In this document: piece by piece, positions 1 through 64,000 of the stretch
Numbering within the stretch: the first letter of the stretch is position 1
Layout: every line of letters begins with the position of its first letter
IMG/VR virus record: IMGVR_UViG_3300028422_001054
Length of the DNA stretch: 64,000 nucleotides
DNA from: an uncultured virus (IMG/VR IMGVR_UViG_3300028422_001054)
Taxonomy: Duplodnaviria > Heunggongvirae > Uroviricota > Caudoviricetes
Reading direction: 5' to 3' (one strand)
Program-made: the position numbers and the translations under genes
Notes under the pieces: model-generated
Told to the model about the DNA's origin: nothing
What the model saw: only the letters and a program-made list of their open reading frames with translations
Databases searched by the model: none

Positions 1-50
1 TAGATTTATAACGTCTAAATAATCGTATAATTTAATAAGGAGACACGCCT

Positions 51-2231
51 ATGGTAGTAATAAAAAGAGATGGTACCAAAGTACCTTTTCAAGAGAGTAA
101 AATAGTTAATGCTGTTTACCTAGCTAATTCAAGAACTTCGAGGATAGATACTTCTCTTGGGTTTATGATAAAATCTTCAGTTATGGATCTTATCCTTAAC
201 GAGACAATAATTTCCGTAAATAAAATAGAATGTTTAGTAGAGAGTTCTTTAAAAAAAGTTTGCAGAGAGACCTATAAAGAGTATTCGACTTACAGACAAA
301 AAAGAGTAGATAGTAGGTTTTTAGGTACTGATTTAGCTCAGAATACTAAGGATATTCTACTCGGAGGTAGAAATGATCGAGAAAATGGTAATCTTGATGA
401 AAATACTTTTTCTGGTAAAAACTCTAAAATTGCTGCTACGTTAGGAGAAGAGTTTTCTAGAACTCATCTTGTATCAAAAGATGTTTTAGAAGCCTTTGAT
501 AAAGGCGTTATTCATATACATGATTTTTCAAAATATCACCTAGGGGATCATAATTGTTCAACTTTAGATTTAGAAGATCTTCTTTCCAGAGGATTTTCAA
601 CTAAAAACGGTGGTGTGCGACCTCCTAAATCTATTAGGTCTGCTTTGGATTTGACATATTTACTAATAGGAACTGTTAGCCAAAATCAATTTGGGGGATG
701 TGCTATTGCTGGGTTCGATACATGTTTGGCACCTTATCTAAAAATGACATTTGATAAAAATGTAGCAATAGCTTGTGATGTTTTTGATATTAGTGATCCG
801 TCGCTAATCTCCGGTAAAAAAGATTGGTCAAAAGTAGATTATCAAATGATTGAGGATATTCAAAAAGCTCATAGTCTTGCATTACGTTATACTAAAGATG
901 AATTATATCAAGCTATGGAGGGTTTTTTCCATAACCTTAGTACAGCTCATACTCGAGAAGCTAATCAGTTAAGTTTCTCATCGATAAATTATGGAAATGA
1001 CACCTCTTTAGAAGCTGTAATGATTGCAGAATGTATCCTTGCTACTAGGTCTAAAGGAATAGGCCCGAATAAAGAGATTCCCATCTTTCCTATAGGTATA
1101 TTCCAATATTCTCCTTGTCTACATGGGGAGGGGAAACCTTTAGAATGGTTATTTGATAAAGCAGTAGAATCTACTAGTAAGAATATTTACCCGAATTATG
1201 TTTATGTTTCTGATGAGATGAGTAATCTTCCTTGGAGAGCTAAACCTTCTACGATGGGTTGCAGAACTATGAATAATGAGGATCGTTTTAGTTCTGAATT
1301 AGATCGTACCGGTAGAGGGAATATATCTCCTGTAACTCTAAGTTTACCTTACATAGCTTTAGAAGCTAACTGTGATTACGATAAGTTTTTATCATTACTT
1401 AAAGACTACTTAAAGTTAACAGAAAAAGCTTTATTAGAACGATATGCATACCAATCTTCACAGAAAGGTAAAAATGCTCCTTTTTTATATGAAAACAATG
1501 TTTTAAAATCAGACGTTCCGATAGGACCTGAAGATTCTGTAGAACCTGCTCTTAAGCACGGTTCTTTAGTATTTGGTTATCTTGGTCTTGCTGAAGCACT
1601 TGTCGCTTTATTTGGGAAACATCATGCTGAATCTGAGGATGTGTATCTTAAAGGATTGGATATTATTAAGAGTATTAAGAGTTATGCTACCGAGGCAGGT
1701 AATAGAAATAATCTTAATATGTCTTTATATGCGACTCCTGCTGAAAGTTTATGCATGAAAGCTCGAGATAAAGCTTTAAGAGATTTCGGTAAAATTGAAG
1801 GAGTGACTACTAGGGAGTATTTTACTAATTCACATCATGTACCGGTGTACTACCCTATAACAGCTTTCGATAAAATAGCTTTAGAAGCTCCTTTTAGTAA
1901 ATTAGCTACAGCAGGAACCATTCTGTATAACGAGTTATCAGGAGATGCTATAGATAATATTCCTGCGGTTAAAGCTTTGGTAAGAAAAGCTATGGATAGT
2001 GAAGTACAGTACTACGCTGTAAATATTCCTAGAGATACTTGTAATGAATGTGGTCATAAAGGGTATGATCTTACAGCTTGTCCAAAATGTGGTTCAAGTG
2101 AAATTAAACAGCTTAGAAGAATTACAGGTTATACTACTTCTGAGGTTAAGTATATGAACGATGGTAAGCAAGCTGAGGTTAGAGATCGTGTAAAGCACAT
2201 GAACTTTAATGCTATAGAAAAACTGATATGA
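51..2231 (+). CDS. nrdD: Class III (anaerobic) ribonucleoside-triphosphate reductase
   Basis: N-terminal ATP cone (VIKRDG), IHIHD..YH..HNC, active-site MGCRT, YATPAE, YFTNS, C-terminal CxxC...CxxC Zn site and glycyl-radical motif RRITGY; AGGAG RBS. Confidence 0.97.
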   Translation: MVVIKRDGTKVPFQESKIVNAVYLANSRTSRIDTSLGFMIKSSVMDLILNETIISVNKIECLVESSLKKVCRETYKEYSTYRQKRVDSRFLGTDLAQNTKDILLGGRNDRENGNLDENTFSGKNSKIAATLGEEFSRTHLVSKDVLEAFDKGVIHIHDFSKYHLGDHNCSTLDLEDLLSRGFSTKNGGVRPPKSIRSALDLTYLLIGTVSQNQFGGCAIAGFDTCLAPYLKMTFDKNVAIACDVFDISDPSLISGKKDWSKVDYQMIEDIQKAHSLALRYTKDELYQAMEGFFHNLSTAHTREANQLSFSSINYGNDTSLEAVMIAECILATRSKGIGPNKEIPIFPIGIFQYSPCLHGEGKPLEWLFDKAVESTSKNIYPNYVYVSDEMSNLPWRAKPSTMGCRTMNNEDRFSSELDRTGRGNISPVTLSLPYIALEANCDYDKFLSLLKDYLKLTEKALLERYAYQSSQKGKNAPFLYENNVLKSDVPIGPEDSVEPALKHGSLVFGYLGLAEALVALFGKHHAESEDVYLKGLDIIKSIKSYATEAGNRNNLNMSLYATPAESLCMKARDKALRDFGKIEGVTTREYFTNSHHVPVYYPITAFDKIALEAPFSKLATAGTILYNELSGDAIDNIPAVKALVRKAMDSEVQYYAVNIPRDTCNECGHKGYDLTACPKCGSSEIKQLRRITGYTTSEVKYMNDGKQAEVRDRVKHMNFNAIEKLI

Positions 2232-2683
2232 GAATAATAGGCTATACTCAGGATTCTACAGCAGATGGTGAAGGTTTACGGGACGTGTTATTTGTTTCCG
2301 GATGTGATCATCGTTGTAGTTCTTGTCATAATAAAGAGAGCTGGTCCCCTGAAAAGGGGATTTTCTTCTCTAAGGGTATGAAAGCTAAGTTTATAGCTTA
2401 TGCTAAAAGGTTGAATCCTCCAGCGGTAACTTTGTCTGGAGGAGATCCTTTATACGAAAGTAATTACGAAGAGATTATAAAGCTTTGCGAAGAATTAAAA
2501 GTAGAGGGAATAAATATTTGGCTTTATACCGGATATACTTTAGAAGAAATAAAAAATCTTCGCCCAGGTATTCTAAAAGTAGTAGACGTTATTGTTGATG
2601 GTAAGTTTGATAAGTCATTAAGTGCTGAAGCTCCTTTGTTTAGAGGATCTTCCAACCAAGAGATACATAGGAGCCCATTTTAA
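2228..2683 (+). CDS. nrdG: Class III RNR activating enzyme (radical SAM)
   Basis: DGEGLR..LFVSGC, CxxxCxxC (CDHRCSSC), SGGDP, YTGY, DGKF, RGSSNQ; overlaps nrdD stop (ATGA). Confidence 0.96.
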   Translation: MRIIGYTQDSTADGEGLRDVLFVSGCDHRCSSCHNKESWSPEKGIFFSKGMKAKFIAYAKRLNPPAVTLSGGDPLYESNYEEIIKLCEELKVEGINIWLYTGYTLEEIKNLRPGILKVVDVIVDGKFDKSLSAEAPLFRGSSNQEIHRSPF

Positions 2684-4888
2684 ATGAAAGAGTGGAATAG
2701 TTTTGTAATAGATCCTCAATGGAGTGATAATATAGATGTTAAATCTTTTATGAGATGCAATCTTACGCCTTATGATGGAGATGATTCTTTCTTAGAGCCT
2801 CCTACAGGAGCTACATTATCTCTATGGAGAACTCTCAAAGAGATAGGATTAGATACTAAGAGAACCGATACATCAAAAGTAGGAAGTATCATATCTCATA
2901 AAGAAGGTTATATAGACCAAGCATTAGAGAAAATAGTAGGACTACAATCTGAAAAGCCTCTTGAGAGTACCATTATTGCTCAAGGAGGTATTCGGTTAGT
3001 AGAAAAAACCCTTAATTCTTTAGGGTCCGATTTACCTCCAGAGGTTCGTAAAGCTTTTACTGAATATCGTAAGACTCATAATGACGGGGTTTTCGATGCT
3101 TATACAGAAGATATTCTTAAAGCTAGGAAGTCTGGAATTATTACAGGGCTTCCGGATGCCTATGGAAGAGGACGTATTATAGGGGATTACCGAAGAGTAC
3201 CTCTTTATGGGGTATCGATTCTTTTAAAGGATAAGTTATCTCAAAAAGAATCAATTAGTGATGTTCTAACCGAGGAAACTATTAGACTTCGAGAAGAGCT
3301 TTCTGAGCAAATAAAAGCATTAAAAGATTTAATAACGTTAGGAAATAATTATGGGTTTGATTTAACTAGACCAGCTAATTCTGCTAGAGAAGCTATTCAG
3401 TGGTTATATTTCGCTTATTTAGCTGCTGTAAAACAACAAAACGGTGCTGCTATGAGTCTAGGAAGAACATCATCGTTTATAGATATCTATATAGAACGAG
3501 ATATTCGTTCCGGTATTCTTTCGGAAATTGAAGCCCAAGAACTTATTGACCAATTTATTATGAAGTTAAGAATTGTTAGATTTCTAAGAGCTCCCGAGTA
3601 TGACGAGTTATTTAGTGGGGATCCTGTGTGGATTACAGAATCTCTAGGAGGTATGACCTCTGAGGGAGGGCATCAGGTAACTAAAACATCTTTTAGGTAT
3701 TTACACACTCTGTATAATCTTGGAGCGTCTCCTGAGCCTAATTTGACCGTTTTATGGGATGATAATTTACCAAGACCTTGGAAGGAGTTTTGTGCTAAAG
3801 TATCTATAGATACTAGTGCTATTCAATACGAAGATGATTTCCAAATGAGAGCTAAATATGGTGATGACTTCTCTATAGCTTGTTGTGTCTCTGGAATGAC
3901 TACAGGTAAATCTATGCAATTTTTTGGAGCTAGAGCTAATCTAGCAAAAGCTCTTTTATATGCTATTAATGGAGGTAAGGATGAATTGTCAGGAGTACAA
4001 GTTTCTACGGAGCTAGAACCTATCTCCTCCGGAGTTTTAGATTTTGAAGATGTTTGGAACAGATTAGATATTACTTTAGATTGGGTAGCTAAAACATACA
4101 TAGATGCTTTAAATATTATTCATTATATGCATGATAAGTACTCTTACGAGAGTTTACAAATGGCTCTTCATGACCTATCCGTATGCCGTAATATGGCCTG
4201 TGGGATAGCTGGATTATCCGTTTTGGTAGATTCGTTGTCAGCTATTAAGTATGCACAGGTAACTCCTGTTTTTGATTCAAGAGGAATTGTGTCATCCTAT
4301 ACTACTGTTGGAAGTTATCCTTCTTTTGGAAATAATAATGATAAAGTAGATCTTTTAGCTAATAAAGTTATAGAGCTTTTTTTAGAAAAATTAAAGAAGC
4401 AAACTACCTATAGGGCATCTACAGTTACATTATCTATTTTAACAATTACTTCTAATGTAGTATATGGAAAAAAGACAGGTGATACACCTTGTGGTAGGAA
4501 AAAAGGGGAACCTTTTGCACCAGGAGCAAATCCTATGCATGGAAGAGAGTTTTCTGGACCGTTACATGCAATGAAATCGTTGACAAAGTTAGATTACAAC
4601 TTAGCTGAAGATGGTATCTCGTATACTTTCAGCATAGCTCCTTCATCTCTAGGTAAAGATCTAGAGGAACAAACTACTCGATTAGTAAGTTTGCTAAATA
4701 TATATTTTAGGGAAGGTGGACAACATATAAATATGAATGTTTTCGATAAAAATCTTTTGCTAGATGCTTTAGAAAATCCTAATAAGTATCCTTATCTGAC
4801 TCTAAGAGTTTCCGGATATGCGGTTAGATTTAATAGCTTAACGAAAGAACAAAAAGAAGATGTTATTAATAGGACGATTCATACTTGA
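2684..4888 (+). CDS. pflB: Pyruvate formate-lyase (formate C-acetyltransferase)
   Basis: [17 protein letters not shown], catalytic [15 protein letters not shown], glycyl-radical RVSGYAV; ATG immediately follows the nrdG TAA. Confidence 0.97.
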
Positions 4889-5000
4889 GCCAACTTATTC
4901 TTGAGAGAGTTATTTGAAGATTTAAATAAAACATATAGCATTATATGGTACTTACTATATATTATATGACAAGATCTTTTAACATTTATAGGAGGCATAA

Positions 5001-5510
5001 ATGAATTTATTAAACAAGGATGTTTTTATACTGAAAACATCCACCGTTGGGCATGTTGTTGGTATTTCACTTGATATTAGAGGAACAGAGGTAACCTCGT
5101 ATTTAATAACTTCGGAAGACAATATTGAAGGAACCTGGTACTTTCGTTCTGAGTTTGAGGTTCTTGGTCAGAAAGAAACTAAGATGTCGAAATATCTATC
5201 TTTAGAAGAATTTGTAACTAAAGGTTATCTTCAAGAAGCTAATCGACGATTTTTCCATCCGATAGGATTAGCTTTAGAGATAGCCATTACAGATTGCAAA
5301 GATGGCTCTGAACTCTATACTTTCTCAGGTATAAGAGATTCTCGAGAAGATGAGGAGGGTTTTATATTTGACCTAGAGCACTCTAAGAATGGTAGGTTGC
5401 TAAGGTTTAAGAATAATGCAAAATTCATTGATTCGGAGATTGCTAAACGTTCTTGTAAAAGATTAAATCTCTTTAATAGTATTGTAGAGCCACTTAAAGG
5501 TCCTACCTGA
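5001..5510 (+). CDS. Hypothetical phage protein, possibly a two-domain fusion
   Basis: ORF with GGAGG RBS; internal Met at MSKYLSLEEF precedes a GYLQEANRRFFHPIGLALE segment. Confidence 0.7.
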   Translation: MNLLNKDVFILKTSTVGHVVGISLDIRGTEVTSYLITSEDNIEGTWYFRSEFEVLGQKETKMSKYLSLEEFVTKGYLQEANRRFFHPIGLALEIAITDCKDGSELYTFSGIRDSREDEEGFIFDLEHSKNGRLLRFKNNAKFIDSEIAKRSCKRLNLFNSIVEPLKGPT

Positions 5511-5780
5511 TAGTCTATATTTTATTAGACTAATTCCTAAAAAGTTTTAGTTATAAACGGTAGTGAGGTTTAAAGGGAACATGAATAAGCTCGACCGAAG
5601 AACCGGGGCTTTATATGACTAGCTATTTATTAGAGTTATATAAGGCTAAAAACCTTTGACCGTACCAAGCGGTATAAAAGTTATGGCGTGGAGTCTGTGG
5701 TAGGCATTTACTTCGTTAACATAAACATACCATCGAGAGTTCTAATAGATAGAAACTAATGCAGTTCGTGAATCTGCGGT

Positions 5781-5890
5781 GGGCAATTGGCACTGGTGTC
5801 CTAATGTAAGAATAGTGGCTTGCAATGTATGTTGCAATCTTTATTATAATGCCTTACTTTATATCCCTGGTTCGATTCCAGGGTTGTCCA
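5781..5890 (+). ncRNA. Atypical tRNA-like RNA with alanine identity elements
   Basis: Acceptor stem GGGCAAT/GTTGTCC with G3.U70 and discriminator A; canonical T arm CCTGG-TTCGATT-CCAGG; central part oversized (110 nt total) and contains CTTGCAA. Confidence 0.5.
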
Positions 5891-5916
5891 TTACTTTATA
5901 GGTTAATTTTCGGGGA

Positions 5917-6213
5917 TCATCTCGGATCCTCACCAAACCCTTTAAAAGGTTTTAGATTCTCCAGGTAGAACGGGTGGTTTAATAGATGGTCTATAACGTC
6001 TGTTCGGAACCACTCCCCTCTTAAGTGATATCTCTTACATATTCCGTGCAAGTGTTGTTCAAAATTACTTTCAACATTTTCCAAGGTATATAAAATTCGT
6101 AAACTTGAAACATTAGAAGTTTGAAGTGTAGCTAATCTACTCTTTAAATCAGAGGTTCTTCCTATTTTTATACTATGAGATTTTCGATCAAGAATGAAAT
6201 ATATTGTCACCAT
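5917..6213 (-). CDS. GIY-YIG superfamily nuclease (T5orf172/MUG113-like)
   Basis: IYFI...IKIGRT.DL..RL..LQTSN...E..LH......RGEWF pattern. Confidence 0.85.
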   Translation of the reverse strand: MVTIYFILDRKSHSIKIGRTSDLKSRLATLQTSNVSSLRILYTLENVESNFEQHLHGICKRYHLRGEWFRTDVIDHLLNHPFYLENLKPFKGFGEDPR

Positions 6214-6284
6214 ATACTACAATAGTAAGCACTAGGATTTAGTTTAAAAATTCTCTACTATTATTTAGAGCAGGAGGTAATATA

Positions 6285-6638
6285 ATGTCAAAATATTTAA
6301 TTGACGTAGGAGTTGATGATCTTTCGTTAACTCTATTTATAGGGGAAGAAGGAAAAATACTATTCTTAGATAAAATAGAGGTTCTAAAAGCTTCAGGTCA
6401 CGATATCAACGTAGAGGAGGGAGCGTTAGAGTATGCTCAAGGTTTATTTATTCCAGGAGCTCTCTGGGTAAAAGACTGGAATAGGAAAATTCTTCTACAT
6501 GAGATGCAGCACTTTTTTGATGATCTTTTTGAAGAATTATCTATTACTCAGGAGGATGAAGCTAAAGCTATTTTCATGAGTAATATTTTGGATAAAGTTT
6601 TATCTCTTAGAGATAAGTTTTTGGAGGAAAGTAAATGA
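6285..6638 (+). CDS. Small HExxH-motif protein
   Basis: LLHEMQH followed by EDEAKA; GGAGG RBS. Confidence 0.55.
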   Translation: MSKYLIDVGVDDLSLTLFIGEEGKILFLDKIEVLKASGHDINVEEGALEYAQGLFIPGALWVKDWNRKILLHEMQHFFDDLFEELSITQEDEAKAIFMSNILDKVLSLRDKFLEESK

Positions 6639-7093
6639 CTTCTGTAGAGTTAACAAAAGAACATATTCTAAATGTTAAGAATAAACTAGCTATAGTTATA
6701 GGGATTCTCGAATCTCGAGGTATTTCTCACGATAATTCTAAATTAGAAGACCCAGAGGTATCTATTTTTGATATTTATACTGATAAATTGAAGTTGTGTA
6801 CCTATGGATCGGAAGAGTACTATCGTTATCTTAAAAGCATGAAACCTGCGTTAGACCATCATTATGCTAAAAATGCACATCATCCTGAGCATTATTTAGA
6901 TGGTATTAGCGGAATGACTTTGATAGATATTGTAGAAATGTTTTGTGATTGGGTGGCTGCTACAGAAAGGCATTCAGATGGCAATATTTATAAATCTATA
7001 GATCTTAATAAAGATCGATTCAATATCCCAGAAGAGCTATGTAGTATTTTTAAAAATACTGCCAGGGAAGTTTTTGGAAAGGAGCTTATTTAG
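6635..7093 (+). CDS. DUF5662-like HD-type protein
   Basis: HDNSK, HHY..N.HHPEH, M.L.D..EM.CDW. Confidence 0.75.
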   Translation: MTSVELTKEHILNVKNKLAIVIGILESRGISHDNSKLEDPEVSIFDIYTDKLKLCTYGSEEYYRYLKSMKPALDHHYAKNAHHPEHYLDGISGMTLIDIVEMFCDWVAATERHSDGNIYKSIDLNKDRFNIPEELCSIFKNTAREVFGKELI

Positions 7094-7229
7094 TGACTGA
7101 TTTAATTAAATTACATTCGATACTAATAAATTTAGGTGAGGTTCCTAGAGTACGAGGGAATTACATGTTTTTAGATAGACTTGTTTTTGAGTTTTCGTCC
7201 GAAGGGGACCTTATTAAGGTGGTTGATAT

Positions 7230-7760
7230 ATGATAATATTTTATGATTTTGATGGCGTTCTAGCTGATACACATGAGAATCTTTTGAGACTTTATAATAA
7301 AGATTTTGATGACACTGTTTCCAAGAGTGATATTACTGAGTGGAATTTAGCATCTTTTGTTAAACCGGAAGCTAAAACCAAGATTTTTGATTATTTGTTT
7401 AGTGAAGGTTTTTATGATAATGTAAAACCTAATAAGGATTTTATTGAAGCAGCTAAACGAAATATAGAGTTAGGTCATACTGTTGGAGTTGCTACAGCAT
7501 GTAATAATAATGTTACAATGATTTCAGGGAAGTTAGCATGGCTTGAAAAGCACTGTCCTTTTATAGACTTAAAAAATCTAATTATCGTTGATAATAAAGG
7601 CCTTTTAAAAGGAGACCTTCTGGTAGACGATAAGCTTCAGAACTTAGAAGATTTTGTGGCAGCAAATCCTTTAGGAAAAGGATTGCTTGTTAGAATGGCT
7701 CATAATCAAAATGACGTGCTACTTACTCCCCGGATAAAGCACACTACTAGGACATATTGA
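7230..7760 (+). CDS. 5'(3')-deoxyribonucleotidase, HAD family
   Basis: DFDGVLAD motif I, K..WL..H.PF, LLVDD. Confidence 0.9.
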   Translation: MIIFYDFDGVLADTHENLLRLYNKDFDDTVSKSDITEWNLASFVKPEAKTKIFDYLFSEGFYDNVKPNKDFIEAAKRNIELGHTVGVATACNNNVTMISGKLAWLEKHCPFIDLKNLIIVDNKGLLKGDLLVDDKLQNLEDFVAANPLGKGLLVRMAHNQNDVLLTPRIKHTTRTY

Positions 7761-7886
7761 CACTAAAAAGATAGCTATAGTTTGTTAATGCGTCATTATG
7801 TTACACTTTTAATGAGTTAAAGTGTTATTATGACTCACTCGTCATTAAAAGGTTCGACCTAAATGTGTTTTTAGTCAAGGATATGT

Positions 7887-7902
7887 TGGCACGGACTTTG
7901 CT
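7887..7902 (+). promoter_or_regulatory. Sigma54 (RpoN) -24/-12 promoter upstream of hsp20
   Basis: TGGCACG-GACT-TTGCT matches the TGGCACG-N4-TTGCW consensus, 24 nt before the ATG. Confidence 0.75.
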
Positions 7903-7926
7903 TTATAGCTAATAGGAGATTATTTT

Positions 7927-8319
7927 ATGAAAACTTATGATTTATTAACAGATTTATTTAACACAATGGATAGTATGCTAGAGACTCCTAGCAATTTTAG
8001 TAAACAAACCCCTTCTTATGATGTAGTCGAAAAAGACGCTGAATTTCAGCTTAATATTTTAGCTCCAGGGGTATCTAAAGAGTCTATCGTTCTAAAAACT
8101 GAAGGTAGACTCCTTAATATAGTTGCCACCTCGGCTTATAGCGTTGATGAAAAAGATGGTTCTGTAACTAAAGGAATAACTGATTTATCGTTTGAAGTTA
8201 CTTTTAAACTTCCAAGTTCAATAGATACTACTAATATTTCGGCTACTATCTTTGACGGTATTTTATCCATAAAGTTAGCTAAATCTAAAGATTTTACAAA
8301 CTTTATTAAGGTTAACTAG
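7927..8319 (+). CDS. Small heat-shock protein, Hsp20/alpha-crystallin family
   Basis: YDVVE...APGV.KE.I...F..TFKLP..ID...ISA...DGILSI.L.K. Confidence 0.9.
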   Translation: MKTYDLLTDLFNTMDSMLETPSNFSKQTPSYDVVEKDAEFQLNILAPGVSKESIVLKTEGRLLNIVATSAYSVDEKDGSVTKGITDLSFEVTFKLPSSIDTTNISATIFDGILSIKLAKSKDFTNFIKVN

Positions 8320-8361
8320 AAATAAGTATTCTTTCATGATACTATGGTCTGAGGAGATTAT

Positions 8362-8772
8362 ATGAAAGAATACTTATTACAGCTAAAAGAAACCGAGGAT
8401 AAGTTAGCTAATATTGTTAAAGAAATACAGGAGAAAAAAGTTTCTTACGAGTCTTTGATAAAAGATTTAGTCGAAACAAAAAGTGTTTTAGAGTCAAAAG
8501 TTACGTCTTTAAAACAAGCGATTAACCCTTTAGCTTTAGCTGAGTTTATAGGAACGGGTTCTAAAAAATTGGAAGGTGGGGTAGGTATACGGTCGTCTAA
8601 AAAAATTAAGTATGACCCAGCTAAAGCTTTAGATTTCGCCAAAGAAAAAGATATGTTTCTGACTCTTGATGTAAAAGCTTTTGAGAGTGCTGCTCCTAAG
8701 TTAGGGCTTACGTGGGTAACGGTTGATACAGTACATAGTGTTACGTTCCCAAAAGTAATATTACTAGACTAA
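8362..8772 (+). CDS. Gam/Gp157-like host-nuclease inhibitor candidate
   Basis: N-terminal coiled coil followed by K.L.GGVGIR and a short C-terminal domain. Confidence 0.5.
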   Translation: MKEYLLQLKETEDKLANIVKEIQEKKVSYESLIKDLVETKSVLESKVTSLKQAINPLALAEFIGTGSKKLEGGVGIRSSKKIKYDPAKALDFAKEKDMFLTLDVKAFESAAPKLGLTWVTVDTVHSVTFPKVILLD

Positions 8773-8807
8773 ACTCCTAAAAGTAACTATTCATTTTAGG
8801 AGTTTTT

Positions 8808-9314
8808 ATGAGTGAACCATGTTTAATGCTTAGTCTAGATATTGATAGAGATATGTTTATAGAGTTTATAAGCTCTTTGGACGAGGCTCTTATTGATCCT
8901 ACGGAGGGTATTGAATGGTTTAACCATGTTACCGTGTTATATGGTATTAAAGATCCTGGGAACTCTACATTACAACTTGCGAAATTAATAAACTCTATGC
9001 ACTCCTTCCCGATAAAATTAGGGAAGGTTTCTTTTTTTAGAACAAATCCTGACTTTGATGTTTTAAAAGTTGAGGTAGAGTCTAAAGAACTACTTGTATT
9101 TAATTCATTAGTAAGGTCTTTGGTTCCTTATGAAAATTCTTATCCAGAATATATTCCGCATTTTACAATAGCTTATGTTAAGAAAGGAGCTTTTGATTAT
9201 CTTGAAGGTTCTGATTATTTTCAAGGATTAAGTTTCTTTCCTAGGGAAGCTACTTTATCCTTCTCCGATAGGTCTTGTCTAGATATTCCTTTCTATAACA
9301 GTAAAAAATTATAG
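8808..9314 (+). CDS. 2H phosphoesterase, Acb1/gp57B-like
   Basis: Two HxT motifs: HVTVLYG and PHFTIAY. Confidence 0.8.
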   Translation: MSEPCLMLSLDIDRDMFIEFISSLDEALIDPTEGIEWFNHVTVLYGIKDPGNSTLQLAKLINSMHSFPIKLGKVSFFRTNPDFDVLKVEVESKELLVFNSLVRSLVPYENSYPEYIPHFTIAYVKKGAFDYLEGSDYFQGLSFFPREATLSFSDRSCLDIPFYNSKKL

Positions 9315-9370
9315 AAACCTGTTTACAAAAATATTCTTAAAGGTTAAGATACTTTAAGGAGTAAACAAAA

Positions 9371-10486
9371 TTGAATCTCATAAAAAAATTTAAATCCGCA
9401 GACCATTGGTTAGATTTATATCTAATGTTTATCAGTATAGGTCTAAACGCCTATTCATTTTTTGGAATAATGACTTTTGAATCAGTATTACCAAAAATCT
9501 TTATAGCTTCCTTTGGAGCATCTTTAGTTCTTTTACAAGTTAATGTTCTTCGTAAATGGAAGGTAACGAAAAAGGGTTCTCTGCTCATAACTTATAGTAT
9601 ATGTACCTTTTTTTCATTATTAAGTACATGTTATCTAATTACGTCCCTTACTTTAGGTAAAACGGTCGAACGAAACTCTACGTTAGATGTTATATCTAGA
9701 CAGATCGATGATTTATTAGCAGATAAGGAACGTTTGATAGTATCAAATGATGCTATCACAACAACAAATAATTTGCTAACTTCCAGTATAAACGACATTA
9801 AAGATGATAAATCTTTTTATGGTGATAATTTCTATACTTTGAAAAAACAAGCTACTGCTCAAATTGCTGATAAAGAGCAAAATATCCTTCTAAACATAGA
9901 AGCTCAAAAAGAAAATAATCTTGAGATTCAGAATATTGCTGCTAAGATTTCTAAGCTACGATCTGACAAAGCCCTATTGGTTTCCTCCGGAGAATCTGAT
10001 GGCTTTGAAAAATTAGCGAATGCCTTAAATATTCCTTATGAAATTCTTCTAGTAGTTTCTTTTTTCTTATTAGCCTCTGTCCTAGAGTTAGGTATTTTTA
10101 TTCTAACTCCTGCTTTAGGGGAGTTTTCAGAGAAGGAAGAACATCGTTTGGTGGAAGACCTTTTAAATAAACTTGAAGTCACAGAACTAGAGTTAAAAGC
10201 TTTAGAGAAAACTTCTACTACAGTACAGCGTCCTACGATTGATAAATATATAGATGCTTTGTTTTCTACAGGAACTAAAAAGTTAGCTAAGAAAGAAGAT
10301 GTTGCTAGAATCACAGGTTATAATGCTAACGTGTGTGATGATTTTCATATAAAACTAACCAATAAGTTTGGCAGTAAGAAAGTTCCTTTTATTCAAACGG
10401 AACGAGGACGAGGAACATTCTCAGTTTATACACGAGAAGAAATTAAAAATGAAATTAGTATAAAACCACAAAAGGTGAGAGCATAG
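9371..10486 (+). CDS. Membrane protein with long coiled coil
   Basis: Three N-terminal hydrophobic helices, coiled coil, fourth TM, basic C-terminus; TTG start with AAGGAG RBS. Confidence 0.7.
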   Translation: MNLIKKFKSADHWLDLYLMFISIGLNAYSFFGIMTFESVLPKIFIASFGASLVLLQVNVLRKWKVTKKGSLLITYSICTFFSLLSTCYLITSLTLGKTVERNSTLDVISRQIDDLLADKERLIVSNDAITTTNNLLTSSINDIKDDKSFYGDNFYTLKKQATAQIADKEQNILLNIEAQKENNLEIQNIAAKISKLRSDKALLVSSGESDGFEKLANALNIPYEILLVVSFFLLASVLELGIFILTPALGEFSEKEEHRLVEDLLNKLEVTELELKALEKTSTTVQRPTIDKYIDALFSTGTKKLAKKEDVARITGYNANVCDDFHIKLTNKFGSKKVPFIQTERGRGTFSVYTREEIKNEISIKPQKVRA

Positions 10487-10495
10487 GAATTTATT

Positions 10496-10786
10496 ATGGA
10501 AGATAGTTTAGTAAGTAACTCTTATAAAATGTTTAATTTAAATGATGTTGTAAAAATAGAAAAATCTTTAGACTCCTTAGGGTCTGATTCTTCATTTTGT
10601 ATTATTCTCTCGACAGAAGGACGAGGATTGATAGAAATGTCTGAAGAAGAGGTTGATTTTGCAGATAAGTATGTTCTTAGGGCCGTTACAGATAAAGAGA
10701 AAAAAAGTTCAGCGTATAAAACTTTCTTAACGGTGACAGGGATGACTCCTTATGAACCGGAATATGGAGTTGCTACGTTATTTTAA
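10496..10786 (+). CDS. Hypothetical protein
   Basis: In-operon ORF with AGGA RBS. Confidence 0.65.
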   Translation: MEDSLVSNSYKMFNLNDVVKIEKSLDSLGSDSSFCIILSTEGRGLIEMSEEEVDFADKYVLRAVTDKEKKSSAYKTFLTVTGMTPYEPEYGVATLF

Positions 10787-10813
10787 ATATGCTATATTTA
10801 GTTAGGAGCTGGA

Positions 10814-13072
10814 ATGAAAATAAAAGAAATATACTTTAAAGGGTTTAGAGTATTTAAGGATGAGGTTTTGCTTACTTTCGATTCAGAGTATATTCTGTTT
10901 CTCGGTGGAAACGGGAATGGTAAGAGTTCGGTTGTAAAGTATATAGATTTAAATCTTTTAAACCATATATCGGAATCAGATCTTTCAAGAGACCATTTAA
11001 TCCATAGGTCTTCTGATAGGTGTGATTCTTATTTAATTTTTGAACATAGAGGTGGATTATTCAAATCTTCGCTTTCTTTAATAAGAGAAGGTAAGTCTGC
11101 CCAGACTTCACGAGAATTGGTAAATCTTTCAACAAATGAATCTTTAGGAACTGAAACTTCTCAAGTAGTCGATATTTTGGCTAAAATGTTTGATCCAGTA
11201 ATATCTCGTCATGCTATTGCTCTTAGGCAAAACAGTAAAGAGATTATTACAAGTAAACCTGCGGATCGTTTTAATATTTTTAAGAAAGTGCTGGATGTTA
11301 CTTTTGTAGAAGCGATACAGATCGTAGAGAGAGAAATTAAGAAGTTAAATGAAGAAATATCTTCTATAAGAGGAAAGCTTTTAGCTTATAAAGAGCGAGA
11401 TTATTCGCCTTTACCTATACCGGAAACAAATTTATCTGAAAAAGCCTATAACTCTTTAGTTGAAGAAGTGACGCTTCTTCGGGAAAAGAAAACGCTTCTT
11501 TCTGAAATAAAGAAGTCTTATGATTCTTTAAAAACTGATATTGATACTATTTCTGATAGAATAAGTTTAACTGATGCATCGATTTCCAGAAAAACTCGTC
11601 TTTTAGATTTTGCGAAGTCTGAGATTCTATCAGAGAGTGCTATTATAGCTTTACCTACGATTGTAGAGATTTCTAATAACGTATTAAATCTGGAAAAAAG
11701 CTTACAAGCTCTTTCTAAAGATACTTATTTAGAAAGAGCTAAAAGCAAACTTGTTTTAGAGAGAAAAGCAATTGAAGATTTACTTCTGGCTAATGAGAAG
11801 TCTTTGGAATTGTATCCCAGGAAAAGAGCTTTATCAGATAAGACTGATGAGTTTTCTGATAAAATACAGGACTTAAAAGATATTCTATCTAAGTACCTTT
11901 CAGAAATATGTCACTTAGATGAGAGAATAGCTTTTATGAAAAAAGGTGTATGCTCTGAATGTGGTTCGCACATAGATTCGTCCGATCTTCCGAAGCTTAT
12001 GTTAGAAAAGGATTTGAAAATATCTGCTAAAATAGATACAGAGAATTTAATCAACATAGAAAAAGATGCTTTGCTAAAGCATAAAGAGGATCTTGCTAAC
12101 GAGAGAGCCTATCTTCTTTCTCGTGAAACGCTTCTTAATAAGAATACTTCTTTAAAAGAGTCTTTAGAATCTTTATCTAAGCAGGAAGCAACTCTACTAG
12201 AAGGAGCTTTAGCAGAATTTAATTCAGATAAAGTTCTTCTGGAGTCTAAGATTGAATCTGAAAAATTAGCTCTATCTACGGCTATATCTAATGCTCAGAC
12301 CTTATCTGATAATAAGAAAAAAGAGGTAACTAATTTATTAGAAGATATAGCTTCTTTGGAACAGGATAAGACTGCTTATACAGAAGATTTAGATAAGAAG
12401 AATAGATCTCTTTCTGAGATAAGCCTTCCGGATTTAAGTCAAATAGATATTGACCTTATTAGTAAGGATACCTCAATTACAAAGTATGAAGAAGAACTGA
12501 AGAATAGAGATACTACTATAAGTAATAATGCTCTTTTAGAAGCTCAAGAAAAATCTGATAAAGAGAAAGTACAGACCTTAAATAAAGAGTTAGATATTCT
12601 TGATGCTAAATTAGCTATGAGGGTTACTGCAAAAAAAGTACTAGAAAAAGATTTACCTTCTTATATAATTTCTGAAACAGTTCAGAATATTACTTCATCA
12701 ATAAACTCTTTTATAGAAGATGTCTATACAAAACCTTTAAATATTAGTTTAAGGCCTACGGCAACTTCTCTAAAAATGGAGGCTGATGGATTACCAGTAT
12801 CTTCTGTTTCTGGGGCAGAAGAGGTAATTACTTGCTTAGGATTTGTAGATGCTATTAGAGAGTTTACGGATTTAGACCAAGATACTATTATCCTAGATGA
12901 ATCGGATGCTGCTCTCGATGATGAAAATGCTGTTTCTTTGTTTGAAGCAATTGATAACCTGGATTATGAACAAGTTATTATTGTTACGCATAGTTCTAGT
13001 ATGAAAGAGTATTTTTTGAATAGAGGTGCTAAAGGGTATTTATTTAAAGATGGAAATGTGGAGGAAATATGA
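10814..13072 (+). CDS. SbcC/Rad50 (gp46-like) recombination ATPase
   Basis: Walker A GGNGNGKS, coiled coils, zinc hook CSEC, signature SGAE, Walker B IILDE, VTH. Confidence 0.92.
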   Translation: MKIKEIYFKGFRVFKDEVLLTFDSEYILFLGGNGNGKSSVVKYIDLNLLNHISESDLSRDHLIHRSSDRCDSYLIFEHRGGLFKSSLSLIREGKSAQTSRELVNLSTNESLGTETSQVVDILAKMFDPVISRHAIALRQNSKEIITSKPADRFNIFKKVLDVTFVEAIQIVEREIKKLNEEISSIRGKLLAYKERDYSPLPIPETNLSEKAYNSLVEEVTLLREKKTLLSEIKKSYDSLKTDIDTISDRISLTDASISRKTRLLDFAKSEILSESAIIALPTIVEISNNVLNLEKSLQALSKDTYLERAKSKLVLERKAIEDLLLANEKSLELYPRKRALSDKTDEFSDKIQDLKDILSKYLSEICHLDERIAFMKKGVCSECGSHIDSSDLPKLMLEKDLKISAKIDTENLINIEKDALLKHKEDLANERAYLLSRETLLNKNTSLKESLESLSKQEATLLEGALAEFNSDKVLLESKIESEKLALSTAISNAQTLSDNKKKEVTNLLEDIASLEQDKTAYTEDLDKKNRSLSEISLPDLSQIDIDLISKDTSITKYEEELKNRDTTISNNALLEAQEKSDKEKVQTLNKELDILDAKLAMRVTAKKVLEKDLPSYIISETVQNITSSINSFIEDVYTKPLNISLRPTATSLKMEADGLPVSSVSGAEEVITCLGFVDAIREFTDLDQDTIILDESDAALDDENAVSLFEAIDNLDYEQVIIVTHSSSMKEYFLNRGAKGYLFKDGNVEEI

Positions 13073-14034
13073 AATTAGTAAAAATTGGTGATATTCACAG
13101 TATGTTAAAAGCTACTCATTTTAAATCTACTCAAGCATTTTTTGCTTATTTACTTACTAGTGATTTAAATAATAATCAAACGACCTTATTATTTTTAGGG
13201 GATATAGTTCATTATGCCAATTCTGAGCCGTCTGTAGTAGCTCTTTGGATAAAATTTTGTAATGATTTCTTAGGGGAAATTGTTATTTTAGGTGGTAATC
13301 ATGATGACAGTGCTTTAAACAAGCAAAACTTTTTAGATATCTTCGAGGGGTGTCCTAATGTAACTGCTGTTCAAGAACCATGTGAGATGATGTTTGGGTC
13401 TTTGAAAACGTTAATGCTACCTTTTTACAGGCATACGAGATTAAAGCATCTTCCTCCTATGGAAGATTTGTATCCTTCTAAAACAGGGGAATATGATTAT
13501 ATCTATTTACACATGGAGACTAAACCTACTTTTTCTAAAGGAATTACTCTTCATGAGGATCTAAAAGGTACTATTCGATCAGGTCATATTCATACAGGCT
13601 CTGAGAACGGGTGTTACTTACCTTCTGTGAACCCTACATCTACTACAGAAAAAGATGTTAAAACGTATATAGAAATTGTTGATTGTGAGACAAAAGATGT
13701 TGAAAAACGTTATATTCCTAGGTTTCTAAACTATGTAACTTTTAATTATCTAGATGATATTGTTATTCCTAACGATGGGTTATATTACTTAATAGATATT
13801 TATCATGCTCCTGGAAGGAAAGATGCTGAAGAATACTATAAAGATGTTTTAGATCAAGAAAATGTTTTTTTGCATAAGGTTTATAAAAAAGAGTTTATCT
13901 TAGACCGTCAGGCTAATTTATTTACTAGTACAAAGGTTCAGCTTAAAACTCATAAAGAGTTCTTACTTGAATTAGCAAGTACTAAAAAGTTTAATAATGA
14001 TTTAACATCTTATCTAGAAAGTTTAATTGCATAA
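13069..14034 (+). CDS. SbcD/Mre11 (gp47-like) nuclease
   Basis: GDIH, LGDI, GNHD, SGHIH; coupled to the SbcC-like gene. Confidence 0.9.
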   Translation: MKLVKIGDIHSMLKATHFKSTQAFFAYLLTSDLNNNQTTLLFLGDIVHYANSEPSVVALWIKFCNDFLGEIVILGGNHDDSALNKQNFLDIFEGCPNVTAVQEPCEMMFGSLKTLMLPFYRHTRLKHLPPMEDLYPSKTGEYDYIYLHMETKPTFSKGITLHEDLKGTIRSGHIHTGSENGCYLPSVNPTSTTEKDVKTYIEIVDCETKDVEKRYIPRFLNYVTFNYLDDIVIPNDGLYYLIDIYHAPGRKDAEEYYKDVLDQENVFLHKVYKKEFILDRQANLFTSTKVQLKTHKEFLLELASTKKFNNDLTSYLESLIA

Positions 14035-14076
14035 ATAAAAAATCTCGTTTCAGTAACTATAAGATTAGGAGTTATA

Positions 14077-14322
14077 ATGAAACGAGATTACACTTACTTT
14101 TGCCCTAAGTGCGACAAAATACAAATATTCAAATGGTCCTCAGAAGAGTTCGACCAGAACAAAGATTCTATATCTTGCTCAAAGTGTTCAACAGCAATGC
14201 TAATAGACTTATCTCCTCGCAAAATTAAAGATAACGTTACTATAGGAAATAGGACATGCCTTACTCCAGGATTAAATTATTCAAGAGCTTTTAATGGTAG
14301 AGATGGTAGGTCTTATTTTTAG
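14077..14322 (+). CDS. Zinc-ribbon protein, FmdB-like
   Basis: Y.Y.CPKC...CSKC. Confidence 0.6.
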   Translation: MKRDYTYFCPKCDKIQIFKWSSEEFDQNKDSISCSKCSTAMLIDLSPRKIKDNVTIGNRTCLTPGLNYSRAFNGRDGRSYF

Positions 14323-15026
14323 TGTACGACCAGTTTAACGATAAAATAACTTTAAGAGTTCTTTTAGGAATGACATATCACGATAAAGAATACTCCACAA
14401 GGTTTTTTAATGCTGAGAGAGATTGTAAGGTCTTTGCTAAAGATTTAATTATTAAAGAAGTTTCATCATATTCTAGGTATAACGTTCCTATAAAAACTTA
14501 TGAGGTTATATCAAAGTCTTACCCTAATTACCCTCCTTATACGAAGAAGCTTGGTGAAACGCAAAATAAGATTCAACATAGTTATCCAGTCATGATGTCT
14601 TTCTTTTTACCTAAAGGTAGTCCTCAGAGAGTTTCTTTAAACTCTCCTGTTAAAATTAGAACAGGAAGAGGTGGTAAAGTACCTACTCGAACAAAAAGAC
14701 TTGATAAGCTTATTAAGTCTAAAGATAATCCAAACGGCAAGTATATTAGTTGGAGCGATTATGTTGCTCAAGAATATGAGATTAACCTTGATTTTTATTA
14801 TAGGAATTCATTATTACGTTCTACGAGAAAATGTCTGTTTGGTAAAAATTATGCTACGAAAGAGATTTCCAAGAATAAACCCAAAAAAAAGTCTAACAGA
14901 GATGAGGCTGTTAAAAAAAGACAACGACGAAAGCTATTTCTTACAAAGCATGAGATAGCTGTTATTACACATCTTTTAAATATTGGGTTTTTTGGTAAAG
15001 ATAAAACTATTTATACACCTTATTAG
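14322..15026 (+). CDS. Basic hypothetical protein
   Basis: 234-aa K/R-rich ORF overlapping the upstream stop. Confidence 0.65.
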   Translation: MYDQFNDKITLRVLLGMTYHDKEYSTRFFNAERDCKVFAKDLIIKEVSSYSRYNVPIKTYEVISKSYPNYPPYTKKLGETQNKIQHSYPVMMSFFLPKGSPQRVSLNSPVKIRTGRGGKVPTRTKRLDKLIKSKDNPNGKYISWSDYVAQEYEINLDFYYRNSLLRSTRKCLFGKNYATKEISKNKPKKKSNRDEAVKKRQRRKLFLTKHEIAVITHLLNIGFFGKDKTIYTPY

Positions 15027-15036
15027 AGGAGATTAA

Positions 15037-15279
15037 ATGTCAGATTTTGATATAATAAAAGAGAGTAGAGTTCATTTAAATGACGAGATCTACGGAATTA
15101 TTAACAAGGATACTATAACTTTTGTTCATGAGGATACTACAACGTATCCTATCCCGTTAACACTTAAATATGAGGTATTGGTCCCAGGTAAATTATATGA
15201 CTACGAAATTACTCAAGAAGACTTAGATTGGTTGAATAATCTTGTAAAAGAACTAGACGTTAATTCCATTTTAATATAG
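15037..15279 (+). CDS. Hypothetical protein
   Basis: GAGGAG RBS. Confidence 0.6.
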   Translation: MSDFDIIKESRVHLNDEIYGIINKDTITFVHEDTTTYPIPLTLKYEVLVPGKLYDYEITQEDLDWLNNLVKELDVNSILI

Positions 15280-15300
15280 CATAATCTCAAAGGAGATTAT

Positions 15301-16464
15301 ATGAATTTATTAAAAGACTTTTCACCTAAGACTTTCGATGATTTGGTGGGACAGCCCACCGCAGTTAAACTTTTTAAAAAATGGTCTAAAGATTTAGAAG
15401 AATTACCTAAAACTTTAGCATTGCTTGGAAAAAGTGGAGTAGGTAAAACGTCCTCTATTAAAATATTGGCAGCACTACTTACTTGTAATTCTTTGGTAGA
15501 GAAAGAGGGGTATAGGGAACCCTGTGGGGAATGTCCTGCATGTAAAAATGCTTTTGAAAGACAATGGAATCCGATTAGAAACGTTCATTTCTACTCCGGT
15601 AAAGCTGAAAATGCTGACCTGATAGAAGAGATTAGAAGCTACTTACCTTATGCTCCGCAAGGAACTCCTTATAGGGTTGTAATTTTAGATGAGATTCAAG
15701 ATGCTACACCAATTTTTAAAAATGCTCTATTAGCTTTATTAGAAGAAGAACATCCTACAACAAAGTTTATTATTTCGTCTATGGATGAGGATGCTCTTTT
15801 ATTGACAGGTAAAAATATAAAAAACCCGAAAGCTTTAATGAATAGATGTAGGATTTTAAAGTTTATTCGAGTTAAAGATGTGGATATTACAAATCATCTC
15901 TATAAGATTTTAGATAAGATTGATCCTAATGAGACTTTCCCCGAGACTCTATGTACTGAAGTTATGCCTCGGATAATTCATAGTGCTGAAGGTTCTATTA
16001 GAGAAGCCATAGAATCGTTGGAAACCTGTATAGATGCAGAAGCTTTTACAGATAATCTAGCGGACCAAGTATTACTAAATGTCTCTGAGAGAGCTGTTGA
16101 TGATGTTTTAAAATCACTTTTAAATAAATCTCCTGATGTTTTTTCAAAACTTTCCGAGTTAGATAATTTAGGAGAGCTTTTTAGATTAGCAAATGCTAAG
16201 ATAATAAACGGTTTAGTTAAGTATGTAGAAGGTACCTTAGATGCCGGAGATTTTTATTCTGAAAAATGTAAAGAAGTGTTCAACCATCCTAACTATAATA
16301 CTCTAAGAAGTGCATTTTCAAAAGTTCATTTAGCTATGGGGTCCTATTGGCGAGATGATATTTTTAAGACAATCCTCTGCGATTATATTTTAGATCCTAC
16401 AAATACTCCTGTAGTTGAGAAAGTTTCTCTAGAAGAAAAACCTATAGTTTCAAGGCGTAGATAA
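15301..16464 (+). CDS. dnaX: DNA polymerase III gamma/tau-like clamp loader ATPase
   Basis: P.TF.DLVGQ, Walker A GKSGVGKT, Zn site C...PCGECPAC, ILDE, LL..LEE, NRC, GSIR.A. Confidence 0.85.
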   Translation: MNLLKDFSPKTFDDLVGQPTAVKLFKKWSKDLEELPKTLALLGKSGVGKTSSIKILAALLTCNSLVEKEGYREPCGECPACKNAFERQWNPIRNVHFYSGKAENADLIEEIRSYLPYAPQGTPYRVVILDEIQDATPIFKNALLALLEEEHPTTKFIISSMDEDALLLTGKNIKNPKALMNRCRILKFIRVKDVDITNHLYKILDKIDPNETFPETLCTEVMPRIIHSAEGSIREAIESLETCIDAEAFTDNLADQVLLNVSERAVDDVLKSLLNKSPDVFSKLSELDNLGELFRLANAKIINGLVKYVEGTLDAGDFYSEKCKEVFNHPNYNTLRSAFSKVHLAMGSYWRDDIFKTILCDYILDPTNTPVVEKVSLEEKPIVSRRR

Positions 16465-17468
16465 TGCTAGAGCTTATAGAGGTTGCAGATTTCTTACATT
16501 TGACAGGAACTCCTGCTGTTTCTAAAGGGGATGACTTTTTAATAGAATGTCCTTGGCATACAGGAAAAACTAAGCTAAGAATTGATAAAAACACAGGGAT
16601 TTGTAACTGCTTCTCTTGTAAAGCTCATGGCAATCTCTGGACGCTTAGTATTAAATTAACTGGTAAAAATCTATATGACCTTCTTGGGATTTCTCCTGAA
16701 AAACGAAAATCTTTATCTTTTGTTGGTACATTAAACAATGTTACTAGGAAAGAGAAAGAGGAGGTTAGAATAGATGATATTATTATCAAAGGTCAATCCC
16801 TTGATATTTTTTCTTCTAGTACTCCTGAGTATGTTAAAACATCTGCCAAAAATCTTTATTTATCAAAAGAGTATTGTGATTACTACGGTGTTAGATATTC
16901 TCTAAATATGGAGGTTAGGGGTGTTAACGTTGCTCCAGAAAAAGCAACCATGTATAGTAATAGATTTTTATGGAGCATTTACTATGGTGATAAGTTAATA
17001 AATATTGATGGACGAACTATTATAGGGGAGGACCCTAAAGTAATTTACTGTAAAGGTGGTAAGCTTGATACTCTTTTCGACATAAATCGTTTGGATCCTA
17101 CTAAACCTCTTATTGTTTGCGAGGGGATTAAAGATACTATAAAATTATGGCATTTAGGATATCGAAATATAACTGCTATACTAGGAGCCTCTATTACAGA
17201 GGGCCAGTTAAGACAGCTTAGGATGTTTAAAGAGATCATATATTTAACAGATAACGATAGAGCTGGTTTAGAAGCTGCTGATTATCTTTACGAAAACTTG
17301 AATATCGAGATGAAGTTAGGATTACCTCCGGAAGGTAAAGATCCTTTCAAATGTTCTTTTGAAGAGAATAAATCTTTGGTAGAAAATGCCATAGATTATA
17401 CAGATTATGACTTAAGCGTAATAAAGGACCATTGTAAGAATAAAGCTAATACTCTATGGTTTAAATAG
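16464..17468 (+). CDS. DNA primase (CHC2 zinc finger plus TOPRIM)
   Basis: CPWH...CFSC..HG; VCEGIKD; TDNDRAG; KDP. Confidence 0.9.
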   Translation: MLELIEVADFLHLTGTPAVSKGDDFLIECPWHTGKTKLRIDKNTGICNCFSCKAHGNLWTLSIKLTGKNLYDLLGISPEKRKSLSFVGTLNNVTRKEKEEVRIDDIIIKGQSLDIFSSSTPEYVKTSAKNLYLSKEYCDYYGVRYSLNMEVRGVNVAPEKATMYSNRFLWSIYYGDKLINIDGRTIIGEDPKVIYCKGGKLDTLFDINRLDPTKPLIVCEGIKDTIKLWHLGYRNITAILGASITEGQLRQLRMFKEIIYLTDNDRAGLEAADYLYENLNIEMKLGLPPEGKDPFKCSFEENKSLVENAIDYTDYDLSVIKDHCKNKANTLWFK

Positions 17469-17485
17469 ATTTTAACTATTATGAT

Positions 17486-17893
17486 ATGATATTATCTAAC
17501 GCTACCTATACGGATATCCCTCTAGATGGGAGCTTTACAGCTCAAGGGGATATCGCTTTATTATATAACGGTGATGCCATTTCCAATTCTTTGCAAGCTT
17601 TCCTTACAGGGGCTTATCCTGATCTTTTCGATTTATCTAAAAAAGGTATTCTTAGAAAGTTTGTAAATAAGCCTCTTAATGCTAACACAGCACAAGATAT
17701 ACAGGTATCTGTAAAATCTGCAATTGAGGGAGGGTTTACACCTAAATTAGTGGTTCAAACTCTTATAGCTACTCCTGATTATGTGGAGAATGAGTGGATT
17801 ATTTCTATAATTGCTTACACTACTGATACATACACACCGGTTACACTAAATCAAAGAATAGTAGCAATCTCAAAAGGAGCTTTTAATGGCTAA
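17486..17893 (+). CDS. Baseplate wedge subunit, gp25-like
   Basis: 135 aa, D.....GDI......AI..SL pattern, directly upstream of the gp6-like gene. Confidence 0.65.
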   Translation: MILSNATYTDIPLDGSFTAQGDIALLYNGDAISNSLQAFLTGAYPDLFDLSKKGILRKFVNKPLNANTAQDIQVSVKSAIEGGFTPKLVVQTLIATPDYVENEWIISIIAYTTDTYTPVTLNQRIVAISKGAFNG

Positions 17894-19661
17894 TCAAATA
17901 GATTTTTCAAAAGAAGCCTCGTTAGCAAGGCTTTTAAATAATCTTCAAGAAGAACCTTTGTTTAAAAAGGTATCAGATAGCTCTGTTGCTGCATCTTTTC
18001 TAAAGGCGATAGCTAAGGAAAATGAACTTAATGTACAGGGAATAGTAATTGCTGGACAAGAGGCATCTTGGTCTTCTGCATCAAATGTAACCTCTCTTTT
18101 AGCAAAAGCAGAGGTATTATCTTACGTTCCTCATAGAAAAGTAGGTTCTATAGGGAGGCTACTTTTATCTACAGGAGAAAACTTCGATCAAGCAAATATC
18201 TATCCATATCCCATAGATATCCCGTTTGGAACTTTGTTTTCATCCTCAAACTTAAAGTTTACGAATACAGAAAGTTATGTTATTCCAGCTAATCATGAGG
18301 CTACTAACAGTCCTTTTGAGATTCCTATTGTTCAGGGATATCCTCAAGTAGTCAACTATGTATCTCCGGTAACAGAAGATTATGCGACTATAAGCATTAA
18401 AGGAAACTCTATAGAAGACCGGAATATTTTTGTTACTGTAAATGGGGTTCCATGGACTAAGGTTAATTCTTTAAGAGATTCTATAGCAGAAGCGGATACG
18501 ATTTTTACAGTAAGTACTTTACCTAATGAGCTAGGGATTGATATCAATTTTGGTAATGAAGTATATGGTAAACGATTGAATTTAAATGATGAAGTTCGCA
18601 TTACTTATCTTATAACGGAAGGTGTTCAAGGAAATATCTTATCATCAGATATAATTACAAATGTAGATGACATTATTTATGATTCACAAGGAAATGAAGT
18701 TTCCCTGATTTGTACCAACTCTGGGGCTATCACAGGTGGAAAAGATTATGAAGATAAAGAATCTATTAGAAGAAATGCCCCATCTTTTCAACAAACAAAA
18801 AACTCTTTAACAAGTAAACCTGACTATGAGAATTTCCTAAACTCCGAAGAGTTCCCTTATTTAGATAAAGTTGTTGTATGGGGAGCTTCTGAGATCAATG
18901 AAGATAATAATAACGCTCCTGGAACGTATATTTCTATAGAGGCAAACAATATTTATATTGCTGGAATTTCGTTCACAGGTCAGCAAGCTACGGAATATGA
19001 AACAATATTAAGGACTCTATTGGAACCAAAAAAAGGACCAACAGTTCTTATTAAAATTGTTGAAATAAACGTAATTTATGTAGTATTCCATGTAGAGGCA
19101 TTTATTAGAGATGGGTCGTATACTTTAAAAACCGTAAAAGACAACATAACTGCAATATTACAAGACACCTATTCTTTAAAAAAGATGGATTTTAGAGAGG
19201 ATATAAATAACTCACAGTTCGTAGCTGCGATAAACTCGGCAAACGGCTTACATCATCATATAACTACTCTTACTTATTTTATAGAAAATACTCTTAAAGG
19301 TCTCACAACTCCAATAGCAATCTATATGGAAAGTTTAACTCCTTTATCTGTTAATCTCTATTTTAAGCATTCCTCCGACTTATCATATAGCTTAGTTGCT
19401 GTAACTTCTACAAGCACACAGTATGTAGAAAATATAGTTGGGGTTGATGACTATACTGGATTAATTTCGGGTAGCATCGATCTTAGATTTGGGGTAGGTT
19501 CTTTTTCAATTTTAGAGGGGAGTTTACCATATTCTTTAGAAGAGTATTCATATAGACTAGACTTTGGTACAGAATCGACAGATGCCTTACTAATGAAACG
19601 TAATCAAATACTTACTTTTGGCGAAGCTATTATAGACGCTAAATACGATGAGGTGTACTAA
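17886..19661 (+). CDS. Baseplate wedge subunit, T4 gp6/J-like
   Basis: A..LSY.P.RK, I.FGN..YGK, ITY..T.G..GN, GG.D.E..ESIR.NAP, T..DY. Confidence 0.85.
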   Translation: MANQIDFSKEASLARLLNNLQEEPLFKKVSDSSVAASFLKAIAKENELNVQGIVIAGQEASWSSASNVTSLLAKAEVLSYVPHRKVGSIGRLLLSTGENFDQANIYPYPIDIPFGTLFSSSNLKFTNTESYVIPANHEATNSPFEIPIVQGYPQVVNYVSPVTEDYATISIKGNSIEDRNIFVTVNGVPWTKVNSLRDSIAEADTIFTVSTLPNELGIDINFGNEVYGKRLNLNDEVRITYLITEGVQGNILSSDIITNVDDIIYDSQGNEVSLICTNSGAITGGKDYEDKESIRRNAPSFQQTKNSLTSKPDYENFLNSEEFPYLDKVVVWGASEINEDNNNAPGTYISIEANNIYIAGISFTGQQATEYETILRTLLEPKKGPTVLIKIVEINVIYVVFHVEAFIRDGSYTLKTVKDNITAILQDTYSLKKMDFREDINNSQFVAAINSANGLHHHITTLTYFIENTLKGLTTPIAIYMESLTPLSVNLYFKHSSDLSYSLVAVTSTSTQYVENIVGVDDYTGLISGSIDLRFGVGSFSILEGSLPYSLEEYSYRLDFGTESTDALLMKRNQILTFGEAIIDAKYDEVY

Positions 19662-21787
19662 TGAGTAGTATAGATTCTTGGCTTGATCCTGAAATGCTAA
19701 CTGATTTTTGGAAGCAATTAGCTTTAGCAATATCGAAGGAAGATAATCTAATAAAGAATTATATCGCTCAGATTTTAAATGCAGTGGATGTTGAGGCCAT
19801 GACGGAGAACCAGCTTCGAGAAGAAAATACATTCTTCAATGTTCCTTATTCTAAGAGTATTGTAGACGATAAGAATATTTATGATAGAAATGAATTTGTT
19901 TTTAACGATATTGATTTTTATGGGTCGTCATCCATACCTTTCTTGGATATTCAAGGGTCTCAAAAAGTATGGTCGATTTCTTCTACTTTAGCATCCCCAG
20001 CAGAAATAAGATTAGGAACTTTTAACATAACGCAAGCTCCTCAGATTTTAACTTTTGGATTTTGGGTGTATACTGAATCATCTATAGATATCTCTTATGG
20101 TATTCGTATAGCTTCCTCTCTGGGGGTTACAGAACTTTCCTCTACAAGTACTACGAATGCTGGTTGGACAAAGTTAGTATATGTGTCCCCACAAATTTAC
20201 GAGTTTACTTACAACATTACGCCTTTTATTAGGAGTGGTTTTACTTTAAATATATCTAAACCTTTTTTATACAGAGATTCTGACTCTACTGACTACATAA
20301 AATCTTTGGTTTGGGAGAGAGAAGAGACGAAAAATATCAGATTTAAAATGTATGCTCGAAATACGATAGAGTATTACTTATCAATTTTTAAATCTATTTT
20401 TGAACTAGGTACTTATGGGAGATATACTCTATCGATATTAGATGGGAGAAGTTACTTAGTAAAAGACTATAAATCTCTACATGATTCAATACGAACTTCA
20501 GAAGACTTAGTAAATCAGGTCTGGTTGCATGAATCTACTTTTGATTTTTCTTCAACAGTAACCTCAGGTAATATAAATAAATTGGATTCGGGACTGTTCC
20601 TAGATAATAATTTACTAATAGATGTTCTACAGAGTATTACTACTACAAAGCATCTTGTTCTTGAATACGGGCTACAAACGTGTAAAGACACGGAAGAAGG
20701 AGCTTTTTTACTACCTACAGGTTATCTTAAGTACTTATCAACACAGGCTGAATTTTCAAAAGATGTTACAGATCAAATGCATTTTGGTTGTCAGTTTAAT
20801 CAAGCTTTCGATATAAATATAAATGCTTATTCTTTTAATAATCCTTTAAGAGTTAATAGATTTCAAAAAATATTTTCAGAGAACGATATAGCTACTTTAG
20901 AAATTGGTTATCTTCCAGTCGAAGTAAGCCTTGAATCTTTTAATGATAACTTTAGCGGATTAAGTGAGTACACTTCTCCGGCATCACCTTTTTTAATTGA
21001 TACACCTTTAGCAACAATCCCTTTGAGTGGACCACAAATACAAAATAATGGCGAAGGATGGATAAATGTTCTTTATGAGTATGTTGGTGGCTATCGAAAT
21101 AAAATAACTCCAGAGATTGTAGGGACACCTACTACTTATACCTATGATCTTGTGGATTCATTTGGTTTCGATGTTAAAACTAATTCAATAAAAGCTACTT
21201 TTCAGGTAGGAGGCGTTATTCATACAGTTTATGAGAATGTTTTAGATGATAATATAGGGACACTAGAGAGGATAAATACCTCAGAAGTTGAACTTAATTT
21301 GAAGAATACTAGAACTAACCACTATTCTGAGGTTATAGATTTAAGCACATCTTCCTTTAACTATAGCTATCCTTCTGAGCTGTCTTCAACATATCAACCA
21401 CTTAGTACTAAGGTTATATATTACGTCGAGGGATCAAGATATGAAGCTTATGAACAAGCTGACCATACTTTATTAGGTCCATACTTAACAGGTAACTCTC
21501 AAGTTCTTTATTCTGAAGGAGTACCTGATTCGCTTTTATTAGACGTAGGAGCTCTGAGTATAACTATATACTCAACAGTTGAAGTATTTTTTTCATACAC
21601 TTCTTCTGAGGGTATTGATAATAATTCTCATATAGTTTTTGAGTATTTCGATTCATATCCAAAAGATATTACACAAATTAGCTTAAACGATATTGATAGA
21701 AATGTCTTAGTATCATGTAATTTTAACCCAATCCAACTAAAATCTTGGGCATATCATTTATCAATTGGACTAGCTTTAAAGGAATAA
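19661..21787 (+). CDS. Putative baseplate/tail structural protein
   Basis: 708-aa beta-rich ORF between baseplate wedge and tail fibre genes. Confidence 0.6.
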   Translation: MSSIDSWLDPEMLTDFWKQLALAISKEDNLIKNYIAQILNAVDVEAMTENQLREENTFFNVPYSKSIVDDKNIYDRNEFVFNDIDFYGSSSIPFLDIQGSQKVWSISSTLASPAEIRLGTFNITQAPQILTFGFWVYTESSIDISYGIRIASSLGVTELSSTSTTNAGWTKLVYVSPQIYEFTYNITPFIRSGFTLNISKPFLYRDSDSTDYIKSLVWEREETKNIRFKMYARNTIEYYLSIFKSIFELGTYGRYTLSILDGRSYLVKDYKSLHDSIRTSEDLVNQVWLHESTFDFSSTVTSGNINKLDSGLFLDNNLLIDVLQSITTTKHLVLEYGLQTCKDTEEGAFLLPTGYLKYLSTQAEFSKDVTDQMHFGCQFNQAFDININAYSFNNPLRVNRFQKIFSENDIATLEIGYLPVEVSLESFNDNFSGLSEYTSPASPFLIDTPLATIPLSGPQIQNNGEGWINVLYEYVGGYRNKITPEIVGTPTTYTYDLVDSFGFDVKTNSIKATFQVGGVIHTVYENVLDDNIGTLERINTSEVELNLKNTRTNHYSEVIDLSTSSFNYSYPSELSSTYQPLSTKVIYYVEGSRYEAYEQADHTLLGPYLTGNSQVLYSEGVPDSLLLDVGALSITIYSTVEVFFSYTSSEGIDNNSHIVFEYFDSYPKDITQISLNDIDRNVLVSCNFNPIQLKSWAYHLSIGLALKE

Positions 21788-21790
21788 TTA

Positions 21791-24700
21791 ATGGCAGGAA
21801 TAGGTAATCAACTAGTATCATATAGCTACAAAATGGAAGCTACTTCAAAGTTATTTAATAGTTTAAACCATGGGGTATTAGATAAAGGAGTTTATTCCGG
21901 AGCAGAGTTTTTAAAAGCTGTATCTGCAACTACAACAGAGTTTAGAATTACCCCAGGAACTTTTATTTTTATTACCGAAAATGAAGGTGTTGCAGCAAAA
22001 ATAACTACTCAAGAAGTTATTACAATAGATAAAGCTACTTATGGCTTTGATGACCTACATAATACTGTAGTAGCTAGGTTTAAGTGGTTGAATGCTGAAG
22101 GGACTTATATGGAGATACGATGTGTAGATCCATTAATAAATGAAGGTTCTTTGTCTAATAGACATGCCGAAGATATTATTTTAGGAACTCTTTCTACAAG
22201 TTTAGGGCTTTTAAACAGTACGCTTAGTATCAATTCTTTGTTTAATACAGAGAACAGAGATATTCCTTCCATTAGAAAAGACTTTATAGAACCAAACTTT
22301 AGAGTTTATGCTACCGTACCGTATACAAACTCAGTAAACATAAGCTCAGGACATATTCAAGCAAAATCTCAAGAAATTATTTATGGAGGTGTTACAGCTT
22401 TTCCAAATAATGATAAAATTGTAACATCTCACCAGGGATTAACAGAACTAACATCAGTATCTCAAGTAGGATTCACCTTACCAAGTGCGTCTCTTAAAAG
22501 AAAAGATCTTATATATCTTGTAGTAGAGAACGATGATTTACGAGTAGAAGTTCTTCAAGGGACTGCTGTTACGTTAGCTAGTACCGCAATTGCTCCAGAA
22601 TATTTAGGTAGAAATGTTATCGCAGAGGTTACTGTACGAGGTGACAGGTCCTACATTGCCCCTGAAGATATTAAAACAGTATCTACAATTACTAAAGACC
22701 TTTCTAAAGCACTTTTTATTGATTTAAAATCTCGTTCGTTAGACACTTGTTCGTCAAATGGAGATTACATATTTACATCAGTGCTTAATAATCCTGTAGG
22801 GACTCCTGCTTCTTATGGGCTTCCTTCTGATTTAACGCTTGTAGATAGTCAAAATATTGCAGGAGTGTTAACAACAAAAGGAAATAGTTCTCAAGATATT
22901 TATCAAACTCTTATTCTTCAAGAAAATGACCAGATTTTACGGCCTAGGATATATAATAGACAAAGTGATGGAGGTGTTTTTACTTCATGGGTTGAGTCTA
23001 ATGTGAAGAAAAATATTGTTGGATTAACAGATTCAGACTCTCCTATTTTTGCAGGGTTGACTTTAACAGGGATAGCTACATTTTCCGGAAGTTCTATAGA
23101 CTTTACAAAGCCTTTAGGGATTACTGACAACAGTATTTCGGTTTACAGGAATACTGCCTCTGGAACATACGGCTTAAACTTTATTAGATCTAGTATTACA
23201 CGAGGTTATGTTTCTTTTGATTTTTCTTCATCTCAATTGAAATTTCAAGCGGACGGGTCATACTCTTTTAGAAACGCTGCTGATACAGCTAACTTAGTTA
23301 CACTAACAGACACTGCATATAATAGTTATGTTCCAAATGTAATTACTGTTTCCTCAGGAACCCCTTTAGCCATTAAAGCAACAGTTCCGACTAGTTCTTC
23401 ATATATTTCTTTTATAAACAATCTATCAAATAAAGACGTGTTTTTTGGGCTTGGTAACTCAGAAAATTCAGGAGTATCAGTAAGAGACAGGAGTTATTGG
23501 TACGCTAATACATCACTAGGTTTATCTTTAATCGCTAATAACAATGATATAAGGTTTTACTTTAACATAGGAACAGAATCAGCCAGAATGTTTTCATCAG
23601 GTCGTTGGGGGTTCGGTGCAATTGTTGATGATGGAACTCATGCAGTACAGATTGCAGGAAGAGTTCGCTATGGAATCGGAGATAGCTATATAAGTTCACA
23701 ACATATTTCAGATTATAACATGATAACGTTTTCTAGTTCTGGGGTAGCATCTTCTAATCAATACTTAATAGCTTATTCTGATTTACATAACGTAACTCCG
23801 TTAGCTTTGGCGTTAAAAAACCTAGTAGGAGATATAGGATTTTATACTGGAGCAAGCGTTACAGAAAGATTAAAAATTACTAAAAATGGTGAGGTTCTAA
23901 TTGGCACAATTTCAAGTAATACCGCAGGTAGTAAATTACAAGTAGTAGGAGAAACAGAGTTAAGAGATGATGGTGCTTTTCCCCTAACTTTATATCGATC
24001 TAGTAAGGTTGCTAATGCTGGAGTAGTGTTGAATTTCGGATTAAATAATTCAAACGACATTAGAGTAATATACAGTCGGTTAGTTGGAAGTCTAGTCACA
24101 AATACCGCTGGTAGTGAAAAAGGTGAACTAAAGGTAGGGGTTACTTTTAATGGTTCAAACATCTATACAACTCAGTTTTTAGGAGATAGTACTGTTAGTT
24201 CTGTACCACTATCTATTAATGTATCAACTGCAGCAGCAGAACCTTTAAAAATAAAGAGTACAGTATCAGTATCGTCATCGTATCTTTTGTTTGAAAATGA
24301 TTTGGGCGACAGGAAGCCTACATTTGGAGTAGGAAATTCAGCACATCCTTATGCTTCCATTTTAGGACGTGGTTTTTGGAGCAGTAACTCAGCTTTAGGA
24401 TTATCTCTTCTAGGAAACAATACTGACATCCGATTTTACAAAGATTTATCAACTGAATCAGCTAGAATGTTTAGTTCAGGTCGATGGGGTTTTGGGACAA
24501 CTGTTGATGATGGTGCAAATACGATTCAAATAGTAGGTGGATTGTCAATAAAAAAGTCAGTATCAGGAACTTTTTCAGCTTTAACATTAGCTAATCTCTC
24601 AGGTGCAACAAATGATGAAGTTGTTCTTGATTTTTCAATTGCTTCTGCTGGGCTTGTAACATCTAGAATTATATCAAAAAAAATAGGAGGTGCAGGGGCT

Positions 24701-26956
24701 TCAAATTTAATATTTCAAAACTATTCTGGAACAGAGATGGTAACTTCATTAACTGTTGGTTATCAAACCATTATAACAAATAAACAAGTTATTTATAGAA
24801 TAGATGATGTTGAAAACGCTCGTATATTTAGTTCAGGTCGATGGGGATTTGGTACAACTACAGATAATGGTTATACAGTTCAGGTAGCTGGGACTTTATC
24901 AGTTAATAATAAATTAACAATAGGAGATAGCTTAATAACTGCATCAAAACCAGTTTTAATAAACTCTGGAGTGTCATCGGTTGAATCTATGATAATAGAT
25001 GGAATAGGCACTCTAACAGGATTGACAATAAAAGTAGCAACATCAACAAAGGGAAGAGTTTGGGCAAATAGTACTTCTGGTTTTTTTGCAGTAGGAGCAG
25101 GAAATGAAACAGACAGTATTCTTTTTAAAAATGGGAATGCACTTTTTGGAAGTAATGTTGATACTGGGGAAAAATGGCAGGTAACAGGAACAGGCAAAAT
25201 ATCGCACTCTCTTAGAATTGACAATCAAAAGCCATTGGTTAAACTTGGAACAATAGCAGACTTAAAGGCATACGTTCCAGTTGACAACGAAGTATTAGTG
25301 AAAGTATCGGGTTATTACACTGCTAATTCTTGCCCAGACATCCCAATTTATAGTTATGATCCCTCAAGCACAGAGACACCAAACAATTACTCTATAATAC
25401 AGCCCACAGCCGTAACAGGAGCAGGGCGATTTAAATATAATGTAGAGGTATTAGATGCTAGTTGGAGTCCAGCGATAGGAGATGGAGTTACAGATGACTC
25501 TACAATAATCAATGAACTAATCACAAAAACAAAAGGTTATTTAATAATTGATAAAGATTATTATGTACCGAACCTTGTGAACCTTAATGGTATAAAATTC
25601 AAGGGTTCGGGAAGGCTTTTAAAAGATGCTAAAGGTAGTGGAAAAGATAGGGCAAACTCAGAATCCGATAACTATCAATATGTGTTTGGAAGAGAATATT
25701 TATCTCATTTTCATCAAAAATATATTGATGGATGGACAGCAAAACCGAAAGTTATTTTTTCAGGAGACAGTACTACATGGGGTGTGCCTAGTTCTTTGTA
25801 TAATGTAAATGAGCTTTTTGAAAATGTAGCAAACGCAAAAGGTATGCAGACAGTATATGGAATTGATAGTATAAACGCTGGTCATTCTGGGGAAAGTACA
25901 GCAACATGGCTATCAACACATTTAGATGTAGATATGGCACAAAATCCAAATCTTTACGTTTTAAGATGGGGAATAAATGATGGTGCATTAAATCCAGCAA
26001 CATTTTTATCTAATCTTAGAGCAGGATTGTATAAAATTAGAGTAACTTTAGGAAAGCAAATTGATTCTTTATCAATAATTTTAATGGCTCCTAACTCAAC
26101 AAATGATACTCCAAATGGAAGAGATGCAACGTGGTATGAATCTCAACTGCAAGGGCTAAAAGAAATAGCAAGAGAGTTTAGTTGTGTTTTTATTGACACC
26201 TATTCATATTTTAGAAATGTAGCATCAGCATCAAATATTTATATGGATGATCCTTATGGTAACGGTATAGCAATACACCCTTATCCAGTAATGTATCAGT
26301 GGATAACAAGCATAATTAGTGATGTAGTATTTCCTGATGTTGTATGTTCTAAGGCTTCTTTAACTAACTTTACATCGACATCAGGGGGAGAAGCTACAAC
26401 TCCGATTGCAACAGTACCTTCAAGTTTTGGATACGGCTTAACAGCAAGAAGAACAGCACCGGGGGATGGATATCAATATGATGGGAATATCTTTACACTA
26501 AGAACAGGGGATGAAACATTATTTCAAATAAATTTTCCTTACGGTACCAATTCAAGAGATTTTAGTTTTAGGGTTGGAAGCAGTGCTACTGATCAATGGT
26601 CGACATTTTCAAGAGTTGGAGGAGCTTTTTTTACGCTAACAAGCCCATACACTATACCAGCTAGACCATCAGCAGGACTTATTATTAAAGTAGAGGGATC
26701 ATTAGCTTGTTTAAGTGGATATATAACAATCCCAGCAACAACAATACCTGTAGGTGGTATTATCGCAACAATACCAGCAGGAGTAAGAATAACAACAACG
26801 GATTCAATTCTTATCTTGGGAACTACAAACGCATCAGGTATAGCACATGTTAGAATAGAAATTAATCCCGATGGAACAATAACATGCCCTGATGGGGTTT
26901 CTAATCCAGGATCACCATACAGATTATATATAAATGCTATCTATGATATAGGTTAA
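21791..26956 (+). CDS. Tail fibre/spike with SGNH-hydrolase domain
   Basis: 1721 aa, G/S/T-rich; three AR(M/I)FSSGRWGFG repeats; GDGVTDD; SGNH blocks GDS, GHSG, GIND, IHP. Confidence 0.85.
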   Translation: MAGIGNQLVSYSYKMEATSKLFNSLNHGVLDKGVYSGAEFLKAVSATTTEFRITPGTFIFITENEGVAAKITTQEVITIDKATYGFDDLHNTVVARFKWLNAEGTYMEIRCVDPLINEGSLSNRHAEDIILGTLSTSLGLLNSTLSINSLFNTENRDIPSIRKDFIEPNFRVYATVPYTNSVNISSGHIQAKSQEIIYGGVTAFPNNDKIVTSHQGLTELTSVSQVGFTLPSASLKRKDLIYLVVENDDLRVEVLQGTAVTLASTAIAPEYLGRNVIAEVTVRGDRSYIAPEDIKTVSTITKDLSKALFIDLKSRSLDTCSSNGDYIFTSVLNNPVGTPASYGLPSDLTLVDSQNIAGVLTTKGNSSQDIYQTLILQENDQILRPRIYNRQSDGGVFTSWVESNVKKNIVGLTDSDSPIFAGLTLTGIATFSGSSIDFTKPLGITDNSISVYRNTASGTYGLNFIRSSITRGYVSFDFSSSQLKFQADGSYSFRNAADTANLVTLTDTAYNSYVPNVITVSSGTPLAIKATVPTSSSYISFINNLSNKDVFFGLGNSENSGVSVRDRSYWYANTSLGLSLIANNNDIRFYFNIGTESARMFSSGRWGFGAIVDDGTHAVQIAGRVRYGIGDSYISSQHISDYNMITFSSSGVASSNQYLIAYSDLHNVTPLALALKNLVGDIGFYTGASVTERLKITKNGEVLIGTISSNTAGSKLQVVGETELRDDGAFPLTLYRSSKVANAGVVLNFGLNNSNDIRVIYSRLVGSLVTNTAGSEKGELKVGVTFNGSNIYTTQFLGDSTVSSVPLSINVSTAAAEPLKIKSTVSVSSSYLLFENDLGDRKPTFGVGNSAHPYASILGRGFWSSNSALGLSLLGNNTDIRFYKDLSTESARMFSSGRWGFGTTVDDGANTIQIVGGLSIKKSVSGTFSALTLANLSGATNDEVVLDFSIASAGLVTSRIISKKIGGAGASNLIFQNYSGTEMVTSLTVGYQTIITNKQVIYRIDDVENARIFSSGRWGFGTTTDNGYTVQVAGTLSVNNKLTIGDSLITASKPVLINSGVSSVESMIIDGIGTLTGLTIKVATSTKGRVWANSTSGFFAVGAGNETDSILFKNGNALFGSNVDTGEKWQVTGTGKISHSLRIDNQKPLVKLGTIADLKAYVPVDNEVLVKVSGYYTANSCPDIPIYSYDPSSTETPNNYSIIQPTAVTGAGRFKYNVEVLDASWSPAIGDGVTDDSTIINELITKTKGYLIIDKDYYVPNLVNLNGIKFKGSGRLLKDAKGSGKDRANSESDNYQYVFGREYLSHFHQKYIDGWTAKPKVIFSGDSTTWGVPSSLYNVNELFENVANAKGMQTVYGIDSINAGHSGESTATWLSTHLDVDMAQNPNLYVLRWGINDGALNPATFLSNLRAGLYKIRVTLGKQIDSLSIILMAPNSTNDTPNGRDATWYESQLQGLKEIAREFSCVFIDTYSYFRNVASASNIYMDDPYGNGIAIHPYPVMYQWITSIISDVVFPDVVCSKASLTNFTSTSGGEATTPIATVPSSFGYGLTARRTAPGDGYQYDGNIFTLRTGDETLFQINFPYGTNSRDFSFRVGSSATDQWSTFSRVGGAFFTLTSPYTIPARPSAGLIIKVEGSLACLSGYITIPATTIPVGGIIATIPAGVRITTTDSILILGTTNASGIAHVRIEINPDGTITCPDGVSNPGSPYRLYINAIYDIG

Positions 26957-26966
26957 GGAGAGCAAT

Positions 26967-27242
26967 ATGGCATTAACAACAACAACTGAAATTTTAGGAG
27001 AAGAAAAAGAGGTTTATGCAAAAACAGTATATTTTGCAACAAACTTTAACGGAGAATGCGAGGTAAAATTAGGAAACTTTTTATCTAAAGAAGCACGAGA
27101 AAAAAACATTGAGAATGGTGTAAGAAAGAGACCAAATATTGAGTATACGGATGAGGTAAAAGAAAAGCTAGACCTAATTAACGGATTAGTGTATGATATT
27201 CTTAAATTACAGAAAGAGTTTGAAAACTCTTCAGATGCGTAG
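26967..27242 (+). CDS. Tail-fibre-associated small protein
   Basis: Directly follows the fibre gene; AAGGAG RBS; ends F..S.DA. Confidence 0.55.
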   Translation: MALTTTTEILGEEKEVYAKTVYFATNFNGECEVKLGNFLSKEAREKNIENGVRKRPNIEYTDEVKEKLDLINGLVYDILKLQKEFENSSDA

Positions 27243-27250
27243 GAGATTAC

Positions 27251-27658
27251 ATGCGAACAAAATTGTATTTACAAGAATGTGTTATTCCGCTTATTAATGG
27301 GTTTGGTTCTAAAGAGGAGTGTTCTATCAAGAATACATCTTTATCCTCTAAGATCTTTAAGTTTAAGAAATTTCACAAAGACCTTGTTGAAGAACTTCAA
27401 GAACAAGGACAAGCTTTAGCAGAGAAATGGGTAGTTCCAAAAACTTTTGAGCTAGACGAAAAAGGTCTTTTTAAATCTGGTTCTAAGGGAGATTATTTGA
27501 TGTTCCTTAAAGAGAATAGTGAGCTTCTTTCAGAAGAAATCGCTGATTGCGATATTACTTTCTCGATGGCTGATTTTGAGGGGTCTGAGATTGCTCATTG
27601 GATTCTAAATCTACTAGATGATTTTAATTTATTGGTTGAACCTACTCCTTCTACTTAA
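27251..27658 (+). CDS. Hypothetical protein in tail module
   Basis: AGGAG RBS; acidic helical protein. Confidence 0.6.
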   Translation: MRTKLYLQECVIPLINGFGSKEECSIKNTSLSSKIFKFKKFHKDLVEELQEQGQALAEKWVVPKTFELDEKGLFKSGSKGDYLMFLKENSELLSEEIADCDITFSMADFEGSEIAHWILNLLDDFNLLVEPTPST

Positions 27659-27720
27659 GGTAGTTAGTTAAACCTAGGTATCCCTTTATTGACTATATAT
27701 CATAAGGGGATACTTTTAAC

Positions 27721-28854
27721 GTGAAAGAAAAATCTATAAAAATACTTGGATTCATAATAATAGCTTTGGCTTTAATTTTCGGATCATTAACCTGGTTTGT
27801 TCAAGGAGCTCTTGAAACAGATTATTCCAAAGATTTACAAGAAAATCAAACTAATTATACACAAACAATAGACCTTATCGATTCAAACGAATGGTTATTA
27901 CTTAGCAATACTCTTTTAGCTTATATTGAGAAAGCTCAAAGCGAGGGAGTTTTTATGGTGGAAGAAGTCGCTTATCGATCTGAAACTGTTTTTAATGGTA
28001 ATTCACCCCATTTAGCTAACGCTATAGATACTTATTCGCAACCTAACAATCCTTTCAGGATTATAATTTCAGAAGTTTTTAAAGATTCTTATTTCAATAA
28101 TATTCGTGCTAATAATATGGATCCTTTTTTCTTGAAAGGGTATTTTGTCGAAGAAGATAATTCCGATGATTGTGCTTCTTTTGGTAGCTCTAGGTCCGTA
28201 GAAGATGAATTTAAAATGCACGCAAATCCATACCTAGCTCGATACTTATTTTACACGATTCTTTCAGCAGATTTAGAGAACGTAGGTAAGGCTCCTATAG
28301 AAAATGTTTTATTTATGCAGTTTGATACTCATTCAGAAGGCGTAGACCTTCAAACCCCTTATGCAAATGAGTATGGTATAGTAATCCCCGAAGATCAAGT
28401 AAATAAAAAAGCTTTAGTTTTAGAGTCCTACGATTTAGAAGGTTTAAAAACATATTTCTTAGCAACGAAATCTTATGAAAAAACTTTTGAAGCTTTTGAG
28501 TTTGTGGTTCCTTCTTATATTTATAGTAACGAGGATATTTCAGGACGACTTTACATAGAAGGTGGAAAAAGAACTTCCGTAGATAAACTAATTATTAATG
28601 TAGTTTTTAATTTTAAAAGTGTTATAAATAATAATTCTACTTTAAGAAAAGACCTTGATCTTTTTAAACAAGCAAGGCTTACTGCAAAAACTAAATACGA
28701 TACAGTTCATGACCTATTACATAGGAGATATACTAGTAATGAGAGATTAACTTATTTCATAATAATTCTTCTTTCGATAGTTTGTTTCATGTCTTTATAT
28801 TTTACTCAAAAACTAACAAAGGAGTTCTCTAGTGAAGGAGACACTAATCTTTAG
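27721..28854 (+). CDS. Membrane protein, two TM helices flanking a large extracytoplasmic domain
   Basis: Hydrophobic segments at aa ~8-28 and ~343-362. Confidence 0.7.
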   Translation: MKEKSIKILGFIIIALALIFGSLTWFVQGALETDYSKDLQENQTNYTQTIDLIDSNEWLLLSNTLLAYIEKAQSEGVFMVEEVAYRSETVFNGNSPHLANAIDTYSQPNNPFRIIISEVFKDSYFNNIRANNMDPFFLKGYFVEEDNSDDCASFGSSRSVEDEFKMHANPYLARYLFYTILSADLENVGKAPIENVLFMQFDTHSEGVDLQTPYANEYGIVIPEDQVNKKALVLESYDLEGLKTYFLATKSYEKTFEAFEFVVPSYIYSNEDISGRLYIEGGKRTSVDKLIINVVFNFKSVINNNSTLRKDLDLFKQARLTAKTKYDTVHDLLHRRYTSNERLTYFIIILLSIVCFMSLYFTQKLTKEFSSEGDTNL

Positions 28855-29230
28855 CCCAGAAGAAATAAATGAGTTATTAAGATTTTTATCAGTATATTTA
28901 TCTCTATTTTTAGGGTCTTCTATAGGTACTTATACTAAATGTATGCTATTCCCATCTAAAAATAACTTTAAACAATGGGTTGGCTTAGCTATACTTGCGA
29001 GTTTGATTTCTCTTAAAATTTATTTAATGCTTGATGAAACATCTTTGCCCCAAATATTTCTAGTATGTACTACTGTAGGTTTTGTAACACCTGCTTTTAA
29101 GTCTTGGTTTAAAGGTAAAAAGTTAGTAAAGATTTTCATAAATGCTTTTAAGAAAACAAATGATTTAACTTCTACATTGATTGATGAATTAGGGGAATCT
29201 TTAGACAAGGAGACATCAGATGACAGATAA
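28832..29230 (+). CDS. Small multi-TM membrane protein, holin-like
   Basis: Three hydrophobic segments and a charged C-terminus. Confidence 0.55.
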   Translation: MKETLIFSPEEINELLRFLSVYLSLFLGSSIGTYTKCMLFPSKNNFKQWVGLAILASLISLKIYLMLDETSLPQIFLVCTTVGFVTPAFKSWFKGKKLVKIFINAFKKTNDLTSTLIDELGESLDKETSDDR

Positions 29231-29471
29231 TATTGCTTTAACAAAAGATACTTGGGTAGAGATATCGTCAGTTTCTGTCGATTTTCAAATACAGGGACAA
29301 TTTCCAGCATTTATTACAGAGCAAGCTTCCTTACCTGCAATAGATACTATCGATAAGAAAACTGCATTGCCTGGTAAGATGTATACATATACTAAGTTAG
29401 ATGGTAATTTTTATGCAAGGGCTGTAGGACAAAATACCTCAATATCTTTTGATCCTATAGTAGGAGCTTAG
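29220..29471 (+). CDS. Small putative virion protein
   Basis: AAGGAG RBS; beta-rich 83 aa. Confidence 0.55.
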   Translation: MTDNIALTKDTWVEISSVSVDFQIQGQFPAFITEQASLPAIDTIDKKTALPGKMYTYTKLDGNFYARAVGQNTSISFDPIVGA

Positions 29472-29472
29472 T

Positions 29473-31665
29473 ATGGGTTTTAAAGAAGGAACTAATGGCT
29501 CTAGCGGAAGTAGTGCCTGGGGGAATATTACAGGGATACTATCTAATCAATTAGATTTAGATACAAGATTTAAACTAACAGAAGAACAATGGAGATATTA
29601 TGAAATTTTTGAAAGCACATCAACAAACACAGGTACACTTACAATCCCTACAGAATCCCAAATTCTTCTCGGAAGATACCCTTCAGGAGTCTCAGCAATT
29701 TGTGTTACCCTTGATGGAAATGGAAGACCGCTTGACGAAATCGCTCGGGAAGCAGATCTTACGCCTGTTACGGTTTCGTTGGATATATCCGGTAATTTTG
29801 TTTTGTCAGGTACTCCAGTGCCTACTCCTGTTGGTATTGTATATGAAATAAGAATACAGCATCAATTCTCGAATAACGTTCCTGAATCAAGTATTTTAAA
29901 TTCTTGGAGCATATCTGACTCCGACCACATAACTTCAGTTGATAGTATTCTTCCTTATGGTGCTAATTTAACTCAAGTAGTTCAGACAATTCAAGAAAAT
30001 AATCCGGGGATTCTTTTCGATTCATTGTTAGCTCCTCCAGCATTTGAAGAGGGTAAGTTGTTTTATGATGGAATTGATAAATCCTTTAATTACTATGCTG
30101 AGATTACAGGTGTCCGACCTACTCGTATAGGACGTACTTTAAGGAGTAGGATATATAATGATGAACCTGACACTTTAGTAAAAGGAACAGTTATAAAGAT
30201 TTCAGGAGTTGCGAATGGAGCTCCTAAAGTAAAAAGAGCTCAAGCCAATTCAATAAATGATGTTAAATCTACGATAGGAATGGTAATGGCTGATATTTTA
30301 CCTGGAGAGATTGGGTACTCAGCGGTGTTTGATGTTATTTTTGGTGTTGATACTTCATCAGCTCTTTTGAATGACTTAGTGTATCTTTCTCCAGATACAC
30401 CAGGAGGGTTTACATTTGAAGAGCCTAAAAGTCCTTACTATTCACTGCCTTTTGGTTTTGTATCATTCGTTGATAATGTAAATGGTGTAATTAGCGTTAG
30501 ATTTGGTGGTTATTCAGGAACGGATACTTCTACAAATATTGAAGGATTTTTGAATGGTACTATAACACAAACCCCCTCAATAACTGTTCTCGTAAGTGGA
30601 GGAATAATTTATGCTGATATAGCGAATGAACATTTCCCAACCAAAAATTTACCTTTGTTGTTTGATGGGAAGCGTTATGATTTAGATGTAACGAATGGTT
30701 CAGGAGTTAACGGAGCCTATAGAGTTATTATTCCTCCAGGAGCATCTTCTACACAGAAGCAAAGGTCTCTTATCTACGTATATTTAAATAACGGGGTTCC
30801 TGCGATTGGAGTTTCTTCTACAGAACCAGTAATACCTTTTATAGAAATTGCTTATATTACAGTTTTTGATGCAGCTAGAACTTTATCAGATGGTAGAGCT
30901 TTTGGTGTAAGAAGATATAATAATGCTATTGATTTTAAAGATGGAAGTACCGATGGATCTAATGGAGGTTTCGTAGAAACAATCAATACAATAAGGTTCA
31001 AATTAGGAAGCAACTGGCTCTCAGGGCAGACAGGAACGCCAGTTGTTAACGATACTACCATTAGATTGCAACTCTCTTCAGGTAAAGCAGCTCAATTTCG
31101 GAAATCAATAACGCCTATCTTCGATGGTCTAAGTTATATTATATATAACAATTCTAGTAATTTAGCAACATATCAAGTAGTTAATAATTTAACATCGATT
31201 GTAACTTCTGCAAGTGGTGAATCTCTATTAGGAAATAACGTATTCTACACATTACGATGTTTTTATATGCTAAACTCTAAAGGGACTCCTAATAATGTAA
31301 TTGTTACACGTCCTTTATCGTATTATACTACAGCTAATGAAGCCATCCAGGATGCTCAGAACTATTCTACAAGTATTGCAGATACTGATATAGAAGAAAT
31401 CACCTATCCTCTATACGATCTTGTTATAGGTCGTACAGGAGGAGGTGGAACAACTATTTCCTTGATAAAGCTAGTTGATAGACGAACACGATTACCTGGG
31501 GGTACAGGAGGTGGCGTAGGATCTTCTTCTGGAGGAATTTTAACAGCACCTAACTTATCAACTATAGAACGTGATGCCTTAACACCTTCAAATGGAATGA
31601 TAATATATAACACTACTACCTCAGTTTTTAATTTCTTTGAAAATGGTTTGTGGACTACCAAGTAA
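29473..31665 (+). CDS. Putative structural/tail-associated protein
   Basis: WGNITG.LSNQ.DL motif, internal A.A.....IG......G..G...VYLS..PG.F segment, C-terminal T.ERDAL.P.NGMIIYNTT. Confidence 0.65.
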   Translation: MGFKEGTNGSSGSSAWGNITGILSNQLDLDTRFKLTEEQWRYYEIFESTSTNTGTLTIPTESQILLGRYPSGVSAICVTLDGNGRPLDEIAREADLTPVTVSLDISGNFVLSGTPVPTPVGIVYEIRIQHQFSNNVPESSILNSWSISDSDHITSVDSILPYGANLTQVVQTIQENNPGILFDSLLAPPAFEEGKLFYDGIDKSFNYYAEITGVRPTRIGRTLRSRIYNDEPDTLVKGTVIKISGVANGAPKVKRAQANSINDVKSTIGMVMADILPGEIGYSAVFDVIFGVDTSSALLNDLVYLSPDTPGGFTFEEPKSPYYSLPFGFVSFVDNVNGVISVRFGGYSGTDTSTNIEGFLNGTITQTPSITVLVSGGIIYADIANEHFPTKNLPLLFDGKRYDLDVTNGSGVNGAYRVIIPPGASSTQKQRSLIYVYLNNGVPAIGVSSTEPVIPFIEIAYITVFDAARTLSDGRAFGVRRYNNAIDFKDGSTDGSNGGFVETINTIRFKLGSNWLSGQTGTPVVNDTTIRLQLSSGKAAQFRKSITPIFDGLSYIIYNNSSNLATYQVVNNLTSIVTSASGESLLGNNVFYTLRCFYMLNSKGTPNNVIVTRPLSYYTTANEAIQDAQNYSTSIADTDIEEITYPLYDLVIGRTGGGGTTISLIKLVDRRTRLPGGTGGGVGSSSGGILTAPNLSTIERDALTPSNGMIIYNTTTSVFNFFENGLWTTK

Positions 31666-31684
31666 TGCTTTTTACTATTAAAGT

Positions 31685-32212
31685 ATGACTAGAGATAAAG
31701 AAGATTTTGATATATATGCAGTAGATGATGGAATTGTTTGTTTAGTTTTGACTTCATCTTCACCGTATGGAAATAGAATTTACATACAGCACGATAATTT
31801 AAGTGGGGTTATTATGTATGCTCATTTAGATAAGATGTTTGTAAAACCAGGAAGTGAAGTTGTGGCAGGCCAATGTATTGGTAAGATGGGAACTACGGGG
31901 TTTACTTTAAATACTGGTAAACCTACTCCTCATCTGCATATTAGCTATTTTTCAGCTACTGCTAAAGAGTGGACAGCTTCCTATGCTACGGATCCTACTT
32001 TTATTATTCAGTTAGGTAAGTATTATCCATGCAATACTAAAGTTTCAAATCCTTTCAAATCTAAGTTTTTTAATCCGAAATCAAGTGTTGCATATCATGA
32101 GGGTATAGATTTCAGTGGAACCCAGTTTATTGATAATTGGAAAAATATTCAAATAGATCCTTTGTTTCAAGATTATATGTTAAAAGAAGATTACCCGGAG
32201 AAGTTTGTATGA
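31685..32212 (+). CDS. Endolysin, M23 peptidase (circularly permuted motif order)
   Basis: YAV.DG.V, YGN.I.I.H, YAHL, G..G.TG, PHLH; HEGIDF lies C-terminal. Confidence 0.85.
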   Translation: MTRDKEDFDIYAVDDGIVCLVLTSSSPYGNRIYIQHDNLSGVIMYAHLDKMFVKPGSEVVAGQCIGKMGTTGFTLNTGKPTPHLHISYFSATAKEWTASYATDPTFIIQLGKYYPCNTKVSNPFKSKFFNPKSSVAYHEGIDFSGTQFIDNWKNIQIDPLFQDYMLKEDYPEKFV

Positions 32213-32436
32213 CAAAACTAATAAACAAATTAACAGAGTTTACTAATAGTATTCTTTCCCCTAATGGAGACCTTTCAGCAAAACGTTTTTGGGGTGGGGT
32301 CATAATAGCCAATTGTGTTGTTTTATCTTGGATAACTCCGGAGAATAAAGATCTAATATTAGGTATGTTGGCATACGGATCTCTTCTGTTAGGTGCAGGG
32401 ATTATTGAAAAGTTCAAAGATAAGAAAAGTGTCTAG
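32209..32436 (+). CDS. Holin candidate
   Basis: ATG overlaps endolysin stop (ATGA); G.LS.KR motif, two TM helices, basic tail. Confidence 0.7.
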   Translation: MTKLINKLTEFTNSILSPNGDLSAKRFWGGVIIANCVVLSWITPENKDLILGMLAYGSLLLGAGIIEKFKDKKSV

Positions 32437-32794
32437 TGCGAAAGTTTATTTCATCCTTATTGGTATTATTGTTGCTCTTTCAGTCTGGATATTCTTTCTC
32501 TATAGAAGTCTTGACACCGTTAGAGATTCAGCAGCAGAACGAATTGACAGCATTGAACAACAAAATAATAGAACAAACGAAGCTTATAACGCTTTATCAA
32601 GAAGCATTGACCTCATTGAGAAAAATAATACTAAGCTTAGAGACTTACTCGACAAATCGGAGTCAACTGTCAGGTCTCTCGAGGAGTCTAACGCAAGAAG
32701 AGAAAAACTTGATAGCGTCACTTCAAGCATCACTGCAAGAGAACAGGGCGAGCTTAGACGAGCAGACGAGATACTTAAATCAGTTGGTTTCTGA
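32429..32794 (+). CDS. i-spanin-like protein
   Basis: GTG start inferred at 32429; N-terminal TM helix then coiled coil; in lysis cassette. Confidence 0.65.
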   Translation: MSSAKVYFILIGIIVALSVWIFFLYRSLDTVRDSAAERIDSIEQQNNRTNEAYNALSRSIDLIEKNNTKLRDLLDKSESTVRSLEESNARREKLDSVTSSITAREQGELRRADEILKSVGF

Positions 32795-32963
32795 CAAAGA
32801 ATTGTTAGAACAGGAAATAGAGAATACTAAAGCATTAGTTTATAGTCTTAATAACGATATTACTCGTGTAGAGGAAGAATTATCCTTTTCAAAAATTTTT
32901 AATTGGGTTGTCGGTATCCTTAGTCTAGCTCTTGGAGCTTTTTTAGGGTATACTTTTCTCTAG
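32436..32963 (+). CDS. Second spanin-like protein overlapping in another frame
   Basis: GTG overlaps holin TAG; signal-peptide-like N-terminus, coiled coil, C-terminal TM helix; no Cys. Confidence 0.6.
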   Translation: MRKFISSLLVLLLLFQSGYSFSIEVLTPLEIQQQNELTALNNKIIEQTKLITLYQEALTSLRKIILSLETYSTNRSQLSGLSRSLTQEEKNLIASLQASLQENRASLDEQTRYLNQLVSDKELLEQEIENTKALVYSLNNDITRVEEELSFSKIFNWVVGILSLALGAFLGYTFL

Positions 32964-32971
32964 AGGATTAT

Positions 32972-33235
32972 ATGGCAAGATTACAAATAATGGTTGAACT
33001 AAAGAATGGGGATAAGATTACTATGAAAAATGAATCTAATTATCTTACTCGTAAAAAAGCTTTACAAGCAATACCGGATTTAAGATTATTAGTATATCGT
33101 TTATTTAAAATTACTAAATCAGGGGATACTTTTAAATCCACAGATCCTGATTACGATTCTTTAATATCATATCAAGATAGACAATTTTTTGCTGAAGATA
33201 TTAAAGATATTAAGTTTAAAGCTTTAAGGTTTTAG
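32972..33235 (+). CDS. Hypothetical protein
   Basis: GAGGA RBS. Confidence 0.6.
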   Translation: MARLQIMVELKNGDKITMKNESNYLTRKKALQAIPDLRLLVYRLFKITKSGDTFKSTDPDYDSLISYQDRQFFAEDIKDIKFKALRF

Positions 33236-33244
33236 TTTTTAATA

Positions 33245-33273
33245 TTGACTAAGTATTCTCCTTATTCTATTAT
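33245..33273 (+). promoter_or_regulatory. Sigma70-type promoter of the ligase gene
   Basis: TTGACT-N17-TATTAT. Confidence 0.7.
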
Positions 33274-33291
33274 ACAAAATAAGGAGTTAAG

Positions 33292-35121
33292 ATGACTGAA
33301 AAAGAATACATCGAGAAATTAAGTAAAGCTGCTATAGCTTACTACAATACAGATTCACCTATATTAAGTGACCAAGAGTTTGATAAATTAGAGGAGGAGT
33401 TTTCTAAAGCTTTCCCTGAGTCAAAGTACTTATCGCTTATAGGAGCCCCTGTATCTACAAGAAAAATAAAACATAAAAACAAGATGCTATCGTTATTTAA
33501 AGCTAAGACATTTAACGATATGATGAAATGGTATAAGAAAACAAGTGTGTTGTCTAAGTCTAATTATGTAGTATCCTATAAACTAGATGGATTAAGTGCA
33601 AAGCTTACTTATGAAAATGGGGTATTAACTACTCTAAATACACGAGGTAATGGGATATTTGGTCAAGACAGATCATATCTTATACCTTATCTTGATATTC
33701 CTAAAACAATTGAAACTGCTACAGACTATGAAGAAATTACAGGGGAACTTATACTTCCTAAGTCCAATGGAAAGTATACTGAGAAACTTCGTAACAGAGC
33801 GTCAGGAATCCTCGGGAGCGAAAAGGATTTGACAGATGTACCTTTACTACAGTTTATAGCATTCGACTGTCCTACGAGCGATTTTGGAGAAATGGTTGAG
33901 GTTTTTGATTACCTTTCTTCTCAAGGGTTTTCTACAGCATTTTATGGGGTAGCTGATAATATGGTTGTTGTTAATACTCTTTACGAAGCGTATAGCTCTT
34001 CCGGTAGGCAAGATTATGCGTATGAGACGGATGGGCTTGTTATTATGATAAACAACCGAATTGATCACGATACCTTGAATAATACTTGGGTTGTAGATAA
34101 GTATCCCCATACTGCTATTGCTTGGAAACCTGAAGCTGAATCAGAGGAAACAACCTTACTAGATTTGGAATACAATCTTTCCCCTTATGGTAGGTTAATC
34201 CCTAAAGCTATTTTTGAAAAGATTAGTATTAACGGTATTGACATTGAGAAAGCTACTTTAGATAATGCACAAAATGTTTTAGACCAGAACCTTTTAATTG
34301 GGGATACTATAAAAGTTTCAAGGGCTAATGATGTGATTCCTCATGTAGATGAGAACTTGTCTCTTGATTCTACTAGACCAATATATTTACCTACAGAATG
34401 TCCCTCATGTGGAGAAGTCTTAATTTTCGATGGGTCTCATTTAGTTTGTAAGAATACAAATTCTTGTCCTGGACAACATCTAGGTAAGATTGTTAACTTT
34501 GTAAAACATCTAAACCCTGATGGTATGGGAGATAAAACCGTTATTGCACTATTTGAAGCAGGTATAATTTCATCAATATATGACTTACTGATTTTAGAAA
34601 GATCAGATTTAGTTGGGGCGGATGGGTTCAAAGAAGCAAAAATTGCTGCAACGATAGGAGCAATAGAATCTATGAGAAATATTACTTTCCCAGAGTTTCT
34701 AGATGCTTTGTCAATTCCTTTAGTAGGATTAACAGCTTTGGATAATTTAGGGATTAAAACATATGACGATTTTAAAGCTTTCAATGATAAGCAGTATGTA
34801 ATAGGTCAAAACTTAATTACATGGCGAGAAAATAACGTAGACTTGGTGGAAAGTCTTATTCCTTTAATAACGTTTAAAGCACCTTTGACAAAGCAAAGTA
34901 AAGGATCTGTTGTTATGACAGGAACAGGGCCTAAACCACGAAAAGATTTAGAAGCTTTAGCTTTTGAGAAAGGGTATGTGTTAGATAGTGCTGTTAAAAA
35001 AACTACAACGTATCTTATAACTGATGATATTTACAGCGATTCATCGAAATGTGCGAAAGCTAGAAAATATGGAGTTAAGCTTATTACTTATGAGGAATTC
35101 CTATGCACAGAGTTTATTTAG
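33292..35121 (+). CDS. ligA: NAD-dependent DNA ligase
   Basis: YY......SD.EFD.L, MLSL, KLDG, TRGNG..G.D, DGLV, AWK, CPSC..C....C, HhH, C-terminal BRCT. Confidence 0.95.
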   Translation: MTEKEYIEKLSKAAIAYYNTDSPILSDQEFDKLEEEFSKAFPESKYLSLIGAPVSTRKIKHKNKMLSLFKAKTFNDMMKWYKKTSVLSKSNYVVSYKLDGLSAKLTYENGVLTTLNTRGNGIFGQDRSYLIPYLDIPKTIETATDYEEITGELILPKSNGKYTEKLRNRASGILGSEKDLTDVPLLQFIAFDCPTSDFGEMVEVFDYLSSQGFSTAFYGVADNMVVVNTLYEAYSSSGRQDYAYETDGLVIMINNRIDHDTLNNTWVVDKYPHTAIAWKPEAESEETTLLDLEYNLSPYGRLIPKAIFEKISINGIDIEKATLDNAQNVLDQNLLIGDTIKVSRANDVIPHVDENLSLDSTRPIYLPTECPSCGEVLIFDGSHLVCKNTNSCPGQHLGKIVNFVKHLNPDGMGDKTVIALFEAGIISSIYDLLILERSDLVGADGFKEAKIAATIGAIESMRNITFPEFLDALSIPLVGLTALDNLGIKTYDDFKAFNDKQYVIGQNLITWRENNVDLVESLIPLITFKAPLTKQSKGSVVMTGTGPKPRKDLEALAFEKGYVLDSAVKKTTTYLITDDIYSDSSKCAKARKYGVKLITYEEFLCTEFI

Positions 35122-35315
35122 GTTTAGAAATGTTAGACTCTGAATTTGGTCGAGATACTATAGATCGAGATTTAAGAAGACGTCTTCTTAGTGAAGGTTA
35201 CAGTATTGAAACAAGTACAGATTACTATTTCAGAGTCGTAAGATTTTATGCAGTTAAACCTCTAGATTAGAAAGCTCCCTCCGTGCTATAGTCTTTATAT
35301 CACGGAGGATTATAC

Positions 35316-35921
35316 ATGAAAGCAATTTTAGTAGTTGGGTTAAAAGGTTCTGGAAAAGATACTTTTGCCCAACCATTTTTAGAAAATGGATATAAGCTAG
35401 GGAAGTTTGCAAACTTACTTAAAGAAGCAACTAGCTTATTAGCAGGATATCCTAAAGGTTTCTGGGAAACTGATGCGAAAAACTATCCGGATCGAAATGG
35501 GTTATCGCCCAGGGAGTTTATTACTACCATTTCAGAATCTTTAAAAAAGAAGTATGGTAGGGGTATAATAACGAAGCTTACACTCCCTTCTATAATATCA
35601 TCAGCAGGTGATTCTCCCCTCATATTTACAGATGCTAGATTTCCAGTAGATGAAGTAATACCTGTTATAGAACATTTTGGGAGAGAAAATGTATTTATAT
35701 TCAAAATTCATCGTTCAGAAGTTGCAAGAAAAGGTCTAATTCATAATCTTAAAAGATTTTTAGCTAAGAAAGGTTTCTCTTTTAAAGATTCCGCCTATAG
35801 TCCTACGGAAGTATTTATCGATGATATTAAACCGGATGTTGTAATATTTAATGATTTTACACTTGACCATTTGCACGATGTTGCAGAGTCTTATATATAC
35901 CATTTTAAAGAAGATAAATGA
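35316..35921 (+). CDS. Deoxynucleoside monophosphate kinase
   Basis: GLKGSGKDT, FA..LK, PRE, TDARF..E. Confidence 0.85.
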   Translation: MKAILVVGLKGSGKDTFAQPFLENGYKLGKFANLLKEATSLLAGYPKGFWETDAKNYPDRNGLSPREFITTISESLKKKYGRGIITKLTLPSIISSAGDSPLIFTDARFPVDEVIPVIEHFGRENVFIFKIHRSEVARKGLIHNLKRFLAKKGFSFKDSAYSPTEVFIDDIKPDVVIFNDFTLDHLHDVAESYIYHFKEDK

Positions 35922-36127
35922 CTAAATTAAGTTGTATCCCAAGAGGAAACTCTCCTGAGGTTATGGATATTTTATCTTCTGAGGAATCTATTGAACAAAA
36001 AGCAAAGATGATACTAGATTTTAATCATCAACAAGATTGGATAATAAGTAGTCATCATCCTGCTTATAGGTTATCTAAGCAAGTATCATATAGTGATTTA
36101 CTTAAGTTACTGAAGGATATGTCATGA
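35918..36127 (+). CDS. Hypothetical protein
   Basis: ATGA-coupled at both ends. Confidence 0.6.
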   Translation: MTKLSCIPRGNSPEVMDILSSEESIEQKAKMILDFNHQQDWIISSHHPAYRLSKQVSYSDLLKLLKDMS

Positions 36128-36660
36128 TTAATGTTTTAGATATTTATTTTTTATTCGCAGGAATCATTCTTTTAAGCAATTCCATTTCTCATCGAAAAGG
36201 TAGGGTTATTATAGAATCTTTTTTATGGCCTGTTTATATATTTGGCCTAGTTGCTTTGATAGGGTTGATGGTTGATGTATTTTTTATTTTATTATTAGTT
36301 AATAAAAAATACAAAAGATACTCGATCATTTCGGTAGATTTTGATAATACTTTATTTAGTAATTGCTATAAGAACTTGAATACAACTCCTACGATTTTGA
36401 ACTTAATTATTTTAGATTTGATGAAGTTTTTAAAAAAACGGGGGCATCAGATTGTATTAAATACTCTCCGAACAGGCGATAAATTGACAGAGGCTGTTAC
36501 TTGGTCTAATCAGAGAGGTCTTTATTTTACAGAAGTAAATAATAATGTAGCGTATGCTCGTAATCTTTGGGAGATAGACTCTAGGAAAATTGCTGCAGAT
36601 GTTTATATAGACGATCGAGGTACTGGTTTGTTAAATTTATTATTGAGGATGGGTTTTTGA
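36124..36660 (+). CDS. HAD-family phosphatase with N-terminal TM segments
   Basis: VDFDNTL, L.T.R, RK..ADVYIDDR. Confidence 0.8.
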   Translation: MINVLDIYFLFAGIILLSNSISHRKGRVIIESFLWPVYIFGLVALIGLMVDVFFILLLVNKKYKRYSIISVDFDNTLFSNCYKNLNTTPTILNLIILDLMKFLKKRGHQIVLNTLRTGDKLTEAVTWSNQRGLYFTEVNNNVAYARNLWEIDSRKIAADVYIDDRGTGLLNLLLRMGF

Positions 36661-37226
36661 ATACAATACGACGCCTTAAGAAAAGCTCGGTAGCTGAAAA
36701 AATGGATTTCTACCAAACACATTATACTATGGTTTTAGCATTAAAGCACTTCATGTTAAACATCCTAGGAATCTCCGAGCATAGTAGCTGTTTGGACCCA
36801 TGTGCAGGAAAAGGAGCTATCTGGAAAAACTTAATAGATACTTTCTATAATATATCCTACTTCGATAGATTTCTAATGAGACGATGTAGGAGCTTTTATC
36901 TTCATAGTAAAGCGTATGACTGTATTATTATGAACCCTCCCTATAAAAAGCAAAAATATAAGTTTATCAAAAAAGCTAGAAAGCAAGCTACTTGGGTTTT
37001 CGCACTACTGCCTTACAACGTTGCTAACTACAATGATTTCCATAGAGAGTACATGGATATCCCTGAGTTTGTAGGGAAGCTTGTTATGACCCCGAAAATG
37101 TTTTTAACAGAAGATGGTTCTTTTTTACCAGGAGGTACTAATAGTTATGTTTGGTTTATTTGGAAACAAGGTCATTCTACTATTGGTAGTCAAGAATGGT
37201 ACGATGATTTAAGGAAATACTTATGA
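36657..37226 (+). CDS. DNA amino-methyltransferase (N6-adenine/N4-cytosine)
   Basis: DFYQT, LDPCAGKGAI (SAM binding), MNPPY, Y.WFIW. Confidence 0.85.
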   Translation: MNTIRRLKKSSVAEKMDFYQTHYTMVLALKHFMLNILGISEHSSCLDPCAGKGAIWKNLIDTFYNISYFDRFLMRRCRSFYLHSKAYDCIIMNPPYKKQKYKFIKKARKQATWVFALLPYNVANYNDFHREYMDIPEFVGKLVMTPKMFLTEDGSFLPGGTNSYVWFIWKQGHSTIGSQEWYDDLRKYL

Positions 37227-37344
37227 AATATTTTAAGTTTAATCGTAGGATCATAAATCCTTTTTGTAAAGTAATATTTTACCCTCTGTTAAAATTAAGA
37301 GACTTTATATATTCTCTAGTAGAATACTTTTTAGGAGAAGATTA

Positions 37345-37740
37345 ATGAAACCAGTTATAGTCGTGCTTAGAAAAGCTACTCTAGCAAAAGCTAGAAGTTT
37401 TGGATTTGAGGATAGAGCTTCTTTAGATAAAACTTTTCTTATTATAGACTTTGATAGAAAGATTTTAGAATCTACTGATTCTAAGAAAGATTGGTCATCA
37501 GGAGATTATACTCAAATGAATGATGATGCTTTTTTTGCAATACCTATTTTAGCAAATGAAGGAGATTATGTTGTTGAGGTCAATGGTAAGGATTTAACTT
37601 TCTTTACAGTAAAAGATGTAGGGGAGACACACTACACATCAACTACTGGCTTAGACTATAATAAAGACCATTGTATGAGAATAGACCCTTCATCAGCGGA
37701 TATTTTACTATCTAGTTGGAAGACTTTAGGAATAATGTGA
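37345..37740 (+). CDS. Hypothetical protein
   Basis: AGGAG RBS. Confidence 0.65.
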   Translation: MKPVIVVLRKATLAKARSFGFEDRASLDKTFLIIDFDRKILESTDSKKDWSSGDYTQMNDDAFFAIPILANEGDYVVEVNGKDLTFFTVKDVGETHYTSTTGLDYNKDHCMRIDPSSADILLSSWKTLGIM

Positions 37741-37741
37741 T

Positions 37742-38188
37742 ATGATGCAGAGATTATGTAAATTTGATGATTTTAAAATAGTTTTAGACTTTTGGAAGGA
37801 CTTGAGGGAGACCTCTTGTTGTTTAGGAGCTGATATTAGTAAATCCTCTACGGAAGAAGAGGTCCTTATGTATCTATCGGATGTACATACCTGCACATAT
37901 ATTATAGAGGAAGCCAATAACCCTATAGGGGTATACTCTTATTATCAAACAGAGGAAGAAAGTACTCTAGCTTTTATCTTTATTAAAGAAGCTTATAGGA
38001 ATAGAGGGATCGGCACTGGTATTCTAAAAGCATGGAATACTATGAACCATGTTACTGGTAAGGCCAGTTGTGTTTTATCGGTACTTTCGTCTAATCTAAA
38101 GGCTATAAATCTCTACCACAGGCTTTATATTCCTATTCTTGCTATAGTCGATAACAACTATAAAGAAGTAGCCTCTGATTTTGACTAA
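37742..38188 (+). CDS. GNAT acetyltransferase
   Basis: IFI..AYRNRGIGT motif A; N.KA..LY. Confidence 0.85.
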   Translation: MMQRLCKFDDFKIVLDFWKDLRETSCCLGADISKSSTEEEVLMYLSDVHTCTYIIEEANNPIGVYSYYQTEEESTLAFIFIKEAYRNRGIGTGILKAWNTMNHVTGKASCVLSVLSSNLKAINLYHRLYIPILAIVDNNYKEVASDFD

Positions 38189-38253
38189 ATTTATCTTTTT
38201 TATTGACTAACTTTCTGGTAGTTGATAGACTCTCTTTAAATAGGAGATTTAAG

Positions 38254-38586
38254 ATGACTTATACACAAATACGTAATCAGGCAAGAGGTACTCATGTACT
38301 CATGAAAACTCTCTCACCTGTAGATTTAGATTCGTTTGAGCAAGGACTACTAGAACACTTCGAGATAGAAACTCGTGTTTCTAACAATTTTAAAGTTTTG
38401 TACACTGCTGATAGCTCTTCAGATGAACTTATTTTTGAAGTTCCGGAGAAAACAACTCATGCGATAGCTACTTGTTTAGGTTTATATGTATTATTTTTTA
38501 ATTTTAATGATATTCTCCCTAATGCTGAAGAACTAAATAACGCAAAAATCTATGCTGACATTTTTTTAAAGGAGATTTCATTATGA
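38254..38586 (+). CDS. Hypothetical protein
   Basis: ATG 38254 with AGGAG RBS; upstream TTGACT-N17-TAGACT promoter at 38203. Confidence 0.65.
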   Translation: MTYTQIRNQARGTHVLMKTLSPVDLDSFEQGLLEHFEIETRVSNNFKVLYTADSSSDELIFEVPEKTTHAIATCLGLYVLFFNFNDILPNAEELNNAKIYADIFLKEISL

Positions 38587-38813
38587 CCGAAAAAGTATTG
38601 TATGCAGATATTGATGGGTTTAATCAAGATGGGGCTATTCTCCTTATTGGAGGTATGGAGGTAATTTTAACTAAAACTTCTGAAAAAACTTTGGATCTTA
38701 AAATAACTTCGCAAGAAGGTGGTCAACAGGTAGTGATAGTCCCTTCTGACGATAAAAAAGGTTTAAAAGTATCTTTAAATAAATCTCGTCCAAAGTTTGA
38801 GGTGATAAAATGA
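38583..38813 (+). CDS. Hypothetical protein
   Basis: AAGGAG RBS, ATGA coupling. Confidence 0.6.
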   Translation: MTEKVLYADIDGFNQDGAILLIGGMEVILTKTSEKTLDLKITSQEGGQQVVIVPSDDKKGLKVSLNKSRPKFEVIK

Positions 38814-39256
38814 AGTTAGTTATGCTCATTATTAATGATTTTAGCACTAAAATTTTACCTGCTTTATTAAAAATACTTTTAACCACGATTTTACTTATTT
38901 CTTTAAGTAGTCCCTCTATTTGGGTACTTGATGAAGTTTATTCGGGAATACCTGTTCTAAATATCTTTAATTTTGATGGAGAGGTTTCTTTTATAGATAG
39001 GCTCCTTGAGAGTACTCCTGAGCAGGAAAGGACGTATACTAAGTTAGCACTTAAGTGGTTTGAAGTTTCTTTAAGTTCTCCAATTGCTTATATAGCCTGT
39101 GCTTTTTTAGGATTACTGGCTATAGTTTTCGTGCTATCTCCAGGGCTAATTGTTTTAGCAGTTATTCTCTTATTGTTTTTTACTGTCATATCTTTTATAG
39201 GTTATATAGAAAGTTTAAAGTATAGGTTACAGAATCATAATGACGTTTCAAGGTGA
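38810..39256 (+). CDS. Membrane protein
   Basis: Three hydrophobic segments; GAGGTG RBS. Confidence 0.65.
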   Translation: MKLVMLIINDFSTKILPALLKILLTTILLISLSSPSIWVLDEVYSGIPVLNIFNFDGEVSFIDRLLESTPEQERTYTKLALKWFEVSLSSPIAYIACAFLGLLAIVFVLSPGLIVLAVILLLFFTVISFIGYIESLKYRLQNHNDVSR

Positions 39257-39340
39257 TACTGTTTATAGTCTGGTAATATTTGTTCAAAATTAGACTATTG
39301 ACGAGTATAGTAGATCTTTATATACAAAGGAGATTTTAAT

Positions 39341-39791
39341 AGGGATGTTGGTAGTAACAATTCTTATCCTTCAGGAGCGTTAAGTAACTTTTCAGGGCAT
39401 AGGTTTGTGTTAGATGGCGTAGAGTGTTATTCTATGGAAGGTTTCTTACAAGGGTTGAAGTTTAAAAATCCAGAAATGCAGGTAGAGGTTAGTAGGGTTT
39501 GCTGCTAAGAGGAAAGGTTCAAAAAAGGGCTGGAAGTCTTCTCAGATTTTATATTGGAAAGGTTCCCCTATGGGAAGATCTTCAAAAATTTACCAAGATC
39601 TTTTAGATAGAGCTTATGAAGCTATGTATATAGACTCAGAGTCTTTTAGAAACGCACTAAAAGCTAGTGGGTCCTCGACTTTAACTCATTCTATTGGTAA
39701 GAGAAAACCTAATGAAACAGTTCTTACTATTAATGCGTTCTGCTCTCGGCTTATGAAACTAAGAGATAGTAACGGTAAACTTTGTAAATAA
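39341..39791 (+). pseudogene. Disrupted NADAR-family (T4 gp30.3-like) gene
   Basis: DVGS..SYPSGALSNF..H.FVLDGVEC.SMEGFLQGLKF.NPEMQ in one frame (stop 39506-39508), continuing VGFAAK.KG..W...Q.LYWKG..YQDLLDRAY in +1 frame; AGG where ATG is expected after AAGGAG. Confidence 0.8.
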
Positions 39792-39919
39792 TAAATTTTA
39801 AATTAACGAGGTACTTATTGATACATTAGAGTTTGACTCGAAGTTTTTTAAAATTTCTAAATTATTGTTGACATAATTTTATTTTAAGTTTATCCTTAAT
39901 TTATTAAGGAGATAAATAG

Positions 39920-40336
39920 ATGAAAAAGTTATTATTAAGTTTAATATTATTACAAGGATTTTTAGGATTTTCTGAGGAAGGTTTGAAGAGTGATTGGTTC
40001 CCATTGTTACAAATGGGAGTTATCTCCAGGGAAACCTCTACGCCATATCTCTTGGAAATTGATGAGTATATTCTTGAGAATTTTGCAACGATCTCTTTTG
40101 CTAGAGATTTAGATGGTTACGTTTATAGACAAGTTTTCATTACGGAGTTAGATGGGGATTATCCTGTATCTTTTTCGGATGACTCGAATTATGTTTTCTA
40201 TAACTTCTCTGGGGATAAGCCAGGGCTTACTGATATGGTTAATATTCAGATTGTTGTAAATCCTTTAAAAGTAAAGTATTGCAGTCATACGCTTCCATAT
40301 AATGGTCCTGATGTAGCATACCCCATATTACGTTAG
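39920..40336 (+). CDS. Exported protein
   Basis: MKKLLLSLILL signal peptide; own promoter TTGACA-N17-TATCCT (39868-39896). Confidence 0.7.
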   Translation: MKKLLLSLILLQGFLGFSEEGLKSDWFPLLQMGVISRETSTPYLLEIDEYILENFATISFARDLDGYVYRQVFITELDGDYPVSFSDDSNYVFYNFSGDKPGLTDMVNIQIVVNPLKVKYCSHTLPYNGPDVAYPILR

Positions 40337-40358
40337 TATCATAATTTACTATATTACG

Positions 40359-40381
40359 AGAGGCTATTAAGCCTCTTTTTT
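40359..40381 (+). terminator. Rho-independent terminator
   Basis: AGAGGCT-ATTA-AGCCTCT then T run. Confidence 0.75.
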
Positions 40382-40421
40382 ATTTAAAATTACTGTCCTA
40401 AAAATCAGAAGGAATCGAAAT

Positions 40422-40937
40422 ATGATTAAAATAATTGTTGCAGCAGATAGAACAACTTATGGAATAGGCTTTGATGGAAAAATGGCTTGGGATGCGAGTC
40501 TTTATCCTAATATGTCTTATGACTTGAGATATTTTAAAGAACAAACTGTTGGGGCCGGCAATAATGCAGTTCTTATGGGAAAGAATACCATGAATAGTCT
40601 ATTAGATATTAATATGTATCCTTTGAGAAATAGACTCAATTATTTTATCAGTAGGTCTGAACAGAAGCCTTTTAACAGTCTTGAAAATGCGGTTAATCTT
40701 ATCACTAGGAATGTTGAGGATCTTTGGATAATCGGAGGTTCTCAAATATATCATCAAGCAATAGAACAAAGACTGGTAGACCAAGTAATTATATCATGGG
40801 TAGATCTCCCTTTCTTATCATACGATACTTATTTTCCATCAGTATCTTTTTTACAAGAACATGGGTATCTTGAAACCGTATGTAATAAACAAGAATATGG
40901 AGGAAAGATTATTTTAAGTATTTTTAGTCGAATTTAG
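40422..40937 (+). CDS. Dihydrofolate reductase
   Basis: IIVA....GIG..G.M.W, DL.YFK..T, LMG..T..S, PL.NR.N..ISR, IIGG..IY, DTYFP. Confidence 0.93.
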   Translation: MIKIIVAADRTTYGIGFDGKMAWDASLYPNMSYDLRYFKEQTVGAGNNAVLMGKNTMNSLLDINMYPLRNRLNYFISRSEQKPFNSLENAVNLITRNVEDLWIIGGSQIYHQAIEQRLVDQVIISWVDLPFLSYDTYFPSVSFLQEHGYLETVCNKQEYGGKIILSIFSRI

Positions 40938-40986
40938 TTGACATATTTCTTTTTAATCATTAGTATGACTTAAAAGGAGATCATAT

Positions 40987-42999
40987 ATGATGTTTAAAGA
41001 TTTTAAAAGTAAGCTACAGACTCATTTTAAAGAAATGAGTAAAGACGAAGTTTTGTTTACAGTGGATGTAGAGAAGGATGTATTATGGAATACTTATCTA
41101 GAGAGTTTTCCGGAAGGTACTAACGTAATATATAAGGAAAGAAGAGAATACGACTGTAATTGTTGTAAGTCCTTTATACGGTCTATCGGTGGTGTTGTAT
41201 CTGTTAGCGATAATAAGTTAGTCTCCATTTGGAATATTCCTAATTTAGAGTATCCTTTTAATATTGTTGCTGACAAGTTAAATGATCTAGTTTCTTCATC
41301 TAAGATTAAGAATGTATTCCTAGCTGAAAACACTTTTATTGGAGTGGATTCCAATAAATCTTTAGAAGACGGCAGTACGGTAATATTCGAGCATTTTTAT
41401 GTTACTTTACCAAAAAAGTTTGTAGGGGATAATAGATTCTCCATAGAATCTTTATTGGCTCCTCACAAAGCTAACAAAGATGTTTTTGAAAGATCGATGG
41501 CAGAGTTATCTTTGGAATCCGGAGAAATTGTTTTAGAGCTAATAGAACAAAACTCTCTGTATAAAGGTGAGGAGTTTAAAAATGCTATAGAACTTTTTAT
41601 TTCCTGGAAGAAGAAACACCGAGATTTGGAAAGTAATCACGATAATTGGTATTGGCAGAATTCGTTTAATAATAAAGTTTCAAAGATAAGGAACACGGCT
41701 ATAGGTACATTGCTTATTTCCCTTTCTGAGGGAGTAGATGTAGATACTGCTGTTAGAAAATATGAGAAATTAGTTGCTCCAGAAAATTATAAAAGACCTA
41801 CGGAGGTTTTTACAAAAAGTATGGTTGAGGCTGCTGAGAAAAAGATCCTTGAATTAGGTTTAGAGAAATCTTTGGGAAGACGACATGCTGTTTTAAGTGA
41901 TATCTCAGTAAATAATGTTCTATTTGTTAACAGAGATGCTGGTAATAAAATGAAGGATTCCTTATTAAGTGATTTAAAGAAAACCGTTCCTGTTAGTCCT
42001 AAGACTTTTGCTAAAGTAGAAGAAGTAGGTGCTGAAGATTTTATTAGTCATATTCTTCCAAATGCGTCTAATTTAGAGGTTTTTCTAGAAGGTAGACATG
42101 AGACTAATTTAATGACTTTAGTTGCACCTAAAGAAGAATGTACACCTCTTTTCAAATGGAATAATAATTTTTCATGGTCGTATAATGGTAATATTGCCGA
42201 TTCTTCTTTAAAGCAAAATGTAAAAAATGCCGGAGGTAGTGTAGATGGTGTTTTTAGGTTTTCTATTCAGTGGAATGAAAAACGAGACAATCCAAATGAT
42301 TTTGATGCACATTGTGTAGAACCTTCCGGTAATATAATTTATTTCGGTTCTCCAAAGTCATCCACATCAGGGACTTTGGATATAGATATAAGGTACCCAT
42401 GTTCTGAAGTAGCTGTTGAAAATATTATTTATACGGATGCCTGTAAAATGAAAGAGGGTAATTATGTACTTAAAGTCCATAACTTTGCTCACAGAGGAGG
42501 GACCTCTGGGTTTAGAGCTGAAATAGAGTTTAATGGAGAACTATATAGTTTCGATTACTCTAAAGATATCAAGCAAAAAAGTTATGTCGAAGTTGCTGTT
42601 GTTAATTATTCTAAAAAAGATGGTTTCAGATTAGTATCGTCTCTAGATTCTAAGCTTTCTTCTAAAGAGATGTGGGGAGTTAGAACAGGAGAGTTTGTGA
42701 AAGTTTCAACATTCATGCTTAGTCCAAATTATTGGAATGGTGAGGGTGTAGGAAATAAACATTATTTCTTTTTCTTGGAAGGAGCAAAACCAGAAGGTTC
42801 GATGAGAGGATTCTATAACGAGTTCTTACGAGAAGACCTGTCCCCTCATAGAAAAGTATTTGAAGCATTGGGAAATAGATTTAAAGTATCTGCTGCTGAT
42901 GAGCAGTTAACAGGTGTAGGATTTTCATCTACTAAAAGAAATAGTCTTTTAGTTAAAGTAGATGGTAAAGTTTCAAGAGTTGTAAAGGTTATATTTTAA
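40987..42999 (+). CDS. Large phage protein with CNCC motif and YfaP-like domain
   Basis: YDCNCCK; RFSIQWN...DFDAH..EP.G..IYF...GTLDID...VENI; promoter TTGACA-N17-TAGTAT at 40938. Confidence 0.7.
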   Translation: MMFKDFKSKLQTHFKEMSKDEVLFTVDVEKDVLWNTYLESFPEGTNVIYKERREYDCNCCKSFIRSIGGVVSVSDNKLVSIWNIPNLEYPFNIVADKLNDLVSSSKIKNVFLAENTFIGVDSNKSLEDGSTVIFEHFYVTLPKKFVGDNRFSIESLLAPHKANKDVFERSMAELSLESGEIVLELIEQNSLYKGEEFKNAIELFISWKKKHRDLESNHDNWYWQNSFNNKVSKIRNTAIGTLLISLSEGVDVDTAVRKYEKLVAPENYKRPTEVFTKSMVEAAEKKILELGLEKSLGRRHAVLSDISVNNVLFVNRDAGNKMKDSLLSDLKKTVPVSPKTFAKVEEVGAEDFISHILPNASNLEVFLEGRHETNLMTLVAPKEECTPLFKWNNNFSWSYNGNIADSSLKQNVKNAGGSVDGVFRFSIQWNEKRDNPNDFDAHCVEPSGNIIYFGSPKSSTSGTLDIDIRYPCSEVAVENIIYTDACKMKEGNYVLKVHNFAHRGGTSGFRAEIEFNGELYSFDYSKDIKQKSYVEVAVVNYSKKDGFRLVSSLDSKLSSKEMWGVRTGEFVKVSTFMLSPNYWNGEGVGNKHYFFFLEGAKPEGSMRGFYNEFLREDLSPHRKVFEALGNRFKVSAADEQLTGVGFSSTKRNSLLVKVDGKVSRVVKVIF

Positions 43000-43010
43000 G
43001 GAGAAATAAT

Positions 43011-43382
43011 ATGTATAAAACTGCAAGTAAAATAAAGTTAAGAGTTCAAACTTCTAAAGGATTGCTTTCTGTTGAAGATTTGTGGGATCTTAACTTAAAA
43101 GAATTGAATGATATTGCAAAAGCTTTAAATAAAGAGCTAAAGAGTTTGGATGAAGAAGACTTTCTAGATGATAAGCCTTCAGAAGATCCTAAAAAAAGAT
43201 TAATCTTCGATATTATTGTGGATATTATAAAAACTCGTAAAGAAGAGATTTCTCAAAATAGGGAAGCGAGAGCTAAATCGTCGCTTAGACAAAAGTATTT
43301 AGATGCTTTAGAAAAAAAGGAAGATGAGGATTTAGAAAAGCTTTCTAAAGAAGAAATTCTAGAAAAATTAAATAGCTTGTAG
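43011..43382 (+). CDS. Small coiled-coil partner protein
   Basis: ASK.KLR..TSKG.LSVEDLWDL; AAGGAG RBS. Confidence 0.7.
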   Translation: MYKTASKIKLRVQTSKGLLSVEDLWDLNLKELNDIAKALNKELKSLDEEDFLDDKPSEDPKKRLIFDIIVDIIKTRKEEISQNREARAKSSLRQKYLDALEKKEDEDLEKLSKEEILEKLNSL

Positions 43383-43387
43383 TACAT

Positions 43388-43413
43388 AAGACTCCTATAA
43401 AGGAGTCTTTTTT
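43388..43413 (+). terminator. Rho-independent terminator
   Basis: AAGACTCCT-ATAA-AGGAGTCTT then TTTT. Confidence 0.8.
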
Positions 43414-43526
43414 GTTATATAACAGTTGACATTTAATTGTTTTATGTTTAGTCTTTTTCAAAGAGGAGATTACTGTGGAAAATTTAAAAGAGACGACTAT
43501 GTTTTCGTGGAAACTTTGGAGGTCCT

Positions 43527-44819
43527 ATGATTAGAGCTTTAGAAATTGTTACAATTCTACAGAATAACGGGTTTTATGCGTTATTTGTAGGAGGTTGTGT
43601 TAGGGATTCCCTTTTAGGATTGGAACCAAAAGATTACGATATCGTAACATCAGCTAGTCCAGAGCAAGTTGAAAGTTTATTCATTAATACTATTTCTGTA
43701 GGCAAGGCTTTCGGAGTAATTGTAGTAGATTGTCATTATGAAGTAGCTACTTTTAGATTAGATAATTATACGAAAACGAATGACCTTACAGTTAAACTTT
43801 TAAATAACAAAGATTATTCTTTAGAATATTTGGTTCAGTTAGATTCTTCTAAAAGAGATTTAACCTGCAATGCTATTTATTTTGATCCTGTCTCCGCAGA
43901 ATATTATAACCCTCAAGGAGGTATTGAAGACTTGTCAAATAGAAAACTACGATTTGTGGGAGATCTTGAAGAAAGGTGTATTGAAGACCCTATAAGGATT
44001 TTAAGGTTTTTTAGATTTGCTATTCAGTATAATTTATACCAATCTTCTGAAGAACTAAAGTTAGTTTCTGGATTAGGTCATCTGTTATTAAACGTTTCTA
44101 AGGAACGTATCTTTAAAGAGCTAACAAAAATATTGTATAGTATTAATCCTTCATCACGAGGTATTAGTTTAGAGTTACCTCATATTTTAAATATTATTTT
44201 ACCAGAGTTATCTGTAATGAAGAGTACTTCTCAAAATCCTAAGCATCATCCAGAAGGAAATGTATGGAACCATACAGTTTTAGCTTTAGAGTTTCTAAAC
44301 GTAAGAACTCCTGAAACTCTTTGGGCAGCTTTACTTCACGATGTTGGAAAGATTTATACAACAAGAGGTTATGGTGATAACATAACTTCTTATGACCACG
44401 AAACGGCAGGGTCTGTCGAAGCTGAACGGATCTTAAAAATGTTTAAATGCTCTAATAAGCTAATTAAGGAAGTTTCGTATTTAGTACAAAATCATATGAG
44501 AATTAAGGCTTGTAGAGAAATGAAAGTTGCAAAGGTTGCTAGATTAGTACTTAATGAATATTTTAATAATCTTAAAGAAGTTTCTTTAGCTGATTCTTTA
44601 GCAGGCAAAGGTGATATAACGTGGTGGTCTTGGCTAACCTCTTTTGAGGAGAGAACTCCCTATAAAAATACAGTAACTCCTTTAGTTACTGGGCATGATT
44701 TAATACTTGCTGGAAAACAACCAAATGAAAGTTTTAAAGGTTTACTAAAAAAAGCATTCGATATTCAGTTAGAATATCCTACTAAATCAAAAGAAGTTAT
44801 CTTGAAGGAGTTATTATGA
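43527..44819 (+). CDS. cca: CCA-adding tRNA nucleotidyltransferase with HD domain
   Basis: VGGCVRD, DYDIVT, EVATFR, RDLT.NA, EDP.RILR..RF, HPEG.VW.H, LLHDVGK. Confidence 0.9.
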   Translation: MIRALEIVTILQNNGFYALFVGGCVRDSLLGLEPKDYDIVTSASPEQVESLFINTISVGKAFGVIVVDCHYEVATFRLDNYTKTNDLTVKLLNNKDYSLEYLVQLDSSKRDLTCNAIYFDPVSAEYYNPQGGIEDLSNRKLRFVGDLEERCIEDPIRILRFFRFAIQYNLYQSSEELKLVSGLGHLLLNVSKERIFKELTKILYSINPSSRGISLELPHILNIILPELSVMKSTSQNPKHHPEGNVWNHTVLALEFLNVRTPETLWAALLHDVGKIYTTRGYGDNITSYDHETAGSVEAERILKMFKCSNKLIKEVSYLVQNHMRIKACREMKVAKVARLVLNEYFNNLKEVSLADSLAGKGDITWWSWLTSFEERTPYKNTVTPLVTGHDLILAGKQPNESFKGLLKKAFDIQLEYPTKSKEVILKELL

Positions 44820-46117
44820 CAGCTACATTAGAAAAATTAAATAAAATTATGGAAGATAATAACGGGGAGTTATATTTAAGAGATACTCCAATTACATCGC
44901 TACCTGAAGGGTTAACTGTTCCAGGTAACTTAGAGTTATGCGGTACTAAAATCACATCGTTACCAGAAGGTTTAAAAGTTGGGGGTAGTTTAGATTTAAG
45001 CTATACTTTAATAGAATCGTTACCAGAAGGGTTAACCGTTGGAGGTAGCTTATATTTAGAAGGTACTAGAATTAAATCATTATCTGAAGGGTTAAAGGTT
45101 GGAGATAACTTAGATTTAAGAAATACTAAAATCACATCTTTACCAAAAGAATTAACTGTTGGGGATAGCTTAGATTTAAGAAATACTGAAATTACAGTAT
45201 TACCAGAAGGATTGTCTGTTGGAGGTAGCTTATGTTTAAGTAATACTCCAATTAAATCGTTACCAGAAGACTTAACGTTTGGAAGAGGCTTATATCTAAA
45301 TCATACTCAGATTGAATCGTTACCAGAGGGGTTAAAAGTAAGTGGATATCTAGATTTAAGACATACTCCAATTACATCGTTACCTAAAGGGTTAAAGGTT
45401 GGAGGATATTTAGATTTAAGTAATACTCTAATTAAATTGTTACCAGAGGGATTAAAGGTTGGAGGTAGCTTAGATTTAAGACATACTCCAATTACAGAAT
45501 TACCAAGAAGGTTAACGGTTGGAAGAGACTTATATTTAAGAGATACTCAAATTAAATCGTTACCAAAAGGGTTAACTGTGGGAGATAATTTATATTTATA
45601 CGGTACTAAGATAACATCGTTACCAAAAAGATTAAAGGTTGGTGATCGTGTCTATAGTTATTTACCTGAAAATAAAGTAAACTACACAAAACTTCAACAG
45701 GGTGATTATGTTAAAGATGAATATCTATATGCCGATGACATATTAACTCATATTAAAGCTAAAAAGTCTTTTGATAAATACACATATTTTATTGGAGAGT
45801 TTAAAGGTCGAAATGTTCTTTACGATGGAACTTATTATGCTCATTGTAAAAATATTAAGCAAGGAATTGAGGATCTTAACTTCAAACATGCTGAAGATAG
45901 AGGATCCGATCAATACAGAAATTTAAAGTTATCAAGTACTTTAACTTTTGAAGAATCTAAAACAATGTACAGGGTTTTAACAGGTGCTTGTAGGCAAGGT
46001 ACTGAAAGCTTTATTAGTAACTTAAAAACAATAAAGGAACACTATACCATTCAGGAATTACTAGATTTGACTGTTGGTCAATATGGACATGAAACTTTTA
46101 AGAAGTTTTTTAGTTAA
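44816..46117 (+). CDS. 20-aa LRR-repeat protein, copy 1 (13 repeats, 433 aa)
   Basis: LxLxxTxIxSLPxGLxVGGx units plus shared ~155-aa C-terminal domain. Confidence 0.9.
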   Translation: MTATLEKLNKIMEDNNGELYLRDTPITSLPEGLTVPGNLELCGTKITSLPEGLKVGGSLDLSYTLIESLPEGLTVGGSLYLEGTRIKSLSEGLKVGDNLDLRNTKITSLPKELTVGDSLDLRNTEITVLPEGLSVGGSLCLSNTPIKSLPEDLTFGRGLYLNHTQIESLPEGLKVSGYLDLRHTPITSLPKGLKVGGYLDLSNTLIKLLPEGLKVGGSLDLRHTPITELPRRLTVGRDLYLRDTQIKSLPKGLTVGDNLYLYGTKITSLPKRLKVGDRVYSYLPENKVNYTKLQQGDYVKDEYLYADDILTHIKAKKSFDKYTYFIGEFKGRNVLYDGTYYAHCKNIKQGIEDLNFKHAEDRGSDQYRNLKLSSTLTFEESKTMYRVLTGACRQGTESFISNLKTIKEHYTIQELLDLTVGQYGHETFKKFFS

Positions 46118-46142
46118 AAAGTGTAAGATAAGAGGAGATACT

Positions 46143-47324
46143 ATGGAATATACTTTAGAAAAATTAAATAAAATTATGGAAGATAATGATGGGGACTTAG
46201 ATTTAAGCGTTACTCCAATTACATCATTACCTGAAGGGTTAACTATTGGAGGTAGCTTATATTTAAGTAAGACTCCAATTACATCATTACCTAAAGGGTT
46301 AAAGGTTGGAGGTTGGTTAGATTTAAGATATACTCCGATTAAATCATTGCCAAGAGATTTAACATTTGGAGGTAGCTTATGTTTAAGTTTTACTCAAATT
46401 AAATCGCTGCCAAGAGGTTTAAAGGTTTTGGGTAACTTAGATTTAAGCTTTACTCAAATTACCTCGTTACCAGAAGAATTGTCTGTTGGCGGTAGTTTAT
46501 ATTTAAATAATACTCAAATTACATCGTTACCGAAAGGGTTAACTTTTGGAGGTTGGTTAGATTTAAGAAATACTAAAATTACATCGTTACCAGAAGGCTT
46601 GAAAGTGGGAAGAGACTTATATTTAAGTGATACTCCAATTTCATCATTACCAGGAGATTTAAAGGTCGGGGGATATTTAGATTTAAGCAATACTCCAATT
46701 AAATCGTTACCAGAGGGGTTAACGGTTGAAAGAGACTTATATTTAGGAAATACTCCAATTAAATCGTTGCCTGAAGGGTTAACTGTTGGAGGTAGCTTAT
46801 ATTTAAAAGGTACTAAAATTAAATCTTTACCAAAAGGATTAAAAGTTGGAGGTACCATATTTAGCGATTTACCTAAAAATAAAGTCAAATACACAAAACT
46901 TCAACAAGGTGATTATGTTGAAAATTCATATCTCTTTGCTGATGGAATTTTAACTCACATTAAAGCTAAAAAGTCTTTTGATAAATACACATATTTTATT
47001 GAAGAGTTTAAAGGTCGAAATGTTCTTTACGATGGTATCTATTATGCTCACTGTAAAAATATTAAGCAAGGAATTGAGGATCTTACCTTTAAACATGCTA
47101 CAGATAGAGGGTCCGATCAATACAAAAATCTAAAATTATCCAGTACTTTATCTTTTGAAGAATCTAAAACAATGTATAGGGTTTTGACAGGTGCTTGTAA
47201 ACAAGGAACTGAAAGTTTTGTTAATAATTTGAAAACAATAAAAGAACAGTATACCATTCAGGAATTACTAGATTTAACTGTTGGTCAATATGGTCATGAA
47301 ATTTTTAAAAAGTTTTTTAATTAA
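46143..47324 (+). CDS. 20-aa LRR-repeat protein, copy 2 (11 repeats, 393 aa)
   Basis: ATG 46143 after GAGGAG; same architecture as copy 1. Confidence 0.9.
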   Translation: MEYTLEKLNKIMEDNDGDLDLSVTPITSLPEGLTIGGSLYLSKTPITSLPKGLKVGGWLDLRYTPIKSLPRDLTFGGSLCLSFTQIKSLPRGLKVLGNLDLSFTQITSLPEELSVGGSLYLNNTQITSLPKGLTFGGWLDLRNTKITSLPEGLKVGRDLYLSDTPISSLPGDLKVGGYLDLSNTPIKSLPEGLTVERDLYLGNTPIKSLPEGLTVGGSLYLKGTKIKSLPKGLKVGGTIFSDLPKNKVKYTKLQQGDYVENSYLFADGILTHIKAKKSFDKYTYFIEEFKGRNVLYDGIYYAHCKNIKQGIEDLTFKHATDRGSDQYKNLKLSSTLSFEESKTMYRVLTGACKQGTESFVNNLKTIKEQYTIQELLDLTVGQYGHEIFKKFFN

Positions 47325-47349
47325 AAAGCGTAAGATAAGAGGAGATACT

Positions 47350-48351
47350 ATGGAATATACTTTAGAAGAATTAAATAAAATGATGAAAGATAAGGATGGA
47401 AACTTAGATTTATACAATACTCAAATTAAATCGTTACCAGGAGATTTAAAGGTTGGAGGTAGCTTAGATTTAAGCAATACTCAAATTAAATCGTTACCAG
47501 GAGATTTAAAGGTTGGGGGTAACTTAGACTTAGAAGGTACTCAAATTACATCATTACCAGAAGGGTTAACTGTTGGAGGTTGGTTAGATTTAAGACATAC
47601 TCAAATTACATCGTTACCAGGGGATTTAAAGGTTAGAGGTAACTTATATTTAAGCAATACTCCAATTAAATCGTTACCAAGAGATTTAAAAGTTGGTGGT
47701 AGCTTGGATTTAAGTAATACTCCAATTACATCATTACCTGAAGGGTTAAAGATTGGAGGTATCTTATATTTAAGCAATACTCCAATTAAATCGTTACCAA
47801 AAAGGTTAACGGTTGGAAGTTGGTTATATTTCAGAGATACTAAAATTAAATCGTTGCCAAGAGATTTAAAAGTTGGTGGAAACGTATCTAGTGATTTACC
47901 TAAAAATAAAGTAAAATATATACAAATTCAACAAGGTGAGTATAGTGAAGCTGACTATCTGTATGCAGATGGAATCTTAACTCATATTAAAGCTAAAAAA
48001 TATTTTGATAAATATACATATTTTATTGGAGAATTTAAAGATAAAAACGTACTTTATGATGGAACTTATTATGCTCATTGTGAAAACATTAAGCAAGGAA
48101 TCGAGGATCTTAACTTTAAACATGCTAAAGATAGAGGTTCCGATCAATACAGAAATTTAAAGTTATCAAGTACTTTATCTTTTGAAGAATCAAAAACAAT
48201 GTACAGGGTTTTAACCGGAGCATGTAGGCAAGGTACTGAAAGTTTTATTAATAACTTGAAAATAATAAAGGAACAGTATACAATACAGGAATTAATAGAT
48301 TTAACTGTTAATCAATATGGTCATGAAGTTTTTAAGAAGTTTTTTAGATAA
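47350..48351 (+). CDS. 20-aa LRR-repeat protein, copy 3 (8 repeats, 333 aa)
   Basis: ATG 47350 after GAGGAG; same architecture. Confidence 0.9.
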   Translation: MEYTLEELNKMMKDKDGNLDLYNTQIKSLPGDLKVGGSLDLSNTQIKSLPGDLKVGGNLDLEGTQITSLPEGLTVGGWLDLRHTQITSLPGDLKVRGNLYLSNTPIKSLPRDLKVGGSLDLSNTPITSLPEGLKIGGILYLSNTPIKSLPKRLTVGSWLYFRDTKIKSLPRDLKVGGNVSSDLPKNKVKYIQIQQGEYSEADYLYADGILTHIKAKKYFDKYTYFIGEFKDKNVLYDGTYYAHCENIKQGIEDLNFKHAKDRGSDQYRNLKLSSTLSFEESKTMYRVLTGACRQGTESFINNLKIIKEQYTIQELIDLTVNQYGHEVFKKFFR

Positions 48352-48708
48352 ATTATTACTATTTTTTAAGGTGTGAAACTTTGTAGTATGTAGTATGCCT
48401 CAGTTTATGTAATTATTTGAGGTATACAGGATATAGCATATAACCGTGAAGAACTTCATTTATATTTTTCAAGGCAAAGAACTCCAGACATAAAGGAGAT
48501 ACAAGTTATTTATCTCTATAACTTATTGAAAGGCCTTTGGCTTCTTACAGAAGAGAGATGGGCTGTACTTATTAAAAATCAACGCTATCTACATATCTTG
48601 ACTAAAGTTTATTATGATATAATCCTTGCACATTTATGACTCCCTATGATATACTACCTAAAGTCAGTATGGTTCTTATCTAGAATTGTACTACTTTGGA
48701 GGATTATT

Positions 48709-49458
48709 ATGATAAAATTGCCGGGGTTATACGAAGAGACTTTTCTTTATTGTATTAGTAATCGAGGGGTTATTATAGAGGAAGGTTCTTTTACAACTAA
48801 AGAGACGAAAGTTAGTCTACCCTGGAGGATACGTGCAAAGCAACCCCCTAATGTTAGTTGTACTATCTACAGGGAATCAACTAAAGAAGAAGAATCCACT
48901 TTTTTACCATACAATTATAAACTTCATGCTCCGAAGTTCAATATTCCCAGAGGGAATTATCGCTTGGATATTTCATGGGATTATGTAGAGGATAACTTAT
49001 TAAGTTTTACGAAACGAGTAGGGCAGACTATAGATGAAGTACTGAATCCCGAGTTTCAACGAGGACACGTTTGGACAGAGCCTCAACAAATAGCTTATAT
49101 TGAGTATATCTTTAAAGGTGGAACCTCTGGAAAAGATGTATATTTTAATTGCTCAGGATGGAATGACGGGTTGGCTGCACCGGTATATTGTGTAGATGGT
49201 TTACAAAGGATAACTGCTGTTCGACGGTTCATGAATAATGAAATTCCTGCCTTTGGTGTTTATTTAAAAGACTCTTCCGGAATTGATAGCTTAGATCAGG
49301 CTTTCTCATGGCATGTTTTAGACTTTAAAGAAATGTCCGAAGTTTTACAATGGTATGTAGATATGAACTCAAAAGGAACTTCGCATACTCAAGAAGAATT
49401 AGACAAGGTTCTCAATCTTAAAAAGAAAATGGAGCAAATCGATGAAAGGACGACATAA
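48709..49458 (+). CDS. DUF262 (GmrS/ParB-like) domain protein
   Basis: NPEFQRGHVWT, VDGLQRIT, MNSKG; ATG 48709 after GGAGG. Confidence 0.85.
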   Translation: MIKLPGLYEETFLYCISNRGVIIEEGSFTTKETKVSLPWRIRAKQPPNVSCTIYRESTKEEESTFLPYNYKLHAPKFNIPRGNYRLDISWDYVEDNLLSFTKRVGQTIDEVLNPEFQRGHVWTEPQQIAYIEYIFKGGTSGKDVYFNCSGWNDGLAAPVYCVDGLQRITAVRRFMNNEIPAFGVYLKDSSGIDSLDQAFSWHVLDFKEMSEVLQWYVDMNSKGTSHTQEELDKVLNLKKKMEQIDERTT

Positions 49459-49670
49459 TTTTTTAAAAAGACTCGATGAAGTATACGCTAAAGATTTTAC
49501 ATTTAGTATTAAAGAGTTTATAGATTATAATAACACTAAAGTTACTTGTACATGTTCTAAAGGGCATATTACTTTGAAACGTTCTAAGGACCTTTTATAT
49601 ATCTAATCTACGAAATCATCTTAGAGGTGTGACCAAACAATGCAGTGGCTGGAAGCTTGAAAAAATATAA
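49442..49670 (+). pseudogene. Remnant of a homing-endonuclease-like gene
   Basis: MKGRHNFLKRL..VY...NTKVTCTCSKGH (stop 49606) abutting out-of-frame SNLRNHLRGVTKQCSGWKL (NUMOD-like tail). Confidence 0.5.
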
Positions 49671-49688
49671 TAAAACAAAGGAGATATT

Positions 49689-50180
49689 TTGACGATAGAT
49701 GATATTAAGAAAAATGAAGCCATAAAAATTAAGAATCTTCATATTAAGAATACAGAGAATCTAAAGAACTTAGAATTAAAAATAAACTCTTTGAGCAATG
49801 CGTTATCAATGGATTGTGATTACTTAAAGCTACGATTAGATAGAGCTAAGGAAGACTTAGTGTTAAAAGATTTTAATAAATGGGGGAATGCTTACAGTTT
49901 TGTAAAGATTTTCTCACCACAGTTATGCTCTGTAGATGTTTTAATCGAGATGGAAAAGGTGTATTTAAAAGAAAGTACTCTTTTTAAGAATAAAAAAGAC
50001 TTCGATAAATGGTTTCTAGATATACTAGACTATAAGCACGATGGTGCCTTAAGGTTGAAGTTTATTGAGGGGGATCATTATTTAGTGCATACTGTCCATA
50101 TCCCAGAATTAGTTAAAGGAATTTTTGGAGTTTTGTATCACTTTCAAATAAGGCTTTTACGTTTATTTAGGAGGGATTAG
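49689..50180 (+). CDS. Hypothetical protein, possible paralog of 54386..54862
   Basis: AAGGAG RBS; MTIDDIKKNE...IPELVK vs MNIDDIIRNE...VPELDK. Confidence 0.6.
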   Translation: MTIDDIKKNEAIKIKNLHIKNTENLKNLELKINSLSNALSMDCDYLKLRLDRAKEDLVLKDFNKWGNAYSFVKIFSPQLCSVDVLIEMEKVYLKESTLFKNKKDFDKWFLDILDYKHDGALRLKFIEGDHYLVHTVHIPELVKGIFGVLYHFQIRLLRLFRRD

Positions 50181-50363
50181 ATGGTTGAAAAAGATTTGTT
50201 ACAAGAAGAACTAAAGAAAAAGGAAGACCTTTATAGAAGCTTGTTATTGAAAGCATGTTTTAATAAAAAGTCTTACTATAACTCCGATACTTCTTCTACA
50301 GAAATATCTCTTATTAGAGAGGAAATAGAAATATTAAAAGATCAGCTTAAGGAGTATTCATGA
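50181..50363 (+). CDS. Small coiled-coil protein
   Basis: GGAGG RBS; abuts both neighbours. Confidence 0.55.
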   Translation: MVEKDLLQEELKKKEDLYRSLLLKACFNKKSYYNSDTSSTEISLIREEIEILKDQLKEYS

Positions 50364-50899
50364 TTTTAGCGATTACAGGATTTACTGCAAGTGGCAAAGA
50401 TACTTTAGCAACGGAGCTTGCAAAGTACTTTCGTTTAGTGAAACCAACGACGTCACGTCCTCGAAGAGATGGGGAGATAGATACTTATCATTTTATCTCT
50501 TCGGACCAGTTTAAAAGCGATGTTGAGCAAGAGAAGTTCCTAGAGTATAGAGCTTACGATGTTAATTATAGAGGTGTTAAAGATACGTGGTATTATGGTA
50601 CCTCCTATAAAGAACTTAGCGATGATATTAATATTGTGATTACTGATATCGATGGTTTAAAATCTTTTAAGAACTCTGATTATATTGTAAAGTCGTTGTT
50701 CCTGGATGTGGATATTAGCCTTAGATTAGAGAGATGTAAATCTCGAGGAGACTTTGATGTGGTCGAGTTCTCGAGAAGATTAAAGGATGATTTGGTTAAA
50801 TATCCTTCAGAGGTAGTATCCTCAGAAGTTGACGTTATTCTTGTAAATCCAACAATTGAAGAAGCTGTTGAAGCTGCAATGGATCTTGTGTGCGAGTAA
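50360..50899 (+). CDS. gmk: Guanylate kinase
   Basis: G..ASGKDT, TTSRPRRDGE..YHF, FLEY, YYGT, RGD. Confidence 0.88.
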   Translation: MILAITGFTASGKDTLATELAKYFRLVKPTTSRPRRDGEIDTYHFISSDQFKSDVEQEKFLEYRAYDVNYRGVKDTWYYGTSYKELSDDINIVITDIDGLKSFKNSDYIVKSLFLDVDISLRLERCKSRGDFDVVEFSRRLKDDLVKYPSEVVSSEVDVILVNPTIEEAVEAAMDLVCE

Positions 50900-51291
50900 T
50901 TGTTGCTGGAGGTAGGGATAAGCATCTTAGCTCAAACAATAAAACTATGCTTTTAGAGTTTGTTACCAAAGGAATCATTACAGAGTTAGTTTGTGGCATG
51001 GCATCAGGCATAGATCTAGAAGCCTATAGTCTTTTAAAGGACTATGTGAGTATAAAAGAGTTCCCAGCAAATTGGTATGATTTAGATACAAGACCCTGTA
51101 AAATAAAAGTCAATTCTCGAGGTAAGCGGTATAATGCGTTAGCAGGTTTTAATAGAAACAAGCTTATGGCTGAATATGCTGATGGGGTTATATTGTTTGA
51201 TGGGGGTAATGGAACCTCTAATATGTATCAACTATCATTAGAGTACGATTTAAATATTCTATATAATATCTCAGATGGAGGACAGTATTGA
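50890..51291 (+). CDS. YspA/SLOG-family protein
   Basis: VIVAGGR, V.GMA.G.D, FPA.W, AG..RN..MAEYAD...F.G..GT..M. Confidence 0.85.
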   Translation: MRVIVAGGRDKHLSSNNKTMLLEFVTKGIITELVCGMASGIDLEAYSLLKDYVSIKEFPANWYDLDTRPCKIKVNSRGKRYNALAGFNRNKLMAEYADGVILFDGGNGTSNMYQLSLEYDLNILYNISDGGQY

Positions 51292-51950
51292 TTGTAATAG
51301 GTGATGTTCACGGTAGTTTTAAAACGTTAAAGGCTCTAATAGATAAGTTACCACATAAAAATATAGCTTTAACCGGAGATCTTGTAGACAGAGGTTCGAT
51401 GTCTGCTGAGGTTGTTTTCTTTGTAAGAAAAAATGGATTTAAGTGTGTTAAAGGTAATCATGAAGATATGATGGTTAAAGGTTTTTCTGGTAGATATCCT
51501 GACAAATTACTTTGGGAGCAGAACGGAGGGTTAGCTACTAAAAATAGCTATAAGACTGTTCCTAAAAGGTTATTGAACGATGACTTGCTCTGGATGAGTG
51601 AACTACCTCTCTACATAGAGTATAGGTCTTCTGAAGGTCAAGATTTTATCATATCACATTCTAATATCAACTTCGTATGGGATATGCAACGTTCTCATCC
51701 GAACATTTTTGAAAATAATGCTTTATGGTCAAGAGAGTTTCATCGACCTGGAACCGAGGATCGAGCTTTTAATAAAATAAATATTATAGGACATACTCCT
51801 GTAGAGACTGTTGCTAAAATGGGGTCCTTAGTCTTAATAGATACGGGTTGTGTTTATGGTAAAAGTACAGGATATGGTGTCTTATCAGCGTATGATTTAG
51901 AAACAGGTATTGTTTATAGTCAGCATAACATAGATACTCCACAAAATTAG
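51288..51950 (+). CDS. Metallophosphoesterase, PPP Ser/Thr phosphatase-like
   Basis: GDVHG, GDLVDRG, GNHE, GHTP, IDTG. Confidence 0.92.
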   Translation: MIVIGDVHGSFKTLKALIDKLPHKNIALTGDLVDRGSMSAEVVFFVRKNGFKCVKGNHEDMMVKGFSGRYPDKLLWEQNGGLATKNSYKTVPKRLLNDDLLWMSELPLYIEYRSSEGQDFIISHSNINFVWDMQRSHPNIFENNALWSREFHRPGTEDRAFNKINIIGHTPVETVAKMGSLVLIDTGCVYGKSTGYGVLSAYDLETGIVYSQHNIDTPQN

Positions 51951-51960
51951 TAGTCTTTAG

Positions 51961-51989
51961 TTGACATACATCCTACTAAATGTTACAAT
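51961..51989 (+). promoter_or_regulatory. Sigma70-type promoter
   Basis: TTGACA-N17-TACAAT with TG at the extended -10 position. Confidence 0.8.
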
Positions 51990-52012
51990 AAGTATATTTA
52001 GTAGGAGGTTAT

Positions 52013-52369
52013 ATGACAAAAGTTCAATCAGCGGAAGAATCTGAAAAATATCTATTAAATGTTACCGGGCTGTCTAGTATACAGCTCGATTATGTCGTTA
52101 TGGAATATCTCTTCCATAAAGGTCGAATCGATCATCAATATATTAACAAAATTATGACTAATTTCGTAGCTGGTCTTAATTCTCTAAGGGACGAAGAGTG
52201 TCAGGGAAGAGCTGATGCAGAAACTACGGCAATAGCAGCATTGCACATGATTGATAAAAACAGAATTTGTTTGAAAAAGAATGCTCCATGGGTAAGCGTT
52301 ATTAAAAGATACTTATCAAACTTTAAAAGCGTTAATTTACGAGGAATTAATGAAAAATTTTTAAAATGA
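52013..52369 (+). CDS. Hypothetical protein
   Basis: AGGAGG RBS. Confidence 0.7.
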   Translation: MTKVQSAEESEKYLLNVTGLSSIQLDYVVMEYLFHKGRIDHQYINKIMTNFVAGLNSLRDEECQGRADAETTAIAALHMIDKNRICLKKNAPWVSVIKRYLSNFKSVNLRGINEKFLK

Positions 52370-52418
52370 TTTTTGAAGTTAGTATTAAGCCATAGTATTC
52401 AAAAGAGGAGAAGATAAT

Positions 52419-53720
52419 ATGAAGTTTACTTTAGAAGAATTAAATAGAATGATGAAAGATAAGGATGGAAATTTAGATTTAAGACATACTCAAATTACAT
52501 CATTACCAAAAGGGTTAACGGTTGGAGGATATTTAGATTTAAGAAATACTCCAATTAAATCATTACCTGAAGGGTTAACCGTTGGAAGAAACTTAGATTT
52601 AGAAGATACTAAAATTAAATCGTTACCAGAAGGGTTAAAAGTAAGGGGATATTTAGATTTAAGCAATACTCCAATTACATCATTACCAGAGGGGTTAACC
52701 GTTGGAGGTAACTTAGATTTAAGAAATACTAAAATTAAATCGTTACCTGAAGGGTTAACCGTTGGAGATAGCTTAGATTTAAGTAATACTCCAATTACAA
52801 CATTACCAGAAAGGTTAACGATTGGAGGATATCTAACTTTAGAAAATACTCAAATTAAATCGTTACCGAAAGGCTTAAAAGTTGGAGGAGGTTTATATTT
52901 AAGCAATACTCCAATTACATCGTTACCAGAAGGGTTAACAGTTAAAGGATATCTAGATTTAAGCTATACTTCAATTATATCATTACCTAATGGGTTAAAG
53001 GTTGAAGGTTGGTTAGATTTAAGAAATACTAAAATTAAATCGTTACCAGAAGGGTTAACGGTTGGAGGTAGTTTATATCTAAGAAATACTCAAATTAAAT
53101 CATTGCCTAAAGGATTAACTGTTGGAAGAGACTTATTTTTAAGATATACTCAAATTACATCATTACCAGAAGGATTAACCGTTGGAAGAGACTTATATTT
53201 AAAAGGTACTAAAATTAAATCGTTGCCAAGAGATTTAAAAGTTGGTGGAAAAATCTATAGTGATTTACCAGAAAGTGAATTAAACTATACAAAACTTCAA
53301 CAAGGTGATTATGTTGAAGCTGCATACCTATATGCCGATGAAATATTCACTCACATTAAATCTAAAAAATCTTTTGATAAATACACATATTATATTGGTA
53401 AAATTAAAGATAAAAATGTACTTTATGATGGTACATATTATGCACATTGTGAAAACATCAAACAAGGAATTGAGGACATTAACTTCAAACATGCTAAAGA
53501 TAGAGGATCAGAGCAATACAGAAATCTAAAGTTATCAAGTACTTTATCTTTTGAAGAATCTAAAACAATGTTCAGGGTTTTAACCGGTGCTTGTAGGCAA
53601 GGTACTGAAAGTTTTATTGAAAATTTGAAAGAAGTACAAGATCAGTATACTATTCAGGAATTACTAGATTTGTCTGTTAATCAGTATGGTCATGAAACTT
53701 TTAAGAAGTTTTTTAGGTAA
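52419..53720 (+). CDS. 20-aa LRR-repeat protein, copy 4 (13 repeats, 433 aa)
   Basis: Same architecture as copies 1-3; GAGGAG RBS. Confidence 0.9.
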   Translation: MKFTLEELNRMMKDKDGNLDLRHTQITSLPKGLTVGGYLDLRNTPIKSLPEGLTVGRNLDLEDTKIKSLPEGLKVRGYLDLSNTPITSLPEGLTVGGNLDLRNTKIKSLPEGLTVGDSLDLSNTPITTLPERLTIGGYLTLENTQIKSLPKGLKVGGGLYLSNTPITSLPEGLTVKGYLDLSYTSIISLPNGLKVEGWLDLRNTKIKSLPEGLTVGGSLYLRNTQIKSLPKGLTVGRDLFLRYTQITSLPEGLTVGRDLYLKGTKIKSLPRDLKVGGKIYSDLPESELNYTKLQQGDYVEAAYLYADEIFTHIKSKKSFDKYTYYIGKIKDKNVLYDGTYYAHCENIKQGIEDINFKHAKDRGSEQYRNLKLSSTLSFEESKTMFRVLTGACRQGTESFIENLKEVQDQYTIQELLDLSVNQYGHETFKKFFR

Positions 53721-53873
53721 AAAGAGTGTTTTAGCATTCCTATTATGTGTACTGTACTAGTAATGATTATGTAAACATTTTCGGTAAAATTAGGCATTAA
53801 AGGTCTTACTAGTAGTATTTTTTTAAGAATGCTTATACACTACGTTAGCAGGTTTATGATGAAAGGAGTTTAA

Positions 53874-54371
53874 ATGAAAAAACTAATAATTTTATGGTTT
53901 ATTGGAAGTAATATTTTTGCAAATACAATTACTTCTAGTATAGAAACTACTACGACAACCCTTGTTGTAACAACTACAGAAAAAGGAGTAATTATCTTTG
54001 AAGAAGAAATCTATCTCTTCTCCTTAGATAAGTCTAGAGCAGCTCGTTTAAAAAATATTATAGAAGGTTATAAAGAGCTTAATTCATTAGCGGATAAAGC
54101 TAATTATATATCGTATATGCCTAAAGGTATGAGGTCCTATGATAATAAATACTTACAGTTTTCTTATAGACATTCAGCAAAAGATGACGCCTCATTTTTG
54201 ATACTAACTGTAGATTTAGGGAGCTATAAAGCTTACAAAGCCCCTTTCACAATAGTTGCGACACTAGAACAGTGGGAGGCTATTATGTTAACTTTAGATC
54301 AAGGCTTTTCTTATATGGATGAAATCTCTAGCGAAGTCTTAAAGTTAAGAGCTATAGAGAACGAGATTTAA
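53874..54371 (+). CDS. Exported protein
   Basis: MKKLIILWFIGSNIFA signal peptide. Confidence 0.65.
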   Translation: MKKLIILWFIGSNIFANTITSSIETTTTTLVVTTTEKGVIIFEEEIYLFSLDKSRAARLKNIIEGYKELNSLADKANYISYMPKGMRSYDNKYLQFSYRHSAKDDASFLILTVDLGSYKAYKAPFTIVATLEQWEAIMLTLDQGFSYMDEISSEVLKLRAIENEI

Positions 54372-54385
54372 GCAAAGGAGCTTTT

Positions 54386-54862
54386 ATGAATATAGACGAT
54401 ATTATTCGTAACGAAGAAGTTTTAGATCAGCAGAGATTAGATAAAAAATGTGAATTACACAAGGTTCTTGAAGAAGAGCTTCCTAAATGTGCTGCTAAAG
54501 TAAATAGAAGATTTTTCACAGAATTGAGTAGGCTTACTCGTGGAGACTTTAATAGGGCAGGATGTGTAACATTTACATTACCAATTTACCTTGATTTACC
54601 TGATAATCTACATTCCATGCTTTTGCGAGAAACTTTTATGATAAAGAAGTATCCTTATAACGTTAGAATAAAGGATTATCAAGAACTTAGTACCTTAGTT
54701 GTTAAAGCGTTAAAACTTAACTTACAAGATAATTTAACATTAGAGCTCCTCGAGGAATCTCGATGTATTCACCTAACTATAAAAGGTTATGTTCCTGAAT
54801 TAGATAAACGATTATGCGGAAGATTAAAACAATTGCTACGCAGAAATAGGAGAGTTAAATGA
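54386..54862 (+). CDS. Hypothetical protein
   Basis: AAGGAG RBS. Confidence 0.65.
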   Translation: MNIDDIIRNEEVLDQQRLDKKCELHKVLEEELPKCAAKVNRRFFTELSRLTRGDFNRAGCVTFTLPIYLDLPDNLHSMLLRETFMIKKYPYNVRIKDYQELSTLVVKALKLNLQDNLTLELLEESRCIHLTIKGYVPELDKRLCGRLKQLLRRNRRVK

Positions 54863-55401
54863 ATTATTTAGAAATAGAACGTAAATGGCTTATTACGTTG
54901 GAAGCTTACAACAAATTAACAGAAAAACCTGTGAAAGTTAACTTTTTACATCAGTTTTATGTCAATCCTATGAATACAGGTAATACTGTAATTAGGTATC
55001 GATCTGATATTACCTATAGCTATGACAACGATTATAAGCTTACTAATGTAAGTGTTCCGAAATATTATCAGACCATAAAAACAGGATCTGGTTTGCTTCG
55101 AGAAGAGTTTGAAGTAGAGATTTCTGAGAGTTTTTGGAAAGAAGCTTTAAACTTCATACCTAGCCCGAGACAAGAAGTTATAAAAACTCGAATTGTTACG
55201 GAAGAGGGTTATGAGGTGGACAAGTACTTTAATAGATTAGAAGGCTTGCATACAGTAGAGAAAGAATTCGCTTCTATAGAAGATGCGTCTAAGTTTACAG
55301 CTCCAAGTTTATTTGGAGAAGAGGTTACAGATAAAATGTACTACGGCAATGCTCATTTAGCAACATTGTCTGATGGAACATTTAAGAAGGGTATTTCATG
55401 A
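54859..55401 (+). CDS. CYTH (triphosphate tunnel) domain protein
   Basis: EIERKW (ExExK), TIK.G.GL.REE.E, IKTR, EVD, VE.EF, EVT....Y.N..LA. Confidence 0.88.
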   Translation: MNYLEIERKWLITLEAYNKLTEKPVKVNFLHQFYVNPMNTGNTVIRYRSDITYSYDNDYKLTNVSVPKYYQTIKTGSGLLREEFEVEISESFWKEALNFIPSPRQEVIKTRIVTEEGYEVDKYFNRLEGLHTVEKEFASIEDASKFTAPSLFGEEVTDKMYYGNAHLATLSDGTFKKGIS

Positions 55402-55853
55402 GTTATATTTTAGCAATGATTATCGGGCATTTTGTAGGAGATTATCTTTTCCAAACAAGCAAAATGGCGGCAAACAAAAATAAGAGAAAGCTATTAGGAT
55501 GGGGCTGGGCTATTTTTCATGGTTTGGTTTACAGTTTTATGGTGGTGTTAGTTATGGTATACTTTTATCCTGAGCTTTTAGCAGATTTTAGGATTATTTT
55601 ATTTTGGGGATTTACCTGGATAACTCATGCACTAATAGATCATTATTCTTTTGCCAAGCATTGGAGTATATTTATGGCCTCTGATACTTTACCAAACTTT
55701 AACGATGACCTTATTTCTAAGTATGAGTATCCTAGAACTACAGCAGAAATTTTTAAGATTTCTTTTACCTCTGTAGTATATATTGTGGTTGATAATACTT
55801 GGCATATTGTTTTACAATCAGTTTTTCTAATTGAAACTTTTGGGAGATTTTAA
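55398..55853 (+). CDS. DUF3307-like membrane protein
   Basis: GHFVGDYLFQ...MA..K, H...Y, TH..ID, DN..H. Confidence 0.8.
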   Translation: MSYILAMIIGHFVGDYLFQTSKMAANKNKRKLLGWGWAIFHGLVYSFMVVLVMVYFYPELLADFRIILFWGFTWITHALIDHYSFAKHWSIFMASDTLPNFNDDLISKYEYPRTTAEIFKISFTSVVYIVVDNTWHIVLQSVFLIETFGRF

Positions 55854-55895
55854 AAAGACTATTGACTTAGGCATTAATACTTGCTAATGTTAGTT

Positions 55896-56285
55896 ATGAC
55901 AAAAGCCGTTTTAAAAGATCGTATAACTAAAGCACTGAAAATAAAATCAGTAAAGTACTCAGAGGAAGTTTTTTATGATTGTTTAGCGTATTTAAACTCG
56001 GAGATGATAAGCCCTCAACCTTTAGGCTTTTTTGATTTAAAAACGCCTTTAGGATTTGGGGCCCATTCTGAAAAAACTCTTGAAGATTTGTTGGAAGAAA
56101 ATCCTTATTATGTAAATTGGTTAATAAAAAATCACGTAATTGACATCTCTAATCAAGACTACAATATTATTAAAAAGAGGTTAAAGACTGTTAAGAACAG
56201 GAATATACGGCATTATACTAAAAGAGAGCCTATAGAGAAAAGAGAAAACATAAGTCTCGAGATTCAGGGCTATATTACTTTCTAG
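55896..56285 (+). CDS. Protein with ExoX C-terminal/DUF3820-like motif
   Basis: FG.H..KTL.DL....P.YV.WL; start inferred just after TTGACT-N17-TAATGT. Confidence 0.55.
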   Translation: MTKAVLKDRITKALKIKSVKYSEEVFYDCLAYLNSEMISPQPLGFFDLKTPLGFGAHSEKTLEDLLEENPYYVNWLIKNHVIDISNQDYNIIKKRLKTVKNRNIRHYTKREPIEKRENISLEIQGYITF

Positions 56286-56582
56286 AAAAATCCTTAGAAT
56301 AAGCGTATACTGTTATTGTTGCGAAAGCTGATGAATGGAGGAAGATACGAAGAGATTTTATATAAAGATAGGTATATTGCTAACTTGCCTATCTATTATT
56401 ATGCTGAGGAAATATATTTGGGTCCAACCGAATTTACGAGTGGTATTAGTGTATTTAAAACTTACCGGTATAATCTGGGGGATTACAATAAGTATTTTCT
56501 TTGTCGTGGCTTTTACTATAGGTTTTCTTAAGAGGAAATCGCTTAAAACCACTTACCTAGAGATTAAAGAGGTAATCTATAC

Positions 56583-56798
56583 ATGCTTGATTTAAAGGAA
56601 TGCTGCCAGCCAGTAACATCAAAAATTTTTAAAGTAAATGGCCGGTATTATGTTGTTGAAAAAGAAGTAAATGGGTGCCTTGGTTGTTGTTTTATTAATA
56701 ATCAAGAGCCGTGCCTTGTTTACGATACTACGAGTAAACTCTTTGCTCAGATTGGAAAATGTGCTACTACTAAGTTTATATTTAAGGAGATAGAATGA
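56583..56798 (+). CDS. Cys-rich small protein
   Basis: C.GC.F.....C.......C...IFKE; GAGGT RBS. Confidence 0.6.
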   Translation: MLDLKECCQPVTSKIFKVNGRYYVVEKEVNGCLGCCFINNQEPCLVYDTTSKLFAQIGKCATTKFIFKEIE

Positions 56799-57103
56799 AA
56801 TTATTTACAAAACTACATGCGTCTAAAACGCCTAAGCAACCACCTCTTTTCATAGAGTCTTCTGACATCTTGAAGATTATATCAGAGTCTCTTGAAATAC
56901 CTATTGATACTATCCGAAGTTTTTCACGTTTTAAGGAAGACTTAGGAGCAGATGATTTGGATTTATATGAGATTATTTACAAAATAGAGTCTTCTCACAA
57001 TTTAATATTTAGAAGGTATTGTAATTTGACAGCTATTAGTAAGTTTGTTTTAGTTCAGGATATTTACGATGACCTGTATCAGCTAGGGGTAAAAGTTATA
57101 TGA
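56795..57103 (+). CDS. Acyl-carrier-protein-like protein lacking the conserved Ser
   Basis: II.E.L.I....I...S.F.EDLGADDLD..E....IE. Confidence 0.8.
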   Translation: MKLFTKLHASKTPKQPPLFIESSDILKIISESLEIPIDTIRSFSRFKEDLGADDLDLYEIIYKIESSHNLIFRRYCNLTAISKFVLVQDIYDDLYQLGVKVI

Positions 57104-57291
57104 AAAAAATATTAAGTGTATTATTGCCCATCACCTCTCTCGTGTTTATTGCTCTTTTCATGATAGGGTCTTACGATATCCTGGTGCAAATAATGGATTT
57201 ACAGCTTCAGGCTATTAAAGATAATTGGCATTATATCGTTGGGTTTTTTATTACGTTAGTAATAAATCTTAGTTTTTTCTTAAAGAGGTAG
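57100..57291 (+). CDS. Small membrane protein
   Basis: Two hydrophobic helices; ATGA coupling. Confidence 0.6.
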   Translation: MKKILSVLLPITSLVFIALFMIGSYDILVQIMDLQLQAIKDNWHYIVGFFITLVINLSFFLKR

Positions 57292-57293
57292 TC

Positions 57294-57650
57294 ATGATTT
57301 CGCTAAATACTTTAAAAATAAACGAAGGATCTTCGTGTAAGAATTGTAATGGATCTATTTGGGTGTCAGAAGGGTTTAATCGTTTTGTATGCCCACGATG
57401 TAATGGTTCTGGTGTAGAGCCAACGGTATCTCCTGAACAGTATAAAGAAGCCTCTAATACTCTATTAGCTTTTCTTATTTTAACTAATAAAGACATCTTT
57501 ATATATATTCCTCTGGAAGATTTCCATCTCTATGTTCCAAGTCTATTATTTTATAAAGATAAGTATTACTATAATGGTATCAGAGTTAAATCATCTAAGA
57601 TAGCTAAGAAACCATGTCTAGTAAAGAACGGGTTCCGACAATATCTGTAA
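57294..57650 (+). CDS. Zinc-finger protein (CxxCxG repeats)
   Basis: CKNCNGS...CPRCNGSG. Confidence 0.65.
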   Translation: MISLNTLKINEGSSCKNCNGSIWVSEGFNRFVCPRCNGSGVEPTVSPEQYKEASNTLLAFLILTNKDIFIYIPLEDFHLYVPSLLFYKDKYYYNGIRVKSSKIAKKPCLVKNGFRQYL

Positions 57651-57691
57651 GATTTATAACTCTCATCATCTTTTTAAATTAAGGAATTAAC

Positions 57692-58798
57692 ATGCACAGT
57701 ATAAATGTCTTAAGTCTCTTTGATGGAATAAGCGGAGGAAGGCTGGCTTTTCAAAAAGCTAATATTCCTGTAAATAAATATTATAGCAGTGAGGTTGAAA
57801 AAGCTCCTATTTCGATAGCTGATAAAAATTGGCCCATGGACACGAAATACCGTCTAGGAGATGTTAGAAATATTGACATTTCTAAATTAGATAAGATTGA
57901 TATTCTTATTGGTGGAAGTCCTTGTCAATCTTTCTCGCTGGCTGGTAAACGAAATGGGATGTCTACAAAAGAAAAAATAGAAGTATTGACTTTAGAACAT
58001 TACCTTACACTAAAGTCACAAAACTTTGTTTTTGAAGGACAGTCTTACCTTTTTTGGGAATATATGAGGATTCTCAAAGAACTTCAAGCCATAAATCCTA
58101 ATGTATTGTTTTTTTTAGAAAATGTAAATATGACTAAAAAGTGGGAAAGTGTTTTAACTTCGGCAATTGGCGTAAATCCAATCAGCATTAATTCGTCTTT
58201 AGTATCTGCTCAGAATAGAAAACGTCTTTATTGGACAAATATTCCTGGAGTTACTCAACCCGAAGATAAAGGAATTCTTCTGAAGGATATTGTTCTCCCA
58301 AATACTATTCCTGTTGCATTACACAATCTCTATGGAGGTTTTAAAGAAACATCCATAAGAGTATTTGAGGGTAAATCTCCTACTATAAGAACTGCTTCAG
58401 GTGGTGGTCATATACCTTCATTTGTTACAGAAGCGTTATTACATTCTGAAAAAGCAATAGCGTATATGAATAGAACAGTTAAAGGTGGTAGAAATCCCTG
58501 GGACTTTAAGCATCATTCTGATATTAGAAATCCAAAATCAGCAGCAGTTGTAGCTAATTTCTTTAAAGGAGTTCCTTACAATGTTTTTAAAGATTGGCAT
58601 GTTATTAGAAAGTTTCATCCTATAGAGTGCGAACGGTTGCAAACTTTACCGGATAATTACACCGAAGGGGTTTCTCCAACACAACGATACTCGGCAATTG
58701 GTAATGGATGGACTATCGATGTTATTGCTCATATCTTTAAAGGTATTTTCTCTTCAAGAGAAACTATACCTACTGACAATTTTGTTTTTGGTTACTAA
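57692..58798 (+). CDS. DNA (cytosine-5)-methyltransferase
   Basis: LSLFDG, GGSPCQ, ENV, QNRKR, ERLQ, IGNGW. Confidence 0.93.
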   Translation: MHSINVLSLFDGISGGRLAFQKANIPVNKYYSSEVEKAPISIADKNWPMDTKYRLGDVRNIDISKLDKIDILIGGSPCQSFSLAGKRNGMSTKEKIEVLTLEHYLTLKSQNFVFEGQSYLFWEYMRILKELQAINPNVLFFLENVNMTKKWESVLTSAIGVNPISINSSLVSAQNRKRLYWTNIPGVTQPEDKGILLKDIVLPNTIPVALHNLYGGFKETSIRVFEGKSPTIRTASGGGHIPSFVTEALLHSEKAIAYMNRTVKGGRNPWDFKHHSDIRNPKSAAVVANFFKGVPYNVFKDWHVIRKFHPIECERLQTLPDNYTEGVSPTQRYSAIGNGWTIDVIAHIFKGIFSSRETIPTDNFVFGY

Positions 58799-58866
58799 GC
58801 TATATTTATTGTTTTATACAATAGACAAAACATTTTAAATACTATAAGCTCTTTTTATAAGGAGCT

Positions 58867-59115
58867 TTGATTTTGAAAGAAGTATATATAGTGTCATGTA
58901 TTATTACGTTACTAGGAATTTTATTGGTTATTTCTGGAGCAGGTTTACCTCGAAAAGAGAACTCTCTCAACGAAGATAGGGTCTCTTTTTATTTTTATAC
59001 CTTTATGGGATTATCTCATAGATTAAAACTGTACTATTATTCCCTTGTCCCAGAGTTAAGTAAGATAGTTCAAGAGTATGAATCATCTCCAGCGATTACA
59101 AAGGATATTTTATGA
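58867..59115 (+). CDS. Membrane-anchored hypothetical protein
   Basis: AAGGAG RBS; N-terminal TM helix. Confidence 0.55.
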   Translation: MILKEVYIVSCIITLLGILLVISGAGLPRKENSLNEDRVSFYFYTFMGLSHRLKLYYYSLVPELSKIVQEYESSPAITKDIL

Positions 59116-59453
59116 TAGGACTTATATATCTATGTGTTGTAGCTCTTTTAGCTTGGGTCTTAACATACTTTACGAGAGCTAAGACCTTAAGCTCACCTAA
59201 ACAAATAGAGGCTTTTATCATGAATGAAAAAACATGGTCTAATATTAAAGCTTTTGACCCAAAATTCGCAAATGACGGATCTTATAGAGGATGTAAGGTG
59301 GTTATATCAGATCTTATATTGGATAATGAGGTTTTTGTTAAGTATCGAGCAGCTTCTCAGTATATTGAGTTATCTATTGGCCTCTATATTCCAGAACCTT
59401 TTAAAGAATCTCCTGCGATCAAGACCATTAATTTAGACCAGGCTTTCGATTGA
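59112..59453 (+). CDS. Membrane-anchored hypothetical protein
   Basis: N-terminal TM helix; ATGA coupling. Confidence 0.6.
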   Translation: MIGLIYLCVVALLAWVLTYFTRAKTLSSPKQIEAFIMNEKTWSNIKAFDPKFANDGSYRGCKVVISDLILDNEVFVKYRAASQYIELSIGLYIPEPFKESPAIKTINLDQAFD

Positions 59454-59884
59454 ATTTAACAATAAAAACTTTACAGGATGAAAAAGACCTTAAAAATCTT
59501 TTAGAGTTTATTAGTAAGCAGGAACAATATTATCCAAACTTTAAAGATTGGGTTTTTGGTAAACTCCAGAATAGGTTAGAGAATACATCCTATAAAAGTT
59601 TGATAGCTGTTGAGAATAAGGCTATTCTTGGTTGTTTGGTTTATTCAGATGTTGAAGATATAACCTATATAAAGAATTTCAGAATAGATACCTTTTATCA
59701 GAATAGGTCTTTAGGAACTTTTCTCCTTAATCAGATAGTAGGGAAAAACTCCATTATTACAGATATTACAACTACCAATTTTAAAGCTGTTGAGTTTTTT
59801 ATTAAACAAGGTTTTAAAATAGCTTCTATGGAAGAGCTTTATTTGAAAGGGCAGCAGGAATACATTATAAAGAAAAGTCTTTAA
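59450..59884 (+). CDS. GNAT acetyltransferase
   Basis: YP.F..W, I...YQNRSLGT.LL, N..A..FF.K.GF. Confidence 0.8.
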   Translation: MNLTIKTLQDEKDLKNLLEFISKQEQYYPNFKDWVFGKLQNRLENTSYKSLIAVENKAILGCLVYSDVEDITYIKNFRIDTFYQNRSLGTFLLNQIVGKNSIITDITTTNFKAVEFFIKQGFKIASMEELYLKGQQEYIIKKSL

Positions 59885-60108
59885 ACGTCATGTTAAGTGC
59901 TGAGAGCATATTTTTCTAGGAAGTATGCTTTTTAAAGTCTTTGTTGAAAAGGCCTCAGTAAGAATAACACCTCGGGATAAACCCTTCTTTAGTAAATAAG
60001 AAAATTCTAGCCTTCCTATAGAAAGGGTTATTCCTAAAACGCAATATTTTCTAGTAAATGATTGACATAATTATTATATACGTCTACTATGTTGAAAGGA
60101 GTTTATTA

Positions 60109-60327
60109 GTGGATTTAAAATTAACTGATTTGAAAAATGATTTAGGCTTATTAGAGACAACTAAATCTTGTTTAGAGCAAGAAATAGCTCTTTAAAAAGA
60201 AGCTATTTCTATGCATCTATGCCCTTACAAGGTTGGTGACTTTATCAATAGGTTTAGATTAAAAAATGATCGAGAGTTTTATAAACAGCCTGTTAGGGCC
60301 TGGATGCGGATACGTATGATTCAATAG
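60109..60327 (+). pseudogene. Interrupted hypothetical gene
   Basis: TTGACA-N17-TACTAT promoter and AAGGAG RBS; coiled-coil ORF broken by TAA at 60193-60195, frame continues KEAISMHLCPYKVGD. Confidence 0.55.
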
Positions 60328-60370
60328 AATTTGATTTAAATAACACAGTTATATCAGGAGGAAATGATAA

Positions 60371-60679
60371 TTGAAAGATTTTAACATAGGTGATGTTGCC
60401 TATAGGATGATACGTCCTACAGAAACAGTTACAGGAGAATGTGCTTTACCTGTAACCATAGAAAGTGTTGTTAAAGAAGAATCAAATCAGGGAACTGTTA
60501 TCATAAAATATTATGTAACCTACGGAACTTTTGACGAAGGAGATTATTTAGAGCCTAAATATCTTTTTGCGTCAAAACAAGAAGCTCTTGATGGTATGAA
60601 AAAGATATTGTGTGAAGATTTGATTAAACTTAATGATAAAATCTTGAAGATAAATAATGCTTTGGAGGAAATAAGATGA
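60371..60679 (+). CDS. Hypothetical protein
   Basis: GGAGG RBS; FNIGD.AY...LF.SK.EA. Confidence 0.65.
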   Translation: MKDFNIGDVAYRMIRPTETVTGECALPVTIESVVKEESNQGTVIIKYYVTYGTFDEGDYLEPKYLFASKQEALDGMKKILCEDLIKLNDKILKINNALEEIR

Positions 60680-61797
60680 AATGTTCTTTAGAAGAATTAA
60701 ATAAACTGATGGATGGAAATTATGGAGACTTAGATTTAAGTCATACTCCAATTACCTCGGTACCTAAAGGGTTGAAAGTTGGAGGTAGTTTAGATTTAAG
60801 CAATACTCAAATTACCTCTTTACCAGGAGATTTAAAGGTTGGAGGTAGCTTAGATTTAAGAAATACTCCAATTAAATCGTTACCAGAAGGCTTGAAAGTG
60901 GGAAGAGACTTATATTTAAGGGATACTCCAATTTCATCATTACCAGGAGATTTAAAGGTGGGAGGTTGGTTAGATTTAAGAAATACTAAAATTAAATCGT
61001 TACCAGAAAGGTTAACTGTTGGAGGACATTTAAATTTAGAAAATACTCCAATTAAATCATTACCTGAAGGATTAACTGTTGGCGGTTGGTTAGATTTAAG
61101 AAATACTCCAATTTCATCATTACCAGGAGATTTAAAGGTCGGCGGATATTTAGATTTAAGCCGTAATCCAATTACATCGTTACCTGAAGGGTTAACCGTT
61201 GGAGGTAGCTTATGTTTAGGAAGTACTTCAATTACATCGTTACCTGAAGGGTTAACGGTTGGAGGCAACTTATATTTAGAAAATACTAAAATTAAATCGT
61301 TACCAAAAGATTTAAAAGTTGGAGGTACCATATTTAGCGATTTACCTGAAAGCGAACTAAACTACACAAAACTTCAACAAGGTGATTATGTTGAAAACTC
61401 ATACCTCTTTGCTGATAGAAGCTTAACTCACATTAAATTTAAAAAGTCTTTTGATAAGTACACATATTTTATTGGAGAGTTTGAAGGTCAAAACGTACTT
61501 TACGATGGTACATATTATGCACATTGTAAAAACATTAAACAAGGAATCGAGGATCTTAACTTTAAACATGCTAAAGATAGAGGATCTGATCACTATAAAA
61601 ATCTAAAATTATCAAGTATCTTAACTTTTGAGGAATCTAAAACAATGTACAGGGTTTTAACCGGAGCATGTAGGCAAGAAACTGAAAGTTTTGTTAATAA
61701 CTTAAAAACAATAAAAGAGCAGTATACCGTTCAGGAATTAGTAGATTTAACTGTTAATCAATATGGGCATGAAACTTTTAAGAAGTTTTTTAATTGA
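60676..61797 (+). CDS. 20-aa LRR-repeat protein, copy 5 (10 repeats, 373 aa)
   Basis: Same architecture as copies 1-4; GGAGG RBS. Confidence 0.9.
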   Translation: MKCSLEELNKLMDGNYGDLDLSHTPITSVPKGLKVGGSLDLSNTQITSLPGDLKVGGSLDLRNTPIKSLPEGLKVGRDLYLRDTPISSLPGDLKVGGWLDLRNTKIKSLPERLTVGGHLNLENTPIKSLPEGLTVGGWLDLRNTPISSLPGDLKVGGYLDLSRNPITSLPEGLTVGGSLCLGSTSITSLPEGLTVGGNLYLENTKIKSLPKDLKVGGTIFSDLPESELNYTKLQQGDYVENSYLFADRSLTHIKFKKSFDKYTYFIGEFEGQNVLYDGTYYAHCKNIKQGIEDLNFKHAKDRGSDHYKNLKLSSILTFEESKTMYRVLTGACRQETESFVNNLKTIKEQYTVQELVDLTVNQYGHETFKKFFN

Positions 61798-61831
61798 AGC
61801 CCTCATTAAGGGTGATCTTAGGGAGGAAGAT

Positions 61832-62014
61832 ATGGGGAAATACAATAAGATATTGTATAAGAAAATATTACAGTCGGTACTAGATTCAAAAGGTACTGCT
61901 TGTTATGCGGATGAAGATGAATGTATAAAGTGTCCTTGCCAGGAATACTGTGGGACCGATGATGCTAAACATTTCGCTTTAGTCGAGAAATGGTTTAAGC
62001 AGTTTAGAACGTAA
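61832..62014 (+). CDS. Small Cys-rich protein
   Basis: ATG after GGAGG; C.....C..CPC...C. Confidence 0.55.
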   Translation: MGKYNKILYKKILQSVLDSKGTACYADEDECIKCPCQEYCGTDDAKHFALVEKWFKQFRT

Positions 62015-62045
62015 CAAACTAAATGACGACAAATAGGAGGTTTTC

Positions 62046-62387
62046 GTGAAAGAGTGTGAATATATAGCACATGCTTGTATTAAAAGAAAAGATGGTGTTT
62101 TTGCTACAGGTAGGAGTCATTCTGAGATAATAAACTCCTCTCCTTATGGAACATGTAAAAATATTCCATCAGAAAATCAAGGATTTATGACTAGTAGAAA
62201 TAGATTTGTAGGTAGGACGGTAGCTTTCGAGATAGCTTACGAAGCTAATCAAATAACTGAAGAGATGTATGAGAACAGTTGTCCTAGATATCTACTAAGT
62301 GAATATATTTGGTCAGATATGAGAATACCTTATGATTTAGTAACAGGTTATTTGTATAATGGAGATAATAATGATAGATGTAATTAA
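62046..62387 (+). CDS. Hypothetical phage protein
   Basis: AGGAGG RBS; GRSH...QGFMTS..RFV.R..A..IA..A.Q. Confidence 0.65.
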   Translation: MKECEYIAHACIKRKDGVFATGRSHSEIINSSPYGTCKNIPSENQGFMTSRNRFVGRTVAFEIAYEANQITEEMYENSCPRYLLSEYIWSDMRIPYDLVTGYLYNGDNNDRCN

Positions 62388-62634
62388 AGGTCAAAAGATT
62401 TGGGTAGAGCTTACAGCTAAAGAAGATATGTTAGGCAATGAACAGAAGCGTAATATTTGGGAACTTTACAGTGGTAAACTGGTTTTAGATAAATTTGAGA
62501 CTACTTCGATAATTTTTAACGAAGCTCATTTCAATGAAAAAGTTAAAAAAGATTTAACTGAAAAACTTCTTGAACTCAAATTATTAGATACTAATTTATT
62601 ATCCAATATAGTTTTAAACTCTGGAGGATTTTAA
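62371..62634 (+). CDS. Hypothetical protein
   Basis: GGAG RBS before ATG 62371. Confidence 0.55.
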   Translation: MIDVIKGQKIWVELTAKEDMLGNEQKRNIWELYSGKLVLDKFETTSIIFNEAHFNEKVKKDLTEKLLELKLLDTNLLSNIVLNSGGF

Positions 62635-62889
62635 GTAAATACCTATAATGAAAACAGCTACTTAAGAGAATGTTTTAATAGTTAGCTAGTAAATAAGTTA
62701 AAAAGCACTTCTGTTCAAGTGGTATTCTCTTTATTTTCAAAGGTACTTTTATCCGGTATTTTAATCCCATAAAACTTTAATAGACCAACTATCCGGACAT
62801 CTCGGATAGTTGATCTTAATAATATTGATACGTTTAAGCATCTACTTTCTAATAATTAGAAATCTTTAGAAGGTCAAGAGCTTCGTAGG

Positions 62890-63039
62890 TTACTTTGTAT
62901 TAGACTGTTGAATATTGTTCATCCACCCAAAAGCCACTAGAATCCACATGAGCTTGATATCAAACCATTTCATACTCATATACAAACATCCAAGAAATAA
63001 TCCTGATGTCAAAAATCCTGTAATAATTTTCTTTTTCAT
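62890..63039 (-). CDS. 49-aa membrane protein (not in ORF track)
   Basis: GGGAG RBS; MKKKIITGFLTSGLFLGCLYMSMKWFDIKLMWILVAFGWMNNIQQSNTK. Confidence 0.65.
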   Translation of the reverse strand: MKKKIITGFLTSGLFLGCLYMSMKWFDIKLMWILVAFGWMNNIQQSNTK

Positions 63040-63076
63040 TGTTTACTCTCCCTAAAAGTATTAGTATTTTTCTTAG

Positions 63077-63376
63077 TTAGTCAATGCACTCTCTAAGTAA
63101 TGAATAACATTCGTTTTTGTCTGTACTTAAAGCTCGTACTAAGGCATCCCAGTTATTACTTATATTTCTCCATTGACTACTAACTTTACGCATGTGATTT
63201 ACATTATATAAGTCTAAACTATTTATTGCAGCAATACATCTTTTTAAATCATCGCAATCATGTGGATGATTTATATTAGTATTATGATCTCGATCAATAT
63301 ATTGATTTATAATAGCTCGTGAGCTTAACCCCACATCACCTTCCACTAAGTATTTAATTACTCTATAGGCATTCAT
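63077..63376 (-). CDS. Hypothetical phage protein
   Basis: GGAGG RBS; GDVGLSS...HPHD..DL.RC. Confidence 0.7.
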   Translation of the reverse strand: MNAYRVIKYLVEGDVGLSSRAIINQYIDRDHNTNINHPHDCDDLKRCIAAINSLDLYNVNHMRKVSSQWRNISNNWDALVRALSTDKNECYSLLRECID

Positions 63377-63553
63377 AGCTTATATCCTCCCAATTCAATA
63401 ATAAGACATAATATTTAATGTATCTCTCTAGAGAACTACTTGTCTATAGGAAGTGTACTATTTTGATAAGTTTTGTGCAAGAGGGAGCTTACCTAGTTGA
63501 CACAAAATACTTTTTATTAAATACTGATATAAACGGTACTAAAAGGAAAATAT

Positions 63554-63826
63554 ATGATTTGTACACGATGTGAAGGGACTGGTTATTTAAATACACATCA
63601 ATTAAACGAGACTATGGAAAAAGCCCTAAATGTTTTAGGTCCTGAGCTATTTCTCGAGAAATATAAAGGTTTTGTGAAATCAAATAAAAATGATGTCCAG
63701 GTTTGTGATTGTTGTGGGGATAGTGCTCTATGGTACGGTATTCCAGGAGAGCATTATAATATAGAAGACCCTAAAGGACGTAAAGGGGTTTATGGATACA
63801 ATGGAGGGTTTAGTGAATGCCACTAA
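63554..63826 (+). CDS. Zinc-finger-like hypothetical protein
   Basis: CTRCEGTG...CDCCG; TTGACA promoter at 63497. Confidence 0.65.
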   Translation: MICTRCEGTGYLNTHQLNETMEKALNVLGPELFLEKYKGFVKSNKNDVQVCDCCGDSALWYGIPGEHYNIEDPKGRKGVYGYNGGFSECH

Positions 63827-64000
63827 TGCCTCGAGACGAATATTCAGGGAAAATCTATAAATCGCCTTACGATACTATAAGGAGTAATGATTTTTGTGGT
63901 TGGGGTGTTGTTAAAGAATGCTATGGTATAAAAGAAGGTTCTTAGAATCAAATAAAAAATTTAGAAAAAGAGTTTTAATTTATTTAAAAAAGGAATACTC

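What the first reader, a model, noticed from the sequence alone, without database searches (positions are those of the whole stretch)
44816..61797. Five-member repertoire of variable 20-aa LRR proteins with a constant C-terminal domain
Seen: five paralogs (44816, 46143, 47350, 52419, 60676) of 433, 393, 333, 433 and 373 aa. They differ only by exact multiples of 20 aa (13, 11, 8, 13, 10 repeats; 55 in total) between an 18-aa N-cap and a ~155-aa C-domain. The framework L-x-L-x-x-T-x-I-x-S-L-P-x-(G/D)-L-(T/K)-V-G-G-x is nearly invariant. Position 20 (S/N/W/Y/D/G/I/H), position 2 (D/Y/C/E/T/N/F) and positions 4-5 (R/S/E/Y/K/N/C/G; N/H/D/G/Y/F/V/K/R/S) vary widely. Known: in LRR solenoids the xLxLxx strand residues form the concave binding face, as in lamprey VLRs. 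Inference: a phage-encoded combinatorial binder library, cytoplasmic (no signal peptide, outside the virion module), perhaps aimed at host defence proteins or nucleic acid, with a shared effector domain.
Basis: partly seen in the sequence, partly recalled or inferred. Interest (0 to 1): 0.88.

Follow-up and report, generated by a model that had tools for sequence, protein, structure and literature searches.

The report
Phage family of variable LRR proteins
A large uncultured phage carries at least five copies of a protein that joins a leucine-rich-repeat coil with a variable inner face to a conserved, undescribed end domain, probably a set of tools that each seize a different host protein.

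Summary
Five same-strand genes encode an 18-aa cap, 13/11/8/13/10 units of 20 aa (55 units) and a 155-aa C-domain.

Variation sits at unit positions 20, 5, 4, 7 and 2, and the framework is near-invariant. Pooled pN/pS is 1.22 at positions 20/2/4/5, 0.21 in the framework and 0.19-0.30 in the C-domain.

The window is a T4-like phage fragment. Its 129.7-kb contig appears to hold two more paralogs.

This is not a one-off:
- The C-domain defines a large, unnamed, phage-borne family: 810 representatives at E<=1e-3.
- It has no Pfam or NCBIfam model and no solved-fold match.
- It is always joined to an LRR or another repeat array.
- It lies in early replication/recombination regions.
- It is multi-copy in another large phage contig.
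- Its His64 and Cys113 are lost together.

Best reading (0.4): an inherited panel of cytoplasmic LRR target-recognition modules that deliver a shared thiol-type effector domain to host proteins. Target, chemistry and expression are untested. No paper on the family turned up in five searches. This scan has noted other LRR repertoires in large phages before.

The parts
44816..46117 (+). Paralog A, 433 aa: cap 44816-44869, 13 LRR units 44870-45649, C-domain 45650-46114. Its start overlaps the stop of the upstream CCA-adding enzyme gene.
46143..47324 (+). Paralog B, 393 aa: cap 46143-46196, 11 LRR units 46197-46856, C-domain 46857-47321. It lies 25 nt after A.
47350..48351 (+). Paralog C, 333 aa: cap 47350-47403, 8 LRR units 47404-47883, C-domain 47884-48348. 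It lies 25 nt after B.
52419..53720 (+). Paralog D, 433 aa: cap 52419-52472, 13 LRR units 52473-53252, C-domain 53253-53717. Residues 280-433 were the query and the model of the C-domain. In that 154-aa numbering, D28, H64 and C113 are residues 307, 343 and 392.
60676..61797 (+). Paralog E, 373 aa: cap 60676-60729, 10 LRR units 60730-61329, C-domain 61330-61794. This is the paralog modelled at full length.

Best explanation
The five genes (probably seven or more in the genome) are an inherited repertoire of cytoplasmic two-part proteins. The N-terminal part is a 20-residue-period LRR solenoid. Its inner-face residues (unit positions 20, 2, 4, flanked by 5 and 7) differ from unit to unit and from paralog to paralog, so it acts as the target-recognition part. 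The C-terminal 155-residue domain is the constant working part. It belongs to a widespread, phage-borne, undescribed family with a strongly conserved polar set (D28, H64, K78, R83, Y88, Y106, R107, T110, C113, E135, T140).

I infer that the proteins are made early in infection. Each LRR would seize a different host protein, or a different variant of one host protein, most plausibly a defence or other host-range factor. The C-domain would then act on the target, most likely as a Cys-His thiol enzyme.

Shown: the architecture, the pattern of variability, family size, genomic context, multi-copy state in large phages, and the coupled H64/C113 conservation. Inferred: the cytoplasmic site of action, early expression, protein targets, catalysis, and any link to host defence.
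For: Architecture and variability:
- Exact modular build in all five genes.
- High-confidence LRR solenoid plus compact alpha/beta C-domain in the full-length model (pLDDT 92.4, pTM 0.83). The LRR part is most like Vibrio FlrP, then SHOC2 and IpaH/SspH/SlrP/YopM LRRs.
- Variability is concentrated at positions 20, 5, 4, 7 and 2 in the window.
- The same holds within proteins across 108 homologs with 754 units: mean within-protein entropy is 1.81, 1.48, 1.36, 1.34 and 1.30 at positions 20, 4, 5, 7 and 2, and 0.75 or less at all others. Position 20 is rich in S, W, D, G, N and Y.
- pN/pS is 1.22 at positions 20/2/4/5, against 0.21 in the framework and 0.19-0.30 in the C-domain.
- In L103, nine near-identical units differ in amino acid only at positions 20, 4 and 2.

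The C-domain as a functional module:
- 810 representatives at E<=1e-3, and 361 at 1e-10 or better.
- Nearly always C-terminal, behind 20-aa LRRs, BspA-type LRR_5 or other repeat arrays.
- In 243 near-full-length domains, eleven polar residues are 91-99% conserved.
- Of the 14 sequences that lack C113, 12 also lack H64 (Fisher p 3.7e-13). Of the 10 that lack D28, 8 also lack H64.
- C113 sits directly before helix 114-122 and H64 sits in strand 62-65 of the model.

Context:
- No hydrophobic N-terminus.
- In the window the genes lie among a CCA-adding enzyme, a kinase, a phosphatase, a Dcm methylase, GNAT and DHFR genes, 18 kb or more from the baseplate and tail-fibre genes.
- In other phage contigs the gene lies beside CI-type repressors or an integrase, or just upstream of SSB, Erf/RecE, resolvase and methylase genes.
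- A 222-kb phage contig holds at least five copies at E<=1e-15, while 67-99-kb contigs hold one to two.
Against: - No target, activity or expression has been shown.
- The C-domain model has no solved-fold match (best Foldseek E 0.26; best VIA Z 4.5, none at 5 or above) and no Pfam, NCBIfam or PADLOC hit. 'Enzyme' therefore rests only on conservation and on the co-loss of H64 and C113. Coordinates of the model were not available to me, so I could not check that D28, H64 and C113 lie together.
- The co-loss statistic ignores shared ancestry among the sequences.
- pN/pS was pooled over paralogous units by a simple Nei-Gojobori count. It separates relaxed from purifying selection better than it proves positive selection; 1.22 is only a little above 1.
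- LRR charge is not conserved: pI 7.9-9.6 in the window against a median of 4.3 in 111 homologs. Any common target class is therefore not obvious.
- A position next to repressors in prophages also fits lysogen-expressed genes.
Confidence: 0.4

Rival explanations
1. Non-catalytic binder or adaptor. The LRR binds a host or phage protein. The C-domain is only a docking or capping module that ties the bound target to a conserved machine (for example a host protease, or the phage replication/recombination apparatus), or it simply blocks the target.
For: The same architecture and context evidence applies. The C-domain has no enzyme-family or fold match. It is mostly basic (median pI about 9 in 111 homologs), as a docking surface for an acidic partner or nucleic acid could be. 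The gene sits directly upstream of recombination genes in several phages.
Against: Eleven polar residues at 91-99% conservation, with coupled loss of H64 and C113, is more than a docking surface usually shows. No conserved neighbouring partner gene was seen in the loci annotated.
Confidence: 0.2
2. Defence or superinfection-exclusion sensors carried by phages and prophages. The variable LRR would sense proteins of competing phages, and the C-domain would be a toxic or abortive effector.
For: Variable LRRs are typical of immune receptors (established knowledge). In prophage-like loci the gene lies next to repressor and integrase genes. A GmrSD_N/NsnA-like defence-type gene lies between the paralogs in the window.
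Against: There is no PADLOC match and no NTPase or other switch domain. The family has seven or more and five or more copies in large T4-like or jumbo-type contigs, on the same strand as replication and metabolism genes. In temperate-type loci it runs in the direction of the early lytic genes (SSB, Erf) rather than with the repressor.
Confidence: 0.15
3. Virion-associated proteins. Either they are host-surface binding modules attached to the particle through the constant C-domain, as proposed for the DUF7941 paralogs of phage Goslar. Or they are proteins packaged in the head and injected.
For: Caps of C, D and E contain L-E-E, which fits the (L/I)xE site of the T4 prohead protease; that motif is recalled, not from a call.
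Against: The genes are not in or next to the structural block, either here or in the other phages looked at. The cap is a predicted helix packed on the first repeat (residues 5-13, block pLDDT 88-89). The cap is conserved in homologs from 30-60-kb contigs of non-T4 type. Paralogs A and B have L-E-K instead. No PHROG structural family matches.
Confidence: 0.12
4. Ordinary drifting repeat proteins. The variable positions are merely the unconstrained surface of an LRR scaffold, and the paralogs are redundant.
For: Pooled pN/pS at the inner-face positions is only 1.22. Outward-facing strand residues are the least constrained in any LRR (established knowledge).
Against: The same five positions vary within proteins across 108 homologs, while other exposed positions (9, 10, 13, 14, 16) stay at 0.75 bits or less. 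Position 20 is enriched in W, Y, D, S, N and G. All five window copies and the two further copies P0011 and P0014 keep intact frames and the conserved C-domain residues D28, H64 and C113.
Confidence: 0.08

Closest known systems
Vibrio FlrP (PDB 8Z5U/8Z5W/8Z60), the LRR protein bound to the rod of the polar flagellar motor (bioRxiv 10.64898/2025.12.04.692373; passages read)
   Same: It has the same 20-residue LRR unit. It is the best sequence match among solved structures (113 bits, E 1.3e-31) and the best fold match of the full-length model (E 2.5e-8). It shows that this repeat forms a beta-solenoid that binds other proteins.
   Different: FlrP has a Sec signal peptide and works in the periplasm. 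It is a single 199-residue protein without the C-domain and is a cellular gene. The window proteins have no signal peptide, carry the 155-aa C-domain, and are phage genes in several copies.
IpaH / SspH / SlrP effectors (LRR + NEL E3 ligase) and XopAC (LRR + Fic)
   Same: An N-terminal short-period LRR picks the substrate, and a constant C-terminal enzymatic domain acts on it. The LRR parts match in sequence and fold.
   Different: The C-domain here is half the size. It has no NEL or Fic match and no fold match. The proteins are phage-encoded and presumably act inside the bacterial host, not in eukaryotic cells.
Poxvirus ankyrin-repeat / PRANC (F-box-like) host-range families (recalled; no call)
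   Same: Large viruses carry many paralogs that join a variable repeat-type binding domain to a small constant C-terminal domain. Copy number is higher in larger genomes; compare.
   Different: The repeat type and C-terminal domain are different, and the host kingdom is different. Recruitment of a degradation machine is not shown here.
Lamprey variable lymphocyte receptors
   Same: They are LRR scaffolds with variation concentrated on the concave beta-strand residues. VLRs and VLR-derived repebodies appear among the sequence matches.
   Different: VLR diversity is made somatically by cassette copying, and VLRs have cysteine-knot caps. Here diversity is inherited in separate genes, the caps are different, and nothing suggests somatic assembly.
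Goslar DUF7941 paralogs (PMC13742148; passages read)
   Same: A phage multigene family in which one constant module is joined to different binding domains, LRRs among them.
   Different: There the constant module is N-terminal, is restricted to chimalliviruses and forms tail-associated filaments. Here it is C-terminal, spread over many phage types, and the genes lie in non-structural regions.

Membership tests
Leucine-rich repeat superfamily | Repeated LxxLxLxx(N/T/C)xL-type units recognised by LRR profiles | tested here: met
   Pfam LRR_4 at E 1.3e-10 to 2.5e-13 and LRR_1 above cut-off in all five proteins.
Leucine-rich repeat superfamily | Curved solenoid fold with one inner beta-strand per unit | tested here: met
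   The AF2 model has pLDDT 92.4, with strands at unit positions 1-2 of every unit. 58 PDB matches at E<=1e-3 are reported; all 38 rows printed are LRR proteins.
FlrP-type 20-residue LRR proteins | 20-residue period and sequence likeness to FlrP | tested here: met
   Exact 20-aa units; 113 bits over 160 residues against 8z5u.
FlrP-type 20-residue LRR proteins | Sec signal peptide and periplasmic location | tested here: not met
   No hydrophobic run of 6 or more residues in the first 40 residues of any paralog. FlrP has a signal peptide at M1-A19.
IpaH/SspH NEL E3 ligases | C-terminal NEL domain with a catalytic Cys | tested here: not met
   No NEL family among the Pfam hits at E<=1. NCBIfam SspH2 matches only the LRR, at 15.5 bits against a cut-off of 1243. 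The C-domain is 155 aa and mixed alpha/beta.
Lamprey VLR-like receptors | Variation concentrated on concave-strand residues | tested here: met
Lamprey VLR-like receptors | Somatic assembly from flanking cassettes; cysteine-rich LRRNT/LRRCT caps | tested here: not met
   All five genes are complete and separately startable. The cap is an 18-aa helix that holds no cysteine in four of five paralogs and one in E. Units are 75% identical on average with no identical donor copies. Somatic change itself could not be tested in reads.
Diversity-generating retroelement targets | Nearby reverse transcriptase and a template repeat | tested here: not met
   No reverse transcriptase among the 20 large ORFs scanned with PHROGs or the 36 ORFs of 35-64 kb scanned with Pfam. 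Small ORFs of 1-35 kb were not scanned.
Permuted NlpC/P60 - LRAT-type thiol enzymes (a lead recalled from memory) | His on a beta-strand and Cys at the N-terminus of a helix, conserved together | tested here: inconclusive
   H64 lies in strand 62-65 and C113 lies just before helix 114-122. They are 91% and 94% conserved and are lost together. Spatial proximity could not be checked.
Permuted NlpC/P60 - LRAT-type thiol enzymes (a lead recalled from memory) | Profile or fold match to the family | tested here: inconclusive
   No such Pfam hit at E<=1 on the full proteins or at 0.01 on the C-domain. No such chain among the rows listed by Foldseek or VIA; an unlisted family is not excluded.
Known anti-phage defence proteins (PADLOC) | Match to a PADLOC model | tested here: not met
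   No hit at E<=0.01 for paralog D, its C-domain or P0138.

The most novel reading that the evidence does not exclude
Phages have their own counterpart of the poxvirus ankyrin/PRANC or Shigella IpaH strategy. This would be a germline panel of LRR 'aiming' modules that bring one previously unknown Cys-His effector domain onto host immune or host-range proteins. Panel size would grow with genome size (one copy in 30-60-kb temperate phages, five to seven or more in 130-220-kb phages) and would help set host range. The C-domain would then be a new enzyme fold, and the LRR arrays a natural library of binders against bacterial defence proteins.
Probability: 0.25. Interest if true: 0.85.

Novelty: new variant of a known kind. 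Interest (0 to 1): 0.66.

Why it matters
If the reading holds, this is a very widespread phage protein family, with hundreds of 50%-identity clusters. It occurs mostly in phages and prophages of gut Clostridia, but also in a Tetrasphaera phage, in genome contigs labelled Bacteroidota, Alphaproteobacteria and Elusimicrobia, and in DNA held by a hydrothermal-vent metagenome run. It works on the 'variable binder plus constant effector' principle, so far described mainly for eukaryote-directed effectors and eukaryotic viruses.

It would give three things: a new domain to characterise, with a high-confidence model, no known fold and a coupled His-Cys pair; a handle on what large phages do with their expanded accessory gene sets; and a natural collection of small, stable, cysteine-poor LRR binders whose targets may point to unknown host defence factors.

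On the practical side, these genes break short-read assemblies. The gene is cut by the contig end in 47 of 80 viral loci and 25 of 70 genome loci. That probably explains why the family has gone unnoticed.

Tried and rejected
- Close relatives of this phage, to compare arrays: megablast of 22 kb against 50,697 phage records found nothing. A protein-based scan of IMG/VR found one locus at 37% identity. The best non-self proteins are 59% identical or less. The 'identical arrays across isolates' test therefore could not be run.
- Reads: two runs hold the DNA, and they are probably one data set filed twice; no RNA holder is listed. Only contigs could be laid. They break inside the LRR genes and show paralog cross-matches, so population variation is unreadable.
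- Promoter and terminator scan: fewer promoter-like sites than in shuffles (73 against 85.3), so uninformative.
- C-domain homodimer: complex prediction gave 'no answer' (score 0.02 against a mark of 0.42). That is no evidence either way.
- Fold of the C-domain: the best Foldseek PDB rows are tyrosine phosphatases at E 0.26-1 and TM about 0.2, which I reject as noise. The C(X)5R signature is absent on reading the sequence, and C65 is not among the residues at 70% or above. VIA-wide gave a best Z of 4.5 (EF-hand-like helices 85-148) and profilin-like rows at Z 3.3-3.7, too weak to use. BFVD returned only uncharacterised phage proteins of the same family. The ESM Atlas returned unnamed viral clusters.
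- DNA mimicry by an acidic LRR: the homologs are acidic (median pI 4.3) but the window's LRRs are neutral to basic, so this is not a family property.
- Fusion partners that might name the function: 19 longer or odd members scanned with Pfam showed only repeats and DUF7448. HTH_3 appeared in one member at E 0.0042, below the curated cut-off.
- T4-type head-targeting tag: see the virion rival; judged unlikely.
- Genome-wide search in the window's own assembly: none is held.
- Literature: five searches found no paper on this family: LRR / bacteriophage / phage-encoded; PDB codes; LRR / phage / anti-defense / paralogs; LRR / virome / hypervariable; LRR / prophage / Erf. The Edno5 paper (PMC6372524, passages read) calls an LRR-only phage protein an 'LRR ligase' by likeness to IpaH; that protein matches only the LRR part of paralog D.

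Full report
**What is there**

The window is one strand-biased stretch of a large, low-GC (about 32%) tailed phage. PHROG matches name an NrdD-type reductase, an SbcC-like nuclease, a clamp loader, a primase, a baseplate wedge, a 1721-aa tail-fibre protein, an NAD ligase, a CCA-adding enzyme and DNA methylases. No whole genome is held for it, and no phage record matches it at the DNA level.

Each divides without remainder into an 18-aa cap, 13, 11, 8, 13 or 10 units of exactly 20 aa, and a 155-aa tail. Each ATG is preceded by a Shine-Dalgarno-like sequence.

A, B and C are tandem with 25-nt spacers. D and E lie 4 and 12 kb further on, on the same strand. The neighbouring genes are a GmrSD_N-like protein, a guanylate-kinase-like protein, a metallophosphatase, a Dcm methylase, a GNAT and many small unknowns. 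An HMM of the C-domain finds exactly these five genes in the six-frame translation of the window.

The database lists two further proteins of the same build, P0011 (279 aa) and P0014 (253 aa, four regular units). They are recorded on a contig of 129,693 bp, the same length given for the window's own proteins. Their best local alignments are 73% and 77% identical to paralog D. I infer that the genome has at least seven copies.

**The pattern of variation**

Over the 55 units, L1, I8 and L15 never change, and L3, T6, L11 and P12 change once each. Positions 20, 5, 4, 7, 13, 2 and 9 carry 2.87, 2.42, 2.21, 2.07, 1.82, 1.65 and 1.55 bits.

A pooled Nei-Gojobori count over all unit pairs gives pN/pS of 1.22 for positions 20/2/4/5. 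It gives 0.82 for positions 7/9/13/14/16 and 0.21 for the eleven framework positions. The ten C-domain pairs give 0.19-0.30 at 83-89% DNA identity. The count is crude: the units are paralogous, per-codon pS is unstable, and there is no tree. I therefore read it as strong relaxation, or modest positive selection, on the inner face against strong constraint elsewhere.

The same picture holds well beyond this phage. In 108 homologs (754 units), mean within-protein entropy is 1.81, 1.48, 1.36, 1.34 and 1.30 bits at positions 20, 4, 5, 7 and 2, and at most 0.75 bits at every other position. Position 20 is made up of S 26%, W 20%, D 11%, G 10%, N 8% and Y 8%.

In one prophage-like locus (L103), nine units are almost identical in DNA and differ in amino acid only at positions 20 (W/S/G), 4 (S/R) and 2 (D/N).

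The units in the window are old and mixed. Mean DNA identity is 75%, nearest neighbours are 78-95% identical, and none are identical. The only hint of a shared block is B7-B8 with E3-E4.

**Structure**

The full-length model of paralog E is confident (pLDDT 92.4, pTM 0.83). It has a cap helix at residues 5-13 and a short strand at unit positions 1-2 and again at 16-17 of every unit. A compact domain follows, made of a five-strand meander and then helices. By ordinary LRR geometry, the side chains at positions 20, 2 and 4 point out of the inner sheet, and positions 5 and 7 flank it. I could not measure this, because model coordinates are not given to me.

The nearest solved relative in sequence and in fold is Vibrio FlrP, a periplasmic 20-residue-unit LRR protein that clamps the flagellar rod. 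After it come SHOC2, Leptospira LRR proteins and the LRR domains of YopM, SlrP, SspH1 and IpaH.

The C-domain modelled alone is also confident (pLDDT 93.3) but matches nothing solved. The best Foldseek E is 0.26. No chain of 48,161 reaches Z 5 with VIA-align. In BFVD it matches only uncharacterised phage proteins. It has no Pfam, NCBIfam or PADLOC model.

**The family**

A scan of 1.84 billion representatives with the 154-aa C-domain finds 810 proteins at E<=1e-3, 361 at 1e-10 or better and 41 at 1e-30 or better. In nearly all of the 150 listed, the domain is at the C-terminus.

The N-terminal partners are 20-aa LRRs of 1 to 10 or more units and other LRR variants, including BspA-type LRR_5 (P0204). 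They also include several other repeat arrays that Pfam does not name, and occasionally a weak, sub-threshold HTH match. A word-indexed search with the whole of paralog D gave 959 proteins at E<=1e-3.

In IMG/VR, 193 of 198 pattern hits were confirmed as relatives. In the species-representative genome collection, all 70 pattern hits are true members at E<=1e-26.

By record title, most of these are gut or rumen Clostridia assemblies: Oscillospiraceae, Ruminococcus, Acutalibacteraceae, Lachnospiraceae and 'Eubacteriales'. A few are Bacteroidota, Alphaproteobacteria, Melainabacteria-type and Elusimicrobia. Named phages with the C-domain are Tetrasphaera phage TJE1 and 'Dulem virus 31'. The window's own DNA is held by a run labelled hydrothermal vent metagenome.

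The gene is cut at its 5' side by the contig end in 47 of 80 viral loci and 25 of 70 genome loci. The repeats evidently break short-read assemblies, as they also do in the contigs laid on the window.

**Context elsewhere**

The annotated loci show a consistent setting.
- In L038 and L047 the gene lies near a CI-type repressor, and in L047 also near an integrase.
- In L007 it lies just upstream of SSB, a DnaD-type loader, a RecE-like exonuclease, a resolvase and methylases.
- In L013 it lies upstream of an Erf-like protein and a methylase.
- In L071 it lies beside helicase, primase and methylase genes.
- L103 reads, in order, integrase, HTH regulators, small genes, this gene, and then the next ORF. 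I read that ORF as a single-strand annealing protein from its sequence alone; it was not scanned.
- In TJE1 the match lies two genes (about 1.2 kb) upstream of the annotated ERF protein and exonuclease.
- In 'Dulem virus 31' it follows an exonuclease, a replisome organiser and an endonuclease.

None of these is a structural module.

Copy number follows genome size in the few records checked. A 222-kb contig has at least five copies at E<=1e-15. A 70.7-kb contig has two copies, one of which contains a stop. Contigs of 67, 73 and 99 kb have one each.

**The C-domain's conserved centre**

In 243 near-full-length domains the conserved polar residues are D28 96%, H64 91%, K78 96%, R83 91%, Y88 92%, Y106 99%, R107 95%, T110 99%, C113 94%, E135 96% and T140 96% (numbering of the 154-aa query).

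Of the 14 sequences without C113, 12 also lack H64 (Fisher p 3.7e-13). Of the 10 without D28, 8 also lack H64. These p-values ignore relatedness, although most of the rows are 50%-identity representatives.

H64 lies in a strand, and C113 lies at the N-terminal end of a helix. That is the usual setting of the nucleophile in papain-like and related thiol enzymes (established knowledge). All five window paralogs, and P0011 and P0014, keep D28, H64 and C113.

This is the basis for calling the domain a probable Cys-His enzyme. It is an inference, not a result.

**How it most likely works, and the rivals**

The best-supported reading is a two-part tool. A variable LRR face selects a host protein, and a constant C-domain acts on it. 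The protein would be made inside the infected cell from non-structural operons, with several differently aimed copies in large phages. I put this at 0.4.

The alternatives are:
- a non-catalytic adaptor or blocker (0.2);
- a phage-borne defence or exclusion sensor (0.15);
- a virion-attached or head-packaged protein (0.12);
- mere drift of an unconstrained surface (0.08).

The evidence for and against each, and the result that would refute it, are given in the Rival explanations section.

What it works like is IpaH/SspH-type LRR-effector fusions and poxvirus ankyrin/PRANC host-range families. It is a member of neither, because the defining C-terminal domains were tested for and are absent.

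**Novelty**

LRR binding modules, LRR-effector fusions and repeat-protein gene families in large viruses are all known kinds. What is new is this particular family. It has an undescribed C-terminal domain with no fold match, and it is spread over hundreds of sequence clusters of phages. It is always coupled to a repeat array whose inner face varies, and it is expanded in large phage genomes.

Five literature searches found no paper that treats it. Supplements were not consulted.

This scan has noted other LRR repertoires in large T4-like phages, and a length-variable 20-residue LRR early gene with a different head domain (e1-6041663, e1-5991916; e1-3290452). Those notes are unchecked and concern other DNA and other domain partners.

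**Verdict**

I class it as a new variant of a known kind, with interest 0.66.

Noticed in passing
window 46514-46894 (-) and 60807-61331 (-): Long antisense ORFs (126 and 174 aa) run through the LRR arrays of B and E with their own 20-aa periodicity. They are most likely by-products of the repeat, not genes.
   Followed up: no
window 48646-49458 (+): A 270-aa protein between paralogs C and D carries a GmrSD_N (DUF262-type) domain (Pfam E 3.5e-9). It also matches the PADLOC models NsnA and PD-T4-2_A. This is a defence-type nuclease domain in a phage accessory region.
   Followed up: partly
window 43527-44819 (+): A CCA-adding tRNA nucleotidyltransferase with an HD domain is translationally coupled to paralog A through an ATGA overlap. 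No tRNA gene was found in the 64-kb window.
   Followed up: no
window 47700 -> 52501: One contig in each of two runs joins paralog C to paralog D, skipping 4.8 kb, with 31 other letters between the two sides and only 26 letters on the shorter side. It could be a recombinant deletion variant between paralogs, or a graph artefact of shared words. It is too weak to call.
   Followed up: no
L103 (genome contigs record titled Helicobacter pylori strain SHZY19 contig_19): The contig encodes an integrase, HTH regulators, a 374-aa family member and, by my reading of its sequence, a single-strand annealing protein. By eye its sequence looks more GC-rich than I recall for H. pylori. It looks like a prophage of another organism, so it is probably contamination or mislabelling.
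   Followed up: partly
L153 (PP511318.1, 'Dulem virus 31'): The record is filed under Microviridae, yet it is 35.8 kb and encodes an exonuclease, a replisome organiser, YopX and ASCH genes typical of tailed phages. The taxonomy label looks wrong.
   Followed up: no
L152 (Tetrasphaera phage TJE1, locus 4868-5675): The family match runs from locus 5001 to 5666 on the + strand, but the record annotates only a 399-nt orf51 there and an opposite-strand orf50 over the LRR part. The gene seems to be mis-called in the record.
   Followed up: no
window 51961-51989 (+): The best sigma-70-like site in the region (11 of 12, with an extended TG) lies just upstream of ORF 52013-52369 and paralog D. Overall the scan found fewer sites than in shuffles.
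   Followed up: no
G001 (IMG/VR contig of 222,463 bp; L001 lies in it): This contig is a second large phage with a dispersed repertoire of the same C-domain family: at least five copies at E<=1e-15. The copy at 26479-27078 contains two TAA stops, and a weak match at 155389-155616 (E 1e-4) contains one.
   Followed up: partly
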